A DNA stretch of 63,736 nt, counting the filler, from Halocafeteria seosinensis (taxonomy: Eukaryota), in assembly GCA_001687465.1 (NCBI GenBank). It is 5 parts of 5 records of this genome, joined end to end, with 100 filler letters (N's around TTAATTAATTAA, not from the genome) between each part and the next. Parts side by side here need not be neighbours in the genome. Positions count along the whole stretch, not along the records: positions 1 to 17,435 come from LVLI01000076.1; positions 17,536 to 27,472 come from LVLI01000077.1; positions 27,573 to 47,500 come from LVLI01000082.1; 2 more parts are not named here. One strand, given 5' to 3'. The notes under the pieces are model-generated. The model made no database searches. It was not told the origin of the DNA and saw only the letters and a list, made by a program, of their open reading frames with translations. A program made the position numbers and the translations under genes. This document shows positions 1-63,736 of the stretch, piece after piece (the first letter of the stretch is position 1; each line of letters opens with the position of its first letter).

Positions 1-32
1 TATCGAGGAAGTTTGGTGTCGCAATCACTTCG

Positions 33-1055
33 TTGATGTTTCGACGCACTCCTTCCTTCCAGTTAGCAGTTGCCCTTGTAGTTCTGTTCCTGGCGTTTGC
101 GCTGCATATTCACTACCAACCTTACATGAGTATGGCGGGGCGGNAAGAAGTGCTTCTACATCATAACAACAAAGTTAACAAAGGGAGTACGAAGCATTTG
201 AACATTAAGCGAATGTATGAAAGTGCCGAAAAAGCTGCACAATCCCGTCGGGAAGGAAAGTCGGAGAACATGGACAAGATCCTCCGCGAAAAGCAAGCCA
301 GATCTGCAAATTTCGTGTTTAACTACAATACAGTGGAGTCGGTTCTTCTGGCATCTGCTGTCTTTGTGGCACTCGGTGGGATCATGTTTCAGAGTAGCCG
401 TTTCGATAATGGTGACGGTGAAGCACAACGAAATGCTTTGGCAATTGCTATTGGTATTGTCATTGCGGCGAGTGTACTGTATTTCTTCGTAGTGTTCGTC
501 GCCGAACTAGGTGCGACATGCAACGTGGCAACGATAACAAGGTTATGCGAGTCGAAGAGAAGCAGGCAAGAGGACACCAGCGTCGGTACTGAATCCAAGC
601 AAGGGGCCGAAATGAATTACAATCCTATGGCGCTAAAGCAGCAAGCGTCAACAAAGTCAGTTAACGAACTTGTTGCAGAGGAGGCACCGCCTGGAAAAGA
701 AAAATGGGAACGTGTGAGATCTTACATCCTAGAAGTGAGAGAGCAAGCGGAGAAACTTCGGGCTGAAGTTGACAACCCAAAACCGGAGGACAACGCTCCT
801 GAAGCGAAATCGGAGAGGACAGTAGAAAGTATGCCCCCAATGACGTCTCAACAGGTGGTTTCCGCCTCCACTCCCGAAGCGGGGTCATCGAAGGTAGAAG
901 AGCCTAGTTTGGTGCAGAATCCTCTTTCCACTGACGCCCGACATACTAGCAACACACGAGTAGTTGCTACCGACGATTCTGAATCTGACGCGTCTTCTAC
1001 GAAAAACCTGCTTGAGGGAGACCATGAACAAGAAGCTAGTGAAACAAAGATGTAG
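33..1055 (+). CDS. C-terminal part of a large multi-pass membrane protein with low-complexity acidic tail
   Basis: 340-aa ORF with three hydrophobic segments, open to the window edge; family not recognised. Confidence 0.6.
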   Translation: MMFRRTPSFQLAVALVVLFLAFALHIHYQPYMSMAGRXEVLLHHNNKVNKGSTKHLNIKRMYESAEKAAQSRREGKSENMDKILREKQARSANFVFNYNTVESVLLASAVFVALGGIMFQSSRFDNGDGEAQRNALAIAIGIVIAASVLYFFVVFVAELGATCNVATITRLCESKRSRQEDTSVGTESKQGAEMNYNPMALKQQASTKSVNELVAEEAPPGKEKWERVRSYILEVREQAEKLRAEVDNPKPEDNAPEAKSERTVESMPPMTSQQVVSASTPEAGSSKVEEPSLVQNPLSTDARHTSNTRVVATDDSESDASSTKNLLEGDHEQEASETKM

Positions 1056-2432
1056 AAGCGTGTACCGCCCTTATACGATTCGTAGTTTCTGCCCAATCAT
1101 TGACTAGAGTAATAAACGTCGAAATAAGACAGTGGGTAATCGTAATTTCATCCCATGCGGTGTACCTGTTTCCTGGCAACTTTGGATAATATCCGCCTTT
1201 ATCTAGTTTCTGGGTAAAATAGCTGCTACACGGCAACCACTGACAAGTACCTTCCACATCCCACCGGTAATATAGATCTCAAGCTTTCAATCGTTTTCCG
1301 ACACATGAGTAAAGCCTTTTGAACGAAGACAGGGAAGATTTGGAACTCTTTTCCCGTTGTTTTTTGTCGGAGGCAAACGTGGCATACCAGGATACTGAGT
1401 TTCTACAGAACCAGAGGTTTCCCGGTGTGTATCTGTCTCAGAGGAAGTGCTGGTTGCCGCTGGATTTCTGGAAGCATCTGAGTAGCCTCCTTGCTGACTT
1501 GCAGAGGACAATCTAGTGCCTGCTCGTGTAGCACTTTCGCACCCTCGTCAGAATTGGTGTACCAGTTGGACTCGATGTAGGACTTCGAGTCCTCGTCAAA
1601 CTTCCCGAAGGGGTAGGAGTCGAACTGGTTGTTAGTGTAGCGCTCTATGTAGTAGTGGACGTGGAGCTGGGACTTCTTGCGAGAATGGTGTTGCTTGTGG
1701 CCATGCGGATCGTTGTCTTTACCACTGATAGTGGAGGATGCAGATGAAACTGTAAGACAGAGAATTCGTTTGGATCCGCCGTAGCTCAAATCTGCTCGAA
1801 CCATCGGAGAGTTGACCGTTGTTCGTAGATAAGTCACCAGAGCTCCCTTCGTCAACGTCGACAGACTCGGTGCCTCCTACCATATGGCAAGCTGTTCATC
1901 GCAGACGTAATATTCCACGTGAATGTAATATACATTCTCTGACACTTCTCTATTTATCCCTCCAATAACATCGCCGGCGGTAAATTCCTCAACGTCCTCA
2001 GAGGGACAACCATGCCCTGAGTACCATCCCCGATACCTCCTCTGCTCTGTACACACTCCCCCCCCGCTGCTCGGCCCATAATCATTCCAATACTGTAACA
2101 GTCCTCAATACGGACTCATCCGCCGTCGGCAGCTGTATCTAAACCTGTATACCTGTAATTTCACCGCTTTGCGTCCCCTTAATATTGCCGGCGGAATAAC
2201 ACTCCCTTATCCCAACGAATCCTACCTTAGAACCTGCCAAAGCATTCAGGATTCCTCTACTTCTGTCTCCAAAAACCTTAAATTCCTCGGTGGAATACGA
2301 TCCACCACCAGCGAATTCGTCAATCATGTTGTACCAGAGAAACCCACAATACCTCCTGACAGGAGCCCGCCGGTCAGGAAGTTGGCGATGTGGCAGGGCC
2401 TCTCCGTGCGTTTATCAAGGTAGTTTGTTCAT

Positions 2433-5213
2433 CTAACCGGTTTGAACGGTCATATCGAAGGGAAAGTTGAACCGATCAAACTGATCCATTGAACGTGCTG
2501 CGGCAGAAGAAGAGACTGCTGTTACATTGCGGGAATCAGAGACCGACTCTGAGACTCCGCTCCGGGCGTTCTCTCCGATATCCTCCTGATTAGCATGCGC
2601 AATCTCCGTCACATCGCGGAGCTGATGTGTCACTTCCTCCAAATGCTTTTCAAACCTTTCCATCCTTTCTGCCTGAGCAAACTGACCGTCTGAGCCTTCC
2701 GGGGCTGGGAGTTGCTGCTGAGCGCTTGACCCCCCAACAATATTCACACCATTGTTTTGATTCTTCTCAACCATCTCTTTCGCGCTTCTTGCTTCTGCAA
2801 GCACGACGTCAAGTTCCCCTCTGAGCGCATCCAATTAATGTTTTGGAGCATGTCCCTTCTCCATTAAATTAAGCTTCTGTTCAAGACGTTCAAGTCTTTC
2901 GCTTGAATCGGCTACTTGCCCTCGGCCGTCACTAAGAGACTTGGCAGATGTACTCCCGCTTCCTACATTGTCGGAACCAACGGCTTCATAGCGGTATCGT
3001 GCAAGAGCTTGGTGGATTAAATGCCGGTCATAGCCCAGCGATTTTAATAACTGCATCGCCGTAACGTCTTCTGGACCTATATCCCCTCGCATACATACTT
3101 TTACAATTGCCATTCCACAAGCAAGTCCTTCTTCCTCATATACATTCGCCGGTAGATCCGACATGATGCGATCACGGATTCGTCGCCAAATATCCCGAGG
3201 TTTTTTTGTGGGGTCCAGTGCATCAATGTGATTTTTCAATCCCAACGTAATATTCCGCGTCACATGCTCGACTAGCCGCATAATTTCGGTGTGAGTGGGT
3301 GCCACTGATAGCAAGTTCTTCATAGCCTGAGTGACATCCAAGTTCACATAACCTTTCATCACAACATGCAATGCGCCACTAATCTGGCTTGCAATTGGAA
3401 CATTTTGAAGCAATGCATTCAGTAAATAGGTAACCATCGATTTCTTCTTGCTGTTTGTGTCGATAGCAACATCACCCGACCGCACACTCATCGCTGCGAT
3501 GAAGTAGTCATACACGATTGAATTCAGTACGACATAGAAGGAGTGCAGCTTTGAATCCGTTTGGATATATGCCAAGACTCTGTCTTCATCCTCTTTCTCC
3601 AAAGCCCGAGGAATTTCATGTCGATGAACGGCTACCCCAGTGTTCGGCAAGACGCGAGTCCGAAGTTCTTCGACTTCTTCCACAGTCAATGTTACGTATT
3701 CTTGCTGCGAACGGCTCGCTGTCGATTCTAAAGTTGCTGCTGTTGGCTCGTAACCGGGCTGGTCATACGATGTATTCACCCTCGCGCCCTCAGAAGTACC
3801 TGATTCTTTGACCCTAGTTTCGTTTTCCCCAGCAGTAGAGTCCGCATTGGTCGTAGATTGTGATTGTTGGCTATGTTTATGTTGCTGAGGCAGCGGTGGT
3901 TTCGGGCTTACTGTTTCTTTGATCCCCTTGCAGTACCGAAGTTGGTGTTAGACGATTATTACTACCACTCTTTCGTTGTTCCTTTTCCTTCTGCCTGATC
4001 ACTTTAGCTTCTCGCTTGGCTCGTTCGGGTTCTTCCTGTAATCAGCAAACCCAAGAGAGAAATCAAAGGGACAAAAATTGGCTCAATACTTAACAACCCT
4101 GGAAATGCACCACCATTACCGGCACGCTAGAAGCGTCAGACCAATAACCAAAATACAAACACGCAACAATCGCAAAGAGTTAGTTCATAATCGACCAGTT
4201 TCACAAGGTTCATCGTCGCAGTGACCTACTCTTCCTCATTCATGCATTCATCTTTCTGTGGTGTGCTCAACCAAAGAGAGCCAGTCCTATCCCACTGGAA
4301 CGAGTTTTGGCAAAACACAAAGGTTGCTTGCTGGAGGGAGTCGTCGTGGTCTTACCTGGTTTCTCTGCTTGACTAATTGCTTGATTGTGTCATCCAGAGA
4401 TTGATTATTGATTGCATTGTCCTGTATATTAATCCAACTCAAAGTCGTATTGACCCGCAAGGCATCCGCCAAATGTTCAGCTCCTGTATCCCCGATTTGA
4501 TTATCATGTAACCAAAGCGCACTCAATGTCGTATTGACCCGCAAAGCATCCGCCAAATGTTGAGCTCCTGTACTCCCGATTCGATTGCGTCCTAAATCAA
4601 TCCACGTCAATGTCGTATTGACCTGCAAGGCATCCGCCAAATGTTGAGCTCCTGTAGCACCGATTTGATTCCCTGCCAACCCAATCCCAGTCAACGTCGT
4701 ATTGAAACGCAGGGTCTCCGCCAAATGTTGAACTACTGTATCACCGATTTGATTAAATCCTAAATAAATCTCGGTCAATGACGTATTGATCCGCAAGGCA
4801 TCCGCCAAATGTTGAGCCCCCGTGGCACCGACTTGATTCTCTCCTAAATAAATCCCAGTCAATGTCGTATTGACCCGCAAGGCATCCACCAAATGTTGAG
4901 CTCCTGTATCACCGATTTGATTCTCTCCTAAATGAATCCACGCCAATGTCGTATTCTTTCCCTCCCGCAAGGCATCAGCTATGTCTTTTGCATCTTTATC
5001 ATCCAAGTTCTTTTGATAAAGATCCCATCCTGTATCCTTATATCCTGGATCATTTCGTCGAATCCGTTCAATACTCGTCTGCACTCTTTCTTCCTGCTTG
5101 GCATCCCTCATGCTTGCTTGGTTGTTGTTCGATGACATTCTTGGCGTCCCGGCGTCCCTCTTGCTCGATGCTGCATTACCCATTGGAGTCCGATGGCAGT
5201 TTTCTTTCTGCAT
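2433..5213 (-). CDS. RI-like (NLRC3-type) leucine-rich repeat protein with C-terminal helical/coiled-coil region, probably multi-exon
   Basis: 28-aa repeats (NTTLTxIxLxxNQIGDTGAQHLADALRV) in 4287-5213; minus-strand donor CAG|GTAAG near 4355 and acceptor near 4037 suggest a link to ORFs 2835-3779 and 2433-2834 (the join is inferred). Confidence 0.7.
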
Positions 5214-5879
5214 ACTCTAGGCAACCCCTTTGTGATCAAGCTCCAAGAATGGGCGTGTCGGTATTGTTCCTACCGGAAGACGTGCCTGCTACAGGCTACG
5301 CCACGCCGTGTGAAGGTGAATCTACCCAACATCTTCACGTCAACGTGACTGACAGAATGGGCTAGGACATACATATGTAGAGGGTTCCTTTCGGGGTTTT
5401 TTTTTTCGCGAGCATGTTCTCTGTCTTTCTCTTTCATGGGGAGGCTGGAGCCCAGCACGAACCAGCAATTCCGGATATGACAATAACCTTGTACAGCTGT
5501 ACTTCAGGATACAGGTACCATCCTAGACATACCGGTAACTCGCTGCGGCAGTGCCCGCGCACGGATGCAGCACTTCTTGCCCTAGTAGTCATGGTACAAC
5601 AAGTATATAGTACCTGTTTCGCAACAAATTAAATCACCGTATAATATTAATAAACCTCGAACTTCCGTAGATGTAATCGAAGCAGAAGAACCCTTGTCAA
5701 TAATTGCAATATACATCCAGCAACATAAGGGGAATGCTGAATTCGGAGTTTGCTATCACACAAGTGACAAAAAGTTTGTGCCGTTATCGCAAAATTAAAG
5801 TTTTGGGATAAATGTTACCACAATACTGAATTTATCAGTACAGTAATTTTTGTCCGTAAGAGATTGATTTTGGATTTCG

Positions 5880-6242
5880 CTGGCGTTTATATGTTAATGC
5901 CATATTGCCCCGCAAGGCATCTGCGAAGTGCTACTCCCGTATTCCCAATTTCATTCCGTGACAACCAAATCTTAGTTTGTGTCGTACAACCGTACCGGAA
6001 GGCATCCGCCAATGTTGTTCTTCTGTAACACCGATTTGATTCCTTAGTAAATGAATCCTAGTCAATGTCGTATTGATACCAAGGTATCGGCTATGCTTTT
6101 TGCATCTTTGTCATCGAGGTTCTTTCAGAAAAATCCCATCTTGAGTCATCAATAATATCCTGGGGATCTTTTTGTCAAATCCTTTGAATTAACGTCTGCA
6201 CCTTGTCCTCCTCTTGCTCGGACGATTGATATGCGATGCCAT
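5880..6242 (-). pseudogene. Decayed paralog of the 5' part of the adjacent LRR gene
   Basis: 6035-6142 aligns by eye with 4915-5032 and contains indels and stops. Confidence 0.7.
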
Positions 6243-6305
6243 TCTTATTCTTGTTAAGTAGGCAGCATAGAGTACACTATGCCCTATATGGTGTGTTGAG
6301 TGGCT

Positions 6306-6383
6306 TGTAGCGCGCCGAAGACCCCTCCATAATGTTATAGTATATATACTATAACATTATGGAGGGGTCTTCGGCGCGCTACA
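6306..6383. repeat. Perfect 78-bp palindrome at the host/PLV junction
   Basis: tgtagcgcgccgaagacccctccataatgttatagtata followed directly by its exact reverse complement; centre 6344/6345. Confidence 0.97.
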
Positions 6384-6439
6384 CGTAGGGTGAAAAAAAA
6401 GATTGTTTGATTAAAAAAGTAAAGTTATAGAAGGAAAAG

Positions 6440-7277
6440 TTAAGATAATTATAGTAGTTTTACAAATAAAAGTAATAATTCAAATAAACGCCAATAATTG
6501 TAGAATTAGGAAAATCCATTTACACAGAAGAATTGTAGAAGAAAGTTAGAAAATTCATCTACATAGAGGAGTATTGAAGGGTAATATACAGGAAGGTTGC
6601 ATCACCATTTAAAACAGCCTAAAAATATGATAAATATAAATACTTTTACGATAGAAAATAACTAAAAGCATTAACAATTAAACGATAAGTAATCCCCAGA
6701 GAAATAGGGGTTTTGAAAGGTTCCCAAAATAGAGTTAAACATTCTATTAAAGATTGAACATATTTTTTGAGAACCGTTTTTTTAATATATCAAAAAAAGT
6801 AGCCCAGTGAGTGTTTAACGCCAATAATTATAAAAGTTAACATAATTATGATAGTTTTAGAAATAGAAGTAATAATTCAAATAAACGCCAATAATTATAG
6901 AATTAGGAAAATCCATTTACATAGAAGAAAGTTAGAAAATCCATCTACATAGAAGAATACTGACGGGGTAATACGTAGAAAAGTTAAATAAAAGGCTGGT
7001 TAGTCTTAACGCCAATCAAGAACTCACAGAAATAATACCGGCGGATTAATTACAAAATACAATAAGAAAGAATATTAAAGGGTAATATACAGTAGACTTA
7101 TGAAATCGTTATAATTGAAGCTTAAATGAGATGATAATGAAAACTTTTGAAGTAGAAATTAAAGAAAAGTGTTTTAAAATGAGATAAGAATAATCCTATA
7201 GGAATAAGAGTTTTAGGGGGTTCTCAAAATAAGGTAAAACATTCTATTAAAGATTGAACATATATTTTGGGAACCGT
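6440..7277. repeat. Two imperfect direct copies of a ~400-500-bp AT-rich subterminal unit
   Basis: aagtaataattcaaataaacgccaataatt at ~6470 and ~6867; aaacattctattaaagattgaacata at ~6737 and ~7237. Confidence 0.85.
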
Positions 7278-7398
7278 AAAAATTAGAAAGATAAATAAAG
7301 CCCCTCTTGACGTATATGGGATAACTGAAAAAAAGAAGAATGAGAAAAGAAAAATGGAAGTGGTGTTTAAAACTAATAAACAACACTTACAAATAGAA

Positions 7399-8403
7399 TT
7401 AAATAAGTTTAAGCTTCAAAGAATTCAATTTTCGTAATAATTCCTGCTTGGTTAAGTCTTTTGAATTTACATCTCCATATGGTAATTCTTCTTCCTTTCC
7501 ATTTACTTTCATTTTTATTTTATATTTGTGTATACCGTCATTAGCTTTTCTAACGCTAACGATTTTAACATCTTGTTTTCTATTACTTTCTTTTCCTGTG
7601 TCCTCTTCTTCAGGTTTAGTCTTTTTGGATTTATCAGTGCTACTATCCTTACTATTAAGTTCATCTTTCAAATCACTCTTAATATCATTACATACTGGGT
7701 TAAATTCGGTATCTTTAAGGCGTCTCTTAAAATCATTTTCACTATAATCCAAACAAAAGAATTTAAAATTTTCATTAACAGCGTGTCTAAAAGCGCTCTT
7801 GAAATCTTCTTTAGAAAAACCATTTCCGTGCTCATTAAACAATGTGTCTAATTCTTTATCATTAGCATTAAATACTAAAACTAAATTACTGTTGTTCATT
7901 CTAGAAGAAGGGTTTAAATCTGTATAGCGTTGGGCACTAGTTATAACACTAACATTATAATGACGGGATGTGTTATAAAGTCTATTGATAGCATTATTAG
8001 AATGTTTTTTCATTACGTTTTGATGTATCAAATCTTCAAAAATAAACAATGAAGGTTTTCTAGTCTCTTGCATTGTATCAATCAAATCATTAACAGTATC
8101 ATTACTATAATCAGAAAAAGTTTTTAAAATAAATTTAGGTTTAAGCCTTTGGTGTGCTCTTTGATATTGTTCAATAGTAGTAGCAGTCCCACTAAAAAGA
8201 AAAACAGCACTCAAAGCATCCTTGTAATAATGAAAAACCAGTCTCTTAATGATATGACTTTTACCAGCCCCACTACTACCACTAACAACAGCACGTAAAG
8301 GAAATAACTTTTTAAAAGGTTCCTTTATTTTCTTTGTGTAATCAATTTTCTTACTATCATCTTCATCCTTAATATCTATATCCCATAAGCTGTTCTTACT
8401 CAT
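7399..8403 (-). CDS. A32-like (FtsK/HerA superfamily) DNA packaging ATPase
   Basis: Walker A GSSGAGKS, Walker B-like LFIFEDL, SRHYNVSVITSAQ motif, followed by RMN. Confidence 0.9.
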   Translation of the reverse strand: MSKNSLWDIDIKDEDDSKKIDYTKKIKEPFKKLFPLRAVVSGSSGAGKSHIIKRLVFHYYKDALSAVFLFSGTATTIEQYQRAHQRLKPKFILKTFSDYSNDTVNDLIDTMQETRKPSLFIFEDLIHQNVMKKHSNNAINRLYNTSRHYNVSVITSAQRYTDLNPSSRMNNSNLVLVFNANDKELDTLFNEHGNGFSKEDFKSAFRHAVNENFKFFCLDYSENDFKRRLKDTEFNPVCNDIKSDLKDELNSKDSSTDKSKKTKPEEEDTGKESNRKQDVKIVSVRKANDGIHKYKIKMKVNGKEEELPYGDVNSKDLTKQELLRKLNSLKLKLI

Positions 8404-8457
8404 ATCTATATAATAAGAGTAGAATAAATTAATTACTTTAGATGTGAAAGTAATTAA

Positions 8458-8670
8458 TTAATAGAGGTAAAACCCAAAAGAATAAATGACCATATTTAGA
8501 GGAGGATTACTATCATTATCAATACGTTTTAAATCTTTACAATTCAGTCTATGGTTAAAATGATTAGANTTNCTNATTTTCTTATTACAATAACTACATT
8601 TTCTAAATCTTGAAGGCTTTTTGATATCAAAGATTGTATCAAAGCTTATATCGTATTTTTCCATATCCAT
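8458..8670 (-). CDS. Small putative zinc-finger protein
   Basis: CSYC...H...C pattern; contains ambiguous bases. Confidence 0.5.
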   Translation of the reverse strand: MDMEKYDISFDTIFDIKKPSRFRKCSYCNKKXXXSNHFNHRLNCKDLKRIDNDSNPPLNMVIYSFGFYLY

Positions 8671-8690
8671 ATAAAATAAATCTATATATA

Positions 8691-10061
8691 TTATTTTGAT
8701 GAGGCCGCTGCTCCAGATTTTGATGAGGCTGCTGCTCCTGATTTTTTTGATTTTTGGACTAATGCGTTTTTTCTAGCCTTCCTCTCTGTATTGGGTGATG
8801 GAGGGCCTTTCTTTATATTTGTTTGTTGTGCTTCTCTTTCCGTTCTTCTTCTCATCTTATGAAAAATAGTAGTATATTTAATATCTTTTCTCGCTTTTTG
8901 CAATTCTTTTTTTGATCGGCCTTTATCCAATAGTGTTCTATATAAGTCTTCTTCTGAAGCAGTACTTAATGTTAAACCCTTGTTAGTTTTTAGTTCTTGT
9001 TTTTCTTCTTCAGTCAATAACCCCCATAATTCGTTTTTATTTGTTCGTGGGTCGTAATTATATTCTCTCATAAATTCGTTAACATCTTTTTCAAATTCTT
9101 TTTGGGCTTCCTCCTTACTAAGCCTTCCTTTTTGTGTTCCATCTGCTATTTGTGCTAAAGTTGATGAAGAAAGTTTAGATTTTTCTCCTTTACCACTTTC
9201 ACCTTCTCCACCTTCAAAACCTTCACCTGAAGCTTCACCAGATGCTTCACTAGATGCTGCTGCACCCTCTCCTACATCACCTTCTGAACTACTCATAAAC
9301 CGCATAACATTACTACCGGGTATTTGTTGAAAGGAAGCAGTTGATGTATTTAAACCACCTCTAGTTTCATTTCTTACTAACTGCCCATTTCTAACTTGGG
9401 CTTGCCCAAATGGTTGGGGTTGAGAAGTATTTGGTTGATTAACCATATTTGTTGCACTTTGAACATTTTGGCTTTGTGTGTTGATATCTTTTGGTATTAA
9501 ATCGTTAGGGTCTATTTGATTAACAGCAGCTATATTAGCAGCTAAATTCCTTAACTCAGTATTACTCATATTATCATATCTTGGTTTATGCAATCCATGA
9601 CTTTTAAGTCTATTCAAGATTTCTTCTCTTGTGTTTCTTTGTGGGTCGTTTTTATCCTGTATTTCTCTATTATCAAGGAATTTCCGTAAAGCATCCATTA
9701 TTGGAGGTTTTCCTGGTTTCGTATTAAATGTATCCAGTTTTCCTGGTGTTTCATCATCTCTAGGGTCTATCACTTGTATTTCTTTTGTAGTATCAACATC
9801 TTCTACTTGTAATCCCCTATAATCTACTGGAGGAGGAATTCTATAGTCATTAAAAAAACCGTGAGGGTTATATGGAGGAAACAAATTAGTATCCATATTA
9901 TTGGAAGGCAAGTATGAAGGATATAAAGTTTCTCTATTTCCATCAGTCTCTGTGTTAGAGATTAAATATCCTTCTTTATCAATAATTGTTCCATATTTAT
10001 TTTCCCTTTCTATTGTTTGAAAATTATTTTCACTACCTCTAGTATAACCTTTTTTAAACAT
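8691..10061 (-). CDS. Hypothetical PLV protein (456 aa), low-complexity middle and basic C-terminus
   Basis: Long ORF in the AT-rich element with an upstream TCTA motif; no recognised domain. Confidence 0.7.
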   Translation of the reverse strand: MFKKGYTRGSENNFQTIERENKYGTIIDKEGYLISNTETDGNRETLYPSYLPSNNMDTNLFPPYNPHGFFNDYRIPPPVDYRGLQVEDVDTTKEIQVIDPRDDETPGKLDTFNTKPGKPPIMDALRKFLDNREIQDKNDPQRNTREEILNRLKSHGLHKPRYDNMSNTELRNLAANIAAVNQIDPNDLIPKDINTQSQNVQSATNMVNQPNTSQPQPFGQAQVRNGQLVRNETRGGLNTSTASFQQIPGSNVMRFMSSSEGDVGEGAAASSEASGEASGEGFEGGEGESGKGEKSKLSSSTLAQIADGTQKGRLSKEEAQKEFEKDVNEFMREYNYDPRTNKNELWGLLTEEEKQELKTNKGLTLSTASEEDLYRTLLDKGRSKKELQKARKDIKYTTIFHKMRRRTEREAQQTNIKKGPPSPNTERKARKNALVQKSKKSGAAASSKSGAAASSK

Positions 10062-10282
10062 TTTCTTTTATATTATATTATTAGATATTATTATTATTTT
10101 TTAATATTCTATGTGCTAAATTATATTTCATTGGTTGAAAGAATTTTGCTAGAGTTAAATAGTATAAACCATAAAAGAAGCCCATAACAGTTCCATTACA
10201 CTCATTTTTTACATCTCTTATTTCATTGTCCGTAATTCTATCCATTTTCTATTTACTATATATTATAGTAGATAGAAAATTA

Positions 10283-11017
10283 TTAAACAAAGTTATCTAT
10301 AGAATGGATTTCTATCAAGTTCTTATTTTCATTTATCTGTAGTGTTTTCACTTCTGCTTTTGAAAACAAGGGTGATAAAATGCTCACCGGGTCAGCCGCA
10401 GTTCTAATTATTGTTATGTTATTTTGATTAAATTTAGTAAAGTTCCTTCTAATATCATTTTGATTAAAACCTGGGTTGAAAACAATAACATCATTAACAT
10501 TGTCTTTTAGTGCATTTATGTTAAAACATATATTTCCACCTAGAGAATGCCCTGTAATAGTTATCCTTGAAGGATTGTAAAATCCTACAATACTATCATA
10601 TTGTTCTAAATCTGTTTTAAATCTTCCTGTTGATAACTCATTACCTTTACCAAGCTCATAATCTGTTATAACATCTTTAATACTCTTTGTTCCTCTATAA
10701 CCTATAATTAAATGATTAGAATTCTTATCTAAATAAACTGCTGTTGATGTATCACTTCCTCTATCTTGTAGTTCAAAATTACCAATAAAAGGTTCTCTAT
10801 TTGTTTTGTAGCTTTGACTACTCACCTTCGCAGCAGTTTGTTCTAAATCACTCATTTCATCAATACTCTCTATTTTGTTTTTATTGAAAATATTTAATTT
10901 ACTAATACCTTGTTTTACCTTCTCAATTGAACGTCCTATTTTTTTTCTTCCTCTATTAAATAACCTACCTACACGTTTAGCAGTATCCCGTATTTTTCTA
11001 CCTAATTTATTAACCAT
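10283..11017 (-). CDS. Class 3 lipase (alpha/beta hydrolase) with basic amphipathic N-terminus
   Basis: IGYRGT, GHSLGG nucleophile elbow, FNPG, DPVS, and C-terminal HSIDNF. Confidence 0.88.
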   Translation of the reverse strand: MVNKLGRKIRDTAKRVGRLFNRGRKKIGRSIEKVKQGISKLNIFNKNKIESIDEMSDLEQTAAKVSSQSYKTNREPFIGNFELQDRGSDTSTAVYLDKNSNHLIIGYRGTKSIKDVITDYELGKGNELSTGRFKTDLEQYDSIVGFYNPSRITITGHSLGGNICFNINALKDNVNDVIVFNPGFNQNDIRRNFTKFNQNNITIIRTAADPVSILSPLFSKAEVKTLQINENKNLIEIHSIDNFV

Positions 11018-11101
11018 TATAATAAGTTATGATATTTATTTTTATTATATCTATATAACAAAAATAAATAAATTAGATACCAACACTAACAACTCTCTCA
11101 G

Positions 11102-12403
11102 CTATTTGACCACACGCTTATGAATGGTATAGATATAAATGTTATGAGGAGAAGTTATATTACTACTCAAATTTAGTGAAATTTCCAATTGAGAACCTCC
11201 AGAAGTAGTAGATAAAGCATTGTTTAAGACTTCGGGATTAACGTGGGGGAGTAATTCGGTATTTACGCATAAAGGAGTATGAGTATTTTTGAAAGTATCG
11301 TAATCTAGGAGACCATTTCCTCCAATATCTGTAAGGAAGCCATATAATTTTCTGTAATTACTATAAGCTTCTTCTAAACCTTGAATACCATCTCTAGTTC
11401 CTAAATCAGTAGAATTAAACCTAACATTATAACTTTCTAGATTAGGAAGATTACATTTAGTGATATTATCAGTGTCTTTATCATCTTGTTTAGGAAATAC
11501 CAACATACAAATACCTTGCAAATTAGAATACTGGACTTGAAGAGTTAAGTTAAATTCTTTCTGATTTTGAGGAAGAGTCCTTTGAAAAACGTCAGCTGCA
11601 CTATCCAAAACAAAACTCAAACCAGTAGGATTATTAGCCATTCTATCATAATATCCTTTAACAATATCATTAGAAGGAAAAACCCATTCCGCCATAAATT
11701 CAACATCTACTAGTTCATAATCAACCGTATCACCTCCTGCTGTGGTTCCTGCTCCGGAAGGTTCCATTACTTTAATAGCTTGGGGCAGCTTATACCTTAT
11801 TTCAATAGGAAAATAAGCAGGCATATACATAGAACCTCTAAAAAAGGCCGTATTATCTAATGGAACAGTCATATTAACAGGTGTTGGATTACTTTGGGTG
11901 TCTTTGTTAGTGAGTAAATCTTTAGTGACTGTATTGCCAGAGCCTAAATATTTCCAGGACTTTTGTAAAGCATTTAGCTCTGCATCGTAATGATTTTGAG
12001 CAGCTGTTCCTAAATATAAATGCTCACCATAACGTGCTCCTTGCTCTGCTTTTTCTATAATCTGGTCTCCCATCATAATTTCTACATCATCATTAAAAAC
12101 CATCCCACCATCAGATGGAATGTATTTGAATTTTCCAGGATTGTTGCCATCGTCTGAACTTTTATTCTTAAATTTAAATCTTAAATATGAATTATGCCTA
12201 TCTAAAAATGCAGTTGAAGATTGTAAATTGAATTGAATTTCATCCCCCGGTCTATATGGTCCTTTTCCATTAATAGGAATACGATTTCTAGCTTCCCTAG
12301 AATTCAAACTATCTAATATCTTAACATTAGAAGGTTGAAGACGGTTATCAAAATGATATTGGGTTGTGCGTTCACTTTGTAATTGTGTTTCTGATGAAGC
12401 CAT
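11102..12403 (-). CDS. PLV-type double jelly-roll major capsid protein; true stop probably at 11073 after a 1-nt frameshift
   Basis: N-terminal PINGKGPYRPGDEIQFNL..AFLDRHNSYLRFKF pattern, size, and position between penton and lipase; adding one A gives the C-terminus KRVVKIAERVVSVGI*. Confidence 0.8.
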   Translation of the reverse strand: MASSETQLQSERTTQYHFDNRLQPSNVKILDSLNSREARNRIPINGKGPYRPGDEIQFNLQSSTAFLDRHNSYLRFKFKNKSSDDGNNPGKFKYIPSDGGMVFNDDVEIMMGDQIIEKAEQGARYGEHLYLGTAAQNHYDAELNALQKSWKYLGSGNTVTKDLLTNKDTQSNPTPVNMTVPLDNTAFFRGSMYMPAYFPIEIRYKLPQAIKVMEPSGAGTTAGGDTVDYELVDVEFMAEWVFPSNDIVKGYYDRMANNPTGLSFVLDSAADVFQRTLPQNQKEFNLTLQVQYSNLQGICMLVFPKQDDKDTDNITKCNLPNLESYNVRFNSTDLGTRDGIQGLEEAYSNYRKLYGFLTDIGGNGLLDYDTFKNTHTPLCVNTELLPHVNPEVLNNALSTTSGGSQLEISLNLSSNITSPHNIYIYTIHKRVVK

Positions 12404-12477
12404 AGTTTATTATATATTTTAAATAGAAAAAAATATATAATTTATATTCTTCAAAAAACCAAGCTAATCTATATTAT

Positions 12478-12714
12478 TCACCCAAAACCACTTCTATCTA
12501 AAGTTGAACTTATATTGTCTCCTGCTTGAATTAATCTATCTGCTCCAGTTCTTCTTTCTAGTTCATTAACTGCTTGTCCTACAACTGGAATGTCTTTAAT
12601 TTCATCTAATTTCTTCCTTCCCGCTTTCCAAGCGGTGTTTAAACCTCTACCTGCTTTTTTAGCTAAACTGCCTATCTTTCTACCTGCTTTGTTAATATAC
12701 GTTTTTAACGACAT
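12478..12714 (-). CDS. Small basic amphipathic protein (candidate virion core or membrane-active peptide)
   Basis: 78-aa K/R/G-rich ORF with upstream TCTA-N7-TATATA. Confidence 0.65.
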   Translation of the reverse strand: MSLKTYINKAGRKIGSLAKKAGRGLNTAWKAGRKKLDEIKDIPVVGQAVNELERRTGADRLIQAGDNISSTLDRSGFG

Positions 12715-12793
12715 TGTTTTAACTTATATATTTATTGTAGATAATTATATAATTTCTTATAATTTTTATTAGATAATAACAAAAATTATAACT

Positions 12794-13006
12794 TTAATCT
12801 GCTTTTTCTAGTTCATAAGTTTCTTTATGTCTTTCATAATTATTAATCATTGCTTTCATTTGCTCTTCTGGTATACCTAAAGGTTTAGGTAATCTATCAA
12901 TTATTTCACTATGTTTCTTCTCTAGTTCATTATGGTTTCGTATCATTGCATTATAATCTTTAACCTTATCATTTCTTCCCTTTTTACTTCGTTTGTGTTT
13001 TCCCAT
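12794..13006 (-). CDS. Small basic hypothetical PLV protein
   Basis: 70-aa ATG ORF with upstream TCTA-N8-TATATA. Confidence 0.6.
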   Translation of the reverse strand: MGKHKRSKKGRNDKVKDYNAMIRNHNELEKKHSEIIDRLPKPLGIPEEQMKAMINNYERHKETYELEKAD

Positions 13007-13050
13007 ACTCCTATATACTATATGTTAGAAAAATTATTTTGAAAAATAAA

Positions 13051-13268
13051 TTAACTAGTTTTATAAAATTCGAATTCCAAAATTACATTGCCTCCATTGA
13101 GGGATACAATTCTATAATGTTCATCTCGTATTTCTATATCAAAATTATCTATCAATCCATTGTTTATTTCAAACCAAATCATATCATCGTGAGGGAAATT
13201 ATCATTAATAATATCCCCAAAACCCACTCTATTAAGGGCTGTATAAATAATGGGCACCGATTTTTTAA
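13051..13268 (-). pseudogene. C-terminal fragment of PLV minor capsid (penton) protein
   Basis: IDNFDIEIRDEHYRIVSLNGGNVILEFEF resembles single jelly-roll penton C-termini; the 5' part is replaced by GC-rich hairpins. Confidence 0.65.
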
Positions 13269-13344
13269 CCGGGGTTGACACCCCGGCCGGGCTTCAAGCC
13301 CGGATCGCCGGCCCGGGCTCCCTTCCCGGGCGACCTGCTGCAGG
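13269..13344. repeat. GC-rich cluster of tandem hairpins
   Basis: ccggggt-tgac-accccgg, ccgggctt-c-aagcccgg, gcccggg-ctccctt-cccgggc, cctg-ctg-cagg. Confidence 0.9.
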
Positions 13345-13700
13345 TACACTGCTACTACAGCTACTTTCATCAATTATATAGGGTTATATTCCCTAGGATA
13401 CCTTATTCATAAAATGGTGAATGGAAGGAAGAATGTCGTGCCGAAGTTTTAGTATTCATGAGACAGCGTCTTTGGTGTATGCCAGACGGATTCGGCCGGT
13501 GGAGTGCGCGCATGGAGGGTTGGATCTCTGTTACATACGAAATATTTGGTGTTGAAGGGGAACCTATGCCGGTGAAAGTGAATCGACTGCATAGAAGGTG
13601 GGTGACTCGTCGACCAGGTTGGGAAGTGCCCATGAGGAGTGGTGTACAAACTGAAGCACCGGGAGTCTGGAGGATCTTTGTTATAGTTAGAGATACAGGA

Positions 13701-15735
13701 ACTACTATTGAACTATTTGGAGCTTGCGATGATATGTGAAGGCGAGCAGAAGAAGAACGGCATATGGAGAAACTCGGCAGGTTTAATTTCGTAACTCTTT
13801 CGCGGTTACTCAACCCGAAGCCAACGAAAGGATCCTCATTGTAAATACGGAACCTTTGGAATACAATGGAATGTGAGCTATCGATTCCTAGGGGCAGAGA
13901 ATACCGGGTGAGTCTCGCTCACCGAATCCGTAGCCTCTTCGTTATGGACATACCCTGGGGTTGGTAGATAAATAAATCACGGAACCGATTGGGAATGATA
14001 ATGCACCGCTAAGCTCAGCAACTACAGTTCAGAATACCATTGACTATAGCCTGGAGGATCGGGAATATGGAGAGAGTATTTGTGCGCACCCAGGGGGACG
14101 TCAACGCTACTAAGTTAGTGTAACATACCCTCGCACTAATTGGACCCAAGAAGAATCAAGCTTGGGAAATATGCCCTGGGATTGCTGTACTTCCATTCGA
14201 TGTCTGACGATTATTCCTTGATATTCTGAGCATAATAAGGAGGACGACTACTATTGAACTATTTGGAGCTTGCGATGATATGTGAAGGCGAGCAGAAGAA
14301 GAACGGCATATGGAGAAACTCGGCAGGTTTAATTTCGTAACTCTTTCGCGGTTACTCAACCCGAAGCCAACGAAAGGATCCTCATTGTAAATACGGATCC
14401 TTTGGAATACAATGGAATGTGAGCTATCGATTCCTAGGGGCAGAGAATACCGGGTGAGTCTCGCTCACCGAATCCGTAGCCTCTTCGTTATGGACATACC
14501 CTGGGGATGGTAGGTAAATAAATCACGGAACCGATTGGGAATGATAATGCACCGCTAAGCTCAGCAACTACAGTTCAGAATACCATTGACTCGATAGCCT
14601 GGAGGATCGGGAATATGGAGAGAGTATTTGTGCGCACCGAGGGGGATGTCAACGCTACTAAGTTAGTGTAACATACCCTGCGCACCAATTGGATCCAAGA
14701 AGAATCAAGCTTGGGAATATGCCCTGGAATTGGTATACTTCCATTTGATGTCTGACGATTATTCCTTGAAATTCTCAGATAGAAAAACAAGAGAGCGTTT
14801 AGGACCGAATGTGAGCTAACGATTCCTGGTAGTTGGGAAATAAGCTTTCCGAGTGTTCCTCCTCCACCGACTCTGTAGCCTCTTCGTTATGGATATGCCT
14901 TCGGGTTGGTAGACTAATAAGTCACGGAACCGCTTGGGAATGCACCGGTAAACTCAGCAGCTGCAGTTTAATATATTATCAACTAGAGGATGTCAACATT
15001 CCTTCGTTAGGGTAGCATACCCTCGCACATATTGGATCCAAGAAGAATCAAGCTTGGGATATATGCCCTGGGATTGGTATACTTCCAGTTCCGTATACCA
15101 TTGACTCAATAGCGGAAGGGGATGTCAACTCTCGTTTGTTAGGGTAGCATACCCTCGCACTTATTGGATCCAAGAAGAATGAAGCTTGGGAAATACGCCC
15201 TGGGATTGGTATACTTTCATTTGATGTCTGACGATTACTCGTTGATATCCTGAGCAACAAAATAAATAATAAGAGAGTGTTTAGGACCGACTGTGAGCTA
15301 TTGAATCGTTTTAGTTGGACAAATAAATCACGGGACCGATTGGGAATGCACCGCTAAGCTGAGCAACTGCAATTCAGTATACCATTGACTAGGGGATGTC
15401 TACTCTCGTTCGTTAGGGTAGCCACCCCTCGCACTAATTGGATCCAAGAAGAATCAAAGTCGGGAAATATATTGTGCAGGAGATTTCGAATGAGTCTCGG
15501 CCACCGACTACGTAGTCTCTTCGTTATGGATACACCGTGGGATTGGTATACTTCCATTTGATATCTGACGATTATTCGTTGAAATTTTTAGCAACAAAGG
15601 AAGAGAGCGTTTAGGACCGAATGTGAGCTAACGATTCCTGGTAGTTGGGAAATAAGCTGTGCAGCAAATTCCGGTCGAGGCTCGTCCACCGACTGCATAC
15701 CCTCTTCGTTATGGATATGCCTTGGGATTAGTTAC
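13701..15735. repeat. Complex satellite: 546-bp duplication followed by shorter shuffled, diverged modules
   Basis: actactattgaactatttggagc at 13701 and 14247; modules ttggatccaagaagaatcaag and ctcttcgttatgga each recur five times. Confidence 0.9.
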
Positions 15736-15740
15736 ATACT

Positions 15741-16088
15741 ATGCTTGAACGAAAGAAAGAAGTGATCGACACCCTAATTGGATTCGTCGAATCTGAATTA
15801 ACTAGAAGACGAAGATCAGATGAAGATGGAAGGTTTCGGGTAGCAATTAGTCCTTTTCGGGAACCTCGCGGGTGGATTTGTCGGTTTCAGAAAGACCAAA
15901 ATATTCGGGACCAGCTCCGAAGACTTCCGTTTGTCATTAGGCAGGCAGCGTATACTGGTTTCAGAGCATGTCTAGCGTACTGGAACACAGAAGAGCATTT
16001 TGATTTAGTAACAAGAGCTGTTGTGCGTTACTTGAGAAAGCAAGGGTACCGAAAAGCTGCCAACTATCTTAAGAGGAATCCGTTCTAA
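15741..16088 (+). CDS. Hypothetical basic protein (115 aa)
   Basis: Clean ATG ORF right after the satellite; no recognised motif. Confidence 0.4.
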   Translation: MLERKKEVIDTLIGFVESELTRRRRSDEDGRFRVAISPFREPRGWICRFQKDQNIRDQLRRLPFVIRQAAYTGFRACLAYWNTEEHFDLVTRAVVRYLRKQGYRKAANYLKRNPF

Positions 16089-17208
16089 GATATAAAATGG
16101 CGAAAAACGGTCGGTAAAAGCAATACTAATACCACGCTCTCGTTCCTAGACCAAGATGCGATTTTGGCTGGCACGACAGTAAGTACGTTAATTGTAGCGT
16201 GGTATCCTTTACACGCACGCGTGTATAATAAAGGAGCGCATCCTTACATGTAATTTGCCCTTTAATTGCTGTCCATTTCGGCATTTAGAATGACTTTGGA
16301 CTCTCCTGATGCAGACCGTGTGGGGCTGCGCCGAACGAATCAATTCACTGGGACAAGTTCATGCATCACGAATGATTGAATCATGGGACTTCTGGCAGAG
16401 TCGATGTAAACAAGTGTTTGCTTTGCTCTCCATTCCGTGGTACTTTGTGGATACTATTAACGCCACGTGACCGAGGCGAGTCGCCGAGAGCCCATGGACA
16501 CCACCGCCGCCGGGTTTGACTCGTGGTATAACGAGTTTCAAGAAACGCATCTTGGGAACATTAAGGAGATATCCATCTCTCAGGTAACAAGGAAACTGCT
16601 GAAAACAACGGAGCTGCAAAACGAGGAAATCTTCCGGAGCATACCGGATCAATATAAGCGGCCACGGGCGCGCATTTCTGGTTCTGCCGGAGAACAACGT
16701 CGCTTCAATAACGAAGACTTGTCAGCACCCCATAATGCCATCCACTCAATCCCCGACTCGTTATTGCTCGGGCAAGCAAGCGGAACCGAAACGTCAAATC
16801 CCAGGACGTCCTCCAGGCGATTTCGTGACCGAAACGACTGTAAAGCATCTGCAGCATGTAGACAATTATGTACCGTGTTGCCCGTTGCGAGGACCAAGAG
16901 GAAATCCTCGGAGAGTTGGGCATCATTGAACGGCAGACACAGGTACTGGTAGAGAAAGCCCGAAATCGTTCCCAAACACGTACGAGGAGGAGGCAATCAT
17001 GTATAGTTGACCCCTACCCGAGTGAACAGGGACGTAGCGCCAGTAGCACCGCTCGTTGTCCTTTGGCTGTTTCAGAATCCTTGGCTTTTACAGATGCCGC
17101 GTACGTCGTTGGAAGTGATACTCCACAAGGGCATCCTACGTCGGAGTATTGTGATACTCGTACAGATCCAGATATTCACGTAACCAGCGAGTCGCTAAGC
17201 AGCGACCC

Positions 17209-17406
17209 GCAGCACCGTTCTGCCCATGGTGAAGGCGAAGCTACGGGCACAGTTCGGGATTGTTATACCACTCTCAGTCATAATAACTCAGTAAATAATA
17301 GAAGCCGTCCACAGCGCCGTTCTGCCCATGGTGAAGGCGAGCGTACGGGTACAGATCGGGAGTGTTATCCCACTCTCAGTCATAACAACTCAGTAAATAA
17401 TGGAAG
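17209..17406. repeat. Two imperfect 102-bp tandem copies
   Basis: ccgttctgcccatggtgaaggcga...cactctcagtcataa repeated in frame within ORF 16868-17435. Confidence 0.85.
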
Positions 17407-17435
17407 TCGTGCTACTCTTAGGAAGAGTACTGGAT

Positions 17436-17535
17436 NNNNNNNNNNNNNNNNNNNNNNNNNNNNNNNNNNNNNNNNNNNNTTAATTAATTAANNNNNNNNN
17501 NNNNNNNNNNNNNNNNNNNNNNNNNNNNNNNNNNN
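17436..17535. other. Artificial contig linker
   Basis: N-run containing TTAATTAATTAA (stops in all six frames), 100 nt. Confidence 0.97.
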
Positions 17536-18417
17536 ACAGGTTCAGAGTCTTTCGTTCGCCATTGTAAAGTGTCCTTCCACTAGAGAGTGATTCCATAATC
17601 CGTTGTTCATCCGAATTCAAGGCTAACCGATCCCGTCCCCCCGGTATGTATCGTGAACCATTATAGTGCGAGTTTATATATCCACCCTCGAAAATATCGG
17701 TAAAAGACTGCAGTGAGTGATAAAACTCTTCCGACCGTTCCTGAGCTTCCTGGTTAGACAGGTAAGCAGCCTGACCATTGCCTCCATTGGCTGCACTGTT
17801 GTTGTTACTTGCTTCCGCTGTATTGGAAAACGACGCGACTCTTCCGTGATGGTAGCACTTCCTCTGTACCGTCAATGAGCTATTTGCTTCAAAACTTCGC
17901 CCTCTTCCATATCCTTCTAGAAAGGCACTTGCTTGCCTCGCCTTGGCCATGCGGTAGCGTAGACACCTCATGCTGTCTGGGTAATAATGATGTAATACAG
18001 TTCCTACTGTGGTTTGCCGGGGTCCCTGTAAGGCATACTTTAGCATTTTTTCATGTTTTCTTCTTCTTCAAAAGATCATTCATGCGTTCAATGCTCAACA
18101 CACTACTGATTCAACAAGTCGAAACGTTGTGTGTCATCAATAATACCTCCTGTAGGCCGTGCATACATATAAAGCTGACGTCAAAAAAGTGTCAGTCGTA
18201 CTTCAACAAGGTAAACAATTCGTTGCCTTTGGTGGACCTAGTGAGCTTCACAAAGCAAAAGCACCACTTCATTCTAGCGCTGTGTGTATTCTAGCGCTTG
18301 TATAAAGCAGTTTGTGCAGATGTGATGGGTTATAGGAGTACCCAGACTCCTGCGTTTATCCCTACCTTTTAGGATGTTTACCTCATTGGAAGAAGAGTAC
18401 TTGCTGGCCTTGAAAAC

Positions 18418-20995
18418 ATGGGACGCCATGGGGCTACCTTCAATGAGGTTATGGAGGAGCCCACAAGAGCCATGGGGTACAAGAAGTTCCTCCAGATTCT
18501 CAAGCCGTACTTCGCGCCCCGAAACGTGTCGGATCGTATCCGAGCGTTTGCGTGCTTTGCATGCTTGGGAGCGGCTAAAGTCTGCAGCATTATGGGACCA
18601 GTTTACTTGGGGAATGCCACTGACGAATTAGCAGCGGGAACATTCCCTGCCACTTCCCTAATACTATTTTCTGGGCTGATATTTGGATCGAAAGGCTTCA
18701 ACGAGTTACAGCGGATTATTTACCTGAGAGTAAAAGAAGTGGCAGGTGTCGAATTGGCGGAAACAGTAAGTCACAACAAGTTGGTCCTCGTCAATGGTGA
18801 TGTTAGTGCCTCATGTTTCACTACTCTCCGCAGTCTTTTGCTCATGTGCAAACCTTAAGTTTGAATTGGCATCTAACAAAGAAGTCTGGTGTTGTTTTAC
18901 GAGCCATGGATCGTGGGGTACAAAGCGCGTCTACGGTGGTAGATATGCTATTTCTTCGACTCGTGCCTACCGTCGTCGAGTTGCTCGTACTTGTAGTGAT
19001 CTTCGCCACGGTATTAAATGCTCCGTGGCCGTCTTTGTCGCTCTTTATAGGGTTTAATTTTTTTGCGGTAGTTACATACTTGTTGACCAGATGGCGGCGA
19101 AAGATCAAGACCCGCCGGAATCGCGTAGGTACGTTTGCGCACTCAGCTCTTCGTTCCTATCTGCGGAACATAACCAGCTATGTCACTCATCGCAGATAAT
19201 GAAGCGAATCAGAGAGCCATGGAGGCGTTAACTAACTTTGAAACTGTCAAGTATTTCACAAATGAAAACTACGAGTTGGACCGGTATTCTGATTCGATGA
19301 GGAGGTATATGAGAGCGAGCAAGCAAGCTGAAGTAAGAAGCAAATAGTTGGCTGTTAGACTACATGGATTGCATTGACGCTTCTATTTTCATTGGAAGCG
19401 ATTACAGTATTCTCTTGGTTCGCTCCATATCCTCCAAGAGCTCATCATGAAACTAACTCAATTGAGTGTATTACTGCTTGCTGCTCGCCAAGTCCTAGAT
19501 GGCCCAACTACGGTTGGTGACTTTGTCACCATTAACTCGTACGTTGTGCAAGTATTTATCCCCTTGAGTTTCCTCGGAACAATCTACGGGTACGTTGGTT
19601 CGCGGTGGTATTGTCCATGAAATTATTTTCCGGGGAACGTTACCGTACATGCTCACTTTTGGATGCGTCAGCGTATTGATCAATTCTTACACCGACATGA
19701 CGAATCTCGCTGACTTGTTGGAAGAGAAACCTGACGTGACAGATAAGCCAGATGCGATTAACTTTTACGTGAATCCTTCGAAAGGGGCAGAAATAGAATT
19801 CAAAGACGTTTGGTTCAAGTACCCCCAAACAGTGCGTTATATTCGTTCGTCAAAGTGTTTCGTACAGTCCTTTTGACTGGGTGTATCAATGGGACACAGA
19901 GAGGCACCATCGTGGATACTCGAGACGAATACAGAGAGGGAGAAGATTTGGAAGGGCAGCGCGAGAGTATTGGAAAGAGTGAACCAAGCAAGTCGAATAG
20001 TGCAAAGGGGAAGACTGAGCTAGAAACAGCTCCCTTGTCCAAGAACATCGAAGTGAAGGTGGGAGAAGAGGAGGAACCCGAAGAGCGTTATGTCCTGAAA
20101 GGTATCAGTTTCAAGATCCCTCCTGGTACGACAACTGCTGTTGTTGGACAAACAGGTTCGTATCGTTTCTGATTGTGTGACGTACTCTTGTTTCTTCCCT
20201 TCGTAGCGACATCTGTCTCTCCTTCAGGTGCGGGCAAGTCCACATTATCGCGTCTTCTTTTCCGCTTTTTTGATGTTTCTCAAGGCCAAGTACTAATTAA
20301 TGGATACGACCTTCGAGACCTTACTCAAAAGAGTTTGAGGCAATCTCTGGGTATCGTCCCCCAGGATACCACATTATTTAACGATACTATGGGTAGGTGG
20401 CGCTTTAAGCTGGTGTTGGATTCGTCAACGCAAAGAAGAATGTTGCTTTCCCCTGTGTCCAGAATACAATCTTCGATACGGAAAACCAGAAGCCTCCGAA
20501 GAAGAGTTAGAGAAGGCTGTTTCCGACGCATCTCTTACTGAATTGATTCGACAGCTCCCGGAAGGATATGAGAGCCTGGTAGGGGAGAGAGGCCTTAAAC
20601 TAAGTGGTGGAGAAAAACAGCGTGTGGCCATTGCACGAACATTGCTAAAGGATCCTCCAGTTCTAATTCTTGACGAAGCGACTTCTTCACTCGACTCACG
20701 GACAGAAGCGGAAATCCAAGATGCAATTGCTAAGGTGCGAAGTGGACGCACAGTTTTGATTATTGGCCACAGGTTATCAACTATAGAAGACGCTGATAAT
20801 ATTTTGGTCCTAGACGAAGGCAAGGTCGTAGAGAGTGGAAATCACGAGCAACTTCTGGAGAAGAGGGGATACTATTGCTCACTATGGGAGCAACAGGTTT
20901 ATGGAAAGCAACAGAAAGACACAAACGCTGATGATGACGACCAAGAGAATGCCACCGTGAATGCCAACCACCACACCGAAAATGGCAGACTTTGA
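18418..20995 (+). CDS. ABCB half transporter, ATM1/HMT1 (ABCB6/7)-like, copy 1, multi-exon
   Basis: TMD motifs ([20 protein letters not shown]), intron-split Walker [37 protein letters not shown] introns. Confidence 0.92.
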
Positions 20996-22141
20996 ATGAA
21001 AATGAGACTTCCTATTTGAATTTCCCTCGGTTCCTGATGATCATGATGGGGAAAGCGTTTCTCTGGCTACTGGCTCTGGAAGCTGCTTCTTTTTCTTTCT
21101 CCACTCTTGACCTTCCAATGGTCCAGTTTCAGTCCCATCAGCGTCCCGCCTAACATGCTTGGCGCTTGAATGAAAGAGAGCGATGCTGCTTCCTGTAGGA
21201 TTTCCCTCGTTTCTGGACCTAGTTTGTATCTAGAGATACGTACAAGTGACGTATCATTAGCCATGTAAGACTTCATCACATATTCCTCAAGGAATAATGT
21301 CCGTTCAATTTATTTATCCCACGAAGAACTCCCTTTTTGTTAGGTATCTTAACTTCCGCTCGTTCCTGCCAAAGGAGGGGAATTGGTCAAAGTTCACACT
21401 ATATCCGTAGAATCACTGCGTAGGATGCTTCCAAGTCGTCTGGTGCGCAGGCATTACAAGTTGTACAAGAGATAAATAGACCGAATTTTTGGATTATGTT
21501 ACTCGTTTGTGTATTTATTTTATTAAAAGCAACACGGTTCGTTTTTGACCCAGAGGTTAGGACTTCAGCACTATACATACATGTAGATGTACAGACTGTA
21601 ACACCGATGGAGTGCTCATAATTGAAACGGAGCTCAAAGCACGGGAAATGCTGTAGAAGTCCAGTGAGTGACTATAGTTCCAGACAGTGTTACCATCTGT
21701 ACATGTGCATGTGAGCGACCGTACCGCTACCACGTGACACGTTAGTTGCCTGAACACCACCAGTGGTACAAACTCCAATAACTCCAAGTCGCTATGGTAA
21801 ACGATACGTGTGACTATTGGAGAGAGAGCATTACGGGAAATGTACTACCACGAGCGCGTAACTCCAGCTCTACCGGGTGCTGGGACCTCAGAGGTCCACG
21901 TCGCCAACCTCGAACGAACTTCGCTCAGAGTGAGCGAAATGTTTGCCCGGTTGGAGGTGTAGGTGTTACTTGGTACGTGTTTCTAATTGGCATTGATTCA
22001 TTTGTCATCCTAATGATAACTTATATAAGCAGTTTGTGCAGAGTGGATGGGTTTTAGGACTCCTGCGTTTATCCCTACCTTTTGGTATGTTCAAGTAGAA
22101 ATTACTTCATTCGAAGAAGAGTACTTGCTGGCCTTGAAAAC

Positions 22142-24730
22142 ATGGGACGCCACGGGGCTATCTTCAATGAGGTTATGGAGGAGCCCACAAGAGCCATGGG
22201 GTACAAGAAGTTCCTCCATATTCTCAAGCCGTACTTCGCGCCCCGAAACGTGTCGGATCGGATCCGAGCGTTTTCGTGCTTTGCTTGCTTGGGAGCGGCT
22301 AAAGTCTGCAGCATTATGGGACCAGTTTACTTGGGGAATGCCACTGATGAATTAGCAGCGGGAACATTCCCTGTCACCTCGCTGATATTATTTTCTGGAC
22401 TGGCATTTGGATCGAAAGGCTTCAACGAGTTACAGCGGATTATTTACCTGAGAGTGAAAGAAGTGGCAGGTGTCGAATTGGCGGAAACAGTAAGTCACAA
22501 CAAGTTGGTCCTCGGTCAATTGTGATGCCAGTGCCTCATGTTTCACTACTCTCCGCAGTCGTTTGCTCATGTGCAAACTTTAAGTTTGAATTGGCATCTA
22601 ACAAAGAAGTCTGGTGTTGTTTTACGAGCCATGGATCGTGGGGTACAAAGCGCGTCTACCGTGGTAGATATGCTATTTCTTCGACTCGTGCCTACCGTCG
22701 TCGAGTTGCTCGTACTCGTAGTGATCTTCGCCACGGTATTAAATGCGCCATGGCCGTCTTTGTCGCTCTTTGTAGGATTTACTCTTTATGCGGTAATTAC
22801 ATACTTGTTGACCAGATGGCGGCGGAAGATTAGGACCCGTCAGAATCGAGTAGGTACGTTTTGCGCATTCACTTCTTCGTTCCTATCTGCGGAACATAAC
22901 CAACTCTGTCACTCGTCGCAGATAATGAAGCGAATCAGAGAGCCGTGGAGGCGTTAACTAACTTTGAAACTGTCAAGTATTTCACAAATGAACACTACGA
23001 GTTGGACCGGTATTCTGATTCGATGAGGAGGTATATGAGAGCGAACAAGCAAACTCAAGTAAGAAGCGAATAGTTGGCTGTTAGACTACATGGATTGTAT
23101 TGACGCTTTTATGTTCATTGGAAACGATTACAGTATTCTCTTGGTTCGCTCAATATCCTCCAAGAGCTCATCATGAAACTAACTCAATTGAGTGTATTAC
23201 TGCTTGCTGCTCGCCAAGTCCTAGATGGCCCAACTACGGTTGGTGACTTTGTCACCATTAACTCGTACGTTGTACAAGTATTTACCCCCTTGAGTTTCCT
23301 CGGAACAATCTACAGGTACGTTGGTTCGCGGTGGTATTGTCCATGAAATTATTTTCCGGGGAACGTTACCGTACATGCTCACTTGTGGATGCGTCAGCGT
23401 ATTGATCAATTCTTACACCGACATGACGAATCTCGCTGACTTGTTGGAAGAGAAACCTGACGTGACCGATAAGCCAGATGCGATTAACTTTTACGTGAAT
23501 CCTTCGAAAGGGGCAGAAATAGAATTCAAAGACGTTTGGTTCAAGTACCCCAAAAAAGTGCGTTATATTCGTTCGTCAAAGTGTTTCGTACAGTCCTTTT
23601 GACTGGGTGTATCGATGGGACACAGAGAGGCACCATCGTGGATACTCGAGACGAATACAGAGAGGGAGAAGGTTTGGAAGGGCAGCGCGAGAGTATTGGA
23701 AAGAGTGAACCAAACAAGTCAAATAGTGCGAAGGGGAAGACTGAGCGAGAAACAGCTCCCTTGTCCGAGAACATCGAAGTGAAGGTGGGAGAAGAGGAGG
23801 AACCCGAAGAGCGTTATGTCCTGAAAGGTATCAGTTTCAAGATCCCTCCTGGTACGACAACTGCTGTTGTTGGACAAACAGGTTCGTATCGTTTCTGATT
23901 GTGTGACGTACTCTTGCTTCTTCCCTTCGTAGCGACATCTGTCTCTCCTTCAGGTGCGGGCAAGTCCACATTATCGCGTCTTCTTTTCCGCTTTTTTGAT
24001 GTTTCTCAAGGCCAAGTACTAATTAATGGATACGACCTCCGAGACCTTACTCAAAAGAGTTTGAGGCAATCTCTGGGTATCGTACCCCAGGATACCACAT
24101 TATTTAACGATACTATGGGTAGGTGGCGCTTTAAGCTGGTGTTGGACTCGTCAACACGAAGAAGAATGTTGCTTTCCCCTGTGTCCAGAATACAATCTTC
24201 GATACGGAAAACCAGAAGCTTCCGAAGAAGAGTTAGAGAAGGCTGTTTCCGACGCATCTCTTACTGAATTGATTCGACAGCTCCCGGAAGGATATGAGAG
24301 CCTGGTAGGGGAGAGAGGCCTTAAACTAAGTGGTGGAGAAAAACAGCGTGTGGCCATTGCACGAACATTGCTAAAGGATCCTCCAGTTCTAATTCTTGAC
24401 GAAGCGACTTCTTCACTCGACTCACGGACAGAAGCGGAAATCCAAGATGCAATTGCTAAGGTGCGAAGTGGACGCACAGTTTTGATTATTGCCCACAGGT
24501 TATCAACTATAGAAGACGCTGATAATATTTTGGTCCTAGACGAAGGCAAGGTCGTAGAGAGTGGAAATCACGAGCAACTTCTGGAGAAGAGGGGATACTA
24601 TTGCTCACTATGGGAGCAACAGGTTTATGGAAAGCAACAGAAAGACACAAACGCTGATGATGACGACCAAGAGAATGCCACCGTGAATGGAACCACCACA
24701 CCCAAATCGTTTGAAAATGGCAGACTTTGA
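22142..24730 (+). CDS. ABCB half transporter, ATM1/HMT1-like, copy 2, multi-exon
   Basis: Near-identical tandem copy ~3.73 kb downstream with the same motifs and introns. Confidence 0.92.
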
Positions 24731-25873
24731 ATGAAAATGAGACTTCCTATTTGAATTTCCCTCGGTTCCTGATGATCATGATGGGGAAAGCGTTTCTCTG
24801 GCTACTGGCTCTGGAAGCTGCTTCTTTTCTTCCTCCACTCTTGACCTTCCAATGGTCCAGTTTCAGTCCCATCAGCGTCCCGCCAACATGCTTGGCGCTT
24901 GAATGAAAGAGAGCGATGCTGCTTCCTGTAGGATTTCCCTCGTTTCTGGACCTAGTTTGTATCTAGAGATACGTACAAGTGACGTATCATTAGCCATGTA
25001 AGACTTCATCACATATTCCTCAAGGAATAATGTCCGTTAAATTTATTTATCCCACGAAGAACTCCCTTTTTGTTAGGTATCTTAACTTCCGCTCGTTCCT
25101 GCCAAAGGAGGGGAATTGGTCAAAGTTCACACTATATCCGTAGAATCACTGCGTAGGATGCTTCCAAGTCGTCTGGTGCGCAGGCATTACAAGTTGTACA
25201 AGAGATAAATAGACCGAATTTTTGGATTATATTACTCGTTTGTGTATTTATTTTATTAAAAGCAACACGGTTCGTTTTTGACCCAAAGGTTCACTATACA
25301 TACATGTAGATGTACAGACTGTAACACCGATGGAGTGCTCATAATTGAAACGGAGCTCAAAGCACGGGAAATACTGTAGAAGTCCAGTGAGTGGCTATAG
25401 TTCCAAACAGTGTTACATCTGTACATGTGCATGTGAGCGACCGTACCGCTACCACGTGACACTTTAGTTGCCTGAACACCACCAATGGTACAAGCTCCAA
25501 CAACTCCAAGTCGTTATGGTAAACGATACGTGTGACTATTGGAGAGGGAGCATTACGGAAAATGTACTACCACGAGCGCGTAACTCCAGCTCTACCGGGT
25601 GCTGGGACCTCAAAGGTCCACGTCGCCAACCTCGAACGAAGTTCACCGAACTTCGCTCAGAGTGAGCGAAATGTTTGCCCGGTTGGAGGTGTAGGTGTTA
25701 CTTGGTACGTGTTTCTAATTGGCATTGATTCATTTGTCATCCTAATGATAACTTATATAAGCAGTTTGTGCAGAGTGGATGGGTTTTAGGACTCCTGCGT
25801 TTATCCCTACCTTTTGGTATGTTCAAGTAGAAATTACTTCATTCGAAGAAGAGTACTTGCTGGCTTGGAAAAC

Positions 25874-27472
25874 ATGGGACGCCACGGGGCTATCTTCAAT
25901 GAGGTTATGGAGGAGCCCACAAGAGCCATGGGGTACAAGAAGTTCCTCCATATTCTCAAGCCGTACTTCGCGCCCCGAAATGTGTCGGATCGGATCCGAG
26001 CGTTTTCGTGCTTTGCTTGCTTGGGAGCGGCTAAAGTCTGCAGCATTATGGGACCAGTTTACTTGGGGAATGCCACTGACGAATTAGCAGCGGGAACATT
26101 CCCTGTCACCTCCCTGATATTATTTTCCGGACTGGCATTTGGATCGAAAGGCTTCAACGAGTTACAGCGGATTATTTATCTGAGAGTAAAAGAAGTGGCA
26201 GGTGTCGAATTGGCGGAAACAGTAAGTCACAACAAGTTGGTCCTCGGTCAATGGTGATGTTAGTGCCTCATGTTTCACTACTTTCCGCAGTCGTTTGCTC
26301 ATGTGCAAACCTTAAGTCTGAATTGGCATCTAACAAAGAAGTCTGGTGTTGTTTTACGAGCCATGGATCGTGGGGTACAAAGCGCGTCTACGGTGGTAGA
26401 TATGCTATTTCTTCGACTCGTGCCTACCGTCGTCGAGTTGCTCGTACTTGTAGTGATCTTCGCCACGGCGTTAAATGCTCCGTGGCCGTCTTTGTCGCTC
26501 TTTATAGGGTTTACTCTTTACGCGGTAACCACTTACTTGTTGACCAGATGGCGGCGGAAGATTAGGACTCGTCAGAATCGAGTAGGTACGTTTTGCGCAC
26601 TCATCTCTTCGTTCCTATCTGCGGAACATAACCAACTCTGTCACTCGTCGCAGATAATGAAGCGAATCAGAGAGCCGTGGAGGCGTTAACTAACTTTGAA
26701 ACTGTCAAGTATTTCACAAATGAAAACTACGAGTTGGACCGGTATTCTGATTCGATGAGGAGGTATATGAGAGCGAACAAGCAAACTCAAGTAAGAAGCG
26801 AATAGTTGCTGTTAGACTACATGGATTGTATTGACGCTTCTATTTTCATTGGAAACGATTACAGTATTCTCTTGGTTCGCTCAATATCCTCCAAGAGCTC
26901 ATCATGAAACTAACTCAATTGAGTGTATTATTGCTTGCTGCTCGCCAAGTCCTAGATGGCCCTACTACCGTTGGTGACTTTGTCACCATTAACTCGTACG
27001 TTGTGCAAGTATTTACCCCCTTGAGTTTCCTCGGAACAATCTACAGGTACGTTGGTTCGCGGTGGTATTGTCCATGAAATTATTTTCTGGGGAACATTAC
27101 CGTACATGCTCACTTTTGGATGCGTCAGCGTATTGATCAATTCTTACACCGACATGACGAATCTCGCTGACTTGTTGGAAGAGAAACCTGACGTAACCGA
27201 TAAGCCAGATGCGATTAACTTCTACGTGAATCCTTCGAAAGGGGCAGAAATAGAATTCAAAGACGTTTGGTTCAAGTACCCCCAAGCAGTACGTAATATT
27301 CGTTCGTCAAAGTGTTCCGTACAATCCTTTTGACTGGGTGTATCAATGGGACACAGAGAGGCACCATCGTGGATACTCGAGACGAATACAGAGAGGGAGA
27401 AGATTTGGAAGGGCAGCGCGAGAGTATTGGAAAGAGTGAACCAAGCAAGTCGAATAGTGCAAAGGGGAAGAC
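25874..27472 (+). CDS. ABCB half transporter, ATM1/HMT1-like, copy 3 (cut by contig end)
   Basis: Third tandem copy running into the linker. Confidence 0.88.
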
Positions 27473-27572
27473 NNNNNNNNNNNNNNNNNNNNNNNNNNNN
27501 NNNNNNNNNNNNNNNNTTAATTAATTAANNNNNNNNNNNNNNNNNNNNNNNNNNNNNNNNNNNNNNNNNNNN
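27473..27572. other. Artificial contig linker
   Basis: N-run with TTAATTAATTAA. Confidence 0.97.
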
Positions 27573-27624
27573 CCTGTCGGCATACCCAGAGTCTATACGC
27601 AGAGACGAAGCTTCCTATGAGCAA

Positions 27625-30264
27625 GTGCCCGACATTGAGTACTTCGATTCACCACCTCGACCAGAAAAGATTAGGAGGCAATATGAACTTGAAACGCGGG
27701 CTTTAGAAGAAACTGTCAACAAGTACAGGAAAGTTGTAAGTGATGTCATGAAAATTCGGAAGGGGTCTTCTTTGGGACCTGCCCAAAGGCTTTTGTCTGA
27801 ATGGTTCGTACCACTAACGCGGGCCATTGATGAAGAACAAGCTGCAGTGACTCATGGTGACGCTGCTACTGATCGGAATGTATATGGACCTTACCTCCTT
27901 TTATTGAAACCGGATAAACTGGCAGTCATTGCAATGCATGAAACGTTAAATTTGGTCTTATCATTCGGTGGAGCGGTTAAGGTAGTTCAAGTAATGACGG
28001 CAATAGGAGAAGCAGTAAGAGCCGAAGTTAATATGGTGAAACTAAAATCTAAGGACAGACGCCTGTGGACTCAACTCCAAGGTCCCATGGACGGGAAAAA
28101 GATGAGGCGCTTGAGGCAGGGTGCAAAGAAAGCTATCGATGGATCGGAATGGCCTCGAGGGCACGTTCTCAAACTTGGTGGTGTCTTAGTGGATTGCTTG
28201 CTGAAAAGTTCCTTCGTGGATGTTCCTCGTGATTTTGCGGAAGAATGCCAGGACGAATTTTCCCTGGAGGATGGTCAGAAGACCCCCGAGAATGAAAAAC
28301 CGCATGCAAAACGGAATGAAGAAAGTTGGCGTTTTCCTGCTTTTGTACATCGATCTCGACAGAGCTCCTCGACCAAGCGAATCGGCGAAATCCGCTGTCA
28401 TCCTTACATCCAACACCTGCTCGAGAATAATCCTGTGTCAAATCAGCAAGCCATGTCTTTTCCTATGGTTGTACCGCCCAAGCCGTGGAGAGCTCCCAAC
28501 AGTGGTGGCTACTTAAAGCAGAGAATTCCGCTCATGCGTTTCAGAGGATCAAAGTTGCAAGGCACGGCGCTAAAACATGCTCATATACCCCAGGTGTATG
28601 AAGGGTTGAACTGCCTTGGAAGGGTGCCATTTCAAATAAATCACGACATCCATGATATTGTGAAACAGGTGTGGGAAAATGGAGGAGGCATAGCGGAGAT
28701 TCCCTCGAGGAGCGACGTGTCTCTGCCGGCGGAGCCTGACTTTTCACAGGCTACTGATGAACAAGAAGAAAACTTGATGCGCAAACGCTACCGGCTTTCC
28801 GTCGCCAAATCAAAACAAACAAACTCAGATTTGCATAGCCTTAGGTGCGATATGAGCTTAAAGCTCCAGGTGGCCGACATGTTTCGGAACGAGGAGGCAA
28901 TGTATTTTCCTTTTAATCTTGATTTCCGGGGTCGCGCGTACCCGGTACCTCCCCATTTGAATCACATGGGGTCAGACGTTTGCCGTGGGTTACTGAAATT
29001 TGGCGTTAGGAAGCGTCTAGGGGAAAGAGGATTGCGATGGACGAAAATCCATTTGTCTAATCTAATGGGTGTCGATAAAGTATCGTTTGATGATCGCGTG
29101 AACTACGTAGAAGAAAATTGGGACAAAGTGATGGATAGTGCCCGAGCACCGCTCGAAAGCGAACAATGGTGGCTGACGGGGGACAGCCCCTGGCAAGCTC
29201 TAGCCACGTGTATCGAATTGTATAATGCCTATAGTTGCTCGTCACCGGAAGACTATGAGTCTTCTCTCCCTGTTCATCAAGACGGCTCCTGCAACGGACT
29301 TCAACACTATGCTGCTTTAGGACGGGATGAACATGGAGGCCGAGCTGTCAACTTGAGGAATGCTGATAAACCTCAGGATGTATATACTGAAGTGCTCCAG
29401 CTGGTGTTGAAGAAGGTAGAGGATGAGTCAAACTCTACTGGACCGCCTTCTGGTAGCGAGGCTACCGAACACGAAATCAGGTCTTGGAAACAAGACAAAG
29501 AAGCAGCGAACTTTGTTAGTGGTTTTGTTGATAGGAAAGTGGTGAAGCAGACGGTGATGACGTCTGTCTACGGAGTAACATTTATAGGTGCGAGAGAACA
29601 GATTCGAGCTCGGCTGGAAGAGCGCTTTGACCCCGCTGTGAACGAGGTTGCTGCACAAATGCATGTGGATGAGTTAGAGAACGCCCTATGGAACGCATCA
29701 CGATATTTGGCCAAGGTGACTCTAGGCTCTATAGAGGAAATTTTCAGTGCCGCCGACGCCATAAAAGAATGGCTGGGCAATGCCGCCCGCTTGGTTGCAC
29801 TACACAATCAACCCGTTTCATGGGTTACACCTCTAGGACTTCCCGTGGTACAGCCATATCGAAGACAACAGGCGCTTCTGGTGAAGACCATTTTACAAGA
29901 TGTAGTTGTTGTAAACGACAGCGATCAACTTCCCGTGTCCTCGCAAAGGCAAAAATCAGCGTTTCCGCCGAACTATATCCATAGTCTTGATTCAACTCAC
30001 ATGTTACTTACGGCTATCGATTGCACCCGCAGGGGGCTTACTTTCTCTGCCGTTCATGATTCGTTCTGGACCCATGCTGCAGATGTCGACACTATGAATG
30101 TCTCCATAAGGGATCAATTCATTAAGTTATATTCAATGCCTTTACTGGAGCAATTTCGTGAGACACTGCAAATCCGTTTCCCTCATATTGACTTCCCTCC
30201 CCTACCAGAACGAGGAAACTTGGACCTGGAAGAAATCCGGCAATCGGCATACTTTTTTAGCTGA
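27625..30264 (+). CDS. RPOT: Single-subunit T3/T7-type RNA polymerase, nuclear-encoded mitochondrial type; 5' end probably missing
   Basis: LDFRGRAYP, HQDGSCNGLQHY, RKVVKQTVMTSVYG, PPNYIHSLDSTH, VHDSFWTH motifs. Confidence 0.93.
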   Translation: MPDIEYFDSPPRPEKIRRQYELETRALEETVNKYRKVVSDVMKIRKGSSLGPAQRLLSEWFVPLTRAIDEEQAAVTHGDAATDRNVYGPYLLLLKPDKLAVIAMHETLNLVLSFGGAVKVVQVMTAIGEAVRAEVNMVKLKSKDRRLWTQLQGPMDGKKMRRLRQGAKKAIDGSEWPRGHVLKLGGVLVDCLLKSSFVDVPRDFAEECQDEFSLEDGQKTPENEKPHAKRNEESWRFPAFVHRSRQSSSTKRIGEIRCHPYIQHLLENNPVSNQQAMSFPMVVPPKPWRAPNSGGYLKQRIPLMRFRGSKLQGTALKHAHIPQVYEGLNCLGRVPFQINHDIHDIVKQVWENGGGIAEIPSRSDVSLPAEPDFSQATDEQEENLMRKRYRLSVAKSKQTNSDLHSLRCDMSLKLQVADMFRNEEAMYFPFNLDFRGRAYPVPPHLNHMGSDVCRGLLKFGVRKRLGERGLRWTKIHLSNLMGVDKVSFDDRVNYVEENWDKVMDSARAPLESEQWWLTGDSPWQALATCIELYNAYSCSSPEDYESSLPVHQDGSCNGLQHYAALGRDEHGGRAVNLRNADKPQDVYTEVLQLVLKKVEDESNSTGPPSGSEATEHEIRSWKQDKEAANFVSGFVDRKVVKQTVMTSVYGVTFIGAREQIRARLEERFDPAVNEVAAQMHVDELENALWNASRYLAKVTLGSIEEIFSAADAIKEWLGNAARLVALHNQPVSWVTPLGLPVVQPYRRQQALLVKTILQDVVVVNDSDQLPVSSQRQKSAFPPNYIHSLDSTHMLLTAIDCTRRGLTFSAVHDSFWTHAADVDTMNVSIRDQFIKLYSMPLLEQFRETLQIRFPHIDFPPLPERGNLDLEEIRQSAYFFS

Positions 30265-30644
30265 GCTTTTCTAGATTGCTGATCTCAAAGCCGATTTTCT
30301 TTAGGGATAGAATCTTTCCAGCAAGGCGTTTCAATTTGAGAGCCTCAAGTCTGACGCTAGTGGTTGCATCTCATTTGCAAATTTCATCGGTGGTGAATGT
30401 AATGATGAGTTGTTGGGAAGTGGGAAAAATAATGTATACAGAAAGCATTGAAACACTCATAGGGCACACCAGTAGCGCTGACCCTCACTTCGTTGTCTCC
30501 GCTGTACACGCATCAGACCCGCTTGTCCAGATACGCCTTGAAACTCACAGGCTACAACACGACCAGTCTCACCGTCCAGGAAAATGCCATCATGCATTGG
30601 TCATCCCGAGGGTTATATCACTTAGAGTTTGTTCTGAAAGTGTC

Positions 30645-31333
30645 TTAGGTCGCCGTGTTCAAGAAGAACACTACCGATTGGGACGCCGTAACAGTTGCTT
30701 CGGCCGAATGTGTAGAAGTGGGGGTTCGCGTCCTAGTCGGTGTGGGTGTGCTAGTTGTTGATACGGTAGGGGCACCACTGGCTGACGTCATTCCAGTTCT
30801 TGATGTTGTCGGTGTCGCAGTTCTCGATAGTGTCGGTGTCATGGTCGCCGTCCTCGAGGAACTTCTAGAGCTAGAGGGAGTTTGAGTGCCCGACGAAGAA
30901 GGCGTTTCCGTACCGGTGTTTGATGAAGAGCCTGTCCTTGATGAAGCGTCACCCCACACCCAATCCCCGACATCTGCCGTCTCTGTTCAGGGCACACTAA
31001 TGGCTCAATCAATCACGCCTACACGGGCTCTCACGGGGAAGTCGCAGGTAGCCGGCTCGCTGGACAGGCATGACGCAATCAGAGATTCCATAGCAGGATC
31101 TCTCACGTACTGGGGGATGCGGGCGAAAACGGAGCAGCCGATAAGCGCAACCACGAAGAGAAGACCAGACATCGACCAGAGGGCATATACGCGTAACGCG
31201 ATTGATGCCACGGTCCCCCACCCTTCAACAAACCGACGTATGCCACGCTGATAAGAGAGAGAGAGAGACAGAGACAGAGTGAAGGACAACAAATATCTCA
31301 AGCTGGCAAGGGAGGCGGAGAAGCTCTTCATTC
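30645..31333 (-). pseudogene. Partial paralog of the GLUG/Thr-Ser-stalk surface protein
   Basis: 30645-30945 closely matches 34508-34900 (TPTPTRTRTPTSTHSAEATVT); no beta-repeat region upstream. Confidence 0.6.
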
Positions 31334-32035
31334 CATTCGTCTACCAAACCTACAAGTGCTCACCTTTTGAAGGAGCTGTATGATAGCCTATCATTGATAG
31401 GCCGTCCACGGTGCCCTGTTTGTAAGGGATCTTCTCCTACGCTGTTCGGTGCAGCGGAGCAACTGTAGAATGCTGTGCAAGTGGTTGCATTTAGTAATGC
31501 CCAATACGGCGTATGAAGGGAGGCTAATGGGGCAAGTAGTATTGGCCCAGTACCAAATGGTAATGGGTACGTACTATAGTTGAAGTTAAATACACACACA
31601 GAAATTGTTAGTGTGTTGTGACACTTTGTGTTTCTTTCAATAAGCCTTGTATGTGAGTCAATGGTGTACAATGCACCGTGTATTGAGAAATTGTGTGTGT
31701 TCAACATGTATCAAAATACGTAATGTCGTATTCACAGCAAGCTTATGGAAAATATCACATGAACATTGTTGGTGTGGTGGAGGTGTTACCGATTAACAGA
31801 AAGGTGGGGAAGGGAACAAAGGGTCCATAGCTTGCCAGGGCGCGTACAAGGAAACACAGTCAGCCTTTATATCCTTGACTGCAAGAAGATGAAGATGTTC
31901 ATTGTTGCCAAGTGTACTACAGCTGTCAGAGTGTAGTTAAGACGGCAAAGAGGGTGGATTCATTACATTTGTTGCGTTTCTTAGCAGGATCAACTGCGTT
32001 TCCTTAATCCCGAAATCACTCCAATAATAAAAAAA

Positions 32036-34047
32036 TGCAGCGAGTCATGCTTTGCACAAGAGCACGTCTCCTTGTCTCCAGTGAGTCATGGGCGCGGCTC
32101 TCTTTTCGTATTTAGCCGTGGGCTGACCACGAAAGTTCCAAACCTGTGGGAGAAGCTAAAAGTGGACAGTGAGCAACATGACGCAATTCCAAAGTCGCCT
32201 GTCATTGGAGCCGAGGCTTTTTTTGGGAAGGACCGGAGAGATCTTGGCGAATTTGAATACCTTCCACAGCTGAAAGAGCAAAAGAGCTGCAGGAGACGAC
32301 GACAGAGCTTCTAAAAGTCCGGGAGTTCCAAGGTGACCGTTTCACAAAACTTGCGCGAGAGGCAATCCATACTTTAGAAAAACCTGAAAACAAACACTTG
32401 AGGGTCTTTCTTCCATCTGATCTGATGTTCAATGGACAGAACTCTCCAATCCGCGAGACTCTGGATTCAGGGTTGGATCGCCTGTTTTTCACGGCTCACG
32501 CGGCAATACACGGTGGGTACCAGAATTTCTCTGGAATTGCGCTCAGTGGGGCTCGTGGGACTGGTAATCCATAATCCTGCGTCTGGTCGCCACACTTGGC
32601 GGGGTACTGATCCCCAACCTCCAGACGGTCTTCATGGAAGTGAGCTCACTTCCAGAGAGTCAGCGCAGCCCAATGCGTTGGGTACAAGCTTCATTGCAGG
32701 AAGTTGGGATGGAGGTTTCGCGAATCACATTCGCGAGTGAGGCACTCACAACTGCTTCCAAGGCAGACTGCGCGGTCTGTCTCTTCGTCGACGAGCTGCC
32801 TGCACTGTACATCGAGGACAAAGAACGGTCCCATCACGACGACTGGGCGCAAATCCACAGCTTCGTGAGTAATACGCAGCCGTCGTTTGCGATGGCGTCA
32901 GGATCGCATAGCCGACTCCCGTTATTGGTTCGTGGGACTGACCGTAATGCTATCAAGGAGACAACTGATGTGCAGAGTCCATTCGATAGCCTCAATGAGA
33001 CGAAGCTGAAGATCCGGCAGTTGCCTACGTTCCATACTCTGGAGCATTACGAAGCGTACTTCAACGGAGGACGTCAGGTAGCCGGTGTATCGTCAGAGGA
33101 GCTGAAGGATTCCAAGCAGCGTCGCCATCTCTTCACTCGGATGCACACGGAGACAGGAGGTGTCTTGCGGTCCATCCGCGCGTTTGCTGCATCAAAACCA
33201 CTGACGCTGTCACACCCGAACTTCCCATCAGAAAATTCCCTCCTCGGTAAGGTATATCGGCTGATGGCAAAAGATATTGCCGCTAACGCGGAAGCTGCAT
33301 CGATGGACCCATTCGATGTTTCTAAATTCGATAAAGATAAAATGAAATACTTCATAAACTGTGCGGCGTCTGAGTTGGATATACCTCGCGAAGATCTTGT
33401 GTATGAGAAGAGTCTGGCAGACTGGACAGAGCACGGATTCCTCTTTCGTAGTTCGGACTCTGACACTGATGAGAGTTTTCTCCTTCCTAAGTCCAAAGTA
33501 TTACGCTATGGCCCGACGGCGCCCTGCTGTATTCATCTCACATCGTATGAACGATCCCAATGTAAACAGCTTCCAGATGCTCGTCGAGAGGTTGCGCGAA
33601 GGTGACCTCGAGCGTGATGTGGACATCATTGTGTGCGAGGAACCGGAATCGAAGCAACACAAGGCTCCCAATATGACAACCTGGATGAAGGTTCAAGCAG
33701 ATGTGAGAGAGAAGGACAAGCTACAGAATCTCCTCGCCCGTAGTGCGTTGGTGCTGCTCACACGTTCTTACGCTGCGCACGTGGCTTAGGCACATCGCGC
33801 GGGAAGAAGCAATGGATGCTCCCTCGAATTTGACGCAATTGCTAAAGACAACTTGACATCACCCCGAGTCCTGTTTGTTCGCGATAGCGAAGACGCAAGC
33901 TTGGAAGATGTGATCTCCACAGTGGCCGACGGAGACGACGTTCTGGAGGAAAAACTCCTGGACAAAATGTGGTTCGACCTCCGTCAAGACAACGATGTAA
34001 GAACCCTTCGGATAATGGTGAGGTTCGGACCGCAGATCCCGAACTAG
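32036..34047 (+). pseudogene. P-loop NTPase fused to C-terminal TIR/SEFIR-like domain, frameshifted in this assembly
   Basis: Adding one A at ~32568 restores Walker A GARGTGKS; Walker B LFVDE; C-terminal AVFISHR...W...ALVLLTRSY...GCSLE; in-frame TAG at 33787. Confidence 0.6.
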
Positions 34048-34451
34048 GATGGACCTGCAAACTCTGACTTGGGAACGGCGGAGGTCGGAATGACCATAGT
34101 TGCAAAGAATCGTGTAAAACAATACCATACCGGTATAAAATAAAGTACATCTGATGTGGTCATTCAATGCCTCGAAATACCCTGACGTTTGTAGGTAGTG
34201 AAACTGATTCTGTACCCCGGAAAGTGTACGTTGATAGAAATGGTGTCACGCATGTGCAATATTGGTATGCGTCACTACATGATCGAGCATGTGGATCGTC
34301 TTTTTCGTTGTCTTCGTCGTTAGTGAGGTCAATGTCAATGTGCGGTTCGTTGTATCTCCTTGGTCCTCTAGTATAAATTCCATGGGTCGCCGTCTGCGAG
34401 ATACGTTCCAGGCAGGCATCGACTTCGGAATGCACATGCGCAACACCTTGG

Positions 34452-36578
34452 TCACCGTAAACTGGATGTCGAGCTTTGTGAACCACTTGTTTTAGTCGAT
34501 GAAAGTCTCTTAGGTCGCTGTGCCGGTAGTGTTCTTCTCGTACTTAAAACACGCGGAGATTGGGACGGCGTAACCGTGGCTTCGGCCGAATGTGTAGAAG
34601 TAGGGGTTCGCGTCCTAGTCGGTGTGGGTGTGCTAGTTGTTGATACGGTTGGGGTACCAGTGGTTGATGCCGTTCCAGTTCTTGATGTTGTCGGTGTCAT
34701 GGTCGCCGTCCTCGAGGAACTTCTGGAGCTAGAGGGAGTTGGAGTGCCCGACGAAGAAGGCGTTTCCGTACCGGTGCTTGACGAAGAACTTGTCCTTGAT
34801 GAGGTAGGTGTTGACGACCCTGTAGTTGTCCCCGTTGGCGTTGGAGTGCTCGACGAAGAAGGCGTTTCCGTACCGGTGTTTGATGAAGAGCTTGTCCTTG
34901 ATGGTGTAGGTGTGGACGAGGCCGTAGTTGTCCCCGTCGGTGTCACGGAAGGAGTTGGACATGGTTTTTGGAAGCACAATATCGGGAGGGCATCGCTTCC
35001 ATTGAGCGCCCAAATTCCAGTAACCCACCGCTTCACTCCCTCGTAGTGATATAGCCTGCCTCTGATGTCTTCTAAGTTACCCGAATTGCCTGTTTGTTGC
35101 AGCCCGTTATCGGAAGTGTCGTCCCCCACCATATATTCCCCGTTGTACACTGAGTACTCCACCATTACACCTTTTGCTACAAACTCGTCTATGTGTCCGA
35201 TAAGGCCACCCGCATTGTTTCCACGGAGTGCAATACCGGCTGCGTAAGTATTTGTGATGTATACATCTCCATTGGGGGCATTCCAAGAACCGCCGGTGTC
35301 TGATCCTGTAATTCCTCCTGCTTGATTGCCACCAATATCGCCTTGAGTATAACAGTTTATGATATGTACTTCACCCCAATCGTGTGCTGTTCTACCCCCC
35401 GCAATCCCGCCACTCCGATCTCCAAGAATATTACCGGTAGAATACGATTCCGTTACAGACACATGGCCGCGCTCAATACCAGCTCCATATCCACATATAC
35501 CACCTGCACCCATACCTTCTATATTTCCAGTGGAGAAACATTGGGTGATAATAGCAGTTCCATGAACGTTTCCTACATTCTGCCCCGTAATACCACCTGC
35601 CCTAGTTCCTTTAATTATTCCCGTTGAATAGGAATCCGATATCTTAATTTGACCTCCATCGTTCCCACAATACTGTCCACATATACCACCAGCACGGGAA
35701 CCAGCAATATCTCCTGTTGAGCTACATGAATTTACGATGAAATACTTCTGGTGGCTTCGAATGATGAATCCCCCAGAAAAATGAACAATGCCGTTCTTGA
35801 CATGCACATTTTGAATCACAGGAGAATCACTGAACGATCTCATGCTACCATCATCCATTGCAAATAATCCAGCAAAGTCTTCAATACCTTCTAGGTCAAT
35901 TACGTTACCTTTTCCGCCATCGAAAGTCTCGTTAGCAGCAAGGGAAATGTGCGTCTCAGAGTGGTAGCCATGGTCTTGCCAATTGAGGTAACTGCAGTTC
36001 ATTTGGAATAAATTCATTTCAGAGAAATACCTAAAACAAGATTCTTTATCAGCCTGGATGCTGCTGCGTAAGTCACCTCCTCTGACTACTTGACTCGACA
36101 GTGCGAAAAGCAGATACACTAGGCCCAAATTGCCAACCGCAATTGCTCTTCGTGGAACCATGAATTTCTCCGCAGCCCTTCTTCGCAACGGCCGAACGCT
36201 GTGCTTGTAGTTGATCTGCTTCATCTGGGCTTCGTACCAGCGATGGTGTTTTCGCTGAGGTAATGCTTGCCGTGCGAGCAGTGCGACATTCCCGAGTAAC
36301 GCTAACAGCTGTACCAGTATGCCCAGTATGAGTACGCAGCTAGCAAAGATACCTGTGATGTGAAATATCTGTAGTAGATTTGCCTGCTCCGAGCCAAGTA
36401 GTTTATGTATGCTCCATATAGATGCCCTGAGTTCCACGAAGAGAGGTGATGACATCCAACAAGTGTCAAGAATCAAAAGAGCAGACAGCTGCAACCCCAG
36501 GTTTGCGCACATGCTGCAACCGTATCTCGTTCTACCTTCCCGTGGCTTTAACCATCCATCAACAGTAACTAATGACAA
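34452..36578 (-). CDS. Surface/secreted protein with GLUG-like Gly-rich repeats and mucin-like Thr/Ser/Pro stalk
   Basis: Repeated (C/S)xSTGxIxGxxAGGIxG units, hydrophobic N-terminal segments and a TPT/SSS-rich tail; true start uncertain. Confidence 0.75.
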   Translation of the reverse strand: MSLVTVDGWLKPREGRTRYGCSMCANLGLQLSALLILDTCWMSSPLFVELRASIWSIHKLLGSEQANLLQIFHITGIFASCVLILGILVQLLALLGNVALLARQALPQRKHHRWYEAQMKQINYKHSVRPLRRRAAEKFMVPRRAIAVGNLGLVYLLFALSSQVVRGGDLRSSIQADKESCFRYFSEMNLFQMNCSYLNWQDHGYHSETHISLAANETFDGGKGNVIDLEGIEDFAGLFAMDDGSMRSFSDSPVIQNVHVKNGIVHFSGGFIIRSHQKYFIVNSCSSTGDIAGSRAGGICGQYCGNDGGQIKISDSYSTGIIKGTRAGGITGQNVGNVHGTAIITQCFSTGNIEGMGAGGICGYGAGIERGHVSVTESYSTGNILGDRSGGIAGGRTAHDWGEVHIINCYTQGDIGGNQAGGITGSDTGGSWNAPNGDVYITNTYAAGIALRGNNAGGLIGHIDEFVAKGVMVEYSVYNGEYMVGDDTSDNGLQQTGNSGNLEDIRGRLYHYEGVKRWVTGIWALNGSDALPILCFQKPCPTPSVTPTGTTTASSTPTPSRTSSSSNTGTETPSSSSTPTPTGTTTGSSTPTSSRTSSSSSTGTETPSSSGTPTPSSSRSSSRTATMTPTTSRTGTASTTGTPTVSTTSTPTPTRTRTPTSTHSAEATVTPSQSPRVLSTRRTLPAQRPKRLSSTKTSGSQSSTSSLR

Positions 36579-38155
36579 GGCTCTTCTCCTTTTTATGAAT
36601 ATGCTATCCGCTTTTCCGAACTTGTAAAATGTGGTTTGTCCACGTTGGCTGAATGGGCCACTCCCAGTGTGCGAGATCCGCTCGGGTAGAAGTATACTGT
36701 ATACGAGTAGCAGGCTTCAGGACCCTTAAGCATCGAGGTGAGTATTGTACAGCAGGCGAAAGCTTTCTGCCAACCGAACAATCATCCGTAAAAAGAGCTT
36801 TATCAGTGCATCGACAAGTGCTTTAAGCTCCGCTCTAACAGTCGGTGTCTCCTCCCTTGCAGATAACACCGGACACCATGGGGAGAACTACCCAGACTAC
36901 CGTAGGAGCCTATAATTGACCCCCAAAAGAATATGACAGGTAGGCCAAAACAAGTCAAGTAAGCTAGGGCTGTCTTTGTTGGAATAGGAAGACGATTTCT
37001 ACCAAGGAATCCTGGGGAGGTGCGGTACTTGGGAACTTAAGCGCGGGCTAGGATGTTCTATTCTCCGCTGTCCGCTATCCACGCTGGCCCTGTTCGCGTC
37101 CGAGAGGATAACGTTGAAGTTGGCATCTTCCCGGGGAAGACCCAGAATATGGAAAGATATAGTGAAAGAAAACTTCGGTTTGATGGGTAATTTCCCCGGT
37201 AGGAACCTTTGCTGCTTTCGCTGTCAGTGTTGATCCGTCCGGAGAAAATAAAACGGAAGTGGGGATGGACGGTCTTGAAGTAGGTGCTGGAGGTCCCTCA
37301 TGCGTTCTGGAAGCCTTTTGGAAGGCCAAAGCGGTCGCCTACACCTAGAAGTAAGGAAAATGAATATACAACGCAATGAAATTGGAAGTGATTTTGACAT
37401 ACTAGCGCGTGATGCTCTATAGATACTCAAAACATGCGCGGAGAGGCGCGGACCGCGGATTCGCGGCGAACATCCTGGCGCAGGTGACCACACTCTTGAA
37501 CTTACGAGTCTCAGTGTGAGAACCCCGGTTATTTGTGAGCCCAGCGGTAAACAAAAACGAACGAACTTACGGAAGAATTTGAAAAATACAAAATAGTTGC
37601 CAGTCATGAATGACTGAGCCGGATAGATCATCTATCATACCAGCCACAGCGCAAAAGCCGGTTCGAAGTGGAAACTTGAGAAAATACGGTGAAGCTGTTG
37701 GAGCGATTCCTGGTACGGTTCACCCCAGACACGGCTCAGCGTAGCCTGCAGACTACACATCTTCCGGTAGGAGCAATACCAAAACACACCACCCACTGTG
37801 CTTCAGTCTGTGAAGCCCAAAAAGGTTCAAGCTTCATCTCCGTCACGGGAACTCTACCATGGTAGTACATGATGGTACCTATACTATGGAGCCTTTCACT
37901 CATCCTTAGGAGAATAGGTTACATGAAAAGTTTGCTTACTCAAATGAAACAAGTTAGTACATTTTTCTTCGGCAGAACTGAACTCAGTCAAAATCGCTCC
38001 ACTACTGAAGTTGGTGGTAAACGCTGGTAGATCCTGGGACAGCCGTTGGCCGAGAAGTACAACACAGGTGTATGGCACTGCATGCGGATTGTGATGATAG
38101 CAGTTCTACTTTTGGAATTCAAACGAGACGCCAATCATAGATCAGTCACCCAGCC

Positions 38156-39960
38156 ATGGCGGCCGCGAGTGCCATCAATGGGGAGAAAAACACGTCATTG
38201 AAGGAAGAGACCGAGCGGGACATTGCTCGTATCAGGACCGTCTTTAACACATACATATGTAAGGAACGAACGCGGAGTCATGTGAAGGGGGAATTGAAGG
38301 AAGCTCTGAAGGAAGAAGTGGAGAAGGGTCCCTTACGCCTAGACGTCTTCGGGAGTACCTCCGTCTCCCTGTTGGCGTTCGTGAAGGCGTTGATGACAAT
38401 GGAAAATGAAGATGTGGAGGCCGCAGCCGTCCTCGCGGATGCCTGTGCCCAGTATTGTGCTAATGATTCGCCAGTCTCCGAAAAGCCAAACGATGACCCT
38501 CAAAAAATTATATTTGATACTGCGCACGCAGAAGCCAGACTAGCTGGAAGTGTACTGCTCTTCCTTCAGCCGTCTTTAACGCATGCTCTTCAAGGCGGTT
38601 AGGCTCTCAGGAAATGCTACAACCAATTCTTCGACTGTCTTGAGCGTGCTCAGATAAAAGAGTCATTGATCAGAGAATGCGGATCTGTTCCAATCTCTTC
38701 AGACACGCTCCAGCAGTTTTATTCGCAGTGGGAGACAGGGAGTCCACTGATCGCGTTGCTGTTTTCCCCAACTTGCTCCCTCCCCAAAGCTATGCAGAAA
38801 TCAAGAAAACGATGCCTGTTTCCGTCGCTAGTAGTATTTTATTTGGGATGGGTGGATTCAACTTGTACTATCACTCCTCCCGCCGACAGTTAAGAAGGTG
38901 ATTAGCTTTTCCGGGTTTCAAGGTAGCCGCCGTTACGGGATTTCTTGTCTCCGCACCAGCTTCCTCTCGGGAGGTCTTCATGCTCCTTTGGCGCTTTGTG
39001 TGCTTGTCACTTATTATATCGGAACCTCTTTGTGGATTCGAGATCTTTCTCCAGAAATGATGGAAGAAGCGCGACTACTGCTGGAACTAGCGTTACACAT
39101 TTATCCTTCTAGTGTCCTGCTTCACTGGTTACAAGTAAGAATTAATGCATCATCATGTATTCTTATTATACCCCGAGAACTTTTCCTACTGTTATATGCA
39201 GGCACGCTGGTATAGAGTGTATAGGAATCCTCTTTCTGGGTATCGTGCATTGAGTAGGGTAGCTACACTGCAGCACATGCCTCTAGATCAGCGTTTGGAG
39301 GTTAACGATGTGCCCGGAACTCAAAACCCGACCGACGATGACTCTATCGGTTGGCGAGGGATGAAAAGCATCTGTTTGTACGAGCTGGGATGGGCGTCTT
39401 GTCTATTGGTAGAACAAGGGAGACAGAATCAACGTTTCTCGGAAGCAGCTCACTATTTCCACAGGCTGCGTCTATTGAGCATGTGGAGCATTTCGCTTTA
39501 CGCCTATTTGGCGGGATCGTGCTTTCTGGCTGCAGGGGAGATACGAAACGCTACAGCTCTTTTGAAGGAGGTGGAAAGTAACGTGCAGCAAAAGTCTGGA
39601 AGAGTTCCGCCAATTGAGCAATTGGCTAGGAGACGAGCCCGTCGGATTCTTCATTCTATAGAATCCAAGCACCTGGGCGACCAAGTAGAATTATACGGGG
39701 CAGACGGCATGTTACATACGGCAAATTTTACCTGTTTTTCTCCGGCCTTGGAGTTGATCTATCTTTGGAACGTTTTTCCCAAAGCCAGACGCTTTGTGAG
39801 TGGGCTAGCCAATATCTGCCAATCCCTCCGAGTCCACTAGCACTTCTTACCATTTGTCATATGGGCTGCGTCTGCACTATGAATAGACAGTAGCTTCCTT
39901 ACATCTGGCTGCGGAGCCCAGAAAATTCGGCTGAAGAACTTCGCATTATCGGGAATGTGG
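38156..39960 (+). CDS. TTC39/Iml2 family TPR protein (introns and frameshifts; 3' end disrupted)
   Basis: FSGFQGSRRYGISCL, GGLHAPLA, ICLYELGW, WSISLYAYLAGSC, PPIEQLARRRAR, PALELIYLWN. Confidence 0.75.
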
Positions 39961-41336
39961 AACATGTTTTTGTCCACAACTTCCATATGTTGTTTCAGAG
40001 ATCCATGAGCCTTCTTCTCCGCCGCTGTACAAAGTGATTTCTACGCTCGCTTCCATGCTTTGTTCTCGTTCGTTCGGGTAATGTTAATCATTGCTTCTTT
40101 GCCACAGTAAGCGATCTCTACCCCACGGGGCTGCTTCACTAGCTGATCAAACAGTCTGACCGTGCGCTGCGCGCTCCCTCGTACAGTATCAAATGCCTGT
40201 TTTCTTGTCCTCTGTAGTACCGACTCTGTCAGTGCTTGACCTGGGTGTAGGTAGTTCTTAAGCATCGCTGCAAAAGTTCGTGAGCACGCTGGAAGGAAGG
40301 TGGGCCATCAGTCACATCTTCGTCGTCGGGAGCGGTACTAGGGGATTAACGAGAGATGTGCAGAAAGTTGCCAGTTGTTTCGCCGTATAATAACAAGAAT
40401 TAGGCGGCCCTGCTCCATCATATTGATATTCCCCTGAAATTGCTGTTGCAGGAATGCTAACAGCAGTCACCTTCCACGGCACACACACAAATGTGACAGA
40501 TAGCCCACCGGCCGGGAAGTTGACCACATCCTCTTCCACGGCAGAGTAGGAAAAGCTGCATTTAGTAATGCCCAATACGGCGTACCGTATGGAGGGAGGC
40601 GTAGCGGCTGTAGCCTCGGCTAAGGGGTACTTACTATAGTTGAGGTTGAGTACACATAACTGTGACATAAGTATCTATGGAAGTTACATAACTTCGTTGA
40701 AACTGACCGCTGGAACGGCTCTTTCTGTCACTGTGGGAGAGTTTCAAAGTTTCACACCTTGAACCCTCCGAAGTTGTCCCAACGGCTCTCTCGAACCCCA
40801 CGAATGGGCCACGATGGGGAACATGATAGTTAGTGCTACCAAATGAAGGTTGAGGGTCAAAGAGAAAGACAGTCGCTCAACATAGTTTGTTAAGTACCCA
40901 TTGCGGGGATAAAATTACAGGTAAGGGATAACTTATAGCAGGAAAAACTGCTTTCAACAACACACCCTACAACGCTTTCTTCATCAACACAAATCACATT
41001 GAAGTACAATGAGAGTTTTTGTTGGATAAAAAACTCATGCCATACACATTTGTAAACACACACGAGTCATTCTATTACTAAGGCAATGGGTATGCATACC
41101 ACGCAGTTGAGGCTTGGCGATGGAAGGGGAAGAGCAGTCCTATGACTGTAAGTATTCCTCTCTGTGTTTTTCTTGCAGTTAGTTTAGATGAATGTTTGGT
41201 TTAATTTGTTTTTGTTGTATAGTTTCATCAGCCAGGGCTTTTCAAACGAACCTGAAGGTATCGTATGCGCTCAACGATCTTGCTGATGCCTTGTACGACA
41301 AGTACGATAGAGTCCAGGTCCAATCGATCGTCATGA

Positions 41337-42131
41337 GTGGTATACGCAGCGAACTCAGCCGTCTGCGAAGATAGGAAAAAAGGTGGTGCTCGAAATGTCG
41401 TTTCTTCAGAAGAAGCTGAGCAAAGGTGGGACCTGCGAATATTGAAACATCAGTTAAGCAAGCTTAAGTCATACTCTATCTGCCAAAATTTGGAGGACCA
41501 AGAAATGATCACACACTTCTCCAGTCAGTTAGATCAGATTGATGCCCAAGCAGAAGGCAACGTTGAAAACGACGATGACGACGAAGAAGACCGACATCCT
41601 GAGATTATGCGTCCTCCACATTTTGTTATCGGAACGATAAAGTGGCTTTGCTATTGCATGTCCGATAAATGTACTGAGGCCAAGTGGACAAAGCTGCAGT
41701 CCATAGTCAAGGATATCAGTGGTTATTTTGACCATTTGTCTTCCACTAAGCCAGTATTGCCATTGCCAGAGTCATCAGGCGATTCTAAAGGGGCGTTTAC
41801 CGCAGCATATACAGAACAAGGGTCAGCTGAACATAAAAGCGAAAACAAAGTTTCATATGGAGATACTGATGTGCATGGATTACTGAACAGTTTGCAGATA
41901 GCCNAAACTGGCAATGAGAAGTACAGCATTGCAAAGCAGTTGGTGGACACAAAATTGAAGCGGAACGAACAGTTCTCCGATGAAGAAGAAAAGCTCATCC
42001 CTTTAGAGGACGTGTTCTTCCTTGAAGATGTGTGGATAGAACGTCAACACCAGATTTACTGCAAGAAAATGGGGGTTGAAGGAGAGAATAATATGAGGAA
42101 AATATATCATAAGGGATACATTCACATATAA
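41337..42131 (+). CDS. Hypothetical host-like protein whose 3' end runs into the virophage hairpin
   Basis: 264-aa ORF with host-like GC; its last codons lie inside the palindrome arm. Confidence 0.4.
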   Translation: MVYAANSAVCEDRKKGGARNVVSSEEAEQRWDLRILKHQLSKLKSYSICQNLEDQEMITHFSSQLDQIDAQAEGNVENDDDDEEDRHPEIMRPPHFVIGTIKWLCYCMSDKCTEAKWTKLQSIVKDISGYFDHLSSTKPVLPLPESSGDSKGAFTAAYTEQGSAEHKSENKVSYGDTDVHGLLNSLQIAXTGNEKYSIAKQLVDTKLKRNEQFSDEEEKLIPLEDVFFLEDVWIERQHQIYCKKMGVEGENNMRKIYHKGYIHI

Positions 42132-42301
42132 CAGGGGATTATTCCCAAAATTTTATAGCAGGGGGTAAAACCCTAAATCCACAGGGAACCTACTACCTGA
42201 AGGTAGTAGTCCTATACATCTAGGGCTTAATCCTCTATAATAAAACTCAGGGGTTTATCCTCAATCATATGGGGATGTATCCTTTATGATACATTTTCCT
42301 C
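42095..42301. repeat. ~207-bp imperfect palindrome at the host/virophage junction
   Basis: Outer arms gaggaaaatatatcataagggatacat / atgtatcctttatgatacattttcctc (2 mismatches in 27 nt); core ctactacct-ga-aggtagtag at 42190-42209. Confidence 0.9.
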
Positions 42302-42394
42302 GTGGTTGTGAAAATTACACTTAAATTTACACTCAAAATTAACTTTTAAATTACACTCAAAATTTCATTTTTAAATAAGTAGCTTGAAAGCGAA

Positions 42395-42542
42395 GCGTGG
42401 TTATTGGCTTGTAGTCCGAAGCTACAATGACCGAGGACAGATGCTTTGAAAACCATCTGTAATACTTCAAACTCAAATAATTTTATTTCGCTGGTGCTTT
42501 GCGTGGTTATTGGCTTGTAGCCTGACGCTACAATGACCGAGG
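42395..42542. repeat. Two 42-bp direct repeats, each a stem-loop with a variable loop
   Basis: gcgtggttattggcttgtag-N7-ctacaatgaccgagg at 42395-42436 and 42501-42542. Confidence 0.92.
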
Positions 42543-42619
42543 CGTCATTGAGCGAGGCGTCATTGAGCGTCCTATTCTTATTATTATATTTTCTCTAAAT
42601 AGAAATTTTTATAATTAGT

Positions 42620-43168
42620 TTAGACTTGATACTTTTGACATTTCTTTGACTTTTGATGTTGTGCTTTTCCAGCTCTACAAACTAAACAACAACAATATTC
42701 ACATTCAATTTTTTCACTTAAATAATTTTTATTCTTTTCATGATATAGTTTAAGATATTGTTTTTTATGTTCTTTATTATTTTGATTGTATTGTTTTACA
42801 CGCTGTAATACATGATTCTTATTATCTTGATACCATTCTTTTTTAGTTCTGGACGGCATATCTTTATTATATTTTGGATTTAGATGTTCAAACCATTCTC
42901 TTTCACGGCGTTCAAGTTCTAATTTTGTGTTACAGGGGTAATATTCGATTAAAACCATCGTGAAGTTATTCCAACCACCGTTTTCTCTCATTAACCGATA
43001 ACAAGGATGATGATAGTGAAGATTATCAGTGTTTTCACATGCGTTCTTGTGTTGATTTTTTCTCTTTCTGAAATTGGTAGTGGAACCCACGTAATAAATT
43101 TCTGGTGTATCCAATGGAACGAGTTTATATATTAGACCGTTTTGATAGTTTGGATTATTTTTTGGCAT
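42620..43168 (-). CDS. GIY-YIG endonuclease with C-terminal zinc finger (giant-virus/virophage type)
   Basis: NYQNGLIYKL...YYVGSTTNFRKRKNQHK...LERRE...N; C-terminal CEYC...H...C; first ATG at 43168. Confidence 0.88.
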   Translation of the reverse strand: MPKNNPNYQNGLIYKLVPLDTPEIYYVGSTTNFRKRKNQHKNACENTDNLHYHHPCYRLMRENGGWNNFTMVLIEYYPCNTKLELERREREWFEHLNPKYNKDMPSRTKKEWYQDNKNHVLQRVKQYNQNNKEHKKQYLKLYHEKNKNYLSEKIECEYCCCLVCRAGKAQHQKSKKCQKYQV

Positions 43169-43206
43169 TGTAATATAATGTACTAAAATGTCTTTAAATA
43201 GAAAAA

Positions 43207-43214
43207 TCAATTTT
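43207..43214 (-). promoter_or_regulatory. AAAATTGA Mimiviridae-type early promoter motif
   Basis: Exact octamer 38 nt upstream of the GIY-YIG ATG. Confidence 0.6.
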
Positions 43215-43265
43215 GTGTTTTAAATAAATTATATTTATATTTTAATAAATATAAGTATAAAGATA

Positions 43266-44500
43266 ATGTCTAAAAATACTTTGTATACTAACGGGAACCA
43301 GATTAAAAAGAAAGTAAACGTTGACAACTCTGAAGAGGGTCCTAACCCGTCACACGTGTACATTAACTTCGAGATATTAAATCACGCAACTAGTGGTAGT
43401 AATCTTCCCCTTTGTAAGTTTAAGGAGAATAGCAATCAACCTATGATAAATGATCCGGCAAAATATCGGGGTGTTCCTTTGAGATTTACTCTCGATGGAG
43501 TCACAAAAAATCTTCCCTGTTTTCATTTTTTTACTACCACAAATAGTGTAACAGATGGTATTTATACAGTTACTTTAGAAGGAAACAAGGGAGGTAAAAC
43601 TTATACAGAACAAACAGCTGTTCAATTTCAACCACAAAGAACTAATATATCACAACCTAATGCTAGTGATATTGAAAGTGAATATTATCAGTGTTACACG
43701 ATACAGTGGGTGGAATCTTTATTTAATCAAGCATTAGAGACGTGTTTTAGTAATCTTTCAACTCAAATGAGTAATGATAATAACGCACCTAGTTCTAGTG
43801 TTCAAGCACCCTTTTTACAATATGATAGTCAAAGCGGTAAGTTTAGTCTTTATGCTCCCATAGATGGATTTGGAACGGTTAATCAATTGAGTCCGGAAAA
43901 TTATAAATTATATTTTAACGAAAACACTATAAATGTTTTTCTAATTTACCCTCAACTTTTAATGGTCTAAATAGTAATAATGGTAAAGATTACACCATGA
44001 TTTTTGATAGTAATCACAATCAAAATATAAAAGTAATTGATACTGATCCAACAGCGGGTAATACCACTAATAAATCATTTTATCAAATGACACAAGAAAC
44101 ATCTTCGCTAGGGAATTACTGGTCACCTGTAGAATCAATAGTTATTGTATCAAATTCAGGAATAAAGTTACAGCCTTCCATAGAAACACCGCCTTTAGAA
44201 TATGGAGACAATAGTTATGGTAATCTTAATAGTAGAAACCAAGATCATTCAGAGAACATTTTAACTGAGTTTTCCATTGATAAAGATAACCCGTTAGATT
44301 GGCAACAAAACTTAGTATACGCACCCACAAGATACCGTTATTTTGATATAAGTGAATCATCAACTCATCCATTGAGAAATTTAGAATTAGAATTTAAGTA
44401 CAGAGATAGATTTTCAGGAAGACTTAAGGATTTATTCCTACCTTATCAAGCCACAGCTCATCTTTCGCTTCTATTTCAGAGAAAAGATGTTAATCAATAA
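43266..44500 (+). CDS. Virophage minor capsid (penton) protein, split by a 1-nt frameshift near 43935
   Basis: HVYINFEILN, PMINDPAKY..LRFTLD..LP, WSPVESIVIVS, ILTEF, LVYAPTRYRYFD, LSLLFQRK; adding one T to gtttttcta joins both ORFs. Confidence 0.85.
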
Positions 44501-44558
44501 GTTAAGAATTAAGGTTTTTGATATTACTTTTTTCCAAAAAGTAATATAGAGAAAAAGG

Positions 44559-46313
44559 ATGAGTTTAATTCAAAATTCAGAACACAGACCTGACATAGTT
44601 AAAACTTTTCCATCCGTAGTTTCACCTGTGAATCCAAAGTTTCATATTAAAGGTTCGGCTCAGCAATACCACGCATTTAATCAAACTTGGTCAAGTAATA
44701 GTAGCCGAGGATTACAGTTTCAGGTGTCACCCACTTCTTATGATACCGTAATTAGGAGAGATCTACGTTTAACAACTACATATATACACAAGATTGATGT
44801 GACAGTTAACGGTGGAACAATTGCTGCGGGTACAAATCTTTATACGCCTCAAAACTTAGGATTGAAGGATCACCCAATTAATCGTCTTTTTGAAAGTCCG
44901 AGAATTCAAATTAATAATGAACAAACTTCATTACAATTAAACGAATTTTTTCAAGGATTAAATTTGGCTATGTATGATGAAGATGTGGCTAATAGTTATC
45001 AAACACCTAACAATATTGATTTAGGATTTTTGAATTATAGGGATGCTGTAGGAAGTAACAGCACACCTTTAGCAGGTTATAATAACATGACTCTTCAAAG
45101 TACACACGTTCCAGATGGTGCTTTTCGTGTAGCGGGTTTCGCAGATGCTAATAGTAATACCCTTTTAAGTCAAGGTCAAAGCTATACTAGTAATGGTCAG
45201 CAGATTAATGTTGTAAATGGTGGTTATCAAATCCAAAATAACGCTCAACTTAGTGGTGGAGACTCATTTAGTATCTATGTTGCGTATTATATTGAAACTA
45301 CACCATGGATTCCACCTCTATTATTTAATGGAGAAAATGGATTAGATAAACAAGGATTATGGGGTGTTAAAGAATTGAGGCTTAATCTTCCAACGGTACC
45401 TAATCCTAAAATTATGAGAAATGTGGGAGATAGCGTTGATGATTATCGTTTAAGAGTAACTGGAGAAGATTATGGAGGTTCGGGTTCTCCTTTTGTAAAT
45501 CCATCACTACATTACCAATCCATGTTACCACCTCTAGATCTTCCCAGTGGATTGCCTAAACTAAATACTCTTCCCCAAACTAGATATGAATCAAGACTTA
45601 ACCCTTCTCAAAGTATAGGAGCAAATGCTACTAATCATCGTCTTGTTTCAGGTGAATACGATTTAAATAGTATTCCTAAAAAAGCTATGTTACTAGCACG
45701 TGAACCCCATGCTGACCGAGTTGCTCATGAAGCTGATTTTCATTATGTACCAAAAAGTTTAACAATTAGAGTAGGAAATGATCCTAATCAACTAAATACT
45801 TTTAATCAAGCGGATCTTTATGACATGACTCGTCGTCACATTCCAATTCCATGGACGTCTTTTATAGGGCGAGCTTATAAGAATGATGGTTCAGTTGTAC
45901 CTACCGTATCTGCTCCTGTTATTGTAGATTTTGGGGAAGACATCACCCTACCCACGGGAGTGGCTCAAGGATTAAATACAAGAACTAATTTCCAAGCTAC
46001 AATGTATGTAGAAAATCAAACAGGAACCCAACGAAACGTTGAATTTGAAATTGTTTTCCTAGATTCCGAGTATCTCTATAATGAAAATGGTACTTCTCAA
46101 ATTTTCTGGGGTTTCTTGACGGAAAGCGATATTCTCAATGCTAATACTTTAATGCCTGAACAACCACTTGAGAAAAAACTAGGTGGAAAGAAAAAAAGTC
46201 TTCTAGGTAGTTTGGGTCACCAAGTTAGTTCATTAGGTAAAAAGGTAGGAAATCAGGCTCTGAAAAAGGGTACGGATATGGCAGTTAACAAAGCACTTAG
46301 TCAACTAAGCTAA
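44559..46313 (+). CDS. Virophage major capsid protein (double jelly-roll, 584 aa)
   Basis: Directly follows penton; SSRGLQFQVSPTSYDTVIRRDL, INNEQTS, GLWGVKELRL, LNSIPKK, GFLTESDIL patterns; GG-preceded C-terminal tail. Confidence 0.88.
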   Translation: MSLIQNSEHRPDIVKTFPSVVSPVNPKFHIKGSAQQYHAFNQTWSSNSSRGLQFQVSPTSYDTVIRRDLRLTTTYIHKIDVTVNGGTIAAGTNLYTPQNLGLKDHPINRLFESPRIQINNEQTSLQLNEFFQGLNLAMYDEDVANSYQTPNNIDLGFLNYRDAVGSNSTPLAGYNNMTLQSTHVPDGAFRVAGFADANSNTLLSQGQSYTSNGQQINVVNGGYQIQNNAQLSGGDSFSIYVAYYIETTPWIPPLLFNGENGLDKQGLWGVKELRLNLPTVPNPKIMRNVGDSVDDYRLRVTGEDYGGSGSPFVNPSLHYQSMLPPLDLPSGLPKLNTLPQTRYESRLNPSQSIGANATNHRLVSGEYDLNSIPKKAMLLAREPHADRVAHEADFHYVPKSLTIRVGNDPNQLNTFNQADLYDMTRRHIPIPWTSFIGRAYKNDGSVVPTVSAPVIVDFGEDITLPTGVAQGLNTRTNFQATMYVENQTGTQRNVEFEIVFLDSEYLYNENGTSQIFWGFLTESDILNANTLMPEQPLEKKLGGKKKSLLGSLGHQVSSLGKKVGNQALKKGTDMAVNKALSQLS

Positions 46314-46353
46314 AAAATTAATTTAAAAAATTTTCTTCTTAATATTATAAATA

Positions 46354-46518
46354 ATGTCTGATATTACAGAAAAACCACAAAAAAAGCAAAATAAATATTA
46401 CCAAAATCATAGAGAAAAGTGTCTTTCTCAGCTAAAAGAAAAGACTTTCTGCCCAAAATGTGAATTAAAAGTTTCAAGACGCAACATAGCACGTCACCGG
46501 AGGTTATGTAAAAAATGA
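46354..46518 (+). CDS. 54-aa C2HC zinc-finger protein (absent from the ORF track)
   Basis: Manual translation: MSDITEKPQKKQNKYYQNHREKCLSQLKEKTFCPKCELKVSRRNIARHRRLCKK. Confidence 0.7.
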   Translation: MSDITEKPQKKQNKYYQNHREKCLSQLKEKTFCPKCELKVSRRNIARHRRLCKK

Positions 46519-46586
46519 ATATAATTAAATATTTAGTAATTAATTATATAAAGCATTTAGAAAGTTATTCCTCTTAAATATATAAA

Positions 46587-46982
46587 ATGGAAGAATTCAG
46601 AAATTTACAACAACAAGTGAAAAAGTTAAAAAATGTAGGACTAGCACCNNNNGANNNNNGTTTAAAACTTCAGCAAACTCTCAATTATATTATTCATCCT
46701 AAATTAGAATCTAATGACAAAGTAGAAAAGATAGAATATGTAGGTTCTAGACCTGTTTTTGGAGCTTGGATGAAGAAAGAGAACAAGCCACCAAACGAAT
46801 TTAAATTACCCATTCCTTTAATGATTTACAGATCTTTCACTTGGGAAAAGAAATATTACTATCAAATTGAACCTGTAAAAAGCAAAGATGCTTATAAAAG
46901 CTGGACAGATTTGGGTAACATTAATCACAAAATGACTGTTTATCCACTTTATAGTCGAACAGTAAAAAGGATAGTGAGGTAA
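46587..46982 (+). CDS. Hypothetical virophage protein
   Basis: 131-aa ORF preceded by TATATAAAATG; contains ambiguous bases. Confidence 0.55.
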   Translation: MEEFRNLQQQVKKLKNVGLAXXXXXLKLQQTLNYIIHPKLESNDKVEKIEYVGSRPVFGAWMKKENKPPNEFKLPIPLMIYRSFTWEKKYYYQIEPVKSKDAYKSWTDLGNINHKMTVYPLYSRTVKRIVR

Positions 46983-46994
46983 GCTTGTAGTCCT

Positions 46995-47462
46995 CTAAGC
47001 TAGAAAAATAAAAGTAAGTCCTTCATGATCCAAGATTTTATTCTTATAAGGTTTGTCTTGTTTAATTTCTTTAAATATGTCGTGGTTTATTCCTTTTCCT
47101 TTAAGAGGAGTGTAACTAATAACGTTGAAATCAGTTCTAAAAAATACAACATTATAAAAACCTCCATAAAACTCCATAACTTGATGGGGAAGTTGAGTAA
47201 TTACATTACCTTTCAAAGGAAAACCCTGTTTCTCTTCTATACATCTTTTTCTGGAGAACATTTTTACTAAAGTATGGAAACAAACTTCCACATCATAAAA
47301 TAGGAATTTATCTTCTACAAAGTTATACTCATTGATAAAATAATCCATTAGTTTTTGAGGTGGATTGATGAGAATCAGGTTTTGATTTCTGTTATAGAGT
47401 ACTTCCTTTATTTCGTTGGTAATTTTCTCACCCTTATATAAAATTCGTTCTTCTTCTTTCAT
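46995..47462 (-). CDS. Hypothetical virophage protein
   Basis: 155-aa ATG ORF in AT-rich DNA. Confidence 0.55.
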   Translation of the reverse strand: MKEEERILYKGEKITNEIKEVLYNRNQNLILINPPQKLMDYFINEYNFVEDKFLFYDVEVCFHTLVKMFSRKRCIEEKQGFPLKGNVITQLPHQVMEFYGGFYNVVFFRTDFNVISYTPLKGKGINHDIFKEIKQDKPYKNKILDHEGLTFIFLA

Positions 47463-47500
47463 TTATATTGATATAAGTTTAAAATCTATATATTATATTA

Positions 47501-47600
47501 NNNNNNNNNNNNNNNNNNNNNNNNNNNNNNNNNNNNNNNNNNNNTTAATTAATTAANNNNNNNNNNNNNNNNNNNNNNNNNNNNNNNNNNNNNNNNNNNN
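47501..47600. other. Artificial contig linker
   Basis: N-run with TTAATTAATTAA. Confidence 0.97.
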
Positions 47601-47773
47601 GTTTGTCTGGTATTGGGACGTCTTGTAGCGGCCGTACTAGTACTCTTTTGGGTATTTTTCGTCCCCGATTCCCCTTGACAGCCTGAATCTGGATGGGCTC
47701 TTTTCTGGGTCTGACGGTTCTCATTAGCTGTTTGTCTGGTATTGGGACGTCTTGTAGCGGCCGTACTAGTACT
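47601..47773. repeat. Direct repeat with 129-bp period at the contig start
   Basis: gtttgtctggtattgggacgtcttgtagcggccgtactagtact at 47601 and 47730. Confidence 0.85.
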
Positions 47774-48509
47774 AGAAGCTCCCTTCTTCGGCATCGTCTC
47801 CTACAAACGTTGGTAATAAACTTTATCTAGCATCTGTTTGTATACACTTACACAGACAGGTTAATACAACCTACTGTAAACGTATTATGAAACAACACAC
47901 AGAAAGAACAGAAGCTACCAAAGGGAACAAAATAACATGCTCCTCGCATCAACAATGCCAGGTAATAATAGGCATCATTCATTACATTGAATTGCGCTGG
48001 AAAGGAAGCGAGATGACTCCCGCCCTTAGAACCTTTTTTGTAGTTTGGAAGTTCACAGTACTTCAAGAAAGGTACTGTGCGTGATGGGAGGGCCGTCCGA
48101 GTCTTGTGATGGCGGAGCTCACCCTGTTTTCCGCCCCACCTACTTTTTTGACGACCTCTGACCCCCGTTTTCTCATCCTACAGAGGGACAAAACGAACAA
48201 AAAGGGGTATTACTAAAATAGAATCAGTAACAATAAGATATGCACAAGTAGAATGCTCTCACATGTAACACATAGTGAAATACCTCAAGTTATTTTTTCG
48301 AAGTTGAAGTTTCGGACTAGAATTCAAAAATGTTGAAACTTGACCACAAAAGTCCAGTAGGAAGACACAATAATGCCATCATCATCCAAACATGGATACG
48401 ACAAGGTGTAGAAAAATCCGGACAACAAATTCAGGCGGTCTTAGAGCACATGGAGTTCTCTGTAAGCACTTATTGTAAGGGTAAGCTCACCAGCATAGCA
48501 AACAAACTA

Positions 48510-51500
48510 GGGTGGGACAAAATTCACTCAGTGAAATCTTCAAAAATTCACCCTGCGCCTTGCACTACTTCAACCTGTGGAAATAGGCCTCATACGAATA
48601 TGCATAGATTGTCATCGGAACATATACTCAATGGAAAGAAACAGTATATACTGTAGAACCAATCCATGAAAGTTGTGATAATGGTACTTTCTTTATCCAA
48701 TAGAATACGCACTCCCAAATTTCAACAAGGCACGACTGACATCACAAATGTAAATCATGCTATTCACACCGAAAAGTGTTTTGTATGAACTACATAACTT
48801 TTCATACATATAATTCACCGGTTATCATTTTTAGACAATGTATATACTATCATATCCTGAAATCACATTTTCAAGATCTAATTGCACCAAGCTGTGCCGC
48901 GGTCACACTTCACATTGGAATGCCTTGATCATTTAGAAATGGTGATAACCCATTCGATGGTATTTCAAAGTAAGATGCAGACTTTGTTGTAACCTCCTCG
49001 ACTCAAAACGAAAGGACAAAGCCTTTCTTAGTCCTGTTGTAATAAAATGGCTAGTAAGCATCGCAACATCCTGCAGCGAACGCTGGAAGACGAGGGGGTG
49101 AAGATCATCTTCACTATGAAAAACAATATTATAGGGAAACTTGCGAACAGAAACGTAGACATCGATAGCCTATCGAACATACTGAAGCATAGGTCGCCTC
49201 TCCTCCACGAGAACGATATTTGCTCTCTCCTCAGCAGAACACTTGGAACGACTCAGTCTCTGGAGGAGTTATCTCAGAAGACGTGCGTACTTTTGGCGGT
49301 TTTCCGTGTTTATGGGCACATGTTATGTGTCCAGAGAAAACAGTTTTACTCCTCGCACAACATGCTGGGAGTACAGCTGTATTGTTCCCGCGAGTGTGAC
49401 TTCAAACTTTGTCTCAACCTTCGCATTTCCAATGGACAAGTGAGGTGCTGGATCAGTGAGAATACACATTGGATTCATTCTCACGACCAAGTTTCGGAAT
49501 GGCTACAGCGCTTCGAGAGAGGAAGGAACTGTTATAAGGCTGCAAGGAATGTGCTCAAGCAGCCATCGAACAGTGCCACACAGAGCGACAACTTCGAATG
49601 CGAAGAACCTTCCATTACCACCAGCAAAAAACGAAGTATTAACAGGTTGGTGCAATCATCAACCTTCCAGGAAAATGAAGAAAGCCATATTAGGCTTTTT
49701 TGAGTCTAATGGGCTTCGATATTTAATGCCTGCTACAATGTCATTCATTGCGTGGGCATCGCCGAAAATGCAACGAAATCTCGCGACTTACGAAGATCCG
49801 ACAATGATTGACGCCAAGCATGCAGTACAGGTATACTTTAGCGGAAGTGAAAAAGCAAAACTACTTCAGGTAGTCTCTCCATCAAAGGAAGGCCATATAC
49901 GTGTGCTCGTCCAAGCATTAGCCTTTAGTGAGGCGGCAAGTACCTTCCGAACGCGGAAGACAACTCCCCGGGAGTAATCTTCTCAGACGACTGCAACGGA
50001 CTTAGGGTCGCCATACAAGAGAAATGGGAAAGTAGCATACACCGATGTTGTGCCTACCACGCCTTGTTGAACCTGCAGAAACGAATTCGCAAGATAGATG
50101 ATGAAGCCGCAAGGAAAGAGGCCGACTTACTGGCTCGAAAATGCATTGTAAGCATAGACGCAAGTGAAAACGAGTGGTATTGGGGGACACTCAAGGAGCT
50201 TCTTCGCGAGCACCTGGAAAACGTGGAAACCTTCATCCAGTAGTATGAGAACAACACTAACGTTTGGACCCTCAGAGGGCTGCCACGAAATGTGTTCCTC
50301 TAGGACAAATTCGCAGATACACTCGTGGAATCAGCAAATAGTATCGTTCAAAGAGAGAATATCACTCATGCTAGGTCGACGATGCGCGCTATACATATAG
50401 CCTCGGCATCCCATGATGACTCCATTCGCAAACCTTCTGTATTGGTCGATGCTCCCGTCGTATCTGCCAACGTGACTTCAAAGGCGACCTTCGAGAAGGA
50501 GAGAAAGGAACTACAACATGAAGTTGCAGTGGTAGCCCATCCGATCGTGCTGAAGAATATGTGTGAACATGTAACAAACAAGTGTCTTCGCCTGCTTCTT
50601 AACGTTCTTCGACAGAGTATGAAATACGGTCATCGACAGAAAGAAGACTGGTATGAAGTCTCCCCATATAGACACCCAGAAAGGGTATCGACTGTCATTT
50701 TCCATCCGGTGGAGCAACAATTTGTCTGATTAAGTTGCACGTTCTTTAATATTTATGGTTGTCCCTGCCCCTGTATCATGGCTGTCTACCGGGGTCTATC
50801 CTCTCCCTCCGAGAGTTGGCTGCCATTTGTCTCAAGAAACTTATACAGCGCCGCTGGGTCAGACATAAACGGGACGTTCAAAAACTTACCGATAAATGAA
50901 GATGCCGATGGAAAGAAAATCACACCTGATGACATACTGAACGACATTTGCGAGAAGCAAGTACATGCATCGTCCGAAGACAGTGCCGCAGATAATGAGG
51001 ACGTACCACAGCAGCTGCAGCCAGAAACCACGAAGTTCAAGGAAGGAGCTAAACAGTTCCAGCCGAGACGAAAGACGGAAGACATCAAATTAGAGGAGGC
51101 AATGGGCAACGGCAAAAAGGCGTTGAATGCGCGGCGGTGGTACACCGACAATATCCTGATCCCCATCCCCTCTGAGAAGCCAACTACGATAAGAACGAGT
51201 GGTCAACTCTTGTTGAGAGTATCCATAAGGCTAAAGAGTCTAGGGATCATAAGCTATATTACTCATGCGACAATCGTTCAGGACCTTCCCGCTCTGCCAG
51301 CCGGTCGTCCTGCGCCTTCTCGTTTATAGGAAAAATCGGGTTCTACCAGTCGCTCAAGCCACCAGAATTCCAGAACTCTTCTAATCGTGCACCCCGGAAA
51401 CATTTTCCATATTTGGACACAGCAGAGGAGACGAAAGATGGAATGATGTGCAACTTCCTTGGGTACAAGGAGAAGGACCTCATTTCCAAGGAGTACGAAG

Positions 51501-52222
51501 CTTCCGCCGCTGAGAGTACAACTTCTGAATGTAGACAGTTTACAAGAAAAGAGAGAAAAACTGGACAGACGAAAAGAAATAAATCGTCGAACACATGTCG
51601 AACGACAAAGACCAAAAGAGGGTCAGCGCAAGCTTGTAAAGGCACTAAACCCAAGGCGAAGAAGTGATCCTAACGTCCCGCTGTACGGCAGTCTCCCATG
51701 TAGGCATTTCTGCGTCACAGTATGTCCCATGAGATGTAACCCACATTCCTCGTAATTTGCGAACATCAAATCCTTTTCAACTCACTGCAATGCACCTCAT
51801 ACGAAACAATACAGCTTGATAGCCGCTGACAGCCGCGCACAGCTCCTGTCCTCTTTGCACTTTCTTATGGGGCATTTCATCTACCTACCTGACAGTGACG
51901 TATTCCATGTTAACTATTTAGCTCGATATATTCACCATCGTTAGCAATTAGCTCTGTGGATAACAACAAAAGCCTGAACATTTCGTGGGATGTCAGTCGT
52001 GCCTTGTTGAAATTTGGGAGTGCGTATTCTATTGGATAAAGAAAATACCATTATCACAACTTTCATGGATTGGTTCTACAGTATATACTGTTTCTTTCCA
52101 TTGAGTATATGTTCCGATGACAATCTATGCATATTCGTATGAGGCCTCTATTTCCACAGGTTGAAGTAGTGCAAGGCAGGGTGAATTTTTGAAGATTTCA
52201 CTGAGTGAATTTTGTCCCACCC
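48510..52222 (+). mobile_element. Mutator-like DNA transposon with ~234-bp TIRs flanked by TA
   Basis: TIRs 48510-48743 and 51989-52222 nearly identical, starting GGGTGGGACAAAATTC; TA at 48508-48509 and 52223-52224. Confidence 0.88.
49047..51667 (+). pseudogene. Frameshifted MULE-type transposase with SWIM-like zinc finger
   Basis: C..C..HSH N-terminal finger, TMIDAKH, CAYH (CxxH) at ~50050, SWIM-like C.SC.FF...G.PC at ~50725-50780, spread over several frames. Confidence 0.7.
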
Positions 52223-52501
52223 TACAGGAGTGGGGGCTAACGTGGCTGCACCACTTACTATAAGCCAAACGTCGGTGGAAACATCGCTGACCTCTTCGCA
52301 CGAGTCATCGAATTTCACTCCAATAACTATCAGTGCAACCGACCAGAGCATACCAACGATGCTGAGGACTCCTCGCAGAGTTTTCCTACTCTGACTCTCT
52401 TCTGAGCCAGTTCCGGAATTTACTTCCATTGTAAGATGGAGCGCTGATATCGTCTTAAATTCTGCAGCAGCAGAAGTCTCAGGTATCAGAGTGTACAACA
52501 A
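52223..52501 (-). pseudogene. 5' part of a small membrane-protein gene interrupted by the transposon
   Basis: Two TM segments ending ATLAPTPV at the TA; the frame resumes as VCLLC beyond 48507. Confidence 0.55.
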
Positions 52502-53971
52502 TTGCTCGAGAATAGCAGATTACATTTACAAGCACAAAAGCAGGTGAACGACGAGTAACGTAAACCCTGAGCTTCTGGAGATTCGAAGGAACCTTGAAAC
52601 CTAATCACTCGGTCACTCATTGATCTCGTGTGGGGACCCTCACCACTATATCCTTACACATGGTTAGCAACGACGGAATAGGGGCCATACTGATTCTCCC
52701 ACAGACTCGAGAGTAGACGGCTTCCAGGTTTGTTTATCGGTACCATGCGACATACACTTTGCCCATTCCCAGGAGCGAGTTGTGCTCAGTGAACTGACAA
52801 CTGATGTGATACATAGTAAACAGATAAGTTTTCAGTCTTTACATGACCCGTACCCTTTACATTCGAAACCCTATGCCTCATATAGCAAGCCATGCCCCCA
52901 CACAGATTCCTTGTTGCGCGTAGAACAACTATTGAGCAACCGACCGCGGGTAACAAAATGAAGCCAGCTAATGGCAACGACGGAACGACTGAACACTCAC
53001 CTTTTTGAGTCTATCGTACCGTGCCCAATGACTGGAATAAGCAACAGTAACTGCAATACATAGGTACTCGCTACTCTAGCTTCGTTAGTTCTGCGACGGT
53101 AGTGCGCGAGTGTTGGTGTCTGACTGAGCACTGTTCCCACGTGGCGCGTGTGCCTGACTGAGCACTTCACATGTGGCGCGTGCAACGGGATCGTATTGCT
53201 GATATGGATGGCGACGTGTAAGTATACCATACGTAAAAACGCGGTCTCTCTTATGGATACGACCTTCCATGGATATCGAAATCCAAGCAAAATCGTCTGG
53301 TCACTTTAAACGGTGCGACGCGACGAAGTCGAATTCCGAATGCGACGGAGTACTAGTTCGCCGACACAATCAGTCAGCTAGCATAGCACAAGAACGAGTT
53401 GAAAACATTCTGCTACGTACTTTTGGTTACACAATGGCCATAGATGCACGCTCATTACGCGAACTAGAATATGGGCACCGCTCTGTGAGAGAGTGTCGGT
53501 AGCGAACCCAGCAATGTGGACACATTGCACACATTGGGTTTAGACGGATAACTAGCTTCACTTCCTCCTTCCCTTTTTAAAACGCAAGAAACTATACGGG
53601 CAACTCTGGCAACTACTAATTCAATTAGTAAATAGGCTCTGAGATTGTCTTTCAAGCTATCGTAGCATCTTGCAAGTGTTGCAGTCCAAATGCCACGCTG
53701 ACACACAAATTGAGCAACTAACCCTCTGACCCCACTGTATCAAGATACAACGAGAGACGGAACGGTCCTACCATCCTCTTACACAATAGAAAAACCCTCC
53801 TCAATGAAAGCATCCCCAAACGAAATTAGATGCCTCACTTCCCGTACTAGATAACGCACCTTCCCCTGTTGCGCCAGTCAGGAGTCGACGGAACTGTTCG
53901 GAACAACAACAACGAAGCCCGACTCCCTCGTTAATCTAGCTCTGATGCAGATTCAGTTTATAACGCGGGTA

Positions 53972-54229
53972 GAGCCATGCTAGACTGCATTATCATTCAC
54001 ATTATGCATTGTTTTCTGGCGTGACGGGCAGAATCAAGACACCCCACCGAAGAGTTCGAGCCATGCTAAACTGCATTATCATTCACATTATGCATTGTTT
54101 TCTGGCGTGACGGGTAGAATCAAGACACCCCACCGAAGAGTTCGAGCCATGCTAAACTGCATTATCATTCACATTATGCATTGTTTTCTGGCGTGACGGG
54201 TAGAATCAAGACACCCCACCGAAGAGTTC
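53972..54229. repeat. Three ~86-bp tandem repeats covering the 3' end of the LRR gene
   Basis: gagccatgcta.actgcattatcattcac...ccaccgaagagttc three times. Confidence 0.92.
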
Positions 54230-55018
54230 ACAATGTTCAAATAAATGGCGCTCGCCCGTTTCCACAGCAGCCAAACTCGATAGATGGGTAAAAGCCATCG
54301 GTGTTATGGTAGATTGGTCACATTCGTCCATAGTGAGATATTCCAGTTTTTCCAAGTGTTTGAACGCCTCATCGGAAATAGTTGTTTGGTTACATTGGGA
54401 AATGTTCAAATCCCTTAAATTGCGTAGATGGCGAAAAGCACCATCTGTTATTGTGGATTGATTGCATCCTGTTATGTCAAGCGAGGTAAGGTTTGATAAA
54501 TGTTGAAAAGCAAAATCGGAAAGATTGAGCTGACTGCATTGCTTCATTGTCAAGTGCCTCACGTTTGTTAGGTGTAGGAAAACTTCGTCTGTAATCCATG
54601 AGTGATTGAAACGACGCATAGCTAGATGCGTTAAATTACACAAAACAGAGAATGATGAATTGGATAGGTTAGCATCTTCACACGCTCCTATCTTCAGCGA
54701 GCGGACTCTGGAGAAATTCCAGAGGCCCTGGTCCGTTAACTGTTCTCCCCTGCCTGAAATTTCCAATCTCCCCGAGAAGTTTGGGTAGAGTTCACTGAAT
54801 TCGTTTGCCTCGTTCCCATCATGCATTATATGTTGACACTTTGGCCACGTCATTCTTCTGGCAATTGAAGATCTTCGACCGGGTTCCACGTCCTTCCAGT
54901 AGAGCACTACATCTTCGATCTCTCCACTTGCATAGTTCTGATACCATGAGAGGTAAACGTAGAGCATGTGAACTAAGTATCCATTTGAATCCCCTTGCAT
55001 TCTACGTGTGTTCCTCAT
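54206..55018 (-). CDS. Cysteine-containing (FBXL/AMN1-like) leucine-rich repeat protein
   Basis: ~25-aa repeats LxxLxIxxCNQxTITDxAFxHL. Confidence 0.75.
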   Translation of the reverse strand: MRNTRRMQGDSNGYLVHMLYVYLSWYQNYASGEIEDVVLYWKDVEPGRRSSIARRMTWPKCQHIMHDGNEANEFSELYPNFSGRLEISGRGEQLTDQGLWNFSRVRSLKIGACEDANLSNSSFSVLCNLTHLAMRRFNHSWITDEVFLHLTNVRHLTMKQCSQLNLSDFAFQHLSNLTSLDITGCNQSTITDGAFRHLRNLRDLNISQCNQTTISDEAFKHLEKLEYLTMDECDQSTITPMAFTHLSSLAAVETGERHLFEHCELFGGVS

Positions 55019-55455
55019 ATTTACTGCTGTGATTAGTGTGTGTTGCCCTGCCTAAGCACGGGTTTTCTGAATACCGTACTACCAACACAAACGATCATAC
55101 TGATCACGGTATACTGGGGTGTATTCAAGACGTTGTGCTGGAAAGATACTGTGTTGAAAGCCGGACTAGTCTCTCGCGGGTGTGCTGACGTCACTGTCAC
55201 TGCTGACTCACCATTAAGCCACTGGTTGTATGAACTTGTGCATACAGCAGTAAAGCATAAATTCGCATTTATGTGCCTTGATTCAATATTCTACGGCAAT
55301 CTACGCATGAGAACGCACGCAAGATTGTCCAGATTCTTGTACGTCTCAAAGCCATTCGAACTTAAGAGTATAAAATCTCACAATGTGACTTCTCCCACAC
55401 CCATTATGGAGATCGGTTGTGCCTCTTTATTGTAACATTCCATGGAATGCAAAAT

Positions 55456-56314
55456 TCACTTTACTCGTTTGATGATGTGAAGACCAGAATCGGAATCTAC
55501 AATACCCGATATCTCCTCGACTTCTAGGCCAAAAGCGGCCTCTTCGAAGGGCTTTTGCATTTTTCCACGGGGAAACTCGCCAAGATCTCCTTCACGCTTA
55601 GCCGAGCTGCAGTCACTTCGTTCCTTCGCAATGCTCTCAAATGACTTTTCTTTCTTTATAATTTGTCTTCGTAGATCATACAAGATTTTTTTTGCTTCCT
55701 CTTTGGAGAGGCTTATGTTCGACTCTCGCCAACTGTTTGGATTTCGGCTCTTCGCATGCTGCATCATCACTTATTTCAGACCAACACTGAACCTGGCTAA
55801 CCCATTACGACAATTCTGAAGGGACGATACTCACCTTAATCAGGATATGTTTGCAGCGCACTTTTGAAGGCTCCTGCAAGACAAGAGGGGCTGGGCTCAG
55901 AATGTCCAATGCAGCGTGAAAAAAGTACAACCACCTACCTCTTCCTTCTTTTGACTTTTGGCGGGTTGTTTCGGAGCAGTCCATTGAGCTACACGCGTGA
56001 CTGTATTGTAGTAAAACCCTGTAGAATCAATCAAAATCGCCGTTCCCTCTGCACACAATATCGCCTCCATAGAGTATATACCTACGTTTTCCAGGTCTTG
56101 ACTTGGATTCCCTGATAATCCATCCTTCGGGTAAGTCACTGCCATCGTCATTCGCATTGTCTGTGGACTCTCCTTTAGGCTCATGGTCTTCATCTTGTTC
56201 ATCTTCGGGTTTGGAGCGTTTAGTGCTCCCCCGAGCTGCTTCGCTTCTCGGGTCTTCGCTCGCGCTCATTCTTCCAGTAGCCCCAACTCCAGAAGCGGCC
56301 GCAGAGGAGGACAT
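55456..56314 (-). CDS. PIN1: Peptidyl-prolyl isomerase Pin1/Ess1 (WW + parvulin), multi-exon
   Basis: WW: LPEGW..RESKSRPG / YYNTVT..QW.AP; parvulin: SDCSSAKREGDLG.F.RGKMQKPFEEAAF, DSGLHII. Confidence 0.92.
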
Positions 56315-57197
56315 TCTATCTATATATATTCGACTTGGAAATTCGGGCCAACTCGAAACGTTTTGTGTATATAGCAACAACGTCGTAGTCTTCTCCTCCG
56401 GAGTGGAGACATCAATCTTTCCTGCTACCAAAGGTTGTTTCAAATTTTCAAAACCTTTCCATCCCGCACGTCGACAGCCGTTGTTGTGTTGTGCATCACT
56501 ACGTACGGTAGTTGTTTTTTACGGAAGAAATATAGTGTACATACATGCTACCCTCAACTGTGTGCAACTTCCAAGAAGCTTGCGCAAATTCAAAACGAAG
56601 CGCTAGGTCATATTATACAGGACTACACAGTTGTAACCCAGCCGCCGCAATTCTTTCAGACCATCTCACTTCTCAATGTTGGGTGCTTTCCTTAGCATGT
56701 ACAAGTATTTGTGTATGCAGCGTAAGTATACTAAATATGGAAGGAAATCAACACTCCAATCCGAATCTGGAAATATTTTCATTCATTTGTATTATGGAAA
56801 CAACTACTTGTAACTAAGACGATTCGTCAATGAGTTATCAGATAGAGAGCAACTCATTTAGCCCACATGTCGCCAGTGGCGAATCGCAACCAAATATCAT
56901 TGTATTTCCATCCTTTCGCAGAAAACTCACCAATCGCAGTCTCTACTGACTCGTTCTCAGCCTGGTTGTACGCGTCTTGCTGGTAGGAAAGTGGTTGGGG
57001 GACATAAGACATCACAATGACCGCAGAACCAGCCAACGTCTTTTTCCGTACACCGCGAACAATATTTTTTGGTTGAGCCATGCTCTAGCACCCAATCTCA
57101 CGCTTCATTCGTTCAGTCCACTCCCGAACGAATTTCATGGCACGAATCTGAAACTGACGCGTGCACGCCAACCAAACTCTTCCTTCAAAAGCTTCAG

Positions 57198-57392
57198 TAA
57201 ATAGAAAGAGCTACGATTGCCATGCAGGGCTGCGTCACACTAGAGGTTTTGTTCGTTGTTGGAAAAGTTTCGCCACTTTCGGCCGTGTTTGTTTACCGAT
57301 AAATAGAAAGAGCTACGATTGCCATGCGGGGCTGCGTCACACTAGAGGTTTTGTTCGTTGTTGGAAAAGTTTCGCCACTTTCGGCCGTGTTT
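57198..57392. repeat. Two 102-bp tandem copies
   Basis: taaatagaaagagctacgattgccatgc... at 57198 and 57300. Confidence 0.9.
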
Positions 57393-58243
57393 GTCGGTAA
57401 ACATGACGTCTCTCTGGAACGTATCGATGTCTGATTGGCATACAGTAACTGAGAGCACTTTCCGTAAGATTTATCCTATGAAAGAGAGGATTTGGGGTTC
57501 ACCATACTGAAAGATGGCCGAGCAACCGCATTTCGGCTGGTCCTGGTGTATCACCCGGTACTCTTTGTTCCATTGCTCCAATTTCTTGGATACCCTTCTT
57601 CGCGTTCCATAGGGATGAAGCTCAACCCCAAACTCGCTGGTAAATCTTCTATAACGGCCTCAACGTATGAATGAAGACACTTGCATACGTCTCCGAACAT
57701 CCAAGACTTTGTCGGTAGCGGCAAAACAATGGGTTCTTGTTGGCCTCGCTGGAGTGCCCTTATTTGCAGCATGCCCAGATTCTTCTTGAGTAAGGTTCTT
57801 TATATCAAATTTCAGATCCGTGATGAACTTGAAAGGGGGAAGAATAGATATTGTTGCATCATTGTTGTCTTTCAGCGACCACGGACGTTCTTGTGGTCGC
57901 TCGGCAATCGGCCATCGAGAATCAAAATGTATAGGTAGGACTTGATATGTCTATCCATCCGTAAGGTATCGTGCGCAGTGAGACCCTAGCAAATCAATAG
58001 AAGGAAAACTTTCCAAAGACCGTACAAAGTCCATGCAGGCCCGTAAAACAAGCCTAATGTGTTGACAATTGGGTTTGACAGTCAATGACTTTGACTTCGC
58101 CGTGAAGCTTTTCTACAGTACACGACAATCTTTTCTGCCACCCAGCTCGTTTCAACGATTTCGTGTACCATATATAGAATGCCCTGAGGTTGTTTGTGAC
58201 TGTCCCAGCGGTGGTGACTCGAGTTCCACAGATAGAGTAGAGT

Positions 58244-60596
58244 ATGGAGGTCCGGCTCCTCAAGTCCGATGGAGGGGGAGCGACCAATAGCCATACCTCG
58301 GAAATGGACCCGGCGGAAGAAGCTGAGGAGGAGGCCTTGACCTTTATGTCAGTGTTTATTGGTCTTATGGTGATGGTTGCCGGGTTCATGATAGTCCACC
58401 GTATGCGCGTGAAGAAGGTCTCTTGGATTCCCGAAGCTTGGATTTTCTTTGGCATTGGAATCGTTATGGGAGCGTTTGTGCACTCAGGAATTTCTGTGAA
58501 ATTAACCTTAATTTATCAACATTTAGAACAGAGCTTCAACCAGCTGTTTTTCGTCCTTCTGCTCCCGCCGATTATTTTTGAGAGCGGATACAATATGAAC
58601 AAGGTAAGAAGGGACTGAACTTCACCGGTTCCTGCTGGAATTGGCTGTCACAGAATGTTGCTTTGATTGTAACAGAAGAGCTTCTTCTCGAATTTTGATG
58701 GCATTTTCTCCTTGGCCGTACTGGGAACCATTATAGCTACATTTACAACGGGGATGGTGGTGTGGTTTTTCGGATGGGCCGGGGTGTGCTATCCCTTCAC
58801 GTTTCTGGACTCCCTCACATTTGGGGCCATCATTTCGGCGGTAGACCCCATCACAGTCTTAGCCGTCTTTCAGACTCTGGGAGTCAATGAGAACCTGTAT
58901 GCACTGGTGTTTGGAGAGAGCGTCTTGAATGATGCCGTAGCCATTGTACTCTATCATACGATGATTAACTTTCACTCCAAGGCGTCAGTGGAAACAGGAG
59001 ACATATTTTTGGGTTGTGTCTACTTTACGGTTACTTTCTTGGGATCACTAATCATTGGTTTCATCACGGGGCTAGCTTCGGCTCTCATCTTCAAGTTTTC
59101 GACCATCGGCGTAAGTTCGTGCCAACTTCCTATTAGTATTTCATCTTCTCCAACAACGAGCTTTTTCAAATTACTATGCGCAGCGGCAAAACCCCGAAAT
59201 CGAAAGAGGTCTTTTAACTCTTTGGCCTTTTGTTGCTTACATGCTGGCCGAAGGGCTTCAGCTGTCCGGTGTAGTCTCGATACTCTTCGCGGGAATAACG
59301 ATGGCTCATTACACAGTCCACAATTTGTCTCCCCCTGCTCGAAAATATTCATCGCAACTATTCAAAGTGTTGTCGTCGATCGCCGAAGGCCTAGTTTTTG
59401 TGTACATTGGCCTTGCGTGCCCAGCTGTGTTGCACAATCGACTGCTCTCAAAATACTGGATGCTTCTTCCAGTGACGCTGGTGGCTTGTCTTCTTTGCAG
59501 GGCACTCAATGTACAGGCGTGTTCCTCGATTGTCAATCGATTTCGACAAGAGTCTAGCGCTTGTATCGATGAGAAAATGAAGTTTATTCTCTGGTTTGGA
59601 GGATTGCGTGGTGGAGTCTCGTACGCTCTAGCGGCGTCTGCTCGAGTCGCTCTCGCTGGAACAGAGTCTAGTGAGCTGTTTGAAGTCTGCACGCTCTTTA
59701 TTGTCGTCTTCACGTTGGTCATATGCGGTGGAAGTGTAGGTCCGCTGACAAGGCACTTGGATTTATCTGCTAAACACCAACCTTATCAGGAATGGCCCAT
59801 CACGGAGCACCCCTATTCTACGTTTGAGGAAGATGAGAGGCCGTTCAGCCGATTTGGTTTGTACGAAGACGGGTGGTTGCCCCGTCGTTATCAGTCTCTT
59901 AGTATAGAGACCGGAAAGCGTTGGGAAAATCAGCAAGACACAGGAAACGTGCGGGCTCAAGTAAGAAAAAACCTAACAAAGCAATTTTACATGGAGCATA
60001 GATGGCCCCGTTTGAATCGGAGGAGTGCGTTCTCAAGGCTCAGCCACATGATGCCTAGGGATTGCCAAAACGTGATATCTGGCATAGGGGGCAAGATAAA
60101 AGCAGCTTGTATCGGATCTATTGGACGTTTTATAAGCTATTGCCGAGGTAATATCACAAGAAATAGGGAAAGGATGTCGTTTTCGAGTTCGCATTACCAA
60201 AAGTTAGACGTTATTGTTGAGGAACCAGAAGAAGACGAGCAGGAGCATGAAGAGGAGGCCTTGGTGCACTCGTCCAGCCCACTTGCAGAGGAGCAAGAAC
60301 CTCAATCTTCCGTCGCGATCGGTGGGATGGGTGCCAACGTGGGGTCTCCACGGGAATTCTCTCAGAACAACGAGCCCCATACCGAAGGATTTAATACGGC
60401 TAGTGCTTTGGTCAACCAACCTAATATCCATACATGGGAGAACTTTGACAACGCAGTACTCAAAAGATTGTTCGTAAGCCCACAGACCGCTTTGTCCGAC
60501 ACTCTAGATACAGATACTGCCAATCAAACCGCACAAGCAGGGGAAGAGTATAAACAGGGACTGAATAAGGAAATGATAGATTCCCCGTCTGATTGA
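58244..60596 (+). CDS. CPA1 Na+/H+ exchanger, NHE8/NHX-like, multi-exon
   Basis: LLPPIIFESGY, ISAVDPITVLA, VFGESVLNDAVAIVL, SGVVSILFAG, GLRGGVSYALA; introns near 58603 and 59111. Confidence 0.92.
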
Positions 60597-61425
60597 GAGC
60601 ATTTAGGAGAACAATCTGTGGGAAGGAGTGTATAAGTGCAATCCCCGGTCTTGTATCCGATAGGCCATTGAATGTTCTGAATGCGCTCTAATTTGAGAAA
60701 CTCTTGTAGTGGACTAGGTCAGGCATGCATAAGTTCCGTGCATTTTTGGTTGCTACGGGGTACCTCTTACGGAATTAGCGTTGGCAAGTGCTCTTGCACG
60801 AGATTGTTATGACATTTCCGGGGCCCTTCTTACGAGAAGGTACACCACATGAACTAAGCGACCCTGTCAGAACCATTATCATGTTCCCGACAAATGTTTC
60901 GGCGTAGACTGTTTAGTCTTGGTCTTCTTGTTTTTGATGTGCCTTCGGAGGGATGTTCTCCATAGAAATTGTTCTGGATACTGCGTTGGTGGTCACTGGA
61001 CGCAAGCTTATCTTGCAATGGTAAGGTTGACGCGTCAAACGGATTGAGGCTTCTTAGAGAAGGAATGCTCATTGACCCTCCCCAAGGCAGTGAAACCATG
61101 CCCAGCCAGTGATCAGTTTACTGGTACACTTCTATGCAGCGAAAATAGCCCGCCTTGAACATCCATTCAATAGTTTCTGTTTTTACAGCAATATATATAT
61201 ATACCCTAACCCAGGATTTAGTTATTCGTGGGATGCCTTTGAGTGAAGCTTGCCTGAGCCATGATACAGCCGAAGAGATATACAGGGAAAGCTTGGCCGG
61301 AAGCCGAGTGGATTCCTGAGTTTCTTCACAACTGCACTTGCGAAGCATTCAAGCAGCATGGATAGCAAGACAAATAATTTTATGCAGAGATTCTTTTCCG
61401 GAGTATCCGGAAGGCTAATTCGAAA

Positions 61426-61624
61426 GTGGGTCGCCAATTCGCCCATCTCGTAACGTTGAGCGAAAGTGAAAACTGGCCTCTTTTCTACGATGCTGCTGCC
61501 ATATATGATGACAGCACGAGACAATCTTTGGCAGGCTACAGACCGGAGGAACTCAGACAACTGTGCAAAGCTAGCGGTTTGCCTGTTTACGGTACAAAGC
61601 TTGTACTCACGACTGCACCAATAC
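61426..61624 (+). pseudogene. SAP-domain-like fragment
   Basis: YRPEELRQLCKASGLPVYGTK fits the SAP consensus; cut by contig end. Confidence 0.45.
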
Positions 61625-61724
61625 NNNNNNNNNNNNNNNNNNNNNNNNNNNNNNNNNNNNNNNNNNNNTTAATTAATTAANNNNNNNNNNNNNNNNNNNN
61701 NNNNNNNNNNNNNNNNNNNNNNNN
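61625..61724. other. Artificial contig linker
   Basis: N-run with TTAATTAATTAA. Confidence 0.97.
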
Positions 61725-62027
61725 TGTTCCTGCAGCCTTGCTGACATGCGCCGTGAGGGATCATAACACTGGATTTGCTCAGGAGGCANCGGGGGAGGAG
61801 CCATGCCTGCGCCCACAATGTCAGAGGTACCGACAAGGCTCAGTCTGGCAGGAGAAGACCCTGAGCCTGCCACAGCGGCGCCAACGCCAAGACCGGTTGC
61901 AGCAGCGCAGGCAGGATGAAGTGTTGTTCCCGATGCAACAGTTGTGACCAATGACAAGCCTCCACCTGACGCGGGAGGGGGCTCCCCAGAAATTCCGTCC
62001 ACCTCATTTTCGTCATCATAGCCCAGA

Positions 62028-63110
62028 TTAAAGTACATCTCCTGTTCGAGATCGAAGAAGGTGCGGCTCCCCAAGTCCTTCTGAAGCCACGAAGCCCGTC
62101 CATGCTGCCTCTGGGTAGCCCTTCCAGTGGACGAGGATCCGCTTGTCGTGGAGCCTGAAGTCGATGAACTTCTCGACCTCGTCTACCGTGTGCGTAGCTC
62201 TAGGCGGCCAGTCTAAGCAAGAGAAACCATTACCCACTGGGTTGTTTGACGCGGTCTTAGCCAAGCGGTCGGCAGCCGCGTTTGAGGCCCTGCGTATGAA
62301 CCTACAGTAATCTCTGCGCTCCTCACCATTGGGAGATTCTTAAGGTGGAACCATTCAGTCCGTGCCCTCTCGAAGAGCGGGATGAGCTTATCCTTGCGGC
62401 ACTGGGCTTCGCCATTGATGTGATCCACCATCGTTTGTGAGTCGCATTCCATATGGACATCCACCGGGGCTGGTAACTCACTTGGGGATGCGTCAAGCGC
62501 ATCGAAGACCAGTTTCAATCCCAGCAGCAGACCTTCGTATTCGGCTTCGTTGTTAGTCTTGTGTGGCCCTACGTACTGGCTTGAGAGGCCTAACTGGAGT
62601 TTAGTGCCAGCAGGCCCAACCCTGTAGCATACAGCCCCAGCTCCCGCCGGAGTCCCGCGTGCCCTGGGTTGCCCTTGGAAGCGCCATCAGTCTGGCAGAG
62701 GAGGCCTTCGAAGACATCCGTTTCGTTTATGACTGGTGGAAGGTCAGCTGCACACATCAGTCCCAGCTCCGAGGGTACAGGTTCCACCACTGAGGATTGT
62801 GATTCCGAGGGTGCCTGCGGAATTGGCAAGGCCAGAGCAGCCTCGCCGCCAGTCTGGCTGGGGTTCAGCGGGATAACAGTTGGATGTTGAAGCTGAGGTG
62901 GTTGAGGGCCTTGAGGCGCTGCTTGCGCCACGTTAGCGTTGATGTCCCCCGTTATCGCAGGATTGTTGAGGCCCTCTATCTGGGTAGTGAAGTCGTGAAA
63001 TGATCCGCAAAAGGAGTCCACCATTTTGCACTGGGACTTGACCAGCGTAACCCCTAGAGCTTTTGTTTTTTGCACGCTTTCACATATCGAGATGCGCCTA
63101 GCGGCACCAC
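62028..63110 (-). mobile_element. Degenerate retrotransposon fragment: archaeal-type RNase H followed by a chromodomain
   Basis: TDGASKGNPGHAG, TNNEAEYEGL, CDSQTMVDHING, then EVEKFIDFR...ILVHWKGYPE across frameshifts. Confidence 0.72.
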
Positions 63111-63736
63111 GGCATCACGGTAAAGACACTACAAGGGACCCTCATAAGCTGTTTCCTGATGGCCCACGCTAGAATAACGTGGGCCATCAGTCACACATCA
63201 CATTCGTCGTCGTCTTTTAGCACAACTGTCTAAAAGTTTTACACACTGAAATCACAGCAACGACACCGTGTCGTCGACACGCACCCCACGATGTACTCGA
63301 AAGGGACAACGGAGACGTATAGACGGTTCTTTCGCTTCACATTGGACAATTCGAGGCGACGTGCGAGTACAGCTGCTTGGGAGAGTGTTGGACTACAGGC
63401 TGAAGTTTAACCGTTAAACACAAAAGTTGAATTGCCTGACGTCGACGACGTCACGTCGTAGACGATTCTTCCTTCAAGTACGCGAGTCGGGGTTCAAGCT
63501 TGCTTCCTTCCAGTCAATACTGTCCATCAACATTTTTTCATGATCGAACGTGGGTTGTAGAGAAGCGCAATATTTTACTCCCTCATATCTCATTCTCTTG
63601 TTTATCCTGTTTTAGTACTGTGTGTTAGCAAACGAAGGAAGTATCTTTCTTCTTCAGGTATTCAGTAAGTCGGGTTCTTCCACCTCCCCCTGTTACAGTA
63701 TATATGGTATATGGTATATGGTATCTTGTAACAGAC

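Follow-up and report, generated by a model that had tools for sequence, protein, structure and literature searches.

Parvovirus and poxvirus genomes end in fold-back hairpins that prime their own replication. These hairpins are the model cited in a preprint on Halocafeteria seosinensis (bioRxiv 10.64898/2026.07.28.741278), which reports terminal palindromes in endogenous virophages of subtypes 1, 2, 5 and 6 and in PLVs of subtype 4. The subtype 5 palindrome is 52 nt long, and hairpin priming is proposed there as an untested step. In the preprint's account, the palindromes sit within TIRs beside TSDs, in elements with an RVE integrase and a non-pPolB replicase. Mavirus and the EMALEs of Cafeteria burkhardae are likewise endogenous virophages, with a TCTA core in AT-rich context; the main text of that paper (PMC8547959) contains the string 'palindrom' 0 times. 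Stem-loops downstream of virophage genes are described as the hairpin polyadenylation signal of Mimivirus and Sputnik (PMC4402537, PMC6723459). Terminal palindromes bear on how those PLVs and virophages that lack a protein-primed polymerase replicate and integrate.

Two elements with junction palindromes were found in the window, the 63,736-nt stretch of H. seosinensis DNA analysed here. The first (E1, ~6306-13345) is a truncated PLV-type fragment, and the second (E2, 42095-47500) is a virophage cut off by the contig end. They lie on separate contigs, as a sequence-only reading had stated and as the positions of the filler spacers bear out. Like the elements of the preprint, where fragments without core genes also occur, both are AT-rich relative to the host, with GC content falling from ~45-50% to ~30% at both palindromes. 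Unlike those elements as described there, E1 and E2 are each present with a single end, and the E2 palindrome is 207 nt long and imperfect. The joint occurrence of junction palindromes in a PLV-type element and a virophage of the same protist genome is supported by the sequence and already in print (bioRxiv 10.64898/2026.07.28.741278). The contrast that the sequence-only reading had drawn with TIR/TSD ends fails, the preprint's palindromes lying within TIRs that adjoin TSDs. We consider it moderately probable that two different capsid-encoding viruses were integrated, that the junction palindromes are unfolded copies of hairpin tips, and that a 10-mer shared by the two ends is coincidental. 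The genes, the palindromes and their positions are read directly from the DNA. The features of E1 were as follows.

6255 to 6305, no strand: 51-nt stretch assignable neither to host nor to virus; the junction lies somewhere inside; contains TGGCT
6293 to 6311, plus strand: E1 copy of the shared word, 16/19 identical to 42503-42521, 11 nt exact
6306 to 6383, no strand: perfect terminal palindrome of 78 nt, 39-nt arms, no loop; starts TG, finishes CA
6384 to 7398, no strand: AT-rich, non-coding, about 1 kb, containing direct repeats (pairs of 98 nt and of 59 nt); like a TIR interior, partner absent
7399 to 8403, minus strand: A32-type packaging ATPase, 334 aa (Pfam Pox_A32, E = 4.7e-6, above cut-off)
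8691 to 10061, minus strand: 456-aa ORF, no Pfam or NCBIfam match
10283 to 11017, minus strand: lipase-like alpha/beta hydrolase, 244 aa (Lipase_3, E = 5.6e-4, below cut-off)
11102 to 12403, minus strand: double-jelly-roll major capsid protein of a non-virophage family, 433 aa (predicted model and Foldseek)
13051 to 13269, minus strand: start-less reading frame, candidate C-terminal remnant of a minor capsid gene
13269 to 13345, no strand: four adjacent GC-rich hairpins at the right break point of E1

Both a double-jelly-roll major capsid protein (MCP) distinct from that of virophages and an A32-like ATPase, two of the criteria for a PLV, are present in E1. The capsid model (pLDDT 84, replacing an earlier one built from 4 sequences with pLDDT 39) matched iridovirus and PBCV-1 capsids in Foldseek with E values of ~1e-16 to 1e-15, and the protein had no Sputnik MCP match in Pfam. 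Its relatives, at 77-83% identity, were seen without DNA context. Because the element has 7 kb, against a PLV criterion of ~14-40 kb, and neither replication or integration genes nor a TIR partner were found in it, E1 is a PLV-type fragment and not a complete PLV. Scans of 14 ORFs with Pfam and of 12 with NCBIfam, across both elements, yielded neither an integrase nor a polymerase, in agreement with the sequence-only reading.

On the left side, in an LRR pseudogene near 6250, homology to a host LRR paralog stopped at 6246-6254, and a further match through 6255-6305 fell short of significance (shuffle P = 0.48). The composition score over 6247-6305 was -2.6 bits, and the stretch 6255-6305 could be viral in origin. 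TGGCT, the first half of the shared 10-mer, lies in this stretch, outside the palindrome, and may be host DNA; no copy of it was found as a TSD on the right side of E1. There, the start-less frame is likely a C-terminal remnant of a minor capsid gene, which we treat as a lead. Its first Atlas matches (0.98) were unnamed, with recognition below threshold, and the nearest named cluster was V18-19 at 0.94 (21% of members). The frame had no Pfam match, no significant PDB match and no similarity to the E2 minor capsid. The adjoining GC-rich hairpins folded with z of ~-3.1, and 0/200 shuffles were as extreme on each strand.

Alternatively, E1 might be a complete, non-autonomous mini-element of 7.07 kb (6279-13343), with unlike ends (the palindrome on the left, the four GC-rich hairpins on the right) and a target duplication of 5-7 nt, mobilised by a full-length virus. 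Within its single contig, E1 has host-like GC to its left and to its right. A 7-nt direct repeat, with copies at 6272 and 13344 (the latter adjoining the last hairpin), would place the entire 10-mer within E1. EMALE TSDs span 1-9 bp (PMC8547959), and fragmentary elements retaining TIRs and TSDs are noted in the preprint (bioRxiv 10.64898/2026.07.28.741278). The repeat is, however, unremarkable, because six 7-mers were common to both junction zones against ~3 expected from zone sizes. Further, the right end cuts the start-less frame resembling a minor-capsid remnant, and a TIR pair was not found in E1. A mini-element of this kind is distinctly improbable.

The features of E2 were as follows.

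42095 to 42301, no strand: imperfect terminal palindrome of 207 nt, 75/105 aligned arm columns identical
42395 to 42436, plus strand: 42-nt repeat, copy 1, a bulged stem-loop with TGGCTTGTAG-N7-CTACA (fold z -3.0 on the plus, -1.1 on the minus strand)
42501 to 42542, plus strand: 42-nt repeat, copy 2 (fold z -2.2 on the plus, -3.3 on the minus strand)
42620 to 43168, minus strand: GIY-YIG endonuclease, 182 aa (Pfam E = 2.3e-10; TIGR01453 E = 1.5e-10)
43266 to 44500, plus strand: virophage minor capsid gene, split into two ORFs by a change of frame near 43970-43997, Pfam V18-19 on both
44559 to 46313, plus strand: virophage major capsid protein, 584 aa (Sputnik_MCP_1st, PF21915, E = 3e-21; MCP_V20_C, PF22031, E = 7.9e-17)
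46354 to 47462, no strand: three small ORFs of unknown function; E2 leaves the contig at 47500

Outside its palindrome, a gene is cut near 42094. Major and minor capsid genes, two of the virophage criteria, are both present in E2, although the PF21507 matches of the minor capsid pieces (E = 1.2e-3 and 9.5e-6) did not reach the curated cut-off. Relatives of the MCP, at 42-49% identity, were again seen without DNA context. A packaging ATPase and a cysteine protease were absent from the 5.4 kb of E2 present, the contig end cutting the element, and a 155-aa ORF had no match of at least 0.9 in the Atlas. As a separate observation, a TCTA promoter core of the CroV/mavirus type precedes six of eight genes in E1 against one of six in E2. 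The core in its AT-rich context recalls Mavirus and the EMALEs (PMC8547959), the difference being that here it occurs on the PLV-type element and not on the virophage part.

The 42-nt repeats invite comparison with the Mimivirus/Sputnik rule, under which they would be polyadenylation hairpins of the GIY-YIG gene. This would be compatible with integrated hairpin-ended viruses, the repeats then being unrelated to integration. The gene is transcribed toward the repeats, which sit 78-225 nt past its stop codon on the minus strand (copy 2 at 78 nt), and the fold of copy 2 is good there. Copy 1, by contrast, is weak on the transcribed strand and folds better on the other, and a look-alike at 46980-47000, between convergent genes, was rejected as a hairpin (z 0.25 and -0.01, not significant). 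Unlike the signal as described for Mimivirus and Sputnik (PMC4402537, PMC6723459), the E2 hairpins form a conserved, duplicated 42-nt unit near a genome end. A role in transcript ends is unlikely, if still worth consideration. There were 0 Rfam matches at gathering score in the window; ribozyme, tRNA or other Rfam identities for the repeats and the GC-rich hairpins were rejected, as all matches were sub-threshold.

Exact copies of the 10-mer TGGCTTGTAG lie at 6301, 42405 and 42511, with no other on either strand of the window, and CTACA follows them at 6379, 42422 and 42528. All coordinates of the sequence-only reading were confirmed. At E1 this closure is given by the palindrome itself, which opens with TGTAG. 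CCGAAG, reported in two of the three loops, was located at 6315 and 42416, and is replaced by CTGACG in copy 2 of the E2 repeat. Two features had been missed: the 11-nt exact, 16/19 match between E1 and E2, and the 42-nt direct repeat itself, in which all three differences between copies fall in the 7-nt loop. The proposal of a common end architecture held for the palindromes (6306-6383; 42095-42301) and not for the stem-loops, whose positions are not equivalent: the 10-mer straddles the outer edge of the palindrome in E1, whereas its two copies in E2 are set 104 and 210 nt inward of the palindrome's inner edge. The copies in both elements are oriented inward from the junction.

Whether the shared word beats chance depends on test design. 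A match to the E2 end as good as that of the E1 end was seen in 64 of 510 real 121-nt windows taken elsewhere, the shuffle P for end-sized windows was 0.017-0.42, and loose tests overall gave 0.02-0.5. A junction-anchored test, tailored post hoc, asked for a 10-mer match that includes the opening five bases of the palindrome and for a closed stem in E2. It was passed by 112 of 123,762 pseudo-junctions (0.0009, with 0.0002 for host DNA and 0.002 for AT-rich E1 DNA), a low figure all the same.

These data bear on the proposal of a shared cis signal. Under it, one nickase/integrase serving both viruses would recognise, in folded single-stranded DNA, an unpaired TGGCT and after it a TGTAG(C):(G)CTACA stem whose loop is free, the E1 loop having grown into the terminal hairpin. 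The 16/19 identity with its 11-nt core, the tailored chance of 0.0002-0.002, the inward orientation, the confinement of E2 copy differences to the loop (3/3), and the possibility of drawing TGGCT as a bulge in E1 as well as in E2 all favour it. So does the movement of integrase and replication genes between PLVs and virophages in one host, as reported in the preprint (bioRxiv 10.64898/2026.07.28.741278). Against it, placement relative to the palindrome differs, E1 is without the outer stem of E2 (GGTTAT/ATGACC), CCGAAG is not conserved, and loose tests gave P = 0.03-0.5. The uneven distribution of TCTA cores does not favour a common helper, with E2 only partly present. Such a signal is quite unlikely, and the single recombinase, nickase or helper advanced in the sequence-only reading is unsupported. 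Still more doubtful is the further version in which the PLV and the virophage share the bulged TGGCT and the TGTAG:CTACA stem with a free loop, and one swapped integrase/nickase opens the hairpin genomes at CA and integrates them, so that the cis site would move between virus classes with its enzyme. A true cross-class signal, unlikely on present evidence, would be the cis-acting counterpart of the reported integrase/replicase exchange. The shared 10-mer is real, and likely coincidental rather than a common signal.

Public data lent the shared signal no support. Motif scans of viral contigs listed at least 120 loci (of ~230 estimated), plus 12 and 19, giving 151 in all, partly overlapping. Among these 151 loci none had a detectable relative of the E1 or E2 proteins, and in 132 a long open frame contained the word. 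Among the 120 loci listed first, flanks agreed with the E2 repeat at 8/19 positions at best. Three motif loci examined in detail have ORFs resembling those of unrelated prokaryotic viruses; two of the three have the CTACA closure, in both with the word within a long ORF. Capsid-protein searches gave no confirmed related locus in viral contigs, metagenome contigs, prokaryote genomes or phage records. No motif common to PLV and virophage ends was found in the preprint's text. Searches found no publication linking TGGCTTGTAG to virophages, none on PLVs with TCTA and late promoters, and, among the matches listed, none on PLV or virophage terminal palindromes beyond the preprint.

The palindromes themselves lie far beyond chance in fold shuffles and in arm-length comparison. 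The longest perfect palindrome arm elsewhere in the window was 13 nt, against 39 nt in E1, and the DNA fold of the E2 palindrome had z = -6.6, with 0/200 shuffles equally stable. Perfect zero-loop palindromes can stem from fold-back chimeras. The assembly is fragmented, and an artefact of this kind would lie at contig or repeat boundaries. Both palindromes are, however, contig-internal with different unique sequence on each side, and the E2 arms differ at 30/105 columns, which is not expected of a fold-back. The same end type is also reported from the preprint's long-read assembly (bioRxiv 10.64898/2026.07.28.741278), and an artefact is very improbable.

Within the E2 palindrome, the outer 24 nt were matched at 22/24 positions, the middle was degenerate with AGGG..CCC mini-hairpins, and the tip was a perfect 8-9 bp. 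No local sequence match was found between the E1 and E2 palindromes. The incompletely paired or branched hairpins of parvoviruses and poxviruses presumably resemble the E2 tip and the hairpin cluster at the right of E1. Unlike those viruses, both elements are integrated, and no Rep/NS1 nickase or resolvase was present in E1 or E2 as assembled.

For integrated viruses with hairpin tips, the following steps are plausible. The tip of the free genome would fold back and prime replication, after the preprint's model. At integration, we propose, an RVE (retroviral-type) integrase, whose gene would sit in the lost portion of the element or in a sister copy, would nick the hairpin just after CA. The freed 3' end would be joined to host DNA, and repair would copy the opened hairpin into a palindrome of the form TG...CA, as at E1. 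Retroviral-type integrases follow a TG...CA rule. The chance of TG at a palindrome edge is 1 in 16, and in E2 the outer T is unpaired at the inner edge. On this opened-hairpin reading, E1 would begin at 6306 and TGGCT would be host target DNA, while the 42-nt repeats of E2 would be the virus's own sub-terminal stem-loops, in which the stem matters and the loop does not. Counter to the opened-hairpin step, E1 and E2 as assembled contain no integrase, second end or TSD.

The ends suggest a testable step, nicking of the hairpin after CA, and add examples of the palindromic terminus, which may include elements already catalogued in the preprint. E2 indicates that a terminal palindrome can be long and incompletely paired. 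In an emulation of the preprint's screen (arm of at least 20, at most 4 mismatches, gap of at most 10), the E1 palindrome passed and that of E2 was missed, because of an indel and the degenerate middle. The published settings would miss E2-like ends, and such ends may therefore be undercounted.

The window joins five contigs, with spacers between them. Host genes of eukaryotic type were present, namely an LRR gene, ABC transporters in a tandem array and a phage-type RNA polymerase, and host DNA had a GC content of ~45–50%. Two low-GC islands (~27–37%) were found, E1 and E2, which are listed here with a structured feature at the right side of E1:

~6300–13400: E1, a PLV-type element, entirely within contig 1
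~42095–47500: E2, a virophage, running to the end of contig 3
13269–13345: four GC-rich hairpins, back to back, interrupting a start-less frame at the E1 right side

All coordinates of the sequence-only reading were confirmed. The E1 palindrome is perfect across 78 nt, the second-longest perfect arm in the window being 13 nt. The E2 palindrome is 207 nt long and its arms agree at 75 of 105 columns; its outer part is well matched, its middle degenerate and its tip perfect, and its fold is far more stable than those of shuffles (z −6.6). We consider it highly improbable that the palindromes are an artefact; palindromes and genes are real features, of known kind. The proposed shared end architecture held in that both elements have a palindrome at the junction, but the two palindromes showed no local sequence match to each other. 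This architecture is already in print: for a single protist, a preprint describes palindromes that sit inside TIRs and adjoin TSDs in one subtype of PLV and four of virophage, and associates terminal palindromes with certain RVE integrases and with non-pPolB replicases (bioRxiv 10.64898/2026.07.28.741278). Emulation of its palindrome screen on the window gave three matches, the E1 palindrome among them, and did not recover the long imperfect palindrome of E2. The latter, together with TCTA promoter cores in E1, forms a modest addition to the published picture, on which the preprint supplements may bear. AGGG-N-CCC mini-hairpin units occur inside the E2 palindrome (42133, 42160), just right of E1 (13380), and at 15009, 15141 and 15415 in the repeat region beyond.

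By Pfam search, two of the E1 products are an A32-type ATPase and a lipase-like protein; a third, of 433 aa, had no Pfam match. Modelled with 26 aligned relatives, the 433-aa protein gave a confident fold (pLDDT 84), a double jelly roll that matched the capsids of iridovirus and PBCV-1; three metagenomic relatives were 77–83% identical. The start-less frame at 13051–13269 is a lead only as the end of a minor-capsid gene: an Atlas search gave unnamed clusters at 0.98 and, at low recognition, a V18-19 cluster at 0.94, and none of the Pfam, PDB and pairwise tests supported it significantly. The adjoining hairpins were equalled in stability by 0/200 shuffles, had no other copy within the window and matched no Rfam family; they may mark where a different mobile element ends, or represent a second type of terminus. 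Because the scanned ORFs and sequence of E1 yielded no TIR partner, integrase or polymerase, E1 is most plausibly a PLV-type fragment that has a single true end. A 7-nt direct repeat (6272–6278 and 13344–13350) brackets E1 and may have arisen by chance or as a target-site duplication; in the latter case E1 would be a complete mini-element with unlike ends, which we regard as distinctly unlikely.

E2 carries genes for the major and minor capsid proteins of virophages, the latter gene split over two frames, and also codes for a GIY-YIG nuclease. The closest relatives of its capsid were EukProt entries (49% identity), so a related virophage capsid appears to occur in a eukaryote's protein set.

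TCTA is the core described for mavirus and for the CroV late promoter (PMC8547959). In E1, TCTA in AT-rich context lies 18–35 nt upstream of six of the eight ORFs (− strand, 8403–13006), a count reached by 0/5000 shuffles (null mean 0.86), with the positional window picked after viewing. It was the sole 4-mer containing G or C at ≥5/8 ORFs. The pattern hints at a dependence of E1 on a virus resembling CroV. For the part of E2 present, TCTA preceded only one of six ORFs (P 0.40), giving no sign of the common helper that had been suggested. No paper joining PLV, TCTA and late promoter was found; the preprint supplements (element tables, motif figure S7) may bear on it.

The word shared by E1 (6301) and E2 (42405, 42511) is slightly longer than first given, with 11 nt exact and 16/19 identical. 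In E2 it sits in a 42-nt direct repeat (42395–42436, 42501–42542), flanked by short tandem repeats of 12/24-nt and 15-nt units (42311–42376 and 42534–42569). These 42-nt repeats may be transcript-end hairpins, an unlikely but not far-fetched role compatible with the main reading. The loop word CCGAAG was present where reported, but is not kept even within E2, since all three differences between the repeat copies fall in the loop. In E1 the shared word straddles the outer palindrome edge, while the two E2 copies are set 104 and 210 nt inward of the inner edge. Left-flank homology to the host LRR gene stops at 6246–6254 and 6255–6305 is assigned to neither side, so TGGCT, the first half of the word in E1, may be host DNA; its CTACA closure follows automatically from the palindrome. 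With non-equivalent positions, an unconserved loop word and a possibly host-derived half, the suggested shared cis signal was not supported. A literature search found no 'virophage' paper mentioning the word, a point on which the preprint supplements may bear.

The chance figure for the word varied with test design. Shuffle P rose with E1 window size (56 nt, 0.017; 121 nt, 0.064; 251 nt, 0.42; 1151 nt, 0.87), and 64/510 real windows matched the E2 end as well as the E1 end does. Taking each position as a junction (n = 123,762), 3.4% of pseudo-junctions had a 10-mer match nearby, 0.7% had one over the first five bases, and 0.09% (112/123,762) combined this with stem closure in E2. The last figure is the main result against coincidence, and favours a structured signal used by both elements, but overstates the surprise because the test was shaped on the observation itself. 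Given also the non-equivalent word positions, such a signal seems rather improbable. Outside the window, three scans gave at least 151 motif loci, some of them overlapping; among the matches listed, none had detectable relatives of E1 or E2 proteins and 132/151 had the word within a long open frame. No locus with a related capsid was recovered from viral contigs, metagenome contigs or prokaryote genomes. A signal shared by E1 and E2 is unproven, and chance more likely.

The preprint proposes that palindromes derive from hairpin tips priming replication (bioRxiv 10.64898/2026.07.28.741278), and those of E1 and E2 probably had this origin. We infer that an RVE integrase would nick the hairpin after CA, and that the opened hairpin would be copied by repair to leave a TG...CA palindrome at the junction. 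Under the TG...CA rule, the E1 palindrome fits (a 1-in-16 chance) and that of E2 fits at its outer edge only. That one swapped integrase or nickase reads a common structured end signal in PLV and virophage, opening hairpin ends at CA, is quite unlikely.

Several other features were also recorded. Left of E1, a decayed paralog (5893–6254) of the neighbouring LRR gene (4287–5213) stops shortly before the junction; directly right of E1 lies host DNA with a complex repeat, its periods 546 nt and shorter (13700–15750). A 3.7-kb element at 48508–52224, with ~240-nt near-perfect terminal inverted repeats, is probably a DNA transposon; four ORFs tested had no Pfam match and no obvious TSD was seen. 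At 17536–27472, an intron-containing ABC-transporter gene forms a tandem array of approximately three units, 94–100% identical, with a period of ~3.73 kb.

Follow-up and report, generated by a model that had tools for sequence, protein, structure and literature searches.

An AT-rich block in DNA of Halocafeteria seosinensis (assembly GCA_001687465.1) is, on balance, best explained as that half of a Polinton-like virus (PLV) which builds the capsid; it is likely integrated, looks cut off in a putative penton gene and has genes likely to have been transcribed by a co-infecting giant virus, as those of virophages are. The window, the whole stretch of DNA analyzed (63,736 nucleotides, filler included), consists of five joined parts, the first of which (1-17435, LVLI01000076.1) contains the block. 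An earlier note on this DNA had proposed a divergent PLV; its morphogenesis module in eukaryotic DNA stands, with a predicted double-jelly-roll (DJR) capsid fold and an ATPase, whereas its single-jelly-roll penton stays putative and its integration likely. As such, the damaged copy is an endogenous remnant of an ordinary kind. Two short cis signals on it, readable from DNA alone, point to giant-virus transcription of PLV genes.

Capsid-building genes

The GC content is 0.297 in 6384-13248, against 0.469 in 1-6305 and 0.465 in 13346-17435, with change points near 6393 and 13252. All viral ORFs lie on the minus strand and lack introns, in agreement with the earlier description of a co-oriented, intronless, AT-rich block beside GC-richer DNA. 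The genes are the following.

7399-8403, minus strand: A32-type packaging ATPase, 334 aa (Pfam Pox_A32)
8458-8670, minus strand: small Cys/His-containing ORF, 70 aa, with three N within (ORF call)
8691-10061, minus strand: low-complexity charged protein, 456 aa (open frame; codon-position pattern)
10283-11017, minus strand: class-3-lipase-like alpha/beta hydrolase, 244 aa (Lipase_3; GHSLGG alignment)
11073-12403, minus strand: major capsid protein (MCP), predicted DJR; ORF stop at 11102, last 11 codons (11108-11076) in another frame
12478-12714, minus strand: basic protein, 78 aa, with an amphipathic N-terminal helix (pI 10.3, moment 0.77)
12794-13006, minus strand: basic protein, 70 aa (ORF call)
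13051-13248, minus strand: C-terminal part of a gene, 65 codons with no start codon, putative penton (loose end of an X1 contig at 13248)

The AF2 model of 11102-12403 (pLDDT 84.8, pTM 0.83) predicts the double jelly roll that the earlier note had assumed. A Foldseek search against the PDB gives 263 matches at E<=0.001 (E 2e-17), and every one of the matches listed is a DJR capsid. The similarity is higher to the PBCV-1 capsid (Z 28.0, rmsd 3.2 over 349 residues, 10-12% identity) than to the virophage capsids of Sputnik (Z 20.3) and mavirus (Z 19.1), and identity to solved capsids is at most 13% throughout. The MCP matches no Pfam model, including the virophage and NCLDV capsid models, while the true virophage MCP of the window (44559-46313) matches the Sputnik MCP model with E=3e-21. 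It is thus hardly credible that the block is a piece of a genuine virophage or giant virus: its cis signals are of the virophage type, the capsids closest to its MCP in structure belong to Nucleocytoviricota, and this label is also borne by several Atlas look-alike clusters, but this capsid lies far from every solved one and from those Pfam models, and the compact module has no maturation protease (no cysteine protease in the retained, truncated block by Pfam or PHROG).

The MCP family is small (23 representatives at E<=0.001). In a tree without named references, the MCP of the window groups with P0001-P0003 (support 99/99) and next with P0004-P0007 (100/100). Confirmed loci of relatives number zero in viral contigs, metagenome contigs and prokaryote genomes, although these scans were weak because few exact peptides or one DNA motif served as the query; the phage collection gave no match, and no complete relative genome was found. 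The MCP ORF is 11 codons shorter than its relatives through a frameshift, which may be an artefact, because short-read assemblies of multicopy PLVs produce false frameshifts (PMC10120064).

The ATPase matches Pox_A32 above the cut-off (E=4.7e-6, 26.7 bits against 22.8), as the earlier note had claimed, and has four relatives at 55-66% identity, three of them with PF04665. The lipase of that note is kept as lipase-like: the Lipase_3 match (E=5.6e-4) is below the cut-off, and its GHSLGG aligns to solved fungal lipases (E=0.0015). The N-terminus of this protein is a basic amphipathic helix (hydrophobic moment 0.92), with 15 K/R in the first 45 aa. For the 456-aa protein, neither Pfam nor PHROG gives a match below E 0.01. 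Its frame stays open in variant X1 contigs, where 18 of the 26 listed differences fall on third codon positions (P=2e-4), 17 of the 26 are synonymous and none makes a stop; judging from this codon pattern, it is a real gene, possibly for a virion core or scaffold protein. The 78-aa protein, which has no Pfam match, may serve in membrane lysis or in the core. An intact virus would build its shell from MCP and penton and fill it by means of the ATPase, and its passage across membranes would be aided by the lipase together with the basic amphipathic peptides.

Ends of the block and its genomic setting

The following features border the block.

5859-6216, minus strand: host DNA on the left, a degenerate copy of the LRR gene found at 4287-5213 (sequence comparison)
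6306-6383, unstranded: perfect 78-bp palindrome, 39-nt arms, no spacer, AT-rich centre (100% complementary arms)
6384-7357, unstranded: AT-rich non-coding end region with degenerate direct repeats (self-comparison)
13249-13345, unstranded: cluster of 68% GC with four short hairpins, at the break (folding z about -5; GC change point)

At the right end, the frame of the putative penton has no ATG and its viral part stops at 13248, so that the extent given before (13051-13268) is too long. We take this 65-aa fragment to resemble penton C-termini; its single-sequence model has a pLDDT of 45, and it shows no PDB match of note, no similarity to the virophage penton of the window and no longer homologue among 21 candidates. 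Another X1 contig diverges into different sequence at exactly 13248, and the GC content jumps at 13249-13252; the copy looks truncated inside the putative penton gene. Neither a replicase nor an integrase (pPolB, SF1/SF3 helicase, AEP; RVE, tyrosine recombinase) was found in the retained block by ORFs, Pfam or PHROG. The replication module, already reported missing in the earlier note, looks to be missing through this truncation, since the X1 contig continues differently at 13248. The other end of the genome, with replicase and integrase, would have been lost from this copy, which would therefore be inert or dependent on intact copies.

The palindrome at the left end folds with -47 kcal/mol (z -15.5). 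From its position and from the terminal palindromes described in H. seosinensis elements (10.64898/2026.07.28.741278), it is likely the left terminus of the virus, where it could serve as a fold-back primer or an integrase site. Rfam scores it 57 bits for mir-H11 (cut-off 70) and a weak 51 for MIR169_8; both were rejected as homologues, for any perfect AT-centred hairpin fits these models. Direct repeats pair 6435-6586 with 6832-6973 and 6569-6777 with 7070-7277, and 6384-7357 is likely one terminal repeat. X1 contigs skip 6354-7015 and 6542-6931, and one X1 contig carries a second form, in which the palindrome is joined to viral DNA at 7016.

The two block ends share no sequence, a second inverted repeat is absent, and the search for a target-site duplication (TSD) at these ends gave only two chance 5-mers. 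A single palindromic end with neither a TIR pair nor a TSD is expected if the right end has been lost. Alternatively, the block might be a natural, replicase-less capsid satellite of about 7 kb, with the palindrome on the left and the GC-rich cluster on the right, copied by a helper. Strong secondary structure does occur at both ends, and PLV-sized viruses with no detectable replication genes are described (VC40; 10.64898/2026.06.19.733378). However, the rightmost gene has no start and is continued differently in the other X1 contig, nothing is common to both ends, and the last hairpin of the cluster is joined to the downstream repeat (13355-13541) in X2 and X3 contigs; a complete satellite is very improbable. 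The cluster, which has no Rfam match, is probably part of the neighbouring repeat rather than of the virus.

As for the junctions, the left of which the earlier note had wished to see checked, all 60 bins that span the two are covered by X1 contigs. No contig bridging the left or the right one is among the contigs listed for runs X1-X3, a minority of the records. The viral genes have no X2 or X3 cover, which is not evidence of an empty site, because host cover in these runs is patchy too. The block might instead be DNA of an infecting or ingested virus, or of other loci, which amplification or assembly fused to host DNA, with the palindrome as the mark of a fold-back artefact. The window consists of spacer-joined contigs with ambiguous bases, viral genes have many variant contigs in X1, assemblers struggle with palindromes and repeats, and a bridging contig is missing from those listed. 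On the other hand, the second form links the palindrome to viral DNA, the bins are fully covered, another contig of the window has a virophage remnant amid host genes, and virus-virophage co-integration in protists is documented (10.64898/2026.07.28.741278), so that such a joining is unlikely. Another contig of the window also carries a mitochondrial-type RNA polymerase gene, which indicates a eukaryote.

Gene-end hairpins and TCTA motifs

AT-rich hairpins with a stem of at least 12 bp directly follow six of the eight gene ends.

7358-7388, minus strand: 3' hairpin of the ATPase gene, 12-bp stem, 7-nt loop
8424-8462, minus strand: 3' hairpin in the gap between small ORF and ATPase gene, 16-bp stem, 7-nt loop
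10244-10280, minus strand: 3' hairpin of the lipase gene, 17-bp stem, 3-nt loop, 2 nt past the stop codon
11033-11070, minus strand: 3' hairpin of the MCP gene, 18-bp stem, 2-nt loop, 2 nt past the stop codon of the relatives
12409-12441, minus strand: hairpin upstream of the MCP gene with TCTA inside, 13-bp stem, 7-nt loop
12757-12791, minus strand: 3' hairpin, 15-bp stem, 5-nt loop, 2 nt past the stop codon

Dinucleotide shuffles give 0.22 such gene ends on average (at most three in 1000 shuffles), and none of 178 control tiles has such a hairpin (11 viral non-coding, 48 coding and 119 host). TCTA lies 20-27 nt upstream of the start codon in five of the seven upstream regions; it is missing before the lipase gene and one small ORF, and a hairpin is missing from two of the eight gene ends. 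The count in the -30 to -20 window is reached in none of 5000 shuffles and, under a motif-agnostic null, in 15 of 2000. Only the position is significant, as TCTA anywhere within 50 nt upstream is not (P=0.15), and both this window and the 12-bp stem threshold were picked after inspection of the data. The two signals are not independent, since TCTA lies inside a hairpin in the gaps before the MCP gene and the 78-aa ORF. None of the seven starts has the early promoter AAAATTGA upstream. The palindrome, the 3' hairpins and TCTA were missing from the earlier note, and it is these cis features that carry the mechanistic information.

TCTA is described as the late promoter of CroV and the promoter of mavirus (PMC8547959, PMC5294985), and a hairpin as the poly(A) signal of mimivirus, which terminates 16 Sputnik genes (PMC4402537, PMC6723459); hairpin 3' ends are also reported in pithoviruses and iridoviruses (PMC11814242). 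The genes of the block thus appear to carry giant-virus-type promoter and 3'-end signals. As Sputnik and mavirus exploit giant-virus transcription by hairpin 3' ends and TCTA late promoters, giant-virus-dependent expression of these genes is likely by analogy. In the intact virus, the late RNA polymerase of the giant virus would start at TCTA in AT-rich DNA, and its hairpin-cleaving and poly(A) enzymes would end monocistronic mRNAs at the hairpin past the stop codon.

A truncated, integrated PLV may also be transcribed in the host nucleus, like TsV-N1, with hairpins and TCTA serving functions of the host or of the virus itself or arising as by-products of AT-rich spacers. TSV-type PLVs are described as nuclear and lytic (10.64898/2026.06.19.733378), and the mere presence of TCTA is not above chance. 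This is nevertheless an improbable reading, because a non-coding viral kilobase of equal AT-richness has such a hairpin in none of its 11 tiles, and because in three cases exactly 2 nt lie between the stop codon and the hairpin.

Relation to known elements

PLVs comprise the Trimcap, Alpensee/GKS2, Zephyr/VC40, Zora and TSV groups, and Maverick-Polintons or Gosseviruses have a core gene that encodes a cysteine protease, and an MCP of the GKS1/Polinton type. Trimcap PLVs have three divergent MCP genes, whereas the retained, truncated block has one. With PLVs (Polisuviricotina), which are endogenous in protists (PMC10120064, PMC7805220), the block shares the predicted DJR MCP, the A32 ATPase, perhaps the penton, the lipase-like gene (lipases are common among PLVs according to 10.64898/2026.10.13.758929), and its position as low-GC DNA in host DNA. 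It differs in that its MCP has no Pfam model, a family of only 23 representatives and no viral contig found, and in that about 7 kb is left here, against the 14-40 kb given for complete PLVs (PMC12220804).

TCTA in AT-rich upstream DNA is shared with mavirus and type-4 EMALEs, and hairpins past stop codons with Sputnik, but the capsid is of another family than virophage capsids, and the block yielded no protease. Both signals occur here in one element, whereas in the sources cited above TCTA belongs to CroV and mavirus and the hairpin to mimivirus and Sputnik. Gezel-14T (PgVV), a virophage-style PLV, likewise has co-oriented monocistronic genes and a virion lipase (a lipase-like gene here). 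Its dependence on giant-virus transcription is shown, while that of the block is inferred; its promoter is the early AAAATTGA, which is absent here, and hairpins and polyadenylation are not mentioned in that paper (10.1101/2022.07.28.501842).

Endogenous PLVs, PLV lipases, terminal palindromes and virophage-like PLVs are already published. No report of gene-end hairpins together with a late promoter in a PLV was found in a search that left most subscription journals outside. The chances are slightly better than even that the block derives from an ordinary-sized PLV with both late signals. Much less likely is an unnamed PLV lineage that has become a capsid-only, hairpin-ended satellite of a giant virus, using the late code of its helper (CroV-type TCTA and mimivirus-type hairpins), copied by fold-back with no replicase, and having its end motif in common with a resident virophage; such a lineage is highly unlikely. 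The replication strategy of most PLVs is described as unknown (10.64898/2026.07.28.741278). If giant-virus transcription is true, a scan for gene-end hairpins and late promoters could tell helper-dependent from autonomous forms among thousands of uncultured PLVs, and could also predict the helper group.

By description, the block also resembles elements of H. seosinensis itself (10.64898/2026.07.28.741278). Its PLV subtype 4 and the virophages of subtypes 1, 2, 5 and 6 are described there with a terminal palindrome at the insertion edge, together with low-GC inserts in a host of 47% GC, PLV and virophage remnants and truncation by repeats. The block differs from these elements in having one end only and no TSD, and its palindrome is 78 nt long, against 52 nt in virophage subtype 5.

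An AT-rich gene block beside GC-richer DNA

The block lies within contig 1-17435, one of the contigs set between N-flanked spacers, and has a GC of 0.297 over 6384-13248 versus 0.469 and 0.465 in the DNA to either side; the change points lie near 6393 and 13252. All eight frames, seven opening with ATG and one without a start, are on the minus strand and lack introns, so the earlier description of a co-oriented, intronless, AT-rich block beside GC-richer DNA holds. The host is eukaryotic, since a mitochondrial-type RNA polymerase is encoded on a different contig of the window, and is presumably a protist. The block is almost certainly the morphogenesis module of a Polinton-like virus (PLV); endogenous PLVs are reported to be widespread in protists (PMC10120064).

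Features in and beside the block
4287-5213, LRR gene, intronless, in the left flank
5859-6216, decayed paralogue (copy) of this LRR gene, in the left flank
6306-6383, perfect palindrome with 39-nt arms (-47 kcal/mol; 0/200 shuffles)
7399-8403, minus, A32 packaging ATPase (Pfam E=4.7e-6, above cut-off)
10283-11017, minus, lipase-like protein (GHSLGG motif aligned with solved fungal lipases, E=0.0015)
13051-13248, minus, 65-codon frame without a start codon, putative penton
13249-13345, cluster of four hairpins (68% GC, z about -5)

Predicted capsid, packaging and possible entry proteins

The ATPase has four relatives at 55-66% identity, and the Atlas matches of one of them are A32 clusters. The major capsid protein (MCP) ORF, 11102-12403, has no Pfam match; a search among 1.84 billion proteins gives 23 representatives at E<=0.001, and there are three close relatives at 77-83%. 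Its predicted fold (pLDDT 84.8, 21-sequence alignment) is a double jelly roll, matched by Foldseek to an iridovirus capsid (E=2e-17), and the double-jelly-roll capsid proposed in the earlier note is supported at the level of a model. Structural Z scores of this model are 28.0 for PBCV-1, 26.9 for faustovirus, 20.3 for Sputnik and 19.1 for mavirus, at identities of 7-12%, and Pfam Capsid_N is touched by two distant relatives among the 19 relatives tested. That the block is a fragment of a virophage or giant virus is highly improbable. The MCP belongs to a sparse capsid lineage, and the HMM set described in 10.64898/2026.06.19.733378 may already cover the family.

The MCP ORF ends 10-11 residues earlier than all close relatives. 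The missing C-terminal residues are encoded in another frame (11108-11076), where 10/11 are identical to two relatives, P0002 and P0003. Either decay or an error in assembly underlies this break; multicopy PLVs assembled from short reads are reported to show false frameshifts frequently (PMC10120064).

The lipase-like protein scores below the Lipase_3 Pfam cut-off, and its N-terminus is basic and amphipathic. The 456-aa ORF matches no known family in Pfam or PHROG. Of its 26 listed differences from sequencing run X1 (from the 40 of 238 difference rows listed), third positions of codons account for 18 (P=2e-4); 17 leave the amino acid unchanged and no stop codon arises, so this is a real gene. 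The 65-codon frame has a putative resemblance to penton C-termini; five tests, among them homologue searches, a single-sequence fold, PDB comparison and comparison with the window's virophage penton, gave no support. Lipases are described as common in PLVs (10.64898/2026.10.13.758929; PMC7805220; 10.64898/2026.05.28.728513), and in Gezel-14T, to which the block is similar in its lipase-like gene, the lipase is reported as a virion component (10.1101/2022.07.28.501842). The lipase-like protein together with amphipathic peptides would aid entry.

Signals at gene starts and gene ends

Six of the eight genes have, within 70 nt after the stop codon, a hairpin whose stem is 12-18 bp long, with no more than one mismatch and a loop of up to 8; the exceptions are the penton fragment and the 456-aa ORF. 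Dinucleotide shuffles give 0.22 such gene ends on average and at most 3 (1000 rounds), and control tiles give none in viral non-coding (0/11), viral coding (0/48) or host flanking DNA (0/119). The distance from stop to hairpin is 2 nt in three cases (stems 15, 17 and 18; loops 2-5); in the MCP gene it is measured from the stop used by relatives, which supports the frameshift reading. Sputnik is similar, with 16 genes reported to end in hairpins (PMC6723459); in Mimiviridae hairpins are described as the poly(A) signal, cut by a viral enzyme (PMC4402537), and gene-end hairpins are also reported in pithoviruses and iridoviruses (PMC11814242).

TCTA occurs in five of seven upstream regions, starting at -20, -23, -24, -24 and -27, and lies inside a hairpin in two gaps. 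Its mere presence is not significant (P=0.15); its position is (0/5000 shuffles, in a window picked after looking; 15/2000 under a motif-agnostic null). TCTA in AT-rich DNA, as here, is described as the promoter of mavirus and of late CroV genes (PMC5294985, PMC8547959), and it characterizes the type of EMALE reactivated by CroV (PMC10945749). A giant virus, perhaps most probably one of the Imitervirales, would likely transcribe these genes, each structural gene giving its own monocistronic late mRNA as in virophages. Transcription by the host nucleus is unlikely. Helper-dependent PLVs are known (Gezel-14T; 10.1101/2025.10.09.676808). In the literature searched, no report of late TCTA and hairpin 3' ends together in a PLV was found, and the passages of PMC12085832 on such hairpins treat giant-virus end hairpins only. 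No related contig was detected in viral-contig, metagenome-contig and prokaryote-genome collections searched with a few exact peptides or one DNA motif. In our view the block is a damaged copy of a virus of a familiar type; its capsid lineage is sparse, and its regulatory signature can be put to the test.

Ends of the block and neighbouring DNA

Roughly 1 kb of non-coding sequence, containing direct repeats, comes after the left-end palindrome. In X1, 6353 is joined to 7016 and 6541 to 6932; thus the end region differs among copies, and viral DNA adjoins the palindrome arm in at least two arrangements. Palindromes in terminal repeats beside target duplications are likewise reported from Halocafeteria virophages and PLV subtype 4, with hairpin-primed replication as a proposal (10.64898/2026.07.28.741278); the left-end palindrome is therefore a known feature.

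On the right, the AT-rich DNA of the putative penton ends at 13248, where one X1 contig goes on with at least 255 other letters; by hand reading its first 10 codons are stop-free, which is weak evidence. The right flank consists of arrayed degenerate repeats. The last hairpin of the 13249-13345 cluster is tied to 13355-13541 in contigs of two further runs, X2 and X3, so this cluster is more probably a piece of the adjacent repeat than of the virus. The two ends of the block show no inverted match, and no target duplication was found at its junctions. Pfam and PHROG profile searches detect no replicase, integrase or protease within the block, which, with the break at 13248, agrees with the replication module being missing from this copy; the rest of the genome would have been lost. 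A natural replicase-less satellite is quite improbable.

X1 contigs cover every bin across both junctions, and among the X1-X3 records listed no contig bridges either one. True integration is probable, and an amplification or assembly chimera is unlikely. The whole chain, one end of an integrated PLV with late genes read by a giant virus and the rest lost, is favoured on balance.

The virus is located about 60 bp upstream of the apparent start of the decayed LRR paralogue. Pieces of 37-52 nt from the end region of the element and from its right flank (6348-6384, 6405-6452, 13444-13495) occur in unrelated DNA in X2 and/or X3 contigs and could be captured viral scraps or ends of related elements. 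Nested degenerate tandem repeats at 13350-15730, adjoining the break point, are present in all three runs, with a 546-bp duplication at 97% and shorter units at 67-90%.

A second AT-rich island (42100-47500, 32% GC), on another contig, is a virophage remnant that runs into a contig gap.

Features of the virophage remnant
42620-43168, GIY-YIG nuclease, with early promoter AAAATTGA about 45 nt upstream
43266-43970 and 43997-44500, virophage penton, split into two frames
44559-46313, Sputnik-type MCP (E=3e-21)

One 10-mer has three exact occurrences: at 6301-6310, across the PLV left junction, and at 42405-42414 and 42511-42520, within a 42-bp direct repeat whose two copies lie at the left edge of the virophage and each contain it. 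It could be an end or target motif common to the two elements; its count does not exceed chance once one mismatch is permitted. Upstream of the LRR gene, a 54-nt segment (5260-5313; also 37729-37780) is found in many different contexts in X1-X3 and probably represents a short repeat or a regulatory element of the host. An intron-containing gene, by eye resembling an ABC transporter, is repeated about 2.5 times in tandem at 18297-27472 (3.7-kb unit; copies 94-96% identical).
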